A DNA stretch of 63,020 nt, counting the filler, from Perkinsus chesapeaki ATCC PRA-425 (lineage: Eukaryota > Protista > Perkinsozoa), in assembly GCA_013115145.1 (NCBI GenBank). It is 8 parts of 8 records of this genome, joined end to end, with 100 filler letters (N's around TTAATTAATTAA, not from the genome) between each part and the next. Parts side by side here need not be neighbours in the genome. Positions count along the whole stretch, not along the records: positions 14,489 to 22,534 come from JAAPAO010000995.1; positions 22,635 to 29,117 come from JAAPAO010001081.1; positions 29,218 to 53,429 come from JAAPAO010000548.1; 5 more parts are not named here. One strand, written 5' to 3'. Below the pieces are notes generated by a model, which saw nothing but the letters and a program-made list of their open reading frames with translations, had not been told where the DNA came from and made no database searches. Below are positions 1 to 63,020 of the stretch, piece by piece. Position numbers and translations under genes: made by a program. How positions within the stretch are numbered: the first letter of the stretch is position 1; each line of letters begins with the position of its first letter.

Positions 1-291
1 AATTTCCGTGTGACGGCTGATATCCTCGATATAAGCTTCCAGTATCCTGCTGAACTGTTTTTCCACCTTCGAGATGGGATCGGAATGTGCAACTGACAAG
101 AGTTCTCTGCAGAGTTCTCCCACCATTATCGGAGTTCGTGGCTGCGTCGAGACTCTATCAGTTGGTGAAGTACCGGCAGTGAGAGTTAATATCCGCAAAG
201 GTTCTCGATCTGGAAAGATCTCGATCACACCGATCTCAATACGGGGCACCTCGAAGGCCAGGTCGGCATCCAGCTGGGCCACACTAGTACT
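1..291 (-). CDS. In-frame continuation after the Gag UGA (partial, runs off the window; possible pol start)
   Basis: The frame of the gag ORF stays open for all 97 codons after the TGA at 292-294 (STSVAQLDADLAFEVPRIEIG...EDISRHTEI). No protease motif is visible yet. Confidence 0.45.
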
Positions 292-1887
292 TCAGGATGT
301 CGGCTTATTAGAGACAGCTCCATTGATCTGTTCCAGAGAATAAGGACAGACCCCAGACCGATGAGGACCTTGGGAAGGCAAACTACTCAAGTTCTTACAC
401 CTGGTGCAGTGCAAGCTAGCCACACTCAGAGGGCATTGTGTCGACTGGTGTTTACTGCTACCACACTTACACCTAACCGATATACTCCTAGGGGTGGTAG
501 CATCACAGCTATCAACCTTATGGTCTTTAGAATAGCACCGTTTACAACCTTGAAAGCTGGGCTTGGAGTTGGCCGTCTGCTGTTGATTTGTTGCCGACTT
601 CGTTGCCTCTCGGCTATCAAGCCGTGTTGTGCTAACCATGGCAAGACTTGTGGTGGATGGACATTCCCGACCAAGTGTACGAGCCTTCCGCTTTAATCTC
701 TGGCAAATTTCAAATAAAACATCAAATGTGCCAAATCGACCTTCTCGAGCCATTTGCTGAGCTTCATCATAATACCAAGACCGGAATGGGTCAGATAGAG
801 AGAGCTGGAGCGCGTTGCTTAAGTGGTCAACGTCTAGCTGAACAGATCTTGAAGCGGAACAAAATCTGAGCTCTTCGATGAGATCTTCTACCTGTCGTAG
901 ATGTTCATTAAGTGACTGATCACGTTGTTGTAGGGTTAAAATTTTCTGCAAAATACCGGTCACATAGACGGAGTTAGTATAGTAATCACCCAGATAAGAA
1001 GTGATAAAATCATATAGCTCCGTGTAAAAGTACCGAGAGCGAAGATTCGCTCGACTGAGAGAGTGTCGTCCAAATGCTTTCTTGATCTCATCGCTCAGCT
1101 TCGGGGTAATGGCACAGCCCATGAAGGCTCTCACCGCAACGGCTTCCGAAGGCGATGTCCACTTTGCATAGCAGAACTCCTCCCACTTGCGCAGCACCGT
1201 TGACACTGCGTGACTGTCATTCCTCTCGTCGAACGCAAGGTTGCCTTCATCCCTCCAGGCGGCTGATAGTTGATCTGACGAACGCATAGTATTACGCCAT
1301 TCGTCGTCACTTATCCAGTCATCGAACCTAGTCGAGCTCTTGCTCCCTCCTTTGTTGTCAAAATGCGTCTGCCGGATTGGCATATGAGAGCCTGGCCCGC
1401 CTGGTTGGTCCGAATATTGGCGATCGCCCATATTGAGCAGATCAGTATCAGAGGCCGCGTTAACAGTTACCGAAGTCGACGATTGAACCTTACCAACCAG
1501 GGGTACCTTCAAGCTTGCTTTATTGACATCGGAGACATTTTCATCATTGACCGAATTAAAGGGAATCGGTTGTGACACTCTCACTGGATTCGCAGCCTGA
1601 GGGAGCGGACGAATCTTCAAGGCCATTCCTGGCGGGGTAGGAACCTCATATGCCACAGTTGGAGATACTTCCAGAGTCCGTCTCAAAGCGCGAGATCGAC
1701 TCGGGGGTAGACTCACGTGGCGGACTTCAGCCCCAGCCAAGCGCATTGAGCGTCTTGGATGAGCTGTTTGGTCCTGCGATAGACCACCATTACCAATATG
1801 AGGTGGGTGTTGTTGACCATGCATACCATGAGCTTGTTGAATATGTGGTTGAATCGTAGATAGAAGGTTGGCGTTAGAGTTGGCCAT
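292..1887 (-). CDS. LTR-retrotransposon Gag-like protein (element 1)
   Basis: Intronless ORF; the first ATG (MANSNANLL) is at 1887. The C-terminus has zinc knuckles CKRCYSKDHKVDSC (Cx2Cx4Hx4C) and CKCGSSKHQSTQC, plus a third C/H cluster (CTRC...H..GVC). The helical central region is typical of Gag. Confidence 0.8.
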   Translation of the reverse strand: MANSNANLLSTIQPHIQQAHGMHGQQHPPHIGNGGLSQDQTAHPRRSMRLAGAEVRHVSLPPSRSRALRRTLEVSPTVAYEVPTPPGMALKIRPLPQAANPVRVSQPIPFNSVNDENVSDVNKASLKVPLVGKVQSSTSVTVNAASDTDLLNMGDRQYSDQPGGPGSHMPIRQTHFDNKGGSKSSTRFDDWISDDEWRNTMRSSDQLSAAWRDEGNLAFDERNDSHAVSTVLRKWEEFCYAKWTSPSEAVAVRAFMGCAITPKLSDEIKKAFGRHSLSRANLRSRYFYTELYDFITSYLGDYYTNSVYVTGILQKILTLQQRDQSLNEHLRQVEDLIEELRFCSASRSVQLDVDHLSNALQLSLSDPFRSWYYDEAQQMAREGRFGTFDVLFEICQRLKRKARTLGRECPSTTSLAMVSTTRLDSREATKSATNQQQTANSKPSFQGCKRCYSKDHKVDSCDATTPRSISVRCKCGSSKHQSTQCPLSVASLHCTRCKNLSSLPSQGPHRSGVCPYSLEQINGAVSNKPTS

Positions 1888-2796
1888 CCCGGTAGAAAAT
1901 TCGTTAGTTGAACGCAAGAGATCCAAGTTGTGGAGAGTAATAGCAGTATATGAATGCAGTACGGAGAAAGAGAGACGCACGCGCTAGCGCTAGGAGACAC
2001 TGCGCAGCGTACTTGTGCAAATCTTGCAATCTAGCAATTACGTAACGACGCGTTTGAATGAAATGAATTAATTATTTATCGAGCGGGCGCGCGCCGAATA
2101 CTGTGGCGCGCAAGAAACATAGATGACAGTCGCAAATCGTTCAGAGGACTGGGTAACCAGAGAATTGTTACATATAGGCAACCAGAAGAGTGGGAACGAG
2201 ACGCATGAGACGGCAAATCGCTCGCTTGGCAAAAGCGGGCCGAAGGCCCGCGTTTTTACCATAAAACAAGTCCCCTATGGGCTTGCACACGTTCGGACCG
2301 GAATGCGCACAGGTTGGGACCGCGCAGCACAACAAAATGCCTATCTCAAGATGTTCCATACTGCCGGCCAAAGAATTATAGAATGTACGCCTCAATGTTG
2401 AACTGGAAATACCTTATTTTTATCAAGTAACCGGCGCAAGGTGATACCTTACTGACCAGTCTTTGAGTTTATACGGCGTGGTTGAACGGTAAAAGCTTCT
2501 AAATGATGTTAATTTCTTTCACTTTGTGACTTTTGTCCATTCTCAGCCGAGGCTCCCAGAGATGAATTGCCAAAAGGTTATCTTTTCATAGTTCCCCATT
2601 ATTCTGATAGTCATCTAACTCGGATTTTAGTGTCGAAGTTAAGCTACATATTCCATCTTGGTAACCTTTCCCGATCTTATCTCATTAACCAAACAATTTA
2701 GGATGTTAGCTTGACCTACAATGTACTTTAATTTCGGGGTTTCTCGTATGTTTGATAATATCACAATTATTGCTGGTACATACCTATTAGACAGGA

Positions 2797-4836
2797 TTGA
2801 TGTACTCTTGTAGGGTGGTTTTTTGGATTTTAATCTATCCGATGGCCTGGATAAGTAATAGGCGTGGAAAGGAGTACAGTCCAAAAGGAGAAGGGGAGAT
2901 ATCTGATGATAATATACAAGATAAAACAACAATTAATAAAATTAATAATAAAGATAAAATACTTGCCCCCGTGATAGATGATAGTAGTATGGTTATAGAA
3001 CCATTTGAACTTGGTATGGCTGATGGTTATTATGATGATGAGGGTGGTGGTGGTGTTAATACGATCAAACAACAAGGCGATTATAGGCAAGAAGGAGACG
3101 AAGAGCGGTTATTATCATCATCATCAAGCGAAGGTGGTGGTGGTAATGGTAATACTATACTATTACCTGATACTTATTCACATGTTATAATGGATTGTGA
3201 TAATATAAGTGGTGGGAATAATAATATAGTAGAATATAATAAAGGTGTATTAGCCGATGATGATGAGAATGATGATAATATTGGTGATGATGGTGGAATG
3301 TTATGGAATATTAAAAAGAATATAATGAATAAGTAATAATAACCCCACAGAACATATTGTATAGTAGGAAGAGGACACATCATCATTCATCAGGGGGCTA
3401 TCATGGTCTGATAGACTTCTTGATACTACTGAAGCAGCATTAGATGTAACAGAGAAAGCAGTTGGGTTTATATTATCTGATGATAACAATAATAATAATA
3501 ATACTTTACCAACAACAACAGCTGGTGATAAGACAGGGAATAGAGTGTACTAAGGGGATGGTGGTGGTGATGGTTTAATGTTTGATGATATAATACTTAG
3601 GTTGGGATATAAGTGTGAAAGTGATGAAGAGGAGGATGAGGAGGAGGATAATGAAGAAAAATATCATTCATTATCAGAATCGGTTATTGATTATAGTTCT
3701 AGTGAATCCGAATCAGCTGCTACAGCTGTAAGTGTGAGGCAACAACAACAACAACCAGGAAGAGTTAATGAAGAGGAGGATCAGCAATATAGACCACGGT
3801 AATTACAACAAAACTATAACATATCAATACTTGGTCGATAGGTTTATTAGTGCAACATCGGATATAGGAGCACTGAATGGGAAGCCAGCAGCAACAACAA
3901 CAACAGCAGCAGCAGGTGTTATACCACGGTTAACCGGACCACCACCAACACTTTTACCTGGACAAAAAGTAATAATAGGGATGAGATTATGGTTATATAT
4001 TGTTGGTATTAGTTGAATAATGATGATACTACTGCTGTTGATGATGCTATATTAGAAGATACATTGCGAAGCATGAAACGGATAAGATTGGATACAGAGA
4101 GCAATAATAGTTGGAGTGGGGATAGACAACAAGATGGGGGGGTTACTCAACAACAAGAGGATGATGATTTAGCAGCATTTGAAGCACGTCAACAGCTTTT
4201 ACAGGTATAAAGGATACTAATGATGTTAATAGTAGTAGTGCTATATAGGATGAAGCTGATGCTATGAGTACTATATCAACCGCATCATCAATGAAAAGGG
4301 GTAGGTCTAGTATACCTATATCGGGATATAATGATGATATAATATTCCCTGATCGTCGGCATAATCATCATCATATTCGTGATGATGATAATTTAAGTGG
4401 TGCTGGTGGTAGTAGTATTAATGGTGATAATAATAATGGAAATCATCATCATCATTTATGTAGAAGGCAAAGATGGATTCGGGTTCGTGATAGAGTACAA
4501 CAAGTATCATCTACTATATATGGTGCAAGTTGGTCACAAGTTAAACAAGGATCTCTACGTGCTACAGGGTGTATGGCTGGTATGGCTGCTCAAAAGGTTA
4601 AATCAATGGTTGTTGGCGGAGGAGGAGGAGGAGGAGGAGGAGGGAGTCAATCGTCATCATTATCATCAACAGCATCATCGTATATAAATAATGCTTTAAC
4701 GAATGGTGATCCACAACTATCATCATCATCGGGTATGGCTGATTCTCAATGTGCAGTTATCTCTGATGAAGGTCCCGATGATAGGGTTACCACTTGTGCT
4801 GATAGTACATATAATAATAACAACAACAGCCCATGA
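2797..4836 (+). CDS. Hypothetical low-complexity (D/N/G/S/Q-rich) protein, multi-exon, boundaries approximate
   Basis: Successive + ORFs 2797-3336, 3578-3802, 4013-4210 and 4264-4836 share codon-repeat composition (GAT/AAT/GGA runs) and are separated by short AT-rich gaps with GT..AG motifs. Confidence 0.45.
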
Positions 4837-4849
4837 AGTTATTCAACTT

Positions 4850-7620
4850 GCTGCTGCTGCAGCTGCGCCGCTATTTCTCTACATTATCGTACTACTGCTA
4901 CTACTGTCATTTTTATCATAATATAGTAAAAGTATCAGTGATTTCTGAATAGTCTGTATCACATCTTTACGAATTTACCGGCTACTTAGGATGTAAATGA
5001 TGATGATGATGCTGACCAATTCCATTCATTCCGCTCTTGCTATGCTGATGGCGACTTTCCCCGCGTATTCGAAAAGTCGTTGTAGTAGTAGATAGTTGTA
5101 TGATATTCTCTGATTTGTATTAATCCTCTCAGGATTCATTAGCTACCTTGAAGACAGCTTGTTATTATTATTATAATAATGATGATATTTTATAAGTATT
5201 AAATATCATCATGATTTGTTGTGAATAATGACTAATATCATAATAACCATCTTCATGTTCCTTCTCGTCTATCGGAAAAAGTTCCTACTACCACCGAGTA
5301 ATTATTTTACGCCCCAAAACAACAACAACAGCAATTGAGAACTACTTGCGATGCGTGGAATGAGTAACTGACGATTACGATACTGATGATACTGCTATCT
5401 GGTCATAAGTTCCGGATGTTAATGTATTGTACGGTGTTCATCTTTTATCAAACCATACTTATTACTCATCATCATCATTTGGCACCAAAATAATGAAACT
5501 GCCATTATGGCCACGATACTTTCCACGATTTTTACTGGTGTATACGAAGGTGATGATGATGATGGATAGTATCAGATATTAGAGGCATTCATGATGAGCT
5601 CTTTAAGAGTGAATGGACATTATCGTATCTGTCGTTTATTATCGGTTGTTGCTGCTGTTGTTGCTGCTGCTAATCGTGTTACCTTCTCGTTATAAGCATA
5701 GTTTACTACGTGATTAAACGTTATTCAAGTTCAATCATGTACGATTGCTGTTGCGGTTATCACCGTTATTAGGCTGAAAGTAGTTATACTCGGTTTGTAT
5801 TCTTATGGGCAATAAAATGCTTTTACGTACTATTACCTATCATCACTCTACTATTACCATTAACCCTTCATTATCATATAGCAAATAACCTTGTGTTGTT
5901 AGTGTAGAGTATGAGGTATGTATAGTAACGTAAATGCCACTGTAACACCACATCATCAGACAAAGGAAAAAGGGGCAGCAAAGCATCTCTCGCATTACTG
6001 GCAGTTATTTACTGCTATCGGATAAACCAGGTGAAGATAGTTGTGAAAGTATCAGATTAACAATAGTGGTGATAATAGGTTCATAGGCACTCACTTGATG
6101 ATGAAAGTATAGTCGTACAGAAAGGGTCACTGACTCGGCTTAGTCCTATACGCGTCTAGCACCTATACTGTACTCAATGGCAAAAATGATATAATGGAAA
6201 GTACCTAACATATATATCAGTGGTTGGTAACATACAATATAACTTATATACCAATAAGATAGTTGCGGCTATTATGTGGTCAACCTGGCAATAGTGACCA
6301 GTTATTTTGCCGATAATTATGTCTATGATACTTTGAAGAACAAACCCGACGGCTCTGAGCCCTTTAATATGGGCTGATATTTGTAAATGATATCTGTGAT
6401 AAAATGGTGAATAATATGAGGGGAAGATTATTGTTACGGAGTAGGTTGATATATTTGATGAACTGCTGATGGTAGATGTGCTTTAAAGGGCATTAAGCCC
6501 ATTCCAGTGAGAATAATTGATAACGCCACAATCAAGTAATGATAAATCTCTACCTTATTCACTTGTGCCCAATCATCTATACCATCTTCATCCACCTGAA
6601 TCGTAACTTTAATATTTTTATGATAACATTTTGTAATATCACAGATTTAATAAAGTTGAGTGTCCCCAAATATACCCATCCATCAGGACCAACATTGTCA
6701 GTAACTGCTGCAGCTGATAGTACAATAGAATATGAAAGAGCCAATATTAGAGATATGATACCAAATACGAGAACCTATAAAAACAGTAATATTATAATGT
6801 ACCACATTGTTATGAACTCACAGCTTTAATGGTGAAATAACCCTTGTAAACAGCCAATCCTAGTAAGAATGATATAACACCGTCAACAAATAAAGCAAAA
6901 CCTGTAACCAAACCAGAGCTCTTCGGACCAATACGAGGTGTTGATATGTATAATACGAAATCACTATAAACATAAGCTTCAACCTGACAAGGAATAAAGA
7001 AGCATCGGCGTCTAGGCATAAACCGAGTGGATTGGATCTCCACAATATCTGATATTCTGTGAACTACGCAGGACTTCTGATGTAATTCCGTGAATGCGAT
7101 ATTCTTATGAAGGGTCAACCAACGTACACCAGCGTACTAAAGGCCAAAGTTTGTCCATCAAACTGTAGGCCAATGAAATGCACAACTGAAGAAGTGAAAC
7201 TTACCATTCCACATAATACAAGTAGGATTGCATATGGGCGAAAGCGACTATTAGTGAATGGAAGAATGACAGTTTTCCAAGGTGATACATATGGTGTAGG
7301 AGTGCCTGATAAAAGAATGGTCCGTAATAGTAGCAATTCTTTCATTGTAATCTTACCAGGAATAACATCACTACGTGGACATGGTGGTATGCCCAGATAA
7401 CAGAATGCTCCAACTAAAGATATCATACCAAGAGACCAGAATGCTAGTAGTTTATATCTGAAATTGAGGGTATGTCGAATTGATGGGCATGTAGTACTGG
7501 CCAAGGTTTAGGCTCTGAGCCTGTGACTGTATTGTAACGCCTAATATTATCAATAATATCCCTGCACCAGTATAAAACCCAAAGTATATTCCGTAAAACC
7601 TGAGAAAATATTCATGTAAT
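4850..7620 (-). CDS. Multi-pass membrane protein, paralog A (transporter-like), multi-exon, approximate
   Basis: Hydrophobic exons such as FYGIYFGFYTGAGILLIILGVTIQ and VEAYVYSDFVLYISTPRIGPKSSGLVTGFALFVDGVISFLLGLAVYKGY, with AT-rich introns between them. Confidence 0.5.
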
Positions 7621-9285
7621 AGTGCCACTATGTGATTTAACCCATTACTAGCTTTTGACAAAGCGTGCGACGTCACCAAATGCAGCACTTAAGCTTCGCT
7701 CATCGAAGTTCGGAATAATTCCGCTCAAGGAAATTATTTCCTTCAAATAGAGTTCACGAGAGTTTTCGCAAAATACAATAATAATACTGTAGTGTCATGA
7801 TACAACGGGTCATGCAATACAACAAATCGTCATGAGTTGTCTTATACTGCAAGCTCAGCCAAATTACTTCCGGTCACACTTCCTCCTCGGCCTACTCAGA
7901 TTAATTGTTATTCGCCTACGAATCTTTATACGGTATGACTTATACCTGCATCCGTCTACGACTTGCGTCGAAAGAATGAACGGGATATCTCGACATCACT
8001 GGGGGGCTCAGCCGGGAACCTCTCCGACTTTAACTCAACTTTAACTGATCAAGACTGCCATGACGGCAGTCTTAAAGCATGAAATGCGGGAGGATTCTGT
8101 CATGCTACATCCTCTGTCAACGACACGGAGTTCATCAAAGTAATGATAAGAGACCCCGGAACTACCCGAGTGGACCCCAGTTTAGCAATGGTGGGATGAT
8201 GGCTGAAACTTTGATGTATCGTAATGTGGTGTCGAGGGCCGTTTCTATCGCTGGTATTCTACTCATGGCCAGAGGATCTGCAGACTTCGACGCGTGTGAT
8301 TCGGTTTACAACTCTACTGATGACAAAAGGATGCTCCACATGAATTTCATGGAAGCGGAGACAGTCATGTTTGGTTGGTTCCTTGGTCACCCCTCACTTA
8401 GAAGTGATATGGCAAGATGGGCGGAAAGGATGGGGTTTAAGGTCATTTAATCGAACAAAGCTCTCTTCAAGTACCTCGGCTGGCATTGCCCTTGGTCAAG
8501 AAATGTTTCCTTGATTCGCGTTGAAGGTGGAGCTCATAACTATTATAAAAGGGGGAATCTTGATGTTGCTCAATATTCGGTTCGCTTCCTCACAGCACCA
8601 AACTCTTAAATCCGTACTACAGATTTTCCGAAACGAACTGCTGTTAATCTCACTTCCTGCTGTTGGTCGTATGCTCGGATGGCATCCGGATATCTATCAC
8701 GCAATTCGCGTGACGCATAGTATACCGCGGGATAATCAGGGATTATCAATCTGAAAGACTATACCATCATCCTACACTTCACTCGTAGCATGAGTAATAC
8801 GAAACCAGGAGAGCGTGCACTTCCTCTGGGAGCGCAACGAGAATCTCATTATGGTTTGCGTTTTCACCAATTGGTGGCACGTGCAGACATCAATTATTCT
8901 GATTATTACATGTTTAATATAGCGGTAACTTATGGCAGGTTGACTGCCACAGGCTGCGGTTCGCAGCCAAGATGGACATTGCTTCTGCGACATGTTTTCG
9001 AAATAACAAGCATACATCTGATGACAGATTTATCTTGACAACGTGACAAAGAATAACTTTAGACAATGGACCGTCTCCGGTGGTTTGCGTCGCGGAAGTT
9101 CCGGACGGTCCGTGGTCACCACGGATCCGGGGGGCTACGTAAAACACTTACATTAATATTATAAATTTCTGTCATGACCGTTTCGTCACACATAGTCGAT
9201 TTGAGGGCGAGAGAAATTTTCACGTGCGCGCAAGCTGTAAATTTTCGATATGCACGACACGTTTGTGCAGCTTTATCAATTTCTA

Positions 9286-9725
9286 ATGGGACGCGGGAAA
9301 CTTCTGTCGACCTCTGAACGCTCCACTATCATCCAGTGTCTCGCTAAAGGCGATGTAGTAGCGGACATTGCCCGTGAACTGGACAGAGATGTTCGTACCA
9401 TCCAGCGCTTCATGATGAAGCCTTCATCGCGAACCCTTCACATGAATATAAGAGATCGAAAGGCCCGTACAAGACGAGCGTAACGAAGCGCGAGCGCACA
9501 AGGATTAAGAAAGAGCTTGCCAAGAACCCATTGGCCACTAGCCGGACTATTTTTGAGGCCGCTGGGGTGACCTCAAAGTCCAGAGCAACTCGCTGCAAAG
9601 TGCTTAGCGAGGTGGGAGCGATGCAGAAAGCTCGAGCGAAGCCGTATTTGAGCAAGAAGCACCGCGATGCAAGGGTCAAATGGGCTTGTGATAATATGAA
9701 GACGGAGGTCAGGCATGTTATTTGG
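9286..9725 (+). mobile_element. Tc1/mariner (Tc3-like) transposase N-terminal remnant, frameshifted and truncated
   Basis: MGRGKLLSTSERSTIIQCLAKGDVVADIARELDRDVRTIQRFM matches the Tc3-type HTH. A second frame gives the HTH_Tnp_Tc3_2-like KPYLSKKHRDARVKWACDNM..VIWFS, which stops where the DDE domain should begin. Confidence 0.75.
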
Positions 9726-9739
9726 TTTTCGGGTGGAGA

Positions 9740-10153
9740 AAGGGGTTAAGATGGGCTCAACCGAGTAAACACCTTCTATCAAATCGCGTGAGCGCCATTT
9801 GTAAAGGTACTGCAAGCCCCTGGATCGCCTGGATACATAAACTCTGTCGTAAGGTGCTCACCATCGGAGCGGGGTCGGCCAGCGCCGAACGAACCTTTTC
9901 GAGAGTGGGTCGCATCTTATGCAGTAAAAGGTCCCGACTATCACAGTTACATCTGCAGTACTTGGTCAAGATATCCAGTAACGGTGTTGATGTACCGCAT
10001 CCTAAGTCAACAAGCTGGGAGAACCGCTCAGGCGAAGTCGACTCCATTATTGAGTCGGCCTTCGCGGATTTCTGTAAATGTCCCCGGAGGTTGTGTTTGG
10101 ATGGTGACGCTACTGATGGTGATGAAGGTACAGAAAATGTTGACCACCAGTAG
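9740..10153 (+). mobile_element. hAT transposase C-terminal dimerization-domain remnant
   Basis: KLCRKVLTIGAGSASAERTFSRVGRILCSKRSRLSQLHLQYLVKI fits the hAT dimerization signature (SA.aER.FS....I....RsrL). Confidence 0.75.
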
Positions 10154-10299
10154 TACAAGTAGTAGCTAATGCTTACTACGTTACATCTCTTTTTCACCTA
10201 GCATTCAAACTTTAGTGAGAATGCTTGAGATTATATTTTCCATTAGAAGTTGCCAGTGCGTTAGAAGTTCTAACTTAGAACAGTGATTATAGGCTACAT

Positions 10300-10348
10300 T
10301 CCGTAATGTGAGATAGGCCGTAATTTATAGCCTATCTCACATTACGGA
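10300..10348. repeat. Perfect 19-bp inverted repeat with an 11-nt loop
   Basis: TCCGTAATGTGAGATAGGC (10300-10318) / GCCTATCTCACATTACGGA (10330-10348). Confidence 0.95.
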
Positions 10349-10439
10349 TTGTCCAAGTAAGGGGGTTACTAAGCCACGGGGGGTCGCGAGGGGGGTCATC
10401 CGGATTGTTGGGGGCCCGCTTACTTGGGGATACCACGTA

Positions 10440-10880
10440 GAAAAGTGGGGGCCGTTGACCCCTCTGGGGGGGCACGAGATTGAGCAGTTAGAGGCCATGA
10501 GTACGGATGGAAAATGTACACGCAGAAACGACAATAATATCCTACATGAGGGACTTTGACCACCCAGTTACCCTGCTTCACATCTTTCGGCCTACCGCTC
10601 GGAGGTTTCCGAGGAAGATCGTCAGGGCTCAGGACATTGATGGCATCCAGGACCTTAGCCTTAAACTCATCGGGAGGACCGTTCTTCTCAGATAGAGTCT
10701 CGCCGACCTCAGACACCGCCTCCGCCTTAGCAATAGCTGGCATCGGGGTCTTCATGCACTTTACCAAATGGTCATGGATTCGAAGAAGCAGTAGATTTGG
10801 GCTTCATGTAGCCTAGCATAGATGGATAACTCTTACGCGGACGCTTGGCACGACGAGGCTCTTCTGAGTTACGACTCATA
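10440..10880 (-). mobile_element. Possible transposase N-terminus (TTF/BED-like zinc-finger start), degraded
   Basis: A basic N-terminal stretch (MSRNSEEPRRAKRPRK...LGYMKPK) is followed, in another frame, by GNWVVKVPHVGYYCRFCVYIF, which resembles hAT-associated zinc-finger starts. Confidence 0.35.
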
Positions 10881-11899
10881 CTTGGGCCAATGCGGGAAAT
10901 GCCGTCTGTGGGGGATGCCAGGAGAAATGAGAGGATTACAGTGAAGGCGGCGAGCAAGAAGGTTGATAACGTAGTGGGATGCGGGAACAACAAACTGAAC
11001 CGCTCGCGATTAAAATCGAGGTCCTTGATACAGCCCTGTAATAAAATCTATAATCAGTCATCCTCAATCAGCCTTCAATCGGCCCTGTGCCCGCGTACGA
11101 TACATGCAACTTGTATGATACAAGCGCGCGCGTGCTATGCGTAAGGTGCGAATCTTCCCTAACAAACGACAGAATTCGTTTCTGAAATCTTTAGAAAATG
11201 CCAGGGTCATACTCCAGGAGCCCCAAGAAAAATTCAGCCCCCCTAATTCGTAGGTGCTGGAAACATCTTTGGTGGGAAGGGACAGGGGAGAAATTTAAGC
11301 TCATTCCTAGGTATTAACCATCTGATTCTTCGTGAGTGCTCTCGTTCCACTAATAGATAGTGCGCACAGGAGAAGTGCGTAGAACAGTCTGTAATACAGA
11401 CTCTGTATGTGCACGCCTGCTCAGAATCCGTGCGACGCGCGAGCCGCTAGTGGGAGCGACCTGGACCTCGACGCTCCAGTTATTACCCACTGTTCTCCTA
11501 AAACTATGGTCACGGGTAAGGGTTCCGCCCCTTTTCGCGGATGTTGCATACTCCATTCAACACGATTGTTACCTCGCTAGAGTTCTCCCTAGCCTCTCAT
11601 CTTCGCTCATTCGGCCATCACTATATCTACGAGCAATACGTAGGTTCGACAGCGATGATGACGGCGCTTCAAGTTGTCGGGAAATATTATGGTCATCATT
11701 TGTGGGGTCATGCACGCGGAAGTAACTGTAATACACCATAATGTTGAACGCTCAATTAATGTGATGATTTCCTACGCAGATCTCGCAACCATAGCGAACG
11801 CTCCTATAGATGATAGTGGATAGAGTACAGCAATCATAGTTTGAATTATAATATAGACAGCTATAGCACCAGGTACTGACATGAATGGTCCCTCGTTAT

Positions 11900-14260
11900 G
11901 AATGAAGTAGTATCTGAGTAAGCACCACGTTTAGTCTTGAGTAAGCACCACGTTTAGGTTAAGAACTGAGTATTATTATAATTACACATATATGACATTA
12001 GATAAAGCACCGGCGAACATAAGAAATTTTGGCTGGGAATGTAGCTCGAACCATCTATAGAAGAGTGGAATGAAGTTATAGGCTACGACTTCTATCGAGT
12101 ATCTGAATGAACATCAATGAAACAAATAGACTGAGAGAAATGAAGACTCACAACAGAAGCCTGCCTACGTGGGATAGGTTGCCGATTACTGCGACTTCTA
12201 AAAATTGTGCTCCACGTAATGATGCTTCAAGAAACATCTTAGCAATACCAATGAATATTCTGACAAAAGTTATAATGCATGATTGTATCTTATTATTATT
12301 ACACCAGCTTAACCCAATATGTAGCATTTTCATATTCTCCTATTCTTCTTACATTACCACCACTTTCATTATTACTCCTATTGCTGGACGAGAGCCTTCG
12401 CCGTTGCCTTCTAGCTCCTGGTGTTGGTGGATTAGAGGATATTGATTTTGGAGGAACACCTCCAGCACTAACGCTGCCACCAAAACGGGGGCATTGCGAT
12501 TCGTAACTTTGGTAATAACTACTGCTTCGTCTCCTTGCTGCGGGCACTCGCCGACATCCTATTTCTGATGTTGCTGATGATGATTCCATTGAGGAAGATT
12601 CGTAGAACTACCCACTAAGCTGAAGTTGTTGGGTGACAGTAAAGTCCCTATTGAGCAAAGTACAAGCAAAAATGCTCAATCAAAGTGAACCCTACACACA
12701 GCTTGTATGTGCGTACAACTGGGAGATCACTGCCCTGTTGTTATGCAAGAAATATCTATAGCCTGAGTTGAACAAGAAAGCCAAACCGTTCCGAACACGC
12801 AGGGTTGAACCATATACATGACCAGTGCTCTTCCTAATGTCTCGAGCTGGGTTGTTGTACTACTTGAAGCTGTGATTGAATATACATAATATACTACCAG
12901 TTAAGGGCTTATGTCTTTCCTATTTTATCATATTACTTAACACAACGTAATCATGAACATATAACCAAATAAATTATTTGAAATAATGTTTATTGAAGCT
13001 AAAAGGCTAGAAGCAACCTTCAACAAATAATTTTTGGATGGCTCATAATGCACCAAGGAAGATGTACATAAAAACGTAATAATAATATACGCAACATACC
13101 ACAACAACAACAACAACTTATTAGTAGTAGTAGTAGTAGTAGTAGTAGAAGTGAGTCGAATATTCTTAATATTGGGGTGGTGGTATCTGATATAATGTCA
13201 CATGGCCATTATTCTATTATTGTGCATATGACATGTCCCTATTTTTACCCACAGCCTAGTTTAATTTAGCCGTTACTGTTATTACTCTCGACTCAGTTCT
13301 CTATATTTTGCTATGATTGCCGTGATGTTAACGATGATGTGAGTCCACGATTACGGATACATGATCTCGACCAGGATATGGCTATGGGGATGTATGCAAT
13401 GACCACTAAAACCTAATGGCGACCATAAATAATGCATTAGAATTATGCCACATGAGAGTACTACTAGAGTGAATAATGGAACTATGAGAAAGTGATTATC
13501 GCCATTGGTAAAATGTTCTGTCAAGGTTCTTGGATTAACTGATATCGATATAGCGAGTTGTGTGGCATATCCTATACAACGTAATCCTTTTATATTCGCA
13601 TTAGCTAACATATGATACCTGGATATGGATGATGATACACCTGGAAAATGATAGACTCATAAAATCTCACTTTGTGTCTTGGAATATGGTATTCAATATC
13701 ACCGGTAACTGCGACTTATATAAAGCTTCTCCAAAAGAAATGATTCCAACTATAACAAATACATTAAGATAATCCTCTAGTGTTGGTGTCTCCACCAATA
13801 ACCAATTTCCGGAATTGTCTAAATCCTAAACAACGACAAAGATTAGCACATACACAAGTAAGATTAGCAGCAAGATTGACCAAGTCGAACTCTAGCATCT
13901 TACCGGCTTATAATTTGGCCTCTCAAAAGATCCAGCAGGTGCATTTATATCAAATGTGAATATAGCAAATGAGAATAGGGTAATCCCAATAACTATACTA
14001 ATGGTTGCCAGGAGGATAACCTACAATAGTACAATAATATATGTTCTAAGTCAAACGGCTGAGATTGTTGTTTATGGCTATGATACTTACGTATCGCTTT
14101 CGCCAGCCTGTTTTGTATAAAAGTAGCCCAAAAAAGAATGCTGTTATACCTTCGGCTATTTGAACAAAACCTGCAATCAGATTTCCAACTTTACCACCTA
14201 ATATTGGGTTAACCAAGCATAATATAACATCACCATATAGAATGCCCTCAACCTGACAAT
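11900..14260 (-). CDS. Multi-pass membrane protein, paralog B (5' part lost in the gap), multi-exon, approximate
   Basis: The exon starting near 14252 (VEGILYGDVILCLVNPILGGKVGNLIAGFVQIAEGITAFFFGLLLYKTG) aligns by eye with the paralog A exon starting near 6983. Both have the same TGTCAG|GTTGA acceptor context. Confidence 0.5.
11915..11957. repeat. Short direct duplication (2 x 20 bp, period 23)
   Basis: TGAGTAAGCACCACGTTTAG at 11915-11934 and 11938-11957. Confidence 0.9.
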
Positions 14261-14315
14261 GATAATAATAATAAGGTACAACAAGATAGTGCAACATAGA
14301 TAGGGAGTAGGTTAG

Positions 14316-14388
<73 letters not shown>
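14316..14388. repeat. (TAC)n microsatellite ending at the contig break
   Basis: Uninterrupted TAC run up to the spacer. Confidence 0.95.
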
Positions 14389-14488
14389 NNNNNNNNNNNN
14401 NNNNNNNNNNNNNNNNNNNNNNNNNNNNNNNNTTAATTAATTAANNNNNNNNNNNNNNNNNNNNNNNNNNNNNNNNNNNNNNNNNNNN
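14389..14488. other. Artificial scaffold spacer N44-TTAATTAATTAA-N44 (also at 22535-22634, 29118-29217, 53430-53529, 57071-57170, 59002-59101, 61651-61750)
   Basis: An identical 100-bp linker with a six-frame-stop core occurs 7 times. Confidence 0.98.
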
Positions 14489-14612
14489 TTTTATAGTATT
14501 TGCTCTTCAACTCCCCCCTATCGCGTCGAGTTATACAGTTTGGTATGGAAGATACTAACATTCGTTCCGATCACTTTACAACGCAACTCGTTGACACTGA
14601 ATCGTTGGCTGG

Positions 14613-17600
14613 TCACGCAAGAGCCTCTATATTGCTAACAACAGCCTTCATCTCAGCGGGCGCGTCGGAGTCCATAGACTTCAGAGATGCAACCAAGTCC
14701 AGGTTGGACCTGAACCACCGCGTGTCCTCGCAAACGAAAGCATTCGAACTAACCTGCAGATGTCCAGCAGGATGTCCACCAGTGTTTGCCTCAAATCGTC
14801 AAAGGACTCGTCCACATCAAGAGCGTTGTAGGCGCTGACCAAGGAGCTCACCATGGTGTTCATAACCTGGAGGAAAGATAGTCCAAAAATAATGATAGGA
14901 AGCCAACCTCGGTGAGACTTTGCTGTGCTGTCTCAAGTCGAGTCTTGGCATCCTCCAGCGTGGGATTTCCAGCTTGAACCGATGTTTCCATGCCTGAAGG
15001 GAAAACTGAAAGGAGCGCGAGCTTCAGCCCTTACCTTGCACAGATGCCCTTAGTGCCTCCAGTTTTCGCCGACTCCTTGGAATGAGCTCCAGTAGGACTT
15101 CTCTTGCACAATAATCGGATAGAACTACAACGAGTCATTTATTATCATGCAGAGCCGTGTTGGAGAATCAATCGAAAATCGAACGAAATAAGCGAATTAT
15201 CATTTGTCATCTATAAGTTTAAATCATCGCAAATATTGCAATCTCCCCAGCATCGACAAAGCTCTGAAAAGCTAGTAGTTGTTTATCTTATCTAACAGAA
15301 CGTTATTTTAAAAGTTAGGATTCAGGAGCAGCCCGGCCACTTCACCTTCCCGAAGGCCCCCCTGAGCTTTCAAGAGCATATACTGGGCAACCGCCATGGC
15401 CGTGACAAGGTCATGGTCCAAAAGTGCACCAAAAGTGCAGGCCAACCGAACGGGATAATAACGGAAGAACTCGAACACCGACCTGGCAAATACATAATCG
15501 ATCACCAGGGCGAGCGCTATTGTCATAAAGTCTACCCGGCAATGGCCAAATCATACTCTCGAGCTTCAGTGGGATCCGCAGGGCGAGTCAACGGCAGCAC
15601 CTGAATCTCAAGTGTTCCAAGATCCTCGACGGCAATGGGTCCTACCTGACTATGTAGTTCGAGAACCCTTGTCATGTGCGTTGGTGTTCTTGATCCAGCT
15701 TGCAGTAAAGCATACCTTATGGAGCGATGGATGGCAACACAGAGGGCCCGGCTGGCTTACATGAACTGTTCGATCGCCTCTGCAGCACTCGCCTTCCCGG
15801 TAGCGATGACGCCAGAGAGTTTATCTGTTCAAGGAGATTTCGGGAACGGGATTTGAAGCTTGGTTTTACCGAGCACTGCGCTTTCGTCAGCGTCTTTAAC
15901 TCTGACCAGTTCGGTCATTTCAGCATACAGCGGCGTGGGGTCCTCGGCGTACTTGTTATTGACACGAGGCTCCGCGGGGATCAAGGGGTGCACCTTCCAC
16001 AGGGAATGCGGAATGAACCAATTTGGTGTTCTCTAAACTTTTCCTTATCAACTAGCAAATTTCTGCCACTTCCAATCGATCCGAATCGCTCTGGTGTCAC
16101 TTCGGCTCACTTGACACTCAAGAGGGACCGGCCCATATTTACCATTTCAGTAGCGAAATATTTCCTATCGAATTTACCATAACATTCAGTGCTCCTGTTC
16201 CTGCTGCTGCTGCTGAACCACCCCAAAAACTTTCTCCGCCAGATTCCCCTTACCGATTCCGGCAAACGCGTGACGAGATTCTGGTGGAAGCTCAGACGCA
16301 GCAACGCGGCAAGGCCAGCACCGACGAGTGTTGGCGATTGACGGCTCGGACTGTCTGAAGCAGGGAGTTGTTAAGGAACATTAAACCTTTCCAGGAGTAA
16401 TGCATTTGCTGCTCCTCCAAGCGCTGGGAACATTTTTTCAAAAGGAATATCTATCATATTTCCTCCGCATTGGGTACACCTTTCCGTGAGGCGCGGAGCC
16501 TCCAACTCACTCTCATCCATATCAAAGTCCCATTTGTAATCGGTGCTTATCAAATGGACAGCCAAGAAGTCAGCCAAAGCCTGAACACAAAAACGAAGAA
16601 ATCATCTCGACTGTAGCGCCGCTACAGTAGCGGGACTACAATCTTATATGATGCTGCTTTGTCTTCACGATATTCGGACGGAGCGAAGCGTTTCATGTTT
16701 ACACATTTCCCACTTACCATTTGAGTTCTTATATCAGCATCATCATCAACAAGGGGTTTCTGTCCAGCTATCATCATCTTGACTGCGTCTTCGATCAACG
16801 GCTTAGTGCTCGATTGCAGCGCCATCACGCTGTCGATGAGGCGAGTGAAGAAGAGCTTGGGAGGCTGAGGGCGGAACAGTGCGAATGGCCACACGGTGGG
16901 GATGATCGAGTCGAGTGGATGCTGAATGCAGTTAATATGCAAATGACTCCGCTATGACGAGTTATTACTATAACTCATTTTGGTCCGGAAAACAGGAGCA
17001 TCGCTAAAATGACGGAGCAAAAATGAGGCATTGAAGCTCGACTAGGTCGGCAATGTTGAGCCTTCAGTTATACAAAAAAGAAAATGGAAATTAAGATATA
17101 ATACTTCTCCGTACTACTTTAAACAAACCACACCAGAAGGAATGGGAAATATCAAGCTGGAATTCGCCACACTAAAAACGCTAATGTTTTATAGAAGTGT
17201 CTTGCCTGGCAATGCGCAACTGCCGAAAAAGGATTCCACTAGATCGCTGGTTCCCAAACCGACCTCTTGGATCCTGTCTGTGGGGTAAGGTTGAACCAAC
17301 CTATTGAACATACCGTCTACCAAACGAGGGAGGAAGTCCCCGGACATCACTGGCAACTTGAGCAGTTGTTTGGCGCACTCTCCGACGTCTGAAAAAATAC
17401 ATGCTTAAGATTCATAATATTTCCGCTGCGTTAGTTGCGCACAATAGCGTGATGGCAAAGGTCTACTGCCGACGACACGGGTATGCTTTGATGGGGCTGA
17501 AGTTAGAAAAATTCTTACAAAAAACCAACTACACCATCCGATAGAGAAAATTAAGGGGATTCAGAAATTCTGAATCAGAATATATCTGTCACACCGTTTC

Positions 17601-19667
17601 AAACGTTTTCAGACGAGTCTCAGACTTCAAAGAAGTACACATGTTGGAGATTCACCAACTCCGGTGAAGCGTCTTTCACACTTCATTACTCGAAAAACAC
17701 CAAGTCGCCTTTTAACGGGTGGAACTCCATCGCTTACGCTTATCGAAGGCCGTCATGATCTCATCGAAAAGAGTATCCAAAATATATCCGTCGTGCACGC
17801 TCAACCTCTTGACGAAACCGTCAGTGTCCACCGGGGGCTCGGTATCCACCTTGGACGAGGTGAGGGGCAAACGGAAGGGGAAACTTCGGGGTAGTGAATC
17901 TGAGGAGGAAAAAGAGAAATGTGGCATTTACAAATTTAACATGGAATGAAAAATTAAACAAGGGGGACTTATGGAAAATGCTGAAGACAGAAATAATTAG
18001 TAGTTTACGAAAGATAGGAAATGATTTCTCGAAATAAGGGGGGACATGAATCTGTATCACATCGGGAAAAGTTGTCGTAATAGGGAGGAATAAAGAGCGA
18101 AAATCAATGACAATACCAGCAGGGTGTTCAATAGCCACCATTACCAGGAATTAAGGAGCCCTCCTAAGATTAAATTTAGTATTTGAAAGCCGCTCTTGGC
18201 CGTGCTCTTGAGGTCTATTAAACGGCCCCAGGATCACCAGTGCGAGCAGACGTTGCGGCGATGATATTTTTCCCGGCAAATCTGTCAGTTTCCGCGAGTG
18301 CCCACATCTGTGCGTTTAGGAAACGTCACGGGCTCCGAATAGCTGAAGTTCCCCCTACTACGGCATGATTCCCGAAGCTCTAGTAATTGCACGCTCACAC
18401 AATTTTACGGTTTTTCCATCAGAAGTCCCCCTCCCTGCCACATTACCAAGCCTGTCCAGCCTCCAATCGATATTAGGTATCTCCAACATGTGCTCCGGTT
18501 GATTAACGGCCAGCTTGCTCGCCAACCCCGGCATCTCGTACGGCCTCAGCAACACCGGGCTCCCCTCGGAATTCTCAATTTTGCTCCAAACTTCATCGCG
18601 CATGGATTTCACCGCCTCTACAAGTCGGTCGAAATCGTCCTTCTCGGAATGGTCTCGGAATGCCGCCGTACAAGCCGCCAATTTCGTGCGTCGCTCCGCC
18701 CTCTCTTCTGTCATTTTTTCGGCCTCCGAGATCATTCCATCGATCACTTCTTCGTTTTCCTTATATAGGTCCGCGCTGATGACCAGCAGCCCATGCAGCG
18801 CGACGTAGACAGGCAGCTCAACATTGTGAACATCATCCGACTTCCGCAAGTCCATTAACTCCTGCATCGCCCCGAGGACCGTCTCGAACAGCACACAGCG
18901 ACAATTTGCCAACTCCACCAAAAATCTCATCAAAATTTTCATACTTAATATTGTGGAGCATTCCCCAAGGTGGCCGGCGGCGCGATCGACGAGCTCAGTT
19001 ACGAAGACTCTGTGCGGTCGAACTAGCAGACCGAGCCAGGCAGCGTAGACGGAGGTCTTCTGGGGGAGGTAGGTGACGCTGAAAATTGAAAGAAAAACAT
19101 TTATCGGTTCCTCCACTTTTTCTGAGCACGCGAAGAGATTGGTATCGGACTGAACACGTAGATGAGGGAAGCAACCCCGGAACGGTAAATTAATGAATAT
19201 TTGATGATGATACTTCAAAGAAGCGCTGACGACACATTAGTAGCTGTTGACTGATATCCACTTAGAGGCGTCGAAGGCTCTCATCGATACGATGCTGCTG
19301 CCGGAATTTTGACGGGGAATTAACCCCTTCTTGTGTTCTAGTAATAGCGAGCGAGGGGATCGAACCCACCACCTCTCCCATGAAAGCCACCAATGCTAAC
19401 CGTCTCACCATTCCATCACTGTATCTTGCATCACTTGTTTATGTGGCACTATATCCTCCTCCAGACCGATCGACAAGCCCTTCAGGTTGCCGGGGATCTT
19501 CTTCTTCTCCTCCCCGACTTTCACTATCTGACCAAATATCAAGCCATACCGCACTCGCAAGAATTTGAATCAGCGTTGAAATACACAGGGAAAATTACCC
19601 AGAATTTTACGCAAAATTCCGGAAAATTTTTACATCTCCCAGCAAAATAGGTTTCAGGCGCCACCAT
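14613..19667 (-). CDS. NCBP1: Nuclear cap-binding protein subunit 1 (CBP80, MIF4G folds), multi-exon
   Basis: Spliced exons give IVKVGEE..GNLKGLSIGLEEDIVPHKQVMQDTVMEC|VTYLPQKTSVYAAWLGLL, the conserved CBP80 N-terminus (intron 19408-19079). Later exons give FLAVHLISTDYKWDF and LRLSFHQNLV, corresponding to CBP80 WFSHHLSNFQFRW and RLSYHQRI. Both ends are approximate. Confidence 0.8.
19343..19402 (-). pseudogene. tRNA-like relic (Glu-like) in an NCBP1 intron
   Basis: GGTTAGCATTGGTGGCTTTCATGGGAGAGGTGGTGGG TTCGATC CCCTC GCTCGCT A TT lies just after the GTGAGA donor at 19408. Confidence 0.65.
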
Positions 19668-19739
19668 TTTAGGATATGATGAAGAGTGCACTGAGACTCC
19701 GATTCACACACCGTGGGCTGCAGTCAATGAATCACACAA

Positions 19740-20960
19740 GCGTGGCGAATTGGCATGTGAGATATGTCCCGTAAATTGCCAGCAGATACTCGCAAGGCTG
19801 AGTCGTTCTTTTCGGTGGACTATCTTCCTGTTGATGACTGACGATTGCAGCGCTTATTGTGCTCCATGATTCTGGCGAGATGACAGAAGGACATGATAAT
19901 TTGCGTGGCTGTGCTACAAGCAGGATTCTCCTGCTCAAGTGTCGCGAGAACAGGAGCCAGACTTGTGATGGCTGGGCCGAGTCGGCTTCGGCTTCTTAAA
20001 AAACGCTCTTAGAATAGGACCAATCTTTTATATCCCTCTTAAGCACATTCCACTATGCAGACGTTTACCAATTGTTCCCTCGGCTACGCCAAGAGTCTGC
20101 CCCTCGGAAGATTTTTATTTCCTTATCTTTGCGAAAGCACATCCGTTGCCGTGATCTCACGCGTATCAGATAGCACCTTCCTCATCTTAGCTTTTCTGCC
20201 GGCGTGGTGCAAATCTACAGGGTGTCCCAAGAAATGTGCTTCTTCTAATAACTTTTTGAGCAGGCAGATATCTCGACGACACGTGCGACGTTCGAAAGCT
20301 CTCGAGAGTGTCGTTCGCATGGTAGCCGGTTTTTTCGAATTTGAAAATTCAGATTTCTCGCCAACCACATTGACCATCATCATGGGTCTTATACCACTGG
20401 GACACCCCGCATAACGATCACCTTTATCTCTTTATATCGATGAATGACAAGTGTCTATTACCCTCTCTGCTCATCGTGTCGAGCAGTAGCGGCGCATTAC
20501 GTCACTGTAGGTGTAGTGATAGTATAATAAATGTTATTATAGAATACCCGGTATAGTAGTAAACTGGATAGGAAATATGCTACTAATAAAATAGTGATCA
20601 ACAAATGGCTGAACGGCGTTCTTTTATATAGCCTTGTCGATTCAATTATTTCCAAGCACTGAACCCCAACCCGAGCCTTGCCAGGCATTCATTTCACTGC
20701 GCCGCTTAAAGTGCAGGGTGCTTCGAGAATGTTATTGCCAACTAGCCCACCATTTTGATAGCTGTGTAGGGCTCTCGATAGTCCCGCTTCCGACTTGATG
20801 CCGATTTATGCACATTTGGCGCGCAGTCAAACATCACGTCATTCGTTAACATGCACTGCCTATGGCAGCCTGCCCTCCCTTTATTACCAACGCTCTTATC
20901 CTCTGCTCGTCCGGTGGCAGCTGTGATGCGTTCATCTTTTAAGAGCCTCAAAAACACAAC
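19740..20960 (-). CDS. Hypothetical protein, multi-exon, approximate
   Basis: Protein-like minus-strand ORF segments at 20742-20957, 20497-20688 and 20123-20383, separated by short gaps. No recognisable domain. Confidence 0.35.
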
Positions 20961-21511
20961 AACTAGTAAGAAGCCTCGCGGCTGATTGGGATGTTGATTT
21001 ATCGGTAAAATTCTGAGACTCCACTCATCGGGTCGTCAAGGGACGGATGCCGCAAAATATTGATTATTATACGGTACGGTGCACCGCCTTTGATGATGCC
21101 TACTAAAAGTGATACTATATCACTGATACAGTACACTTTAATTGTCAAATGGTAGGTGATGACGATATCGATAAGAAAATGAGGTATTCTTAACCATGGA
21201 AGCTCGAGTAATATTTTTAGGAAATTAACTAGTGATTATTATAATGAAAAACTTCATATGTTACTATGAACTATACTCAAACTCCCTGACAGACAGTTCC
21301 GATAAAATGGTTCTATTACCGATATAAAATTGCCAGGGAGTTGTTTACCCAGCAGTCGAAGGAATATCAAACGCGGCGGCCTCCTGAGGACCCCCTGTAG
21401 TAGTATTAACACCACAGCTATCAATTACAGTAGGAAACGCACTTATAAAGGAGGAGAAGGATGGATAATACTAGGATACTACAACAACAACACTCAACTT
21501 TCTACCAACGT

Positions 21512-22429
21512 CTACGTGCTCTTAACGGCAGCAGCAGAATCAGCCAACTTGCGGGCCTATGTGCAAAATTTTCCGATTAAAAATGAAAAGAGCGGTATTA
21601 CTTTCTCCGTTATAGCGCTCGGGGTAATACCAGCCGCCTTCAGTTGGTTCTCAGGCGTATCAGCTTCGTACCTAAAATTATCAAAATGTTCCACCCAGTA
21701 ATCGAACCCACGACCTTTCGATTGGAACACAATCTATAATACTTTATATATTATTTAAATTAACTTATTTATATCTTATCTTTTATTTATATAATTATAC
21801 CTATATATGATATCCCGTTATAATGGTAATAATCTGGTATTTATAACACAGCCACAGCATCCTCTCCACTCTATAGGATTCACTTCCCACAAAAAGTTCC
21901 ATTTCGACCGGGACCATGGTTAGTAAAAAACCATCAGATTCAACCGCAGTCTTCCCCCGACATGAAGTGGCATTTAACGGAGAAAAATCAGCGCCTAGGA
22001 TTTTCAGAGAAGAGTGAACTATTTTTAGTATAAAAAAAGCAGCTATAAAATGAAGCAGAAAATCGAAATCCACGGAACTTCCGTTGAACTGTGTTAAAAA
22101 AGCAATAAAAATCCCCCTGCCGAGGATCGAACCCGAGCCTCCTTCCTATTACCATTGATCAGGCACATGTATCGTGCCGACCTGCAACTTGCCATCTCCA
22201 AGCAATCCCTTAGCCGCCTGCAATCCATACTATCAACTTCATACCGCTCTCTCCGCATATTACCAAAAATTCCAGGACATGGGACCCGAACCCTCCGACA
22301 GAGCCCTCCTCGACAGTAACAAGAACGTCATGACCCTTCGCCAGAGAGGATATCATCTCCTCGTCCAGCGGCTTCATCCATCTGGCGTCAGCAACGGTTA
22401 CGTGATGACCGTACTTGGTCGATAGAAGC
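21512..22429 (-). CDS. dxs: 1-deoxy-D-xylulose-5-phosphate synthase, C-terminal exons (5' part lost in the gap)
   Basis: Exons 22429-22264, 22217-22153, 21671-21602 and 21556-21512 splice in frame to [114 protein letters not shown]. This is the DXS transketolase C-terminal domain. Confidence 0.92.
21683..21729 (-). pseudogene. tRNA 3'-half relic near the acceptor end of the 481-nt dxs intron
   Basis: TGTTCCA ATCGAAA GGTCGTGGG TTCGATT ACTGG GTGGAAC A TTTT. Confidence 0.7.
22107..22141 (-). pseudogene. tRNA 3'-half relic near the donor end of the 481-nt dxs intron
   Basis: GGCTCGGG TTCGATC CTCGG CAGGGGG A TTTTT; the T-stem still pairs 5/5 with wobbles. Confidence 0.75.
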
Positions 22430-22437
22430 CTGAGATT

Positions 22438-22534
22438 AATATATAAATGTAATGATATAATAATAATATATAAATGTAATGATATAATAATAATATATAA
22501 ATGTAATGATATAATAATAATATATAAATGTAAT
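22438..22534. repeat. AT-rich 27-bp tandem repeat (about 3.5 copies), intronic, cut by the gap
   Basis: Unit ATATAAATGTAATGATATAATAATAAT. Confidence 0.9.
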
Positions 22535-22634
22535 NNNNNNNNNNNNNNNNNNNNNNNNNNNNNNNNNNNNNNNNNNNNTTAATTAATTAANNNNNNNNNN
22601 NNNNNNNNNNNNNNNNNNNNNNNNNNNNNNNNNN

Positions 22635-24855
22635 TGATTGACGTATTGGAGCCCGAAGAGTGCGTCAGGCGGTGCACCCCTGACAATCTTGCCACTGCCT
22701 TGTCTGCCAGGCGCACCTTTATATGGGCCCCGAAAGGGGGGCTTTGCCCCTTTTGTCGGTCCCCTTCGCATGGTGCATTCAAAGCCTTGGCTTGTCCGAA
22801 AAACGTGGTAGGAGAGCCCGGAGGCTGGGGATCCGTCCTTCGGACAGTGCGACGCCAGTGTCGCATTGAGACGTGTAGAAAAACGTGGCTCTGCACAAAA
22901 GACGCGTTCCTTGAGACATTGCCAGGATACATACGGCATAGTTTCAACTCGAGGTTTGTCATCTCTGGACATGCCCAGAACGCTGTGAGCATGGAGCCCA
23001 TTTTAAGGCTGAGACGAGGGTCTACCATCCAGGCTGAAGTAGATATCGCCGTGGGGCAAGAAAACTGTGCACTCCTTAAACGGAGAGAACTGTATGCCAG
23101 TACCGTTCTTAAATGGCGAAAAGAAAGCCTATGGCAAGGACTTGGCAAGCTCACGGCCTTGGAAGCTCCTGAAGTGGCGATCAAGGCGCCAACCCATACG
23201 CTCTCCTATTACTTGCTGCGGAATGGGTTTATCACCGACTATAGAAGAAATAAGCAGAGTCTCTTAGAAGAACTCTCCGCCTACCGGACGGACAACGTGC
23301 TAAAACTGGATCACAGCCGTCCAGCTGCCCGTAAATTAACCACCGCACATGCATCCGGGTACATATGTTGTATTATTGATGGTAATAATATCATCCACAA
23401 CATCGTTGTGACCGGAAGCACCTCCTATCATGACCTCGAGAATTGTTTCCGGGAATTGAAGCCCCGCATAAACATTGGGACCGAGAATCTGGTTATCTAC
23501 ACCGACAATGCGTGTTGTGGGAACGCTAGCAAAACTCTTCGGCGCGTTGTCTCCTCTTGCTGCCAAATCCCTGACGAGAAGATAGTGACGAAGTTAGATG
23601 TGCTCCACGCTATGCTTCGCCTTTCGCGGAGTTGTAACCTCCAGTCGCCACGATATCCGTTATTCTCTCGTGCACTAAGCCAAGCTATGCTGATCCCTTC
23701 GAAGGGGGATTATGATATTCTGAGGAGTGATCTGGCGAAAAAAAACACTCAATCCGAAGGCGATGAAGTGCTGAAGATACCGAAAAGCCTCCTGAAGCGC
23801 TCGATTCGGCGAGTAGTGCCTGACGCGGCGACTCTACAAAAACGACTGGAGCGGGTCACAAAATGCTATATGGCTCTAGATGCTGAGGCCGAGGAGTGTC
23901 ACAGTCCCGACTCCCGCCCCATTACTCTTCTCACGGATGAATTCTGGTTGAACTACAAAAGTCTTCAACACCACATTCTATCCTCATGCATCAGCGATGA
24001 TCCCTCCATGAAAATCTACATACCGATGGCTCTTATCGATGTCGAAGGTCGACGAGCCATTGCGAGTCTCGCCATTCTGCTATTCGACGTAATATGGCAG
24101 CAGTAAGCAGACTGGGGTTAGATTGCTGGGACGCTAGGTTGCTCTGGGATATCACCTTCGCTAACCGGAGGACCACTTCTGCAATGCTAGGGAACCCAGT
24201 TACGCCAATTCCGTTACGGAGTTGGCGGATATTGGTGGAGAAACAACTTGTGGTGACGCAAGAATAACTTTTGGTTCGGAGTACCTGCGGCAGCAGGACG
24301 CTAAGCTTTACGAGGATTCATTTCACGAGTGGATCTCTGAAAAAATGAATGATACTGTGGAGCATGGTAATTGCGAAGATACAGATGACAGCGACACAGA
24401 GTTTCTTGATGGCTCCGATATTAATGGCTTATCACATGCAGACCTCTGGGATGACCGCCAAACGGTATCCAAAAAAGATATTGATGCGGTTTATGAGGAA
24501 CTGATAACGTCCCCAAGAAAACGGTCTAAAGTTATGAGGCTCAAAGGAATGAGAGCGGCTACTCAAGTGGTGCCCTTGAGTAATTGGAGCCATGCCGTTA
24601 GGACAACGATCCACGATGTGATGGCATCTTTGCCGGCCGATCAATGCCGTCCTGCGCAAGTCTTCAAGGCCTACAGTAAAAAGGTTCTGGATGAACTAAG
24701 TCAAGCACTGAGCCGCAGTCCAGACGATTGTGTATCCCGGGTTGGCTTGCATCGTGTCTCGTTACACGACGTGGGGGAGTATATGCGGGAGTTGCAGAAT
24801 GCCCTAGCAGGAGCGGCCGTAACTGCAGACGGTGTGAAAGCGTTACAGAATCTGC
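22635..24855 (+). mobile_element. Dada-like DDE DNA transposase, 5'-truncated by the gap, with two frameshifts
   Basis: N-terminal CCCC finger (CPFC...CRIETC), IIDGNN (1st D), VIYTDNACC (2nd D), LDVLHAMLRL (DxxH) and SCISDDP. In the -1 frame follows YRCRRSTSHCESRH (catalytic E), and after a second -1 shift ITFGSEYLRQQ. The motif order fits Dada/MuDR-related transposases as recalled; this was not searched. Confidence 0.65.
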
Positions 24856-24992
24856 TGTTATGTCTGTCTACTTTGCACAATAACTCACACAATCCTTGTC
24901 TACCTATATCGATCACGGTATTACCTACATATTTCCTAGTTAATACATTAATATCTTATTCTACTAAATACTCGTGCCTTTGAGTTACTACA
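24856..24992 (+). repeat. Putative 5' LTR of retrotransposon 2 (137 bp, TG...CA)
   Basis: Starts TGTTATG and ends TACTACA. AT-rich; interrupts the transposase ORF; followed after one nucleotide by a TGG-starting PBS. Confidence 0.6.
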
Positions 24993-24993
24993 G

Positions 24994-25006
24994 TGGTGCC
25001 CAGACC
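24994..25006 (+). promoter_or_regulatory. Primer-binding site (tRNA-complementary, TGGTGCCCAGACC)
   Basis: The TGG start complements tRNA CCA. A 3' end of ...GGGCA-CCA fits His- or Phe-type tRNAs. Confidence 0.55.
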
Positions 25007-25015
25007 CACTCTACT

Positions 25016-25960
25016 ATGACAGCATCTGATACTACTATGACTTCATCAGCATCAACAAGTTCACACACTAGTCTACCACCTCCATTCCAAGGCCGTGCTG
25101 ACGAATCTATTGTAGAGTTCTTAACTCGTTATGGTCTATGTGTTCGAGCAAACGGCTGGGATGAAACTAAAGTGTGCTGGAAACTGTCGACATGTCTTAC
25201 TGGTCGAGCCTTACAAGTCTATCTATCTTTTGATGATGCTTATCGTGGTAATTATAATACTATTCGTATCGCTCTGTTATGCCATCTCATCAAGCCACCT
25301 TATCAGGCGGCTGCTGAATTCCGCGACCGCCACCTCGAGCCCGGTGAAAGTGTAGACACTCTATTGTACGACCTTAACAAGTTGTATTTTGAAGCCCATT
25401 TCGTCACTCCAAGTGCGGAAAAGGGTCTACCTGAGTTCGATAAGTTCGTGAAGCTCAACACTGACGCCAACTATCATCGAGACATGATTCTGAAAGTAAT
25501 GGAAGCTTTACCATCTCATATTGCAAGCCACTTGAGGGTTATGCAATTCACTACAGTTGACGAGGTGACTCGACAAGCTCGCATCGAGTTGGCTACGCAC
25601 CCTTATGAAGTCCCTATCGACGAGCCTAAATCTAGTAGCACATCACCTCCTGAGACAGAAGACCCTTTGGAGGAGCTTGCGGTGCTACGAGAAGAAGTTG
25701 CTGCCTTAAGACGTTCTAGCTTTGGTAAAGGTCGAGGACGCTACCGACATGGTCAACAATCTACTGGTTATGAGAGATCCAAGTATCGCCGACCAGGGCA
25801 AAAGAAATGGTGTACCTATCATAAAGCTACTACACATTGGACGTCTGAATGTAATGCTATCAAGAGACTTGCTGATCAAAGACAACCTAACTTTACGGCT
25901 ACTTCTGAAATGTCCCCAAACGGGGAAGAGGCGACGGATTTGATCGCACCGTCGTCTTAA
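25016..25960 (+). CDS. Gag of LTR retrotransposon 2
   Basis: PPPFQGRADESIVEFLTRY...GWDE capsid-like motif and a variant knuckle, WCTYHKATTHWTSEC (CxxHx4Hx4C). Confidence 0.85.
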   Translation: MTASDTTMTSSASTSSHTSLPPPFQGRADESIVEFLTRYGLCVRANGWDETKVCWKLSTCLTGRALQVYLSFDDAYRGNYNTIRIALLCHLIKPPYQAAAEFRDRHLEPGESVDTLLYDLNKLYFEAHFVTPSAEKGLPEFDKFVKLNTDANYHRDMILKVMEALPSHIASHLRVMQFTTVDEVTRQARIELATHPYEVPIDEPKSSSTSPPETEDPLEELAVLREEVAALRRSSFGKGRGRYRHGQQSTGYERSKYRRPGQKKWCTYHKATTHWTSECNAIKRLADQRQPNFTATSEMSPNGEEATDLIAPSS

Positions 25961-28900
25961 CTTCGCCAATTGCTAAAATCAAACTATCATGTTTGATAGA
26001 CACAGGCGCCTCGCGATCATTTATTGATAGTAATATTATTAATAAGTATAAATTGTCTAACTTCGTAAAGAAGTCAACTAAGCTTTACTCCTTCTCTATA
26101 CCAAATTCATATGTTCATACATCGTCATTTATCTCGTTATCTTTCTATATTGCTAATGATTCTTCGAAACAATTCACCCATCAATTCTTGATCGCAAATC
26201 TTGGCTCTCTGCCATCTTGTATTTTAGGGTATGACTTCCTACGGTCCAATGGTGCCACTCTCACGCTTGGTCAAGATCTTCCCCCACATGGACGCCTCGT
26301 CTTCGCACCTACCCAACAAGCCCAGAATGACTCTACTTCAACTCACGTTGGCAAACTACTCTCACCAAAAGCCTCACAACTACTATGTGGATGGAAACCA
26401 TTGAAGTCATCTCTAGGTGACTGCTTTCAATTTCGAGTTCGAGCTCTTCAAGATGGTGAACTTCGTGATACCCCTGAACAAGAATTTACATGTGAAATTA
26501 AATGGAATCTACAATCTCTCCCCGATAGTCTACGACGAAGCTCTGACTACTCCGTCCAGTTGATCGACAAATTATCACAGAAGGAACAAGACTTGTTTTG
26601 GAAAGAAGTATCTACATATATAAAGAAAGGATGGTGGCAAGAAGTTCAACAAGATCAATTACCCCAAGACGCCTTATGGGCAGTGTGTTTTCCAATAAAA
26701 CAAGAAGGACATTCAACTCCAATTAGACCAGTAGTTGATCTAAGAAGCTACAATAGTGCCATCAATACTACTTCATCATATAATGGTCCGTCTACAATCG
26801 ACATCCTGAACAAGATGAGATGTCAATATAAGAAGAATGATGAAATTATGGTCCTAGATTTATCGAAATGCTATTATAAGTTCCGTACGGTGGATCCTCT
26901 ATATATTAAGGTTGGTGGTAAAATATATAAATGTCATCGGATGTCTTTCGGTCTGGTATGTGGAGCAAGTGCCTTGGAAGAAGCCACCCACCACTTTGAT
27001 GAAGTAACCAAAATATTGCCTACCACACAAGATGTTACCTTCCAAGCATGGTATTATGATGATCTTACACTACTTGGTAAAAGCCTAAATCACCACGCTG
27101 ATGGTTTAAGTGAATATGCAGCAGTTCTTGGCTGGGAGTTTCCTATATCTAAACGTCACCATCTAACATTTACAGAAGGTCATGATAATGAATGGATATC
27201 GCATCTAGGCTACTTTGTACGTATATCTAATGAAGGTCAATTACAATATCGGTGTAAAATAAAACAAACAAAGTCTTATGATTATGATCTTCTAACCAAA
27301 AGAGAGGTATATGCTATTGCTGGTTGTTTTGTTGATGGTCTTCGGCTGCATCCAGAATGCAGAAGTCTGGCTGACATACTAAGGATCTATGCCGGCCAGC
27401 AATCAGCGTGGGACCAACCAATATCTGATCCTACACTTAGGAACTTTCTCAACGAGACCATCGGTGTCCTTCTGTCATATCTACCATCAACGTTATGTAT
27501 ACATCAAGCTTCGTTCCAAGGGAACTCGCTGTCTGTTTATGCTGATGCTTCATCTTATGCCTATGGTTATTCCATCGTGGTTGATAAAGATATCCTTGAA
27601 GAAGCTTCAAGACGTTGGCATAAAAGAGAGATCTACTGGCACATTAACCGCAAGGAGACGAGAGCCGTCGCTGAAGCACTAGCAAGAGTCTTAATCTGGT
27701 ATGAAAAATATGGTTTACAATGTTCTACAGTTGATATTTATACTGACAGCAGTACAGTGGTGAAATGGTGCACTGGTGCTTCTATGAATTTGAAGACGAA
27801 GTCGCTAGAGCGGCAAGCTTTGAACCGGTTATTAACAATAATAAGAGAGCATATCGATTACTTGGGCGAGCGCAATGTCTCTATAGCGTTTCATCTTATT
27901 GGTACCGCTGACAATTCAAGAGCTGACTACCTTTCTCGGCAACCATGGGCCCCAACTCCACCGGACTATCTTTCTGATTTGGCTATACTTGCTCCAATCC
28001 GAGTGTGTTCTCAAGGACATCCTCATGAACAGCATCTGTCGAAGAAATACCATAACGACAAGGATCTACAAGAATTGGTTCAAGCTATTGATGAGAAGAA
28101 ATTATCTGCACAAGTACCACTGGTTTGGCAACGTTTTTTCTGGCAGCTATCAACAGCCGACGGTATTATCTATCGTACATATGTTCCGGCTGACCTAGGT
28201 TATCAAGTGACAGTGCCAGTTCCTGATAAATCTCGCAGATATTATATCATCGAGAACACTCACAACAACATCAATCATTTGGGTATCAAAGCAACTAGAA
28301 GTGAGATATGTAAGAGCTATTTTTGGCCTGGTATGAGCTCTGATATTGTAAACTTCATAGCGGCTTGTCCTGTATGCTTGGTTGTCAAACCACCTAATCG
28401 TTCAGTAGGACATCATGGACGGATTGGCTCCCAAGTTAATCAACCTCTTGACCGAATTTATATTGATGTTACACATCCACATCGACTATTACGGCCAGTT
28501 CTAACGGTAATGGATGCATTCTCCAGATTGGTCTTCGCCTTCGAATTGAAGCACGGTGAATCATCAAGAGATGTGGTGGAAGCTTTGAATGTCATTTTTC
28601 GTTTGCATCCAGGTATAAAAGAGATATATTGTGATAACGGTCAAGCCTTCAAATCTACTGAGTTCATCAACTTCATCAAGAGCAAGAATGCATTCATCAA
28701 GTACTCGGTACCACATCAACCTCAAACCAATGGAGTAATTGAAAGGTTTCATCGACTTCTGCGACAATCTATTCTATGCCAACAGCTGACTAACCATCCA
28801 CCTTCCTCAGCGGGAAGTCTTAGTCATAATGAAGTTCTGCGGTGGATGAATAATGCTGTTCATATCTACAATTCAATTCCACATGGTTCACATGGTCTTA

Positions 28901-29117
28901 CTCCAGCGACGCTATTTTATGCCACCCCATCGACTTGGTGTAAAGTTAGTAGAAGCCTGAGGAGCAGCCAGAATGTCAAGTCTGACCATATTATTGGAGA
29001 CAAACCTCCGGGTTCTATTGTCATATTGCGTCGAAAATATTCTGCTTTCCCTTCTACCACTGCTTTCTTCGGTCCTACATTTTATGTCGTGAGTAAATGG
29101 CTATCTCCTCATCGTAT
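25909..29117 (+). CDS. Pol polyprotein (PR-RT-RNaseH-INT), 3'-truncated by the gap
   Basis: Protease LIDTGAS; RT RPVVDLR, LDLSKCYY, MSFGL, YYDD; RNase H VYADAS, HINRKE, YTDS, RADYLSR; integrase HNNINHLG..CPVC, D-D(CDNG)-E(IERF). Confidence 0.93.
25915..25983 (+). promoter_or_regulatory. -1 programmed ribosomal frameshift signal (gag-pol)
   Basis: Slippery heptamer C CCA AAC (25915-25921) in the gag frame, a 6-nt spacer, then a 10-bp stem GAGGCGACGG/CCGTCGTCTT. The pol frame is -1 and opens at 25909. Confidence 0.8.
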
Positions 29118-29318
29118 NNNNNNNNNNNNNNNNNNNNNNNNNNNNNNNNNNNNNNNNNNNNTTAATTAATTAANNNNNNNNNNNNNNNNNNNNNNNNNNN
29201 NNNNNNNNNNNNNNNNNCTACAAATATTCAAGTAACACGCTCCGGACGGTAATCCCCGAGTAAACTGGGTCAACTACGTTAACCTGTATTTTAATATTAT
29301 TCGTAGATGGTTCTTGAA

Positions 29319-30921
29319 TAGGTCAAACCAGGTCTGTGGGAGCGTCTAACAGAAGCGGCTATAAGCCAATGGGAAGAGTTAATACGAGGAGAGATTCCTA
29401 GTGTGGCAGTACAGTACTTGTCAGCTGTAGCGGTGATAGATGGTGGGGAAGGTCGTGGGTTCGATCCTGGCATGCTGCATTTTTAGATCATTTAATATCG
29501 CATGGATTGCCATCGGCAAATACACAGGATTTCGCATCGGCAATGTGTACTGTGTTATTGGAGAAAGGCAGTCAGCTTGATACGAACCTCGCCGCGAGGG
29601 CTATAGCGAGTCTTGGAAAACTGCACAGGTGATAATGAATATGATGTTCATTATTATAATAATATAATATGGGTATATTTTACTGCAGCACTCCTTTAAC
29701 CAGGCAGGCCGATACAGAAGTACTGAGCTGCCAACGCTAATTTATCTGTCTTCGTATGTCTGTATTTTATTCTTTATTTATTATCATCTCCATGCGGGGG
29801 AAATCGGCAAAATATTGCGGTTTCGATTCTGTGCTTTTTGTACCTCTGGTTCGTGTAAAGCTCTGGTGAGGGAAGTGGTATGAAGGACTTCGAAAAGTGT
29901 TTTTGGTAGCGTTCAAAAATGTTACTGTGCGCACATGTTCCCGTGAGAAATTGTAAATTTTAGCGGCTGTCGTTGGAGGTGGATCGGTCATTGGTGATGT
30001 CTTATGATAGATATAATGAAGCGGTGTGGAGTCCTTTGATGGATAATATAATGAATAATATAGACCAGTTGAGGGCAGATCATATAGGACAGGTGGTGCT
30101 TATACCAGGGTTTAGTGGTGATTGTAGGGTCTAAGGGAATGATAAATCATGGCAACATGAGATGGGCGTTTAACTATATACTTTACTTATAATTTTATAA
30201 CTCATCCCTCCGAAGGGGAATACTTTACGGATACTTCGTCGTGCACGCATCGACCTTAGATTCGGTCACATCTTGCATCATTTTCACCATTCTTTTCATA
30301 TACGGTATCACTGAACCCGTTCGAGGGTTCTGAAGGCATGCTTTCCCTTTCTTTACGTATTCTGGAGGCAGGATTAACAATAATTTCGTAAAATAATTAA
30401 TTCGATCCAGATTTATTTTCTTTATTTTACGTGGGGCTTCGGTTTTCCCATTAGTTTATATCAACTGCTCCATGGTAGAGTGGTGCATCCTCTCTTTTGG
30501 GCATTTCGTGGCGCGCGGTAATGGATACGACGGTGGGTTCAGGTATCCTTGGGGATAGCTAGAGCAGGACGAGCTCACCCGCTGGCAACCCCACTGCTCG
30601 CCGGTTTGTCTGCGAGAGCGATTAGTATAATAGTCGAGTTTGATGCATGGTGTGTTGCGAATACAATGCAGGGGTAGGTCGTGGGTTCGATCCCGGGGAG
30701 GGGCATTTTAATTGTTTAGATTTGCCGCGCTTGGCAAGCGAGATGTTAAATTATTCAGTGCTTTTGCTAAGCATCTTGCTAAGAATGAGAAGTTGTTGGA
30801 AGATGCTACTTCTCAAGGATTGGCTGGAATATTGCATTCGATGGCGAAGGTTAAAATAAAGTACTATACAGGAATGGGTGTCATTCTAATTTCGAAGGAG
30901 ATATTGGAGAAATCGGTATGA
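29319..30921 (+). CDS. Helical-repeat protein (OPR/HPR/RAP-type), multi-exon; middle exons unresolved, may be two genes
   Basis: The in-frame splice at 29443-29486 gives ...AVAVID|DHLISHG... and the splice at 30674-30719 gives FDAWCVANTMQG|FAALGKRDVKLF. ATSQGLAGILHSMAKV resembles OPR/HPR repeat cores. Confidence 0.5.
29443..29486 (+). other. 44-nt intron consisting of a tRNA 3' half
   Basis: GT GGGGAA GGTCGTGGG TTCGATC CTGGC ATGCTGC A TTTTT AG; removing it restores the reading frame. Confidence 0.75.
30674..30719 (+). other. 46-nt intron consisting of a tRNA 3' half
   Basis: GT A GGTCGTGGG TTCGATC CCGGG GAGGGGC A TTTT AATTGTTT AG; removing it restores the reading frame. Confidence 0.75.
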
Positions 30922-32339
30922 GATTCGGGAATAGGTAGGAGAGGTATTGGTAACAACATACATACTCCATAGTATAATTGCTAATATCATATCGTATTGG
31001 CCAATCGAGGGCTTCGTTTGGAGCAAAAACAATTTCTTGGTGAAATGTACTTACTTGAAAGTAGGGTAACCCGGCCTTATTTGGCGGAAGGATGTAATCG
31101 ATCACGCGATCGATTTGTATTACTTCAGGTCTGATATTTTCCTGTATATCATTGCCAATGTTATCATAGCTAAAATGGCTGCATTTGAAGGGCAAGCAAT
31201 AGGGATGGTAATATAAATTATTATTTTGGATCATTATTAATTCGATATTTTTTTGGTCATTTTTTCCTTTTGGTTATCTCCGTGCGCCAATTGCTGCGTT
31301 CGTTTACGATCCGCAGACATAGATTCTCAGAAGTAGCTCAGATGTTAGTGTGACCATCATATAAAAAACTAATATTACATTCTCTTCAGCGTCTTTCATA
31401 TCGGGTCGCTGTTTATTTGTTGTGCGAAGATACGACAGTGATTCTGCATACAGCACGAGTGCATCCATTATAGGCAAATGTTGTGAGCTTTCATCAATAA
31501 ATGTGGGATTGGAATCTATCGACCGTTTCTTCAGCGGATTTCTCGCACGAGTAGGTCGAATCTTTGATAGAAGCCATCGCTTCGAGTGTGTTGAAGGTTG
31601 CTTCAGAGTAAGACCTTAGTTAAACGTCAAGTCTAGGTTTACCGTTTGGGTCGAAGTGCTAAGGTGTGGTTAGGTCTTATATGCATATGGTCGTTTGAAC
31701 TGTAACAATGAAGCATTGGTGAGAGCATGCATTCGACAATTAAGTATAATAATAGATGAAGTTAATTTAATATCGATACATATGATAGAGGATGGGCTTA
31801 AGGTAATCCGGGGAGCTGCTGCTGGCTCGGTGGGCGAGTGTGACAAGGTCTTGTGATGGGTGATACTGTTTCAGTAGTGATGGGGCATTTCGCACGTTAC
31901 TGGTATTTGCCCAATTATTCAGGTTGATAGTTGATTAAGGCTATGCGAGGAAATATTAGTTTGTATAGTTTTATTTTACCAATTAGCCTGTCACGCTTTC
32001 AACTGAGATTGAAAAGTATATTCAACGTTATGTAGATTATTGATGACTGCAGTAATAGCAGGTCGAAAGATATTCTCGATATTTCTAGTATCGTTCACCA
32101 GATAAGCGTTATGTTAAGTTGGAGTAATGAAGTTTCGTATTTAGGGTCTAGGAGCACTGACCAGGGAAGTAGAGGAGATGTTGGCGAAGAGACGAGATGA
32201 AATAGAGCAGCAGCAGCAGGATGGTCATGAGAGCTATGGGACGATTGAGTTTGACGATGGTAGGAGGAGTTTTCATACCGTATATTTGTTTTTCGCGCTT
32301 ACTTTCATACATAACACTGTGCTGATATGATTGCTTATT

Positions 32340-32935
32340 GCATGGAGAATACATGCCTGGTGTTAGAATTCTTATTATGAACATTAAATCTGGAAGATCA
32401 TTGTTTACTCTTGTAGAAGTGATATTAGAGACGTCTTATGGGGAGTTGTTTGAGGTCTTATTATATGTTCTGGCTGGCGATTTTGAATATCTTAGCTCGA
32501 AGCGTGCTTTATTTGCCTATACTAGATACTGAGGATTTGTTTGATATTGTTGATGAGGTGGACGATCCTTTAAGTGACAATATCACTACGGAGGGGACCA
32601 AGGAGGAATCGACAATGATGGCAACAGTAAGAAATTAAAATAATTATTTTACAGAGGAATTTGATAATCCTTATACAACAGGAGTGCACGTATGTGATCG
32701 CCTTGGCGAGGAGGCGCGAAATTCCGGTCTATTTTAACGTTCCCTGAAGATGTTGAGAAAGTTTCTTGCTCAGGCTGAGGAGGTGGAAGCGTCAGTGCCC
32801 ACAGTTTCGGCTGAGGCATCTACTGTATCTGACATTCGAGCGTATTTGAATCAGTCTGATGATGCGAATGAAGATGTAAAAAGTGTGGGAGTTGGTCGGA
32901 AAGGTCGTCGAGGGTCGCGAAAAGCTGCACGTTGA
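32340..32935 (+). CDS. 3' exons of a hypothetical protein
   Basis: Short exon-like ORFs ending in ...DVKSVGVGRKGRRGSRKAAR* at 32935. Confidence 0.35.
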
Positions 32936-33048
32936 AGCGTTTCTGACATGTTTCTGTCTCCTTTGTGGTATTGAGTTTTGTTCTGGCCGCACCAGCATCA
33001 GCGAATTAATGGCCAGATATTTTCACAAGGAAGGGTGTTTCGGTCAAA

Positions 33049-34557
33049 ATGTCTAAAACGTTCTCGCATTTTTTCAGTTTCTTTATTGGTATGGTGGCAT
33101 CAGAAGCGTCTCGGTCACGACGGCGCAGTCGCCTGGTAGGGATCAACGACTCGATATTTTTTAGTTTTTGTGTTAGCCGATATTCTCTGTGTTTGTCGGT
33201 GTGGTTGTGACGATTATGTTAATTAATGGTTGGAGTGCAGTGAGCAAAGCAATGCTGTCGATGGATGGGAAAATGAAACTTGGTAGGATTGGGGACTAGG
33301 AATTATTATATTATTGATAGGAAATTGGCCGAAGGGATCTGAGCATAAGTTCATGCCGTTGAGGTCGCAAGTGAGCTATTTTGACCCCTCTGGTTTGAGG
33401 ATTGGCCATGCGTGGGATATCCATAGGTGAGTGGGGAAGGGTGTTGGTTTGTTCATCGGAAGGTCACGATTGACGATGGGTTCGATTATTGGTTGAGGCT
33501 ATTTAGATTCGGTCGTCGTACTGCAGAAAATGGACCTCTTCTTTTGGCGGGCGTCGAGGTCCCTGATTGTCCTGACTTGGGAGTGGTTGCTCATTCCGAT
33601 GGAGATGTAAGTCTGGAGTATTTCACCCCGAAGGCGATAGGAGGATGTGCTTCGTCTCGGAGAAGCGCTATCAAATATCTAGCTGTGAATATCTCAAACG
33701 TTGGAGGAAATTTCTAGCGAAATTCATTTATCATTTCGCCCTGTTTTTTTCCATTTGTATTCCTTATTATTATTGTCATCAGGTAGTCTTCCACAGTGTT
33801 ACTGATGCAATCCTGGGAGCAGTCGGTTTGAGGGATATCGGCCAATACTATCCAGATACCGATCCCGAATGGTAGGCCCTTTACGATTAGAAATCTGTTG
33901 GTGACCACGATATATCCGCACCCCTTTTGCATTTCTCATTCGCCACAGAATTACGAGGTCAATGGAAATTCGATCAATATAAATGTTGATAGCAATTACT
34001 CTGGTATTGCGGTTGTCACAGTGAACTGCGGCTTAGTTATCTGCTGAAATTACGAGTTCACTGCGTCATCGGTGCTCATTATAAATAATGTTGAGCTTCG
34101 TGTTACCCGTTTCTGTTCAGGAAAGGTCAATCGTCTGATCGATTTCTCCACGATGCTTTGAGAAGAGCGTCTAGATTGGGTTACCGCGTTATAAGTGTCG
34201 ACGTGACTTTGGTATTAGAACGTCCAAAGGTTGGAAAGATTATGCCGGATGTGGTTGATGGATTAAAGGCAGCGATCGGCGACAATCGGGTAAGAGAACT
34301 GTTATCAAGAGATTTGTCGGCTGTGTGGTCTAGTGGTATGATTCGCGCTTCGGGTGCGCGAGGTCCCGGGTTCGATTCTCGGCTCAGCCCTTCTTTTATT
34401 GTCTCAGGCTTCCGTGAATGTTAAGGCACGCACATCAGAGAAGCTTAACGCCTCTGGAGAGGGGAAGTCAGTCGAAGCTCATGCTGTGGTAAGGTTTGTT
34501 TCATTAATGCTAATGATGGCATGTAATCTGCGCTATGGTTCTCGGTATTGTCGGTGA
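33049..34557 (+). CDS. ispF: 2-C-methyl-D-erythritol 2,4-cyclodiphosphate synthase with an N-terminal targeting leader, multi-exon
   Basis: Spliced product ...[11 protein letters not shown]|FGRR...VVAHSDGD|[30 protein letters not shown]|KGQSSDRFL...[18 protein letters not shown]...|[28 protein letters not shown] has all the IspF motifs. The leader has a basic region and a hydrophobic stretch ([29 protein letters not shown]). Start is 33049 or 33091; the last exon is uncertain. Confidence 0.92.
33472..33506 (+). pseudogene. Degenerate tRNA 3'-half relic at the acceptor end of ispF intron 33427-33506
   Basis: GATGGG TTCGATT ATTGG TTGAGGC T ATTT AG. Confidence 0.5.
34319..34390 (+). tRNA. trnP-CGG: tRNA-Pro(CGG), nested in ispF intron 34290-34407
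   Basis: GGCTGTG TG GTCTAGTGGTATGAT T CGCGC TTCGGGT GCGCG AGGTC CCGGG TTCGATT CTCGG CTCAGCC C forms a full cloverleaf with one U-U acceptor mismatch, followed by TTCTTTT. Confidence 0.9.
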
Positions 34558-34630
34558 CCACACGCATCTCTGTAATATCCTTACTTTACACTCCGACTAT
34601 CACAGCCTGACAATTTCAGAGTTATTTGTC

Positions 34631-34663
34631 GTCCATGGTTCAATTCCCGGGACAGGTACTTTT
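34631..34663 (+). pseudogene. tRNA 3'-half relic just downstream of ispF
   Basis: GTCCATGG TTCAATT CCCGG GACAGGT A CTTTT. Confidence 0.5.
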
Positions 34664-35484
34664 CCCGTCGAAAATATTTGTTTGCTTTGACGAGGCCATA
34701 GTTCACCCGTTTTCCGGTATAGCAGTTTCTGATAGCTAGCTTTGCTGGATACGTAAAGCAGACTGTAGCAGCTTTTGGTTTATACGGAGAATTTCCGGCC
34801 TTGATTGTGAGAGCCTCTTTCTGTTAGGTGCTGTTATACAAGAAGAACTGAGTTGATTGGTAGCAAGTTTTACGTCTCTGTGTGGTATTATTAATACTGT
34901 TGTGTTCTGCTGGTTAATTTATACAGTTTTTGATGGATGTGAGCATTAGTGTGATAGGCATGCCTTGAATATTCGCAATGTGTGAGAATCATGGGGATCC
35001 CGTCGATTTTGGGTTCTCAGCCAAATCAGCCATCTTCGCAACTATAACGTGGAGTGAATTTAGACATTCGTTTTTGGCTTGCAGTTTTAGCGCCATAAGG
35101 AATGTAAAGAGTCCAGGAGGAATCCGCTTGAGGCTTCGTTTTGGTCTTGGAAAATATCTTCTAGCGCTTTTACTATTGTCTCTCCACTTAAGAGGGACTT
35201 GGTGATTTTCGAGGAGCCCAATTCTGGGAGGCTAGGTCAGCTAACTGAGTTAACCCAATAAATACGTCTGTGAAATGATGTCTTGTGAGAGAAGTATTAA
35301 AGACACTTCAGTAATATTTGTGTAAGAGAACTCTGAGGCGACCAGAGATATTTTGGTCAGGGGAGGTTTATCACCAATGATTTGATTAACTCATTGCCAT
35401 TGAAGAGAAGACATGCTATTCTTGAGCATCGCTCGCTTGAACTCCTAACAGCAAACCGGCAATCAGCAGCGGTTTCTTAGAGCA

Positions 35485-36407
35485 TTACCTCCCAGGCAGC
35501 CACAGCTTGCTCGGCTTCCACAATAGTTTTTCGGAGGTCCGCTTTGGGTCTTTGGGGTGAGGGACCCCATCCAGTTGGAGGCCTACTGAATGTTCTGGTA
35601 TTCGAAGGAAGAGTGGTATCTGATAGAAAGCACTGTGATTACGGCATTTGCTCGATGAGTGCCTTGAGTCTGTGTTTCGGCTGAGACCATGTTCCGAGAT
35701 AAAGACGTTTCGATTTGTTTTTGACCTGAAGATCATCTACACGGACTTCATTCGTCCCATAACGCACCTTCAACACACTCTCTTTGCTCCTTCTCTTGAC
35801 CTTCTTTGTTTTCTTCACTCTGATCTTCCTCCCGCTTTTTGTCGTTAATCTTCTCACCTTTATAGCATTTTAATACGACTCTATCCGGCCCTTGCATAGC
35901 GATGAATAAACCCAGCAGGACACCTCGCAGGAATCGCTGCCAGCCTTTGACAATTGATAAAATCTTCCTTGCCAGAGCTTGTTTAAATCGCTCGAAACCG
36001 TCGGCCATGTCCACGAGCTTTCTCAATAAGAACCGTTTGAACTTCTCGCACCACATCACAAAGGTCTTGCATGCATTGGCCACATCCTGTTTAAATCTCT
36101 CGAATCCATCACCCATATCTCTACAAGTCTTGCCAAGGTCCCCCTTGAACCGCTCAAATCCATCACCCATATCTCTACAAGTCTTGCCAAGGTCCCCCTT
36201 GAACCGCTCAAATCCATCTCCCATATCTCTACAAGTCTTGCCAAGGTCCCCCTTGAACCGCTCAAATCCGTCTCCCATATCTCTACAAGTCTTGCCAAGG
36301 TCCCCCTTGAACCGCTCAAATCCATCACCCATATCTCTTCAAGTCTTGCCAAGGTCCCCCTTGAACCGCTCAAATCCATCTCCCATATCGGCAAACCATT
36401 TCCTCAT
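35485..36407 (-). CDS. Protein with 18-aa amphipathic tandem repeats (MGDGFERFKGDLGKTCRD) and a K/R-rich C-terminus; one repeat has an in-frame TGA
   Basis: ORF 35748-36332 plus upstream in-frame MRKWFAD... from 36407. The TGA at 36339-36341 replaces the TGT seen in the other copies. Exon structure of the 3' part is uncertain. Confidence 0.55.
36105..36388. repeat. 54-bp coding tandem repeat, about 5.3 copies
   Basis: Copies start at 36105, 36159, 36213, 36267, 36321 and 36375 (partial). Confidence 0.95.
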
Positions 36408-37439
36408 AATATTGTTATAAAGTGAGAACTAACAGAGTAGTGATATCAATTATCCATTTGCACGCATGCGCTTGGGTTTTTGACCACATGTTTGCGAGGA
36501 GCTAAGAGTGCAATACATTCTTTTAGGGAGTTATTTTTTGTTTTTGGTAGTAATTCTTGAGTAGTACTAATCTCAACCAGTTTTTAGTCTTATACATAGT
36601 TATGGTCACCTTAGTTAATTTTCGTGACGTATTTATTACATAATAATAATCATCTCGTTGAACCTTGAAGAATTAATTCGTGTGGGTTTTTTCTATGCCC
36701 GTTCCTGACCATCACATTGTCATTAAACGCTGAAATGGGTTGTTTGTAAATTACTCATGTGGAGCAGCTTTGGCCCAGCTAACGAGAATCCGTAGCAGCC
36801 TCTTGGCCCTTTTCTTTCATCCAATAAATGCATCCACTGCGTCACGGTGTGTTGCTGGCTGCTGCATGTGTTGCAATAAGTGCAGGGAGTGATGTGTGGG
36901 AAGTTAATTATATACGCGGAGATGGAAAGCCTGAAGGTCAGCCAACTAACTGAGCTGAGACGATGAATCTTTGTCAACTTCTTTGGAATATCTCAAAACG
37001 GTTTCAGACGAGCAATCTGTCAATAAGGCTTCCCTTATCACCCGATAACTTCGCTGCCTAGTAATGTATAATCGTAATAGTCAATCATCGTGCGTAGTAG
37101 AGAAGGTCAATCTGATCCTTGTAGCATTTCGAGCTTGTCTGCTGCCGCCATAGTTATGTGTTATGCGATGGTTGTTTAACTTATTGTACAAATATTGGAT
37201 CTCGAAATAGAACTGCATTTTCCTGGTCATTCGTCGGCCTTAACTATATATAGTAATATATCTATATTGGCATATTGTATAATAGCTTACAGATTATAAT
37301 AGATTATTATAGAATAATATATTTGTGATGTTTTATGTGACATATTATATAATTTAGTAAAGGGATTCGGTATCTAATGTTGATCTAGTAACATACATGG
37401 TGGTAATGATACATATAATAATAATATAGTTGATAATAT

Positions 37440-40400
37440 CTTTGTCTCCTTCAGTGAGTACAAGATTCGGAGCAAAACTGGCATCCAAGAAGGCAATCGA
37501 TCTCGACCCTAATATCACTACATATGCTAGATTTGCTGATACATTCTATCCAAACCAGAACACTTGGCATCTCTTATCGGAGAGTATGTGATTTCTGTAT
37601 CGCCAATGACTTCATCCCGAAGCTTACTCTTCCATTTTGTGGTCATTCATTGGTGATTGGGTCATCATTTGTTATCTTGTATAGTATTTAATCTGTCTAA
37701 CATATGTTGAAAAAATTGACTAAAGCTGCTTAAAGCAAAAATACTAAATAGTTTACGACTGCCTTTACTCTTATTATTTCCTTGTTTTCAAGGCTATGTC
37801 TTTTTCCAATTAGAAGTTTTTCAAAGCTGTAAAATTAATTTTGATACTCGTTGAGATACGTGACTTCCTGCATAATTTCTGTTTGCGGGGATCAGCCAGG
37901 TCGCTTCTGGGAGAAAGCAACCTTTTCTTCGTGATTTTTGGCTCAATGGTTTGGTGGTAGAAAAATTTCTGGGCTTCGCCGAAATTTTCGATGCAGTTTC
38001 ATAAATTCACGGCATTACTGATCAATTACCGATCCGTTTTCAGCGAGCTTGAGTTTGGACAGCTGAATTGATCTAGCCAAACATATCGAGACTGCTTTTT
38101 TTCATTCAGATATCGACCAAGAAGTGTTCCTGGCACATGTTCTATATAAGAATGAAGCTGGCACCGCCCTGGATGATACGTCGTAAGAATAGCCTACTAA
38201 TTGCTATCTGCATAATAGTCGTAGCTGCCATTATTGCACCACTTGCTTACTTCCCCGAACTTGTTCGAAAGAGAGTATTGTGAGACATAAGAATATAGTG
38301 TATTAAATCCCATCTCAGCCCCGTCTCCGGCCACCTCTGTGGGATCACACCCCTTCAGCTCCAGCGAAATAAGAACTCTTTTTCGGGTCATTTCTCAACT
38401 GAGATCTCAGATATGCTTTGGTAGCTCTTACCAGCCTAAAGCTTGGCTTGACTAAAGCTTATTTGTTGTATGATTTCGACGACAAATCGTCAAATGACAA
38501 TTATCTTCACTTGAGCGCACCATTATCATTTACTGGCTCATTACCAGGTATATTATTCAGGTATCTTCAAGCATGGCGTGTCGATCCTGGTGGTGACTCC
38601 GAATGGTCAGTTCTTCTTAAACGGTCATTGTCATGCCCGAGTGTGGTGCTTACTATACCCAATAACGGACCTTATGTGAGTGCATTACCAACTATATAAA
38701 TGCAATGGAAAAATTATGAAAAATTTTGATAGAATATTTATTTTCGAGCCGCTTTTACAGTATCTTTGCCATTCAGGTTTACGAGGCCCGTCCAGACACG
38801 TCACCGGGCAATAGCCAATTCCACCAAGAATGCAGTTGTACATCTCAAAGGTGAGTTTCAAACCCGCCCCTCGACACGGCAGTTTCTCAGGTTGGAAAAC
38901 TGCTTGAGAGCACCGCAGTTCCGCTACTTTGCGTCTAACGTATCGGCATCGCCACTAAAATCTATTTATTTGACAACATCAACTGGCCTCATTTCTTCAC
39001 GAATGGTAAGTGCGACGTAAAATTCCCAAAAATTTCCTATTTTTTCAATCTTCGCTGCAACTACTGTGGAAGTTGGTGTCCCTAAGAGAATGCTGTTTTT
39101 CAGTACTCCCTGCAAGATGGGGTATCGGCGCCAATCGGGGTGGAGCTCCTTCGCCGAGGGACCACACAGGTGGATGAAGTTGTGGTAAGCTGGCTGATGA
39201 CAATTACTTTTTCAATAGAGATTGTGGTGTAGACAATGTAGGCTACATCACATATGCCTCGATTTCATAGAGCTTTCTCCATCCGAATTTTATAAGTAAT
39301 TTCTTTGCAGCTCAGCAGAGCCGTATTCCCTGCCTCGATTTCCTGTGTACATATTCCTGGTTTGTTGTCACTTGGTTAACCTGCTTGTTGTCAGCTCTTT
39401 AATCACAGTTGGCTATCGTTTTCCTCCGATACTTGGACTCGAGAAAAAAAGGACGCGGCTGCTAATTCGAGTAAGCTTCCTGTTCTAGGACAGTGTAGCT
39501 TGAATGGCTTGAAGTGGCAAATAGGAATCTGAGAAGGAGTTATGTCAGCAAGTTACGTACCGTAACAAAATTATGATTGACGATCGCCGAAATCAGAGAC
39601 AATTCCGTTTGATCGGCGGCCTGCTGTGATAGTATATCCATGAGCTTAGGTTAGGCGATGAGCTTTTATCGGCCGCTATGCGTGATGCTATATTTTTGAG
39701 CGCCGGAATGCCTCACAACTCAAACTGCTAATCTTTTTGTGGCGATTTGGTATTTTCTGTTGGAAAACCCTCGATCCAATTTAAGATGACGTAAGGGTAT
39801 CTGATTCCTGGTCCTTTTTACCTGTAAGAACTCTTCAATGTCAAGTAAGGCATTGGATGAAAATAGGATTTACGGGGATTACTCAACTTGACCTCATTCG
39901 TATCTTTGTGTGCATGCGTGCATCGATTATCGTCCGCATTCTCTTCAGTCTGTTGTGATGGTAAGGGTACTTATCTCGGGGACAGTCCTCGAGTACCCGA
40001 CCTGTCCGCGGAGTCTTGCCGAGCAGAAGCCGATCCTGCCGCGACCAATCAGTAAGAAGCCCGCGCAAGTTCGAATCCCACAGATGTCATTATTAGATCT
40101 AGAGTATTCGGGAAGTGGGTTGTTGTCAAGGATGACTACTGTGACGTGACAGCCCAGTACAAGAGCTTGCTTCTGTCAAGTAAGGAAAATCCATGTAGTT
40201 GAGGAAACAAAAAATGAGAGCAGTTTGTTCGTTACCGTTTGTGGCTCCGTCTGCTATTATTCATACCGATTCCCCCGTACAATCAGACTAGTACGTTCCT
40301 GAGGCAAGATTTCTTCGGACTTTTTTGTGTAATAAAAAATTTAAAAAAAATTAAATATTTTTTTGTGTCTCATAACATTGTTGTTTAGATGCGAAAGGTA

Positions 40401-43400
40401 TGATAGTTATCACCAACAGAACGGCTCAACCTAATAAGGATTATCAGGTCAGTAGATTATGATGCTGATACTCGACACTTCGACTTGAAAAAAAAACTGA
40501 AATTTACGAAAAATAGTGAAATACTTTTTGCACGACTTCGTACTATTGCGTATAACAAAATTACAAATTATCTTGTTGTCTTTAATCATTGCAGTAGCAA
40601 TTCGCCGCATCTAGTTGCAAAGACGTTTATTAGTATATAATTACACAGTAATGTAGAAGTCTATATAGTTAGCGACTTCACCTTGTACCTTTTCATTAGT
40701 GTTTATTATACATATCAATCGGGAGCGTGAAGTCCATAAAGTCTTTGTAAACACTAAAGAGCCAATAAAGCATTCTTAATCTCTTGTCTACTTCATTTAC
40801 TCCGATGCAACTCGACTCACCGTCGAAATGTCTCCATCTCCACTTCCAGGTTAACGTCTATCCCACAGAGGCTTCTCTGATGACGATGCCATTGGTAAGT
40901 TGTAAGCCATCTCCGCTACTTGATTGATTACTTCTAGCTGGTGATTGATTCTGCAAGTGAAATCGCAGTGCAGCTGCTGGAGAAGTTCAGCTCTGGAGTT
41001 CTACGAGTGTAAGTAGCGCTCGCCCAGTTGATCGATTATATCTTAATTTCAGTGAGATCTCCGATGAAGCGGTTATTGGAGTCACACCTGGCCTGGCTAC
41101 GGTGTACTCTATTGAAGCTGGTTTGCGTGTTTATGACACCGGCAAAGGGGCAAATGAGAATAACAGTGTTGGGCATTATAAGAATATATTCGACAGTGCT
41201 CCTGGTGGTGGACTTGTTTTATGGATGGAACACAGTGAGTATCGATAAGTATCCGACGAAGAGGAGCATTCGATATTATTTCGATACCTTAACTCAACTT
41301 ATCAGACCGAATCTACTTGATGAAATTTGACTATCGCATCTTCGTTGCCGGTAGATTGCGGCTGATCACATTACTTAGTTTAATAGTTATATTTCTACTA
41401 ATAAATCGAGGACACACAGCCTGTCGTGAATATTAAATTACCGACCGAGCGAAGCGAGCGGAGCGTCTAGTACCACTTCACTATCACCTTGTGCGTGCGT
41501 GCGAACTGCAAATTATCCAGCAGCTCGATAATCTAGAAATGTTATGAGTACATGCTATGCACCATTCGATAGCTCTTGCTCTGGGGATACTAGCAAAAAT
41601 ACGAAAAGTGGCTCCTGATTCCATCTTGAAGGTTCACGGGCCCAAACAATTTCTCCGCAGAGAAATGACAGACCTGAGGATCGAACTTGCGTCCATCTAT
41701 CAGAAATTACTGATGATTCGCCGAGCTCGGTCCCTCCTTCAAGAAGGCCTGGTTATATATTTTGTAGCGGTATATTTTATTGATATACGCGACAAACAAT
41801 GGTCGAAATTCCCTGTCCAATATTCCGTGCCACTCGACGAGTCTTGTAGTTTGCGTTATTAGGTGATGAAAGATCTCTGCTCTTTGTTTGCATTCGTGAC
41901 GAAGGTGACCCTAATAAATCCGAAGGTCGAATTCATATATACGATACGGCTAGACCGATGGTGGATGTCACATTAGTAAGAGCTATTAGCATCACTTATC
42001 ACCGTTTACCATAACTGGACCTACCGGCTTGGTATACGTTCGTTGAGGTTTGGTCATCAGAAACCATGGCTCGAGGATGACAGGCTCTGTAGCAAATAGA
42101 AGTACTTGAAGAAGTGTATTAACTTCTAAACTTGCTCGAGTTCGTCTTTCTGCCGAGTCATCTGTGATTTTATTATACCTGATGGAGCGATATCATTCCA
42201 GCAACCTTTTTAGGTCTACACTGTACCGGGCGATCTTAAGTGCAGAAATAACGATTTCCACGATGTGCATATAATTGACAGAAAAGTGACCGCGGCGCAA
42301 TGTCCCGGTAAGTACGTAGAGTAGATCTTACCGTCTTGAGTCGCACCATATCAAACAAACACCTTTGCGGAAGTAGGAACCAGAGAGCGAGCATTTTCTA
42401 ACTTGTAGTGTTAGGATGCTTCGTTTCAGGAATCAGCGGTGTGCAAATGTATGTCACCACAGTGCTGGATCCTAATGACAAGAATCGGATATATTATTAT
42501 GACACAACCGACATACGAAGTAGGACTTGTTTTATAGATCGGATAGAATCACGAGTTTCAGAAAGGATTCATTAATTTATGATTTTATCAATTTTTCGCC
42601 TTTTTTCTCTTCTAAGTTCATATAAGATCTCCCGCGCTGGTGGGTTCTTGATTCGACCTTTTTCATCGTTAATCTGACTCGCGAATTAGCTGTTCTAATT
42701 TTGATGGATTTTCACTATTTGCTGTATCCTCGTGGTAGGTAGCCCAGGTGGATGCGTGAAGTTACGCGATTTGGTTTTCTGTGCTTTATTTTTTAGGTTG
42801 GAGAATGCTCCGTGAGATACACGCTGACTGGGAATCATCAACCGATGGCCTTGGCAATGTCAGGTGAGTCTGTGCAAGATTGTGTCGTATTTCTGTCCCT
42901 CTATATGATTTATCAATATGTTTAGTCGAATCGTAACAACAATTGTTAATGTCATCCTTCTTCTGCCGACACTAGTAGGTATTAGAGACACGATCACTTT
43001 GTGAAATTCGCTTTTTTTGGGTACAAGGTAGTAGCCTACGTCAAAAGTTGTATATTCGAAATTGAGATCAGTTTTCAAATGAAGGGGAGTGTTGCTGTCA
43101 TTTTTTAATATGTATATTCACGTATAGTGTTCTGGTGATGAATTCACTCGGGCAACGCCACAAGCGTCTCCGTCTCCCTCTGCATGGCATTGAGCCTTCC
43201 TTATCTATGCTTGATCGTATCTGGAGTCAATGAAAGCATGCGGGCATCTTGTCCTTTGTATTTTCTGCCGCCTCAGATATACTCCCGATGGCCTTTGGCA
43301 TGCAGTTACTTGGCATTGCGATAGTCGGTAAAGATAATTGTATATTACCTTGCTCATAGATGGTTCAGATGGTGCGGAGACAACTACGGCGAGAAGCTCT

Positions 43401-46400
43401 ATTGGCTTTCATCGTATTGTCCCGGTACACCATCAGCAAGGACAACTACACCTTTCGTTACAAATATACCAATTTCGAGAGGAAGCTTCGCGAAGGTCGG
43501 CGCCGGGCATTGCCAACTGATGCCAGCTCTGGCCTGAGAAGTTGACATTGTTGGTTTGATCGGACATGTGCGAACATGTCCCTGCGGGGGTGAATCGGTG
43601 TCCGCATGTCCGCGGACAGTGTTCCATATGGAATTTGTGTCGTACATGTGACATCGGTGCTGTTCCAGGGGTGACTGATTCGAAGGTGAAATCTAGTTCC
43701 AGTGAAGTAATAGATAGAATGATTAACTCTGGAATTGTAATAGTGGACTAGTCACCCTTATCTACTATTCGAGAGCATGAGCTGGAGTAGCTGTTGTTGT
43801 TCCTATCCTGTTAATCCAACATTGGTCAGAGGGGTAGACAATAGGGCATCCGATGTGGTGCGATACTTCTATGTACTACTTTTCCGTTACCATAGGAGGC
43901 CTTAAAACGTGGGGAGGGACAGTTTGCACAAACTTCCACGAAGCAACCTACAACTTTTCTCTCTGGCCTGCCTGTCGGTTGTCTCTACTTGTTGATAAAA
44001 CCCCCCGCGTCATGAGCTCTGGTCATGTTGTTCCTCAGGACATCGCTTGCTCCTCTACTGGCATCTGCGCTATTTCAATGACATTCGACGGTGTCGCCTT
44101 GGGTAAGCCCTCGATCAAAGTGGTTGACTATAATGTATGATTCTTTGCACAGTGGCCTCCAACAACAATTCCAGCAATCAATTCTCCTTGCTTGGCTCCA
44201 TCAAACAGGAATCCTCTTACCTGGATGAGCTTCGAAAGTAAGCCTTATTGTTAGCGGTAGCACATCCTCATTGGAATAATTGCGCCATATGGCTGCCCTC
44301 GATTACCTTTGAGATTCTTGATCGTCGAGATCCGCTCATCGTAGGACCTCTGTATCTATTTTGCCGAGTAATACTTGTGAATTGACAATCTCGGAATTGT
44401 CAATAGTTTCTATCTTATCTTACTTCTTGAAGCGTCTATCAACTTCGAAGCCGTTTAATTCGAGCAACACTTGACCGATGTAGAACTCCGTACATGTCAG
44501 ATTCTACACCTTCCAATCCAATCCTTGGCTTCGACTCTTCGCTGGTGCACAGAGGATTATAGCAAGCAAGAAATATGATAACACTTGGTAGAGCCCCCTT
44601 CCTCGCAACATGCAAATCCCACTGTACGGCAGGTTCTACGAGTTCTCGACGTTGGACGGGCAGACCTTGTTCAACTCCCCTGAGAGAGATACTGTGGTCG
44701 TTAGATCGCTAAGGAAGGATCGAATGTACGCCGAATCTCTTGCTCACCTTTCAGAAATAATTTCGCGGTGCTGTGTATTCGGTACTTCAGTTACTCCTTC
44801 ACGTTGAGTGGCTACGAGGCACCAGCAGCTTCGACGAGCATCGGTGAGCCTGACAGCCTCGGCGGACCAGAGTTCATTATGGGTGTTCAGATCCGAACCA
44901 GAAATGGCGATTTGACCTTAAGTGTGGATCAGCGTATCCACAACCAGGAAATGCTCGGGAGGCCGCGGAGTGTCCTTTGACTCTAGCGGCCATGGAAAAA
45001 CATCAGAAGTAGGCTGCTGCTACTGCTGTTTCTCGAGATTGTCAACTGCAGCTACATCTTATGAAAACTTTCGCGATTACTGTTGTGACTCGCACAGTGC
45101 GAGGAGGCTCCTATCGATTCTGTGCTTGTCAACTTTAAAGAGACGGCTGGAAGGGTTGTTATTTTATCAACGGTGTAATGTCGTGATACTTTTTCAGGGC
45201 GTTAGCGGCTGCTTATCCCTCCTTCATTCCTGGTTGGCCATATCACTGCTGCTCCCCTCACTATGGCATGTGCGGCAGTGGCCCTCTGTTCTGCGATTGC
45301 TATGGTTGTGTCGATTACCATGAAGTGTAAGGTGTCTGGATCGTGGAACGGATAGAAACGTTGCTTTATCAGATACGGGATGGAGATACCTGATCGTCAC
45401 CAAATCATCATGTAAGCCAGCAGCCACTCAGCCATACGGCGTCTATCATTTCACTGTCAGAGTCGACAACGGGAGCTACGTTCCAGCGTGGCCTTATTGG
45501 ATCCTTATTATGCTGACACCATGCATTATCTGTTTTGTTGTGCATCGCTGCAGTAGGAGCTGGCAACTGCTCTGATGGAACGTCTATAGTTTAGTCTCAA
45601 AGAGATTGGAGCAGCGTCGTTCACAAAATTTGACCGGGCCTCCAATGCAAGACCCCTCCTACTTGCAGGGTGAGGAAACGTGCCGTTTTACGAACTCATC
45701 CGCTGGTGACTTGAGGGGTAATCTTGAATTGAACGAGCGGTGGCAGAAGTCATCTTGGGTGATTCCTTGTTCACGCGATACCGGCAATTGGCAACGAAAT
45801 TTTCGATAATTGTTTGAATTGTTTCCGGCAAGGGAATTCTCGTCACTGTAACGCTTTATAGTCTCTTCGGCGATTTGCTTGACCAACAGAAGCTGTTGGC
45901 AAGAAAGAAAATCGCAAAGAAAAAACAGCTGCTGTCGAGCAGCTCAATAATAGTCGTTGGTCCTGGTGGCCAGGATCTTCTAATTCTGTCCAGTGTAAAT
46001 GCGTGCAATGATTATACTAAGGTTTAAAACTGGAGACTTTATGCACAAAAAATGATATCAAATATAATCACATTACGTGGGGACTTTTCCACGGTTTAGA
46101 AAGTGTATGTATTAATATCTATCTTAATGGCAGGTATGCATCTCGCTTATGTTGTTGGAAATCCTGTCGAAGATGAATCTGTATTGGGCAATATCGTCAC
46201 AAGTGAAGTAAGTCACTCACTGACGAATTACACTCATGCTGATGCTTTCAGGAACGACCGGTGAATTCAGCACCACCTGGGGAGGAAAGTAAATTAAGTT
46301 GTTTTGCTCGAGCTACTTGACTTCTCAGATAGCAATCAAGCGGAGTTGCCCGGCAGTAGCCAGTCTACTGGCGATGGAAATACTCATGTTGTGAGCGGCA

Positions 46401-46450
46401 CGGCAGCACGCAGTGAGATCGCTCGGGTGCCGTCCTTCAACAGTGTTAAT
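37440..46450 (+). CDS. Several intron-rich hypothetical genes, not resolved
   Basis: Numerous short exon-like ORFs flanked by GTAAG/GTGAG..YAG, mostly on the + strand. No recognisable domains. Confidence 0.25.
40052..40096 (+). other. 45-nt intron consisting of a tRNA-Ser-like 3' half
   Basis: GTAAGAA GCCCGC GCAAG TTCGAAT CCCAC AGATGTC A TTATT AG. Removal gives the open frame ...ADPAATNQ|SRVFGKWVVVKDDYC. Compare the real tRNA-Ser end GCCCGCGAGGGTTCGAATCCCTCAGGTGTCG. Confidence 0.7.
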
Positions 46451-46908
46451 TAAGGTTCATCCAAAGGATGACTTCGGCTGTGTAAATGAAATCTTGACGT
46501 TGTGACAAGCATGATATTGTTGTGAAAATGAAGTCTTCCGCGTGCAATTCGGTGTTGTTCTGTTCACAAAGTAAGGAGGAAACGGAAAAGTGAGCATACT
46601 GTAGAAAAAACAAGAAACATGAAAAGTACCAAAACCACAACACTTGCGATTGCGGGAGGCTGCCCGATAACAACCCTACTTGCATTGGAGCTTAAAAACC
46701 GCACTTGCGTAAGTTGGGTAACATACTTGATGAGGGGAATAAAAGGATTAATGTTGAGTGTAAAACCAGCTCGAATGCTCAACGCGTATTATGTCATTGA
46801 ATGAGACGGAAGCGTGATAATGGGTGACGTTAGTCAGATATGACACGTAGGCAACTGTGACCAGATTCGATTGTAGATAATCAGCCTATTCAGACTTGAT
46901 ACCATCTT

Positions 46909-46973
46909 GGTCGTTTAACTCAGCTGGATAGAACGGATCAGATAGTCGTAGATTCGAATCGTGCACCCGGTAT
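46909..46973 (+). pseudogene. Degenerate tRNA pseudogene (A-box and B-box kept, anticodon arm lost)
   Basis: GGTCGTT TAACTCAGCTGGATAGAACG ... GTAGA TTCGAAT CGTGC ACCCGGT A TT. Confidence 0.5.
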
Positions 46974-47110
46974 TCAAGGGGTAGTTAACGGTGATAAACC
47001 TCAAGCGGTACACCAAGAGTCGCATAATACTACACCAAAATCAGAGGTGTAGGGTGATGCCTCTTGACATCTGCACGCATCGTCCACCTCAATAAGGCGT
47101 CTAAAATGCA

Positions 47111-47192
47111 CGACACCTGAGGGATTCGAACCCTCGCGGGCAGAGCCCAACGGCTTAGCAGGCCGCCGCCTTAACCACTCGGCCAAAGTGTC
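47111..47192 (-). tRNA. trnS-GCT: tRNA-Ser(GCT)
   Basis: GACACTT TG GCCGAGTGGTTAAGGC G GCGGC CTGCTAA GCCGT TGGGCTCTGCCC GC GAGGG TTCGAAT CCCTC AGGTGTC G has a long variable arm and a downstream TTTT. Confidence 0.95.
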
Positions 47193-48338
47193 CTTGACGA
47201 TTAGAGCCCCACCTACCTTTCACGTACATGCTCTGTGCGAGAAATAACTTGCGCACCCGCTACGCTTTGTGCGTAACTTTTGACAGATCCCTCGATCAGG
47301 GTGCCATTCGCGAATGTGAAATATATAAGGGAAACCCCGAATGGTCAGCTATACCACCAGCTCTTCATTCACGCATATGCTGAGTATGATGGGATTTGAC
47401 ATAACATCATCGATGTTTTCGAGCTTTCACAAAATACCCAAAAGTTATCTGTATAGCACAAGAGATTGTGTGTAGCATAAAAATAGCGACTACACAGTGT
47501 AGTCTACACTTCGAGGAGTGCTACTGTGTTCTGGGCTAGGGCAGACTCACCGTCGAGTTGGGTGTATCTCGTTCGCCCCAGCGCGCTGCGAGATATCCAC
47601 CCGTTGTTCACGAATCGGGTGTTGCAAAGCTGAGTTGCAATGTCGTTGGCTTCAACTCCTGTGGCTGGCTCAAGAAATGGCATAGATCGTAAGCCATCAT
47701 TAGGCGCTATCCGTTCGATTTTTTGCTTCGGTTTCGGGGAGGTGTCAGTGTCGCCTGCCATGCCAAATTCACACCTGTATAGTCCTGTGACTATTGTGAT
47801 GTACACTGACAGCACACTGGCACATGATGAGCAAGCGGTGCGTCACCCGGTGACTTACACCACTTGTCTCATCTTCTCCCACACTCCTCGGAAAAGAAGG
47901 AGGCCTTTTATGACAATGACAGTCTCATAGCAAAATCTTGCTAATTTATTACACCAACACGCGGCGCCAGGTGATTCTCTTTCTTACTTGTCGAACGTGC
48001 AAGCGGAGTATGATTATAAGACACAACTAAGATTATAAGACCTTCAACGCAACTTGAGTTATCGACGAAAATGGTTATGCTGGAAATGATGTCTTAAGAG
48101 CTTTGTCACCTCTCTGACTCACATTTGAGCTAATAGGCTACGTCGGGGACGTTTAGATTTGTGACAGAAAGGATAATACTTATTGTATACAAAATATGCC
48201 AATATAAACATAGCAATGAATCATTGTTGGAGAGTGAAGCCCACAACCTCGTCAAATCAGCAGGGTGCTAATCCAGGACGACACCAGAATATATCGTAAT
48301 CTTCCCGAAATGACAGAGATGTAGGTAACAATGTTGGC

Positions 48339-49835
48339 CTAAACTGCTGGATGGTTGCTAAGAACACATCGAGGGCAATGTGTCCAATATACCAATGCAA
48401 CTGCGGTAATGGGTAGAATAACGAAGAACCACGGGTATGAGCTGTTCGTAAACAAAACCATTGCTGGTGGCCCGTAAAAGAAGAGAACGCCTTGCGTTGC
48501 AATCAACTGGGTAACACTGTAAAGGAGGGCAAATAAGACCACAACTGTGATATAGAAGCACTTGGCGAGAGTGCTCTTGTACTCAAGAACATTGCCCATA
48601 CGATACGATATCACAACGAATAGAGGCGTGCGGCACGCAAGCAACACATGCAACAATAATGTACTCCGAATAATAACACTCCAAGAGTACTCCCTAAACT
48701 CGTTATTCCAAGCAATAGCACATGCCAAACGAGGGCACAGGGCCATCACATATGGAAACATGACAAAGGCCACTATCTCAATCGGTAAAGCCGAATCAGA
48801 AGTCTTCATTGCAGTGCTTATTCGTGGCCAGCTATCCCGTATACAATTATCAAAGTTTTCCTGCGAGCCATACCACTCGGATATTCGACAAGTCAGCAAT
48901 GCAGTATCTTCCGTGAACGTACATTGCGCTGACGTCATTGAGAAGTGTTGAATTTGCTTATTCAACTCCATCTTCGCAGGGACACAGTAGAAAAGTACGA
49001 TTAGACCTACTCCAACCGATAACGCGGCCTCGGTTACGGACCAGCAAGCATAAGGGACCCACCGTTGTATCTGTGTATTGCTTGGAATCGCGGCGTTCAC
49101 GCTCTCAGCTATAATAATAAACGCGATCTCAAACCAGACGACCACGTGGTAAAAGCGCCCAAACCGAGCCGACAAGCAAGCAATTGAGTTTGGTCCATGA
49201 CTACGGAGGTAGCTAGCCAACTCGAACACGCACCAAAGCCTCGAGAAGTACTCCGGGGTCCAAAGGATAAGGAGTTTATCAGACCGATTGAGATATGCCT
49301 CCATATTCGTGAGCCCTTCCTTCATTGCAGCCAAATCAACTTGAGGGATGCAACATTTATCGAGAAACACCATTCTCTTGTTGGTTCTATTCGGTACTAA
49401 ATAACCGAACCACATACCGAAGAACATGGCAAAGCCACCGAGGACTTGAGTAGCAGCAACTGCCTCTCTCTTACCAGCAGGTAGAAAGTACGTGGCAACA
49501 GATAATGGAATAACAGTGACAAGCATTGCAATGTAACCAAACTTGACATAGAGATTGGTAACAAGTGTCATATGCTTCCAGAAAGGGCTACCTGACCATG
49601 AGTGGCTCAGAAATATATCTAACTTCTCGACTGGTCTGGACAGGCTGTAAGATTCCTCGGATGCCTCAGAGTTGAGGAATAAATGGCGCCTCCCGGTGAT
49701 GTCATGTAAACTAATGCCTCGAATATGGGGCTCGAGCATTGGTACTTCCGTAGGCATAATGAAGTCGATGAGAAGAACTGTCAAACTAAACATGACGGAC
49801 GGAATGCGGCTTATAGTAAAGTGAGGGGATCTCAT
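48339..49835 (-). CDS. Intronless TIR-like-domain multi-pass membrane protein
   Basis: The TIR-like motifs LDIFLSHSW, VFLDKCCIPQ and SDKLLILWTPEYFSRLWCVFELASY are interleaved with several hydrophobic helices. Confidence 0.75.
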   Translation of the reverse strand: MRSPHFTISRIPSVMFSLTVLLIDFIMPTEVPMLEPHIRGISLHDITGRRHLFLNSEASEESYSLSRPVEKLDIFLSHSWSGSPFWKHMTLVTNLYVKFGYIAMLVTVIPLSVATYFLPAGKREAVAATQVLGGFAMFFGMWFGYLVPNRTNKRMVFLDKCCIPQVDLAAMKEGLTNMEAYLNRSDKLLILWTPEYFSRLWCVFELASYLRSHGPNSIACLSARFGRFYHVVVWFEIAFIIIAESVNAAIPSNTQIQRWVPYACWSVTEAALSVGVGLIVLFYCVPAKMELNKQIQHFSMTSAQCTFTEDTALLTCRISEWYGSQENFDNCIRDSWPRISTAMKTSDSALPIEIVAFVMFPYVMALCPRLACAIAWNNEFREYSWSVIIRSTLLLHVLLACRTPLFVVISYRMGNVLEYKSTLAKCFYITVVVLFALLYSVTQLIATQGVLFFYGPPAMVLFTNSSYPWFFVILPITAVALVYWTHCPRCVLSNHPAV

Positions 49836-51509
49836 GCTTCAGAACGTCACCAGCTGAGGCTCCGCGAGAGGTATCCCGGCTAGAAAAGCACACAACCCGA
49901 CAACGGTGTTCACTCAGCTATTGCCTGTACCGCTCGGAAGCTACCAGAAGAAAGAGCCGATGAGACCGCCGGAACAGCCGGACAGTCCTTTATCGAAGTT
50001 CCGTAACATAAACAAAGATAACAATGCTGATCATTACGGGACAAGCTATTGAGAAGGCGCCCCCTCGAGCCACCTGGCTAACACCCAGTTTAACTTCCGG
50101 TGCAACCTGCATTGATGGTTAGGGAATCCGTGAGGTACTGGGCCATGTTACCCCTAACTCTTTCACCCTCACTGGAAAATGAGATTGACAGCACAAATCC
50201 TACGCAACCAACAGGCTCTTTAACATCAGTCGTCCGATGAACCTCCAGCATGGAGTAGGAATTTCTTATTTTGTGACCAATCGGTTAAGAAGTATCATGC
50301 TCAATCGCTTAGCTTAAACATAAATAATGACTGATCACTTTTGAAATGCGGAGACCTTGCAGCACGGGACCTGCTCATTAACCAGCATGAATCTCAAACC
50401 GGATATGGTGCCACTTGTCGCCAAAAAGTTGTGCTGGACGGCTCCACCGGCTCCAAAATCATCACTCTAAGATTTGAAGTATTACGGTTGGTGCGAGCAT
50501 CGACCCCACAAGCTTGGATCAGTCACGGTGTGCTGTAGCTACTCACCTAATAAGCTTTCTGGTCAATAAGCTTTTTGCCAAGCAGCTCGAAACTAGCCCT
50601 TACCGTTAGGGCCTAACATGGGGCTCTCATTTTGCTACCGGAAGTGCCGGGCCGGTACAGCGAACATGGTTCGACGTGAATCAGATTTCGCTTGCCTTCG
50701 GCCTCGAACAGTAGGTGATTCAGGCATGCGAAGGTAACGCAGCGCAGGCTGGTTTCCCGATCATTTCTTGTATCATTACCCGCAGCTCACCCTCGTACAG
50801 TTGAGTTGAATACCGTGGTCGATTTTCCTTTATCTTGCTGCTAAGCGCGGCATGGATTTATATTTTTCAAAGTATGACGCATTATAGATAACACACATAA
50901 CAAAGTTCGTGTACTGTAGGTACAGGGAAGACCCGGTGAGGAAGGTCTTGGTGGTGAAGTCCGACTGTACCAGTAGTCTGAGGCAGCGATCTATTAAGTT
51001 TTCGCACTTCTGAGCAGCACTTTTCAGTGCTTTGGTGAATGCTGTAAACGAGTTATCTTGCCGCGTTTTCCGATGTAGTAGGTTTTCGTGATCCCTGGCA
51101 TCTCTCCACTGCACGCGACGATGGCTTAAATCCTGCGTGCATAGAATCTCGTTGTACCCCTTTCAGTAGCAAATGTGGTATAACTATAACTGATAACTCG
51201 AGACAGGAGTCAATTGAATTGAAAACTGTGAAACATAGTGCGACTAACATTAACATCGACTACCACGACTAACTATTGACATCGATCTTCCCTCCTACAA
51301 GAAGTCGACGCGAGAGACTGTCTAAGACAGTCGAATGAGGTTTGCGATCAAGAAGGGATATGTTACAACTTACGCGCTACAAGACTAGTAACGGTTACAT
51401 TTGAGTGCCACAAAAGCAATAATTACACTACAGGTTAGATAACCACCCGCTAATCTAGAGCAAGAGTCGTTGGAAAGAGCAAAAACACAATGACAAGCTG
51501 GATTCATCG

Positions 51510-53177
51510 CTATTTGGCAAGCGCGAAGGAATCCAAGATCTTCATCTCATCGCTAGAACTGTCGTATGCCCAAAAGGTCGCATTTAACTCTCTACGGCTG
51601 ATTATGTCCAGTTCAACATAACCAACATTTAGAAGGGATTTCTCCATCGGATGTGGCAAATCGTTCTGGCAAGTATACGCCGTGAAACGACCGGATCCGG
51701 CTAATACGTGGACAATGCCGTTCACAGGACTCGACCTAGCGTAACGATGAAGGTGACCAGTAAAATAAAGATCGACATTATTCTTCTCAAGCAAGGAGAA
51801 AACATCAGACCGAAGCATTTCTCCAATATCACCGGCGACTCCGTTCGATGAACAAGGATCGTAGACTGGACGATGACCAGTAGCAACAATCCAAGGAGTT
51901 TTGTTTCGATCTACCCTTGAGAGATCATTTTCCAGCCATTGATGCTGAGAACTACCATTCAAATAGTCGTGCTCAGTTGACAACATAATATAGTGTACAA
52001 GACCAAAATCAAATGAAAACCAATAATTATGAGCAGATTCGTCACCGTCTCTAGGGTAACGGTGTGAGAAGGGTATACCGCATTCGCCGCCTGAGTCTGG
52101 GCGACGATAGTCACCGAAATCTGGATACCACCCAGTAGGATTATTCAAGCTTATATATTCATGATTGCCTACACTGGTTACTGTAGGGTGCAGCATTCCA
52201 CCGTTGTTTGCAAGCTCATCGCCGTACTGGTCCCATACGGTAGAGAATCCATTGGCGTAGGATATGTCACCATATATGACACCCAATGCGAATTCTGACT
52301 CATTATACCGAGTCATGACATATCCAGGCGATTCCGGTGGGAACTCAAGGACGCCAAATCCCCTAGCCCCACCAAGCTGACCGGCTCCTGACGTTCCCAA
52401 GTCACCCACCATGAGCACTTTGTGCCTTTTGGCGTCGCCTGCCAAGATCCTGGGTGCACTGGTGAAGGTTTTCGATGTAGCATTGCCGGTTCGGATTCTT
52501 ATGGCAGATTCCTGGTCGAGGTTGGGAATGCTGACAGAGTGAAAGTATCCAGGATTTCGGAAACCGGTGCCCGTAGCGGGAACCCCACACATATCAGTTG
52601 CCTTATACGTCCTAGGGGTACGGGACTCTTTATGGGTCACCCACGCATCTGTGCCACCAACTTGGTAGATAACCTCACCGGGCTCACTCGAGGCACTGAC
52701 CCAGTTGACTTGGAGCTCATCGTTGCCAACTACTGTCAAGTGAGGCTGAGTTGGTTCATTATCGCCTTGGGCGAAGGTCAGTGTAGTTGAGCACATCTCG
52801 GTACGATTAGAATTCACATATTTCACAATATAACCACCACCTCGAGGATTCACAGGATTGAATTCATATTCCTTGGCACCATTCAGGTCATCCAAGAGAA
52901 CACGGAACATGACACGTGAAGGAGTATCTTTCGGATACAGTTCTACAGTGTCGCCTGAGCTAGCGTTGAGATCCCAAGTAAGCCGTACAGTATCATAGCT
53001 ATACTGTAGAACACTAGGGGACACATGGACACAACTTGAAGGACTTGTAGTAGTAGAGGGGGCACTTGGAGGCGATGAAGTGGTTTGGGAGGACTCTGTT
53101 GATGAGCACCCAGAAAGACAAAAAATGCAGAGACAAAAAGCAACCACCAACGCGGCTGCTTGGGTGTAGAGCGACAT
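51510..53177 (-). CDS. Purple acid phosphatase (calcineurin-like metallophosphoesterase), secreted or anchored, intronless
   Basis: Metal-binding motifs GDLG, GDISY, GNHE, GHRP and GHLH, plus DSGGECGIP typical of plant-type PAPs. N-terminal signal peptide and S/T-rich linker. Confidence 0.93.
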   Translation of the reverse strand: MSLYTQAAALVVAFCLCIFCLSGCSSTESSQTTSSPPSAPSTTTSPSSCVHVSPSVLQYSYDTVRLTWDLNASSGDTVELYPKDTPSRVMFRVLLDDLNGAKEYEFNPVNPRGGGYIVKYVNSNRTEMCSTTLTFAQGDNEPTQPHLTVVGNDELQVNWVSASSEPGEVIYQVGGTDAWVTHKESRTPRTYKATDMCGVPATGTGFRNPGYFHSVSIPNLDQESAIRIRTGNATSKTFTSAPRILAGDAKRHKVLMVGDLGTSGAGQLGGARGFGVLEFPPESPGYVMTRYNESEFALGVIYGDISYANGFSTVWDQYGDELANNGGMLHPTVTSVGNHEYISLNNPTGWYPDFGDYRRPDSGGECGIPFSHRYPRDGDESAHNYWFSFDFGLVHYIMLSTEHDYLNGSSQHQWLENDLSRVDRNKTPWIVATGHRPVYDPCSSNGVAGDIGEMLRSDVFSLLEKNNVDLYFTGHLHRYARSSPVNGIVHVLAGSGRFTAYTCQNDLPHPMEKSLLNVGYVELDIISRRELNATFWAYDSSSDEMKILDSFALAK

Positions 53178-53529
53178 TGCTGAAGCAAAGCCGGGCTGGC
53201 GAGTCCTTACTAAAACAGAAAGTAATTTTAATTTACCGTTTCACCGATCGTATCAGTCTGAATAATAAAAATGCCATTCAAGAAGAATCAGCCTTCTTTA
53301 TAAGGTACGTAAACTGCACGCGCGTATCGCCCCTGGGCGAGCGCCAAAATTCTAGCTGTTGTACTAGCAAGTGCCGTGACACAAAAGTTGTCCCCCTGTC
53401 CCGATTTTCGGTTCTAACACAACTCTGTCNNNNNNNNNNNNNNNNNNNNNNNNNNNNNNNNNNNNNNNNNNNNTTAATTAATTAANNNNNNNNNNNNNNN
53501 NNNNNNNNNNNNNNNNNNNNNNNNNNNNN

Positions 53530-56500
53530 GACCTTGTCCACCATCCAGCGATTGGGATTCGGTCGCTCCGACTTTACGTCCAAGTCCGAGCCACCCTTCA
53601 AGAACAGACCGACGTCGCCGGGATTGAGCTGCCCGGCCACGACCATGATCTTAATGGTCACCATCAATTTGAACATCATCTTGTCCCTCTCGAACAAGCC
53701 ACGGTTCATGTATCGGTATATCTGGTAGGTGAGGAAGTCTATAATCTTATCAACGCGCTTGCTCGTCGGTTGACACTTCTCCGAGTTCTTCACTGATATA
53801 TCGAACTGCTCCAGGAACTGGATCAAGGAGCAGTTGTACATCCAGCCGGTGGGCTGCAGTGTGATCGGATTGGACACCAGCGTCATGTCGGTCATACAGA
53901 AGTACATAACCGAGCCACGGGTCGCCACAGGACGGTATTGCTCTCGTTTCTGGTTAATTTCCACCTGCAACAGGGGCTAGGGAATGCACCGAACCCTCAA
54001 TGGACGCACCTTCTTTTCCTCGGCGTCAAGCAACTTCTGCTCGACCTCCTTCGCCTTCGCCTTGGTGTTCGCGAGCACCTCAATCAGCTCGATGTCGTCC
54101 AGAAGGTTTCCGCTAGAGTTCGAGAGCCTCTCGAGCAGCTGCTTGTCCAGAAGCTGCAGCGACTTGGTGTTGTTAGTAACCTAATAAACCAAATAAGCCG
54201 CCTCTCGCTGTCGCTGGTCTTTTGCCTACCTCCTCCATAAGGGCCGCCAAGCTGTCCTCGAGGCTCTTCTGTTCCATGCCCAGCACTCGACCTAGGAGCT
54301 GCTGCTCCAGACCCTTCAGTGTGACCGTGAAGTCGATCACTGTGCACTTGGCCGATAGCTCTGGAGAGAAGTGGGGGTTGGGGAGACGTGACGTCATATA
54401 GAGCACGAAGGCCGGGTTGTAGTCCATGTTCTGGTCAGACACATTGATGTACCTGAGATGCCGATGCCGGACAAGCGAGATTCGCGTTATCGCTACAGGT
54501 TCTTTCCCTTCTTTACGATCGCCTTCTCCAGGACGGGATCCAATATAGGATCAATCTCCTCTTCGACATTCTCGAGGATCAAACACAGTCCTTCACCCAT
54601 GGTGAACTCGAGTTGGTCCTTCAACCTTGGATTCGTCAAAGTCGACACGCACTGTCCTGGCGCCTTGGCGATACGCTCCTTCTCCTTGTTCTTGATCCAC
54701 CTACATTAGCGAGCACATCTTAGCGCCACCGGAATGCCAAAGAGGCCCTACCTGAGGGCCTGACCCTGGGGATCAACCATGAGGGGATAGCGGCTCGACC
54801 GTGTAACCATGATACCGTTCTGTACGGAGAGGTCATCGCTTGGAAGGCCCTCAAGAGCCCATTCGCCGACCGTTCCCTGGTCGACTAGGAACCCGACGAG
54901 GTCCACTTTATCTGACGCTGGTACCTAACGGCCATACTTCAGGAAAGTAGAACCTCTCATACAGTATCAACTCTCCCATATGTACACATAACTTTAGAAA
55001 TTGTGATCGGCAGAAGTAGAGCGATTGCCTTCGAGGTTTGGATGCATGTTACTCACATTGCGCTTGTGGGTATCGGCCAGGAAGTAGTCCTTATTGAGCT
55101 TATCTCGATACTCCGAATTAAAGGGCCCACAGAAGGTAACGAATGCGCAGGCCAAGGCGACGTCGCCAACCAGACGTTTCCGACGATCGGCGAAGTTGTT
55201 GGCATCCTCCGTCCAACGCTTCTTCTCCCCAGCGAGACCATTGATGAGCTTGTTGGCCTGAGACGGGTAACCTCCTAAACGCCTGGAAAACGTCAACCTC
55301 AACCCACCTGGTCCATCTTTTTCTTTGTGGCGTTAGCCTTCTGCTCGAGAGCGTTCTTGCCGTCCATAGCGTCCTGGAACTGCTTATTAAGACCGTCAAG
55401 GACAGCCTGGGCAGCGGCAAGTTCGGCCTCGGCAGCTCCAAGCTCTCTCATAGCAGCTTCTAGCTTAGCTGTTTGAACCTGGGAGACAAGCCGTTCTTAC
55501 ACAAGTCCTTACACCACAGCTTAACGCACTGCATGCAACGACACGTAAGAGGAAAACAACGGTATAGGAAAACTGACCTTCAGATAATCCATCTTTGGCT
55601 TGACAATCTTAGCTGCCTCGTGATACATAACCATAGCGCCGACCCACTTACACAGACCTTCTGCCGCGCCTGAGAATAGTCAGTAAGAGAGAGCCAGCCC
55701 GGACAGCGGTCTGACCTGAAGCCTTCTTGGCCACGGCGGGATTGAAGTTCTCTAGTTCCAAATAGGGCTGCAAGAGCTCGCAGGTCTCATCGTTGATGTT
55801 ATCCTTCTCGTTGGCGGAGAAGTCGAGGAGATCAGGAAGGAAGCGGATGTCCGACAGGACCGACTTCGCAATTTCGTCGTACGAGTCGTGAATGAAATCT
55901 ATCTTCACCTTATTGAGTACCTGTGCGGGTGCCATGGCACAGGTTCGATCCCCGGCGCAGGAAGCTCACCTTTTCCTCTTGCTTAATGTCCACGACGCGC
56001 TTCTGCTGCAGAATGAGCAAACCATCGAACACCAAACGAATGATATCGCTCGGCGTTTTCAGTGTCTTCAGCTCCGTGATATCCTTAGATGTAATCGATC
56101 GGGCTGCAGCCTCAGCCTCGTGCAGGAAAGGCAGCGCCGCCTGGAGATCCTTGTTGGCTGCTTCCTGCTCACCTGAACAAGGAGAGAATACAGCAGCGCG
56201 CTCCTCGGACAGTACTCCAGCCAGACAAACAATCGAGGATGTGCTTGGCGGCCGAGAATTATAATTTATCGATTAACGAATGAAGCTCACTTTCGATGAT
56301 AGCCTTGGATTGCAGACAGTCGTCCTTCTTGGCCCCGACTTCAGCCGCCTTCGCCTCGGCCTTCACAGTCTCACTCTGCACCTTCACCAGCAGCTTGTTA
56401 GTCTCCTCTTCAGCGACCTACAATGACACATTCGAGAACGCTGAAATGCTTTCCTGTCGGAAAATGTATCAACACCAACGTAGACTCATCAAGTATTTCA

Positions 56501-57070
56501 AAGAGTCGTTCAGCCCACCTTAAGATTCTTTTCCTCTTCTCGCAGAGCCACCTTCATGGTCTCGACATCCTCGGCCGCCTCGTTCAGTTTCTTAAGCCCT
56601 GACACTCACCATTTGAGTCCGCAACTAGCCAGCAAGGTCTACCAGTATTGACGCTCTTTTCCAGAACATTGACTTCGTCGTATTTAACTTTGTAAAGCTG
56701 CTTATAGAAATCGATGAGGCAAAGGTAGCTCTTGGGCGTGACGTAGACATGTCGCCTCATGCTCTGGAAGTACAGGTCGCAAACTTGTCCAACAAGATTC
56801 TGAAAGAACGAAGGATTCTCTCAGACCCTCGAATGACGACCGCACCTGGTAGCTGCCAAGAAGCTGGTACAGCGCCTGTTTCCTGTCAGGTGGAGTGTCG
56901 ACATCGTAGCTGCGCAGGAAGGTCGAGCTGACGGCCACCAAGGCCTCTTCCGGCCACGGCAAGAACCAGTTGATGTTCACCGCTGAAAACACCGCTGGGA
57001 ACTTCTGCGCCCGAATAGGGAACTTCGCGTTGACAGGCGAGAAGCAGAGAACAACGTGAAGATTATCTCT
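53530..57070 (-). CDS. Axonemal dynein heavy chain (outer-arm gamma / DNAH5-8-like), internal fragment, multi-exon
   Basis: AAA4 end ([25 protein letters not shown]), VYVTPKSYL, stalk coiled coil and [15 protein letters not shown]5 region ([31 protein letters not shown]), and [16 protein letters not shown]. Confidence 0.93.
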
Positions 57071-57170
57071 NNNNNNNNNNNNNNNNNNNNNNNNNNNNNN
57101 NNNNNNNNNNNNNNTTAATTAATTAANNNNNNNNNNNNNNNNNNNNNNNNNNNNNNNNNNNNNNNNNNNN

Positions 57171-57879
57171 ACTCCACTGCATCATTTGAAGTCATGTTTT
57201 CCTGGAGTTTCTCCCAATAAGTGACAATGACTTCCTCGTAAACTGTGTTATTTTGGAAGGTATTCGCTGACAGCAATTTGACCATTTTCTCGTCGGCCTC
57301 ATCAGTGTATAGGAACCAAATATTCGGAATGAGTCCCGTCATCGCGAGGGCCGTAAAGTTCATTTCTGTTTTGGGGTCGGTGCCGTTGACACCATATATG
57401 ACCCGCTTATGGAGCTTCTCGCCATCAACATCAACAATTCCGTGGTCAAGCCAGCCAAGATCCTCCAGAGAAAGCTCGTCACTGAGGTCATGAAGGAATT
57501 CCTGTGCCGTGGGGGCATTGTTGACTACAGGGTAGGAAGTCTGGTTGTAGAGCTGTAACATAGAACTTCCATTGGCTGAGTCGGTATGTAGAAAGTACTC
57601 ATATGGGCGATCAGGGGAAGCTCCAACTGTTACTTGGCCATCTTTAGTAATGAAAATATCGTGGCGGGTAGCATAGGACTTGCCGTCATCCATACCGGGA
57701 TAAACAAGGCCTGCGGTTTCCACAGACTTGGATATATAGCACTTAACCGGCTTCCCATCAGGGCCGAGCATATTAGGGTTGCAGTAGCGGATATCGCGAG
57801 TCTGCATGCGGACGTTGGCAACCTTGAAAGCAGCTACTTGAAGGATAAGAAGAAATATGGTGGCGATGGTCGACAGCAT
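57171..57879 (-). CDS. Hypothetical secreted protein (3'-truncated by the gap)
   Basis: ATG at 57879, signal-peptide-like MLSTIATIFLLILQVAA, and an open frame to the spacer. Confidence 0.65.
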
Positions 57880-58153
57880 TCTGTAATTAGCAATGGTGGA
57901 ATACCTAAGGTTTGACAACATGACTGAGAATGTGTCAAATTATTCGATAAGGCTTGGGCAAGCAATGTGATATGGGAGCGTTGCGTGAGGACTTTGGAGG
58001 CCCGTAGCTCTGCTCTTGTGTTAAGCAGCACAACAAGCGTACATTGTGGCCACTGGAGACTAACTACTGCCTTCTGACTCAGAAGTTCGGAGTGTATATG
58101 TCGAGTATATAATACTATTGTATATGCGCCAATCTAAGCGCGCAGTATAATAT

Positions 58154-58198
58154 ACCTTCACACGTCGCATATACTGAGCATATGCGACGTGTGAAGGT
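58154..58198. repeat. Perfect 19-bp inverted repeat with a 7-nt loop
   Basis: ACCTTCACACGTCGCATAT (58154-58172) / ATATGCGACGTGTGAAGGT (58180-58198). Confidence 0.95.
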
Positions 58199-61100
58199 CT
58201 TCTTTGGATTCGCGATCAATATTGCTGCAATATTATTGCACTGGTATGTGGCCGCGGTGTACGCTAAGCATAGTGCGCGGCCGCCAGACTGCAGATGGGA
58301 GCGGCTTAAGCAGCTCAATCCCTTTGCCGAATATGCTGGACTAGATCTCGGCTATTTGGCTGAATAACAGCAGTCAATGACAATGACGACTCCGCGACAG
58401 AAATTGAAGGTATGTCCTACTTGCTTATGCAGAGACAGGGTCGTGTTGGGTCGCTCATTATCGTAAAGTGAGCCTGCTGTAGCAGAGAGTGCTCTACTGC
58501 CAGCTATGGCCGATTCAGTACACTGCCAGTCCTAGTAATTTGAAGAATAAAAGTGTGAACAGACTGTCACGTTGATCAGACAGAAGAAAGTATGCTAAAA
58601 TTGCATACCCTGCAGAGCAGAGCGCACAATATATGATACAAGGTGGCGCCGGACCCTGCGCTGGTCAGTCGGCATTGCGACGCGATACTGTGCGGTTCAT
58701 CATGAAGGCATTTCGTATTTTATGAATATCTTCTTCCTTCGCTGAGGTTCATGGCTCAGCAGCTGAGCCGTAGCTATGCCTCTACGAAGCTCTCAGAGGC
58801 AGTCTGAGAAAGTCCAAGCTTCAGAGCATGATATCCTTTGTCGGAGCCAAGCCTGGGCGCTTGCTATAGTTCACATGAACAAAGGAAAATTTACCAAGGA
58901 TCAATTGAGCGGAATCCCTACAGCTGCCATGTGCTGACCAGCAGCGCTACTGAGGGCTCGCTCGCCCTAAATCTATTAAAACTGTCACAATATCTGAAAC
59001 TNNNNNNNNNNNNNNNNNNNNNNNNNNNNNNNNNNNNNNNNNNNNTTAATTAATTAANNNNNNNNNNNNNNNNNNNNNNNNNNNNNNNNNNNNNNNNNNN
59101 NTATCGCAGACTGCGAGTCGCAGTTCATTCTGCCTTCAGTACGGGTAGCTTTTGTCATCTAGATTGTGAGGATGGCAATGATGATTCCAATAGAGTACTC
59201 TTGAGAACTCTGGCATCAGTTCTTCTCACTTCGTGGCTTCTTCTCATACCACGTTGTAGGTCTACCGTGCTATATCGGAGCCCTGTTTCGTTTGTCAATT
59301 GTCTTATAGAATCGAGGCCGAGAAATTGTACTGGACTACATTAATTCCTTCTGGGCTTTTACTAAGTAGATCTTGGATTGCTAATTGAGATCCATATGAT
59401 CCCGCTCACCTTAACAGTCAGAGTCTGATGAAACCGAACCATCCTTGCCTGGGGCCGAGCGCTCAATGCTATCTGCAAGGTTGGACCTTGGCAAGTGTCT
59501 CACTCCCAGATTGGCAAGGTCACCTTGCCGATCTGTGAGTGAGAAGATCATCCTTCAAAGATGACAATTCCGAAGTTCGAGGAGTACGCAAGTTGGTTAC
59601 TTGGCTGCCTGTCTCGGTGGCACCGATTTTTACAATGTAGAATGTCATAAGAACAAAGTTATTAAGTTATTACTAAGTTATAAGTACAGTACACGTGGAG
59701 CAACCGTTGCTTAGCATCCTTGAGGAAGTCTCCTCTCTTCGGTGTGGAATATTTTCCGTCTAGCGAACAATGCGGCGTTACGAAGTGTACCACGGAGGAT
59801 AATCTTTGTGTACTGCAGGAGACTACACTGTCTAGTCATATCATCATAATCTCATGATCAAATGTCTACATTCGCACATACAGAAGTATCTGGCTGAAGC
59901 CTCCCATTTGTATAATCATTTTTGTGTAATATTTGATATTTCTAGACTTAGTGATACTTCTGCAACCCGGAAAGGTGGAGTTAACAAATTCTAGTTCGGA
60001 AGCCCTAGGTAACTAACACGTTAGTAGAGGGAGCCACTCAGTCGACTGCGACGGACTCAGGCTTTTGCCAACCGCTCAGGCTTCGCGAGTCGCTTGAGTA
60101 TTTTTGATAACAAACGATTTGTTTTGTACGCTCCTATGTCCACAATGGCGTATGTATCCACTTTGAACGGTTGCTACCGTCTTAGGTGGTGCCTTTGGAC
60201 TTAACTCAACAGGGATGAAGATAGAACTATCTCAATTTATAATACAGCAAATAACGTATACACTAAGTAGACAACTATTGTGTGTGCTAGTAGCACAGTG
60301 CTACATATCTGTCGGACAACTATCAACTTGCATATGTCGCGAACATTATGGCCAGAGAAGCTTCATCACTTCCAATCTGGCTAAACAGAGAGGAGCCACC
60401 CCAGATGGCCCACAGCGCCCTCCATGAGACCTGGTCAGCTCAGGTTGCGCTCATTAGAGGCTTCACCCTACGGACCCGACCTCTTTCAAGTTGAGAATCT
60501 CAACTTGAGATGGTTCAGCGAGCTTCACTGTGTCGCTGAATTTTACCATATCGACAAATTTTATCGGTTGTCGAGTTTATACACCTCACGGTGAAGCTAA
60601 CCGCAAAGTACATACGTTTATTGTAATTGTAACTGGAATGTAATAAAATTAGCCAACTCGACTCCACCTTTCCGCTTCGGAACAGTATCACTGAATTGTT
60701 GGGCATTACACAGGAGTGATTATACGAATGGGAATGAAACCTTGAATAAACAATAATATTCTAATTCTTTCTAATCACATACTTTTATAAGTGTACAACT
60801 ACTAAGCTTTATAACAAGCTAAAATAACAGTTAGGGACAATTGTGTTGTGTTAAGTAGGGACAGTAATAATTGTGTTTATCATATATATTAAACTGCCTA
60901 TTCGTGTACAGGAACTTAAAATGAAAAGGTCGAAGTCAATAAGAATTGCCGGAAGAAGATACATGATGGATAGCAAGAACCAAATTTGAGGAATGACGTG
61001 TTGCTTCGGCTGGTTCGCCGCCGGGAGGAGCCAGGGCTTGGTCAGTGCACTTCAATTCAGCGTAATTCACTTCAGTCTACTTGCTGCACCAAGTTGCTCC

Positions 61101-61750
61101 ACTTAGTATCATAATGGCACTGGCGGACCGGTGGGGAGCAACAGCAACCTCGATCCAGTGATTATATAGGTTGAGGTGAGTCATAAGTCTAGTATTTAGA
61201 CCAACAACGTGAACAATATTCACTGAAGCCGCCCGCGCAAGCTCGGTGATTGCATGGTGCCGCGGGAGACACATTGTGGTGTCACCCCGACGATGAGGCT
61301 ACGACTCACCTCCTTGTCCTTCGGCTTGTACCTCTCCTTGACTGACGTGAGACCAATGAGAGTTATGATATATAAATGTTAATGTATGTAAAAAACTACT
61401 ACACATACCAGAGCCAACGGTACCTCGGCTCTTATGGTTTGAAGGACCTGCATACCGATTTGGTGTCGCCGACGGTGTGACACAATTTCAGGGAGGCGCA
61501 CGCCTGCGCAAAGAGATCCCAGGTAAGAAGCGCTACCAAATTGAGCATTTAACTGTCTGCAATCAGCATCTCTGAGCCAGGTTTAACTTTACTCGTATTC
61601 AAAATCGTTCCTTACTATAAATGCTCCACAACATGTTCCTTATATTGCTCNNNNNNNNNNNNNNNNNNNNNNNNNNNNNNNNNNNNNNNNNNNNTTAATT
61701 AATTAANNNNNNNNNNNNNNNNNNNNNNNNNNNNNNNNNNNNNNNNNNNN

Positions 61751-62974
61751 ACGATAGGAGGGACGCGATTCGTTGGAATCGTAAGCACGACCTGTCTGTC
61801 CACGAAGTGGATACGAGTCGCACCAATAACAGGTTTCTCAGGACAGCAAGCGGCAGAAGCTCTCGACAACTTGTTCTTCAACACAGTAGTTCCCAGAATC
61901 ATAATTCTGGATCAAGGATCCAACTTCATCGCTGCCGATTCATTTCGCCGTTGGGCGGCCAAGAGACAGATTCGTTTGAAGTATTTTCCCGTTGCATCTT
62001 CCAGCTTAGCTGGATGGATCGAACGATCTCACAAGAGCCTGAGAGACCATCTTCGCCCCATGCTTCTCGATAAGGAAGATCCATCGCTGGTGGGAGAGAA
62101 CAACTGGATGAATAGATTGCCGCGAGCAGTCTACGCGTGGAATGCTGCACCCTACCATAAAAATTGCCCCAATGGCTTGTCCCCGTATCTAATGGTATAC
62201 GGGACGCAACCCCGAATCCCCGGGGCCGAGATTCCTATCACCGATATAGAATTACAAGAGTTAGGAATTAACCACCTGATAGACATCCCCAGCTGGACAG
62301 CTTTACTTCAGCAAATGAGTCAAGTTCGTCAGAATACTAGAGATATCACCATGAAAGAATATATCGCTCATTGGAGCAACTTGCGCCAAGCCGCGCGCAG
62401 TACAATTAACAGACGATTGAGATCAGCTGAAACTATCAGAGTGGGAGATTTTGTTAGAATACTGAGACCTAAGCAGATCGCTTCAGAGAGTGTTATAGTA
62501 GTGCGTGTGAGCGGCAGTGTCATTAGAATTATCGATGCGTCTAGTCGTGTTTCAGACGAGTATATAGGTAATTTGGTATTGAATAAGTCAGAGCCACCCA
62601 ATAAGGACGCTCTGTTACGCTGTAAAGAATCTTACGATCGAGATGATAGATTTGCTGAGTTCCCAGCCATTGTAGTCACTCGGGAATTACAGCAGCTTCG
62701 TGCGCAAGACAATTCGGATCGTACGAATAACTTACTTGAGGAATTATCAGTCTTACCGGTATGTTCCCCTGATAATCTATCTGTTGATTCCACTGTTGTC
62801 ATAGTTAGCACTATCGATGGGCGCCCAGCGACTAGCTACTGGCGCGTCACTTCACGTGAATCAGATTCCGATCTGTGGAATTTATCGGCCATAGATGAAA
62901 ATGGAAGTTTGTTACCTGACGGCGGGACTCTTTCTGTTACTCGCAATATCATAATCTTTCTCCGATCCCATTAG
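61751..62974 (+). mobile_element. LTR-retrotransposon integrase core plus C-terminal extension (5'-truncated by the gap)
   Basis: The frame is open from 61751. IILDQGSNF (2nd D), GWIERSHKSL (E), WMNRLPRAVYAWNAAP and LSPYLMVYG are typical Ty3/gypsy integrase motifs. Confidence 0.88.
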
Positions 62975-63020
62975 TTAATACAACAAATATTGAGTAAGAA
63001 GAGTATATGAATATATTTAC

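What the first reader, a model, noticed from the sequence alone, without database searches (positions are those of the whole stretch)
19343..46973. Dispersed family of tRNA 3'-half (B-box) relics embedded in spliceosomal introns of unrelated genes
Seen: at least 8 elements share exact tRNA 3' geometry: T-loop TTCRAY(Y) + 5 nt + 7 nt + discriminator (usually A) + T-rich tail. They are at 19343-19402 (NCBP1), 21683-21729 and 22107-22141 (dxs), 29443-29486 and 30674-30719 (helical-repeat gene), 33472-33506 (ispF), 34631-34663 and 40052-40096. The seven in modelled introns are all in the sense orientation of the host gene. Their 7-nt acceptor-strand segments all differ, which suggests several different tRNA ancestors rather than one SINE. 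T-stem pairing is mostly lost while the B-box bases are kept. An intact tRNA-Pro sits in another ispF intron. Established: the B-box is the TFIIIC binding site, and isolated B-boxes (ETC sites) organise chromatin in yeasts. Inference: this may be an undescribed system. Options are intron-embedded TFIIIC anchors, tRNA-derived introner-like intron creation where the Pol III oligo-T doubles as the polypyrimidine tract, decay of intronic tRNA genes, or intron-released tRNA halves.
Basis: partly seen in the sequence, partly recalled or inferred. Interest (0 to 1): 0.88.

Follow-up and report, generated by a model that had tools for sequence, protein, structure and literature searches.

The report
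tRNA tail fossils filling Perkinsus introns
Eleven worn-down back halves of tRNA genes lie in this stretch of the clam parasite Perkinsus chesapeaki, ten inside introns and four making up almost a whole 44-49-base intron; they are likely leftovers of tRNA genes that landed in existing introns, which would show tRNA DNA being recycled into splice signals.

Summary
The elements are real: the T-loop + 12 nt + TT pattern occurs 8 times against 0.7 expected. The window is Perkinsus chesapeaki. I find 11 relics, 10 in modelled introns; one host intron is spliced in RNA contigs of two studies. Four relics fill 44-49-nt introns. Corrections: two further relics are antisense (8 of 10 sense, p=0.11); the T-run abuts the acceptor in only 5 of 10; five copies share one core, so ancestry is partly common. 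No target-site repeats, no A-boxes, no cloverleaf. P. olseni gene models break at the same position for three relic introns and the tRNA-Pro intron, so these introns look older than the species split. A published survey lists no introner family in this species. Best reading (0.5): dead intronic tRNA genes whose introns shrank back to minimal size, the terminator reused as pyrimidine tract. Unexplained: positions 44-51 are near-invariant while the T-stem partner is lost (p=1e-5). The scan's earlier AI notes report the same in P. olseni; I found no paper describing it.

The parts
19343..19408 (-). Relic at the donor end of the 330-nt NCBP1 intron 19408-19079; core family with 1 mismatch; tRNA positions 44-73 = 19374-19345
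   Evidence: P. olseni protein runs contiguously across the junction (MEC-VTYLPQ)
21683..21716 (-). Core-family relic 15 nt before the acceptor of dxs intron 22152-21672
22107..22141 (-). Relic 11 nt after the donor of the same dxs intron; T-stem still pairs (3 Watson-Crick + 2 GU)
29443..29486 (+). 44-nt intron of the helical-repeat gene: GT + core-family 3' half + TTTTT + AG
   Evidence: P. olseni protein aligns across the junction without a gap
30674..30719 (+). 46-nt intron of the same gene, filled by a core-family 3' half; related pieces exist elsewhere in the genome with unlike flanks
   Evidence: table 7 (11 contigs diverge before 30676, 7 after 30710)
33427..33506 (+). 80-nt ispF intron, spliced in RNA contigs; core split by 9+1 inserted bases, with a likely second decayed core at 33436-33456
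   Evidence: tables 4 and 8; (15 of 21 matches; 8 of 125,998 positions reach this)
34319..34390 (+). Intact tRNA-Pro(CGG), sense, in the 118-nt ispF intron 34290-34407; the intron without the tRNA is 46 nt
   Evidence: junction from protein homology, not covered by RNA contigs
34629..34663 (+). Relic in the middle of the 339-nt last ispF intron
40052..40096 (+). 45-nt intron of FOL47_008484 filled by a Ser/Leu-like 3' half (24 of 30 identical to the window's tRNA-Ser)
41663..41695 (-). Additional relic, antisense, inside the 628-nt intron 41235-41862; shares CGCAAG and TGTCA with the 40069 relic
46916..46973 (+). Additional relic outside modelled introns; the only one with an A-box-like stretch (46916-46930), too close to the B-box for an intact tRNA
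   Evidence: no tRNA hit in Rfam
47111..47192 (-). Intact tRNA-Ser(GCT) between a GT at 47216 and an AG at 47101 (116 nt); host gene not established
   Evidence: searches gave no usable host protein
55921..55969 (+). Additional relic (55934-55963, + strand), antisense, filling a 49-nt intron of the dynein heavy chain gene on the - strand; tRNA 3' end at the donor
   Evidence: (13-intron chain open over 887 codons)

Best explanation
These are fossil 3' halves of tRNA genes inside spliceosomal introns, likely left when tRNA genes from a very large, fast-turning gene pool inserted into existing ~45-nt introns, died, and were cut back by deletion. Shown: tRNA register, intronic position, loss of the cloverleaf and A-box, splicing of one host intron, and an intact tRNA-Pro in the same arrangement. 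Inferred: insertion just upstream of an intron's T-rich tract gives a ~118-nt intron like the Pro one (118 - 72 = 46 nt). After the gene dies, one deletion from near the donor to the variable loop returns the intron to the 38-51-nt size class. In sense orientation the 3' half would survive because its terminator now serves as the pyrimidine tract. The relics would then be passive, apart from supplying spacer and splice-site bases.
For: Register and excess over chance. An intact sense tRNA-Pro ends 17 nt before its acceptor, as relics do at 6-15 nt. 25 of 69 modelled introns are 38-51 nt and only 2 lie between 52 and 97 nt. P. olseni models break or read through at the same position for ispF introns 33427, 34290, 34489 and for 41235. 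No junction repeats: 2.3 nt against 2.27 in 59 other introns. Both orientations, donor-end, acceptor-end and mid-intron positions, and at least two ancestral types. No Rfam tRNA hit for 3 of 3 relics tested alone; 7 of 7 relic-bearing strands folded no better than shuffles. The ispF intron is spliced although insertions break its core. tRNA-Pro is highly repeated (bin depth 16,941 against about 100). P. marinus has over 500 copies of five tRNA types and Dada transposons that insert in the A-box (PMC3706591).
Against: In the four intact core copies, positions 44-51 differ from their majority at 1 of 32 bases while 10 of 16 T-stem partners (62-65) are unpaired (Fisher p=1.2e-5; the group was picked by that shared core, which inflates the contrast). 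Even decay of ordinary tRNA genes does not predict this. Four of 10 relics fill minimal introns against 2.6% under random placement (p=8e-5), so the model needs repeated deletions. None of the four mini-introns has evidence on its age. In a divergent genomic copy only 2 differences are listed in the 45-nt relic intron against 22 in 167 flanking exon bases, but the table showed 40 of 253 rows. No 5'-half-only relics were found, though the A-box scan is weak.
Confidence: 0.5

Rival explanations
1. The relics are 5'-truncated reverse-transcribed copies of U-tailed pre-tRNAs or of a short tRNA-derived master element with an already broken T-stem. They would prime at genomic T-runs, land next to splice sites, and in some cases create a new mini-intron.
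For: No CCA in 11 of 11 and a T-run after position 73 in most. 5' ends vary (donor at tRNA positions about 10, 33, 37, 42). Five copies share one core. About 11 other contigs match 30676-30710 with unlike flanks (agreement 0.45). Four introns are little but the relic. A master with a broken stem would explain the asymmetry. A Polarella introner family was auto-labelled 'tRNA' though finally classed as DIRS.
Against: No target-site repeats. Positions 62-72 are only 33-38% identical among core copies, poor for one master. Three relic introns look shared with P. olseni. Zero introner families are listed for P. chesapeaki, P. marinus and P. olseni; those surveys favour young families (my recall). 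Known tRNA retrocopies without tails are 3'-truncated with target-site repeats (PMC5322556).
Confidence: 0.27
2. The variable-loop to T-loop motif has been co-opted and is under selection, either as an intronic TFIIIC anchor (ETC-like) or as a splicing element in the pre-mRNA.
For: Conservation asymmetry. 8 of 10 lie within 35 nt of an intron end (null 0.28, p=0.0009; cut-off chosen after seeing the data). Few listed differences in the 45-nt intron in the divergent copy (table truncated). Intronic tRNA look-alikes enhance splicing in human cells (PMC7722341).
Against: The B-box was the search criterion, so its retention is circular. Positions 44-51 lie outside the B-box (own knowledge). The ispF intron splices with a broken core. 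Only 9 of 69 introns hold a relic. Human nimtRNAs need the cloverleaf, which is lost here. B-box enrichment in introns over exons is marginal: 9 to 1 (p=0.048) for one pattern, p=0.23 and 0.27 for two looser ones.
Confidence: 0.17
3. The introns are sources of stable 3' tRNA halves released after splicing.
For: Four sub-50-nt introns are nearly pure 3' halves, three of them sense.
Against: Stems are broken, no fold beats shuffles, two relics are antisense, and acceptor strands are not conserved. No small-RNA data were available.
Confidence: 0.04

Closest known systems
Intronic tRNA genes and pseudo-tRNAs of Caenorhabditis elegans (PMC4999229; passages read)
   Same: Live and dead tRNA genes nested in Pol II introns in both orientations; 44% of 609 tRNA genes and 95 of 211 pseudo-tRNAs are intronic, and 56% of intronic tRNAs are sense.
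   Different: Here only 3' halves remain, four fill whole 44-49-nt introns, and five end at the acceptor's pyrimidine tract. The passages read describe no such position effect.
Introners (PMC9860276, PMC12130899; passages and supplement rows)
   Same: Dispersed related sequences making up whole short introns in unrelated genes.
   Different: No target-site or terminal repeats, low similarity beyond a 16-nt core, both orientations, and some host introns shared with P. olseni. These surveys list 0 families for Perkinsus; 'tRNA' does not occur in either main text.
tRNA-derived SINEs and tailless retropseudogenes (PMC5322556; passages; SINE features recalled)
   Same: Dispersed tRNA-derived copies without a cloverleaf.
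   Different: Those keep the 5' part or both promoter boxes and have target-site repeats; these keep only the 3' part and have none.
Dada transposons of Perkinsus marinus (PMC3706591; sections 8 and 10 and passages)
   Same: Same genus; they insert in tRNA A-boxes, which would kill the gene from its 5' side, and in zebrafish they join fragments of different tRNA genes.
   Different: No Dada sequence is shown next to any relic here; they are a possible cause, not the element.
nimtRNAs, human intronic splicing enhancers (PMC7722341; abstract and passages)
   Same: tRNA look-alikes in introns linked to splice-site use.
   Different: They are of mitochondrial origin, full length, and need the cloverleaf.
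ETC/COC TFIIIC sites of yeasts (recalled; one search gave only a search listing)
   Same: A B-box without an A-box.
   Different: They are defined by TFIIIC occupancy without Pol III, untested here. These relics also keep tRNA register beyond the B-box.

Membership tests
Intronic tRNA pseudogene | tRNA-derived sequence in tRNA register | tested here: met
Intronic tRNA pseudogene | Lies inside an intron of a protein gene | tested here: met
   10 of 11; one intron by RNA contigs, the rest by protein homology, annotation or open frame
Intronic tRNA pseudogene | Cannot form a functional tRNA | tested here: met
   ARAGORN and Rfam call only Pro and Ser; folds no better than shuffles
Intronic tRNA pseudogene | Evolves neutrally | tested here: inconclusive
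   A broken core is tolerated at 33479, but conservation is asymmetric; no orthologous intron DNA was available
Introner | Target-site duplication or terminal inverted repeat (present in only part of the known families) | tested here: not met
   Junction repeats 2.3 nt against 2.27
Introner | Many highly similar introns | tested here: not met
   Identity 33-38% over positions 62-72; survey lists 0 families for this species
Introner | Intron absent at the orthologous site in relatives | tested here: inconclusive
   Appears present in P. olseni for 3 of 9 relic introns and the Pro intron, from gene-model breaks only; no data for the four mini-introns
tRNA-derived SINE | Head with both A- and B-box | tested here: not met
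   An A-box pattern lies beside only 1 of 11 relics
tRNA-derived SINE | Dispersed copies with unrelated flanks | tested here: met
   table 7
tRNA-derived SINE | One consensus over the whole body | tested here: inconclusive
   Core shared by five copies, 3' part divergent, a second Ser/Leu-like type present
Tailless retropseudogene | 3'-truncated RNA copy with target-site repeats | tested here: not met
   Relics are 5'-truncated and lack repeats
ETC site | B-box without A-box | tested here: met
ETC site | TFIIIC bound without Pol III | not testable with these tools
   Needs ChIP; none of the 12 papers listed mentions TFIIIC
nimtRNA-type splicing enhancer | Intact cloverleaf | tested here: not met

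The most novel reading that the evidence does not exclude
Perkinsus builds new spliceosomal introns from tRNA: U-tailed 3' halves of pre-tRNAs, or a short master derived from one, are copied into genes and spliced out as 45-nt introns in either orientation. This would be an intron source that needs no transposon and that introner surveys miss because the copies come from many templates and are old.
Probability: 0.2. Interest if true: 0.85.

Novelty: new variant of a known kind. Interest (0 to 1): 0.52.

Why it matters
Four of 25 minimal introns here (16%) are tRNA DNA from end to end. Under the best reading, tRNA gene turnover is rewriting intron sequence and splice signals in a lineage at the base of dinoflagellates. 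Under the bold reading, it is an undescribed source of new introns. Three sequenced Perkinsus species make the question directly testable by comparing orthologous introns. It also warns that such introns can confuse tRNA and repeat annotation.

Tried and rejected
No whole genome was held, so no genome-wide test was run. Both metagenome scans found nothing, so no orthologous intron DNA was seen. RNA contigs covered only ispF; lack of cover elsewhere says nothing. Reads were laid on 29218-40300 only. ARAGORN at relaxed thresholds gave noise (12 to 186 calls). An apparent Ser D-arm upstream of 40052 is coding exon: rejected. The A-box-like start of the NCBP1 relic uses two exon bases and the donor and matches neither A-box scan: unproven. 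An Asn-like anticodon arm in the ispF intron (by recalled tRNA sequences) is explained as well by a tandem second core: dropped. T-loop A58 as branch point: poor fit to the recalled U2 consensus, untested. Weak candidates not counted: 38862(-) in a 40-nt intron (11.2), 50504(-) (14.9), 30261 (10.8), 62024, 12751. Relic mini-introns are no richer in pyrimidines before the AG than others (8.0 against 7.9 of 12). The host gene of tRNA-Ser stayed unresolved (Atlas unavailable). Copy estimates from depth (about 950 for tRNA-Pro, about 25 for the 30676 piece) are rough and are not copy numbers.
Full report
Organism and data. An ispF exon and a second exon match Perkinsus chesapeaki proteins at 100%. 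An RNA contig carries a Perkinsus-type spliced leader. No whole genome was held and both metagenome scans were empty. All counts therefore come from this 63-kb window, plus contigs of four coded runs laid on 29218-40300.

GTTCRANYC-N12-TT occurs 8 times against 0.71 in shuffles, and a stricter form 5 times against 0.21. Among B-box-only hits, 7 of 8 have A at position 73 (p=0.0008), which supports tRNA register without using the tail. A profile trained on the 8 listed elements and the two intact tRNAs finds three more at scores 17-25, where resampled windows give 0.15 hits at 16 or more. None of three relics tested alone hits the Rfam tRNA model, and no relic strand folds better than shuffles. 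None has CCA (0 of 11).

Gene context. I modelled 69 introns in six genes from stored proteins, RNA contigs and an open dynein frame. Ten NCBP1 introns are approximate, and the last introns of FOL47_008484 (beyond 45409) are not in the set. Ten of 11 relics are intronic, in 9 introns. The 80-nt ispF intron is spliced in RNA contigs of two studies; the others rest on homology or annotation. Four relics fill introns of 44, 45, 46 and 49 nt (4 of 25 minimal introns; 2.6% expected by random placement, p=8e-5). Eight of 10 lie within 35 nt of an intron end (p=0.0009, cut-off chosen afterwards). Eight of 10 are sense (p=0.11) (all). The T-run abuts the acceptor in five. Two sit at donors of long introns, two mid-intron, and one antisense copy fills the dynein intron. 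Enrichment of bare B-boxes in introns over exons is marginal (p=0.048, 0.23, 0.27 for three patterns).

Ancestry. Three relics share AGGTCGTGGGTTCGAT exactly and one with a mismatch (7 matches at up to 3 mismatches against 0.43 expected). The ispF copy has the core split by 9+1 bases that a divergent genomic copy lacks (table 4). Two others are Ser/Leu-like. About 11 contigs elsewhere match the 30676-30710 piece with unlike flanks. So there are at least two ancestral types, one of them a dispersed family.

Age of the host introns. Five P. olseni models join a foreign exon exactly at the acceptor of the ispF relic intron. Three carry extra residues at the tRNA-Pro intron, and one reads through and one stops at the last ispF intron. 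One reads into both ends of the 41235 intron. This is indirect, but it suggests these four introns predate the species split. There is no such evidence for the four mini-introns. Junction repeats are no longer than at other introns. Published surveys list zero introner families for P. chesapeaki and P. marinus and none for P. olseni and P. marinus.

Mechanism, inferred. The intact tRNA-Pro sits sense, 29 nt after the donor and 17 nt before the acceptor; without it the intron is 46 nt, the common size here. tRNA genes are highly amplified: the Pro bin has depth 16,941 against about 100, and P. marinus has over 500 copies of five types (PMC3706591). I infer a cycle: insertion into a minimal intron, death of the gene (Dada insertion in the A-box is one documented route in this genus), and deletion back to minimal size, with the terminator kept as pyrimidine tract in sense copies. 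How the genes insert is unknown; priming of U-tailed pre-tRNA at T-runs would fit but is untested.

What this does not explain. In four core copies positions 44-51 differ at 1 of 32 bases, while 10 of 16 T-stem partners are unpaired (p=1.2e-5; group chosen by its core). A broken-stem master, chimeras joined at the B-box, or selection could each give this. Against strict function, the ispF intron splices with its core broken. For constraint, only 2 differences are listed in the 45-nt intron against 22 in 167 exon bases, but only 40 of 253 rows were shown.

Known systems. Intronic tRNA genes and pseudogenes are ordinary in nematodes (PMC4999229, passages). Introners (PMC9860276, PMC12130899: passages and supplement rows; bioRxiv 2020.10.14.339549: term search only), tailless retropseudogenes (PMC5322556, passages) and nimtRNAs (PMC7722341, abstract and passages) each fail or leave open a defining feature. 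ETC sites are recalled and untestable here. Nine searches of the open library aimed at this listed no paper on tRNA-half introns in Perkinsus. The Perkinsus genome paper did not appear in those listings, two supplement files of PMC12130899 were not searched, the PMC9860276 file was cut, and bioRxiv supplements are closed. Isotype labels other than Pro and Ser, and SINE and ETC features, are recalled.

Earlier notes of this scan (AI-written, unchecked) report the same pattern, in both orientations, in P. olseni and other Perkinsus windows. Two look-ups naming P. chesapeaki found none holding all words. They gave me the nematode paper and the 'older intron' wording; I do not count them as support.

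Verdict. A real feature; most likely a new variant of intronic tRNA pseudogenes that remodel minimal introns (0.5). A tRNA-based route to new introns is not excluded (0.2). Interest 0.52.

Noticed in passing
window 33083 (ispF 5' end): One RNA contig carries a spliced-leader-like loose end before 33083, close to the published Perkinsus leader. ispF is therefore its own trans-spliced gene, and the public model FOL47_008482 wrongly fuses it to the upstream helical-repeat gene.
   Followed up: partly
window 29400-40200: A DNA run holds a second, divergent copy of this region (about 82-90% identical in the pieces listed). Over about 38600-40200 only the divergent copy was laid. A homeolog or old duplication.
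   Followed up: partly
window 22637-24983: Two long intronless ORFs with no Pfam hit; a DxxH-like motif seen by eye suggests a DDE transposase, possibly Dada-like.
   Followed up: no
window 24968-29117: LTR retrotransposon gag and pol ORFs (protease, RT, RNase H, integrase), cut by an assembly gap.
   Followed up: partly
window 14400-22534: dxs followed by NCBP1 on the - strand; the same order is implied in P. olseni by a fused gene model.
   Followed up: partly
window 35748-36400: ORF on the - strand with about five tandem copies of a 20-residue repeat; no Pfam hit.
   Followed up: no
window 10287-10360: Long near-perfect hairpin with a weak miRNA-precursor match far below the family threshold.
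   Followed up: no
window 14389, 22535, 29118, 53430, 57071, 59002, 61651: Seven N-flanked linkers show the window is a join of separate contigs, so gene order across them is not real.
   Followed up: yes
PMC12130899 supplement file 8, row 695: A Polarella glacialis introner family of 1,709 copies was auto-labelled 'tRNA' but finally classed as DIRS-like; worth checking for tRNA 3' halves.
   Followed up: no
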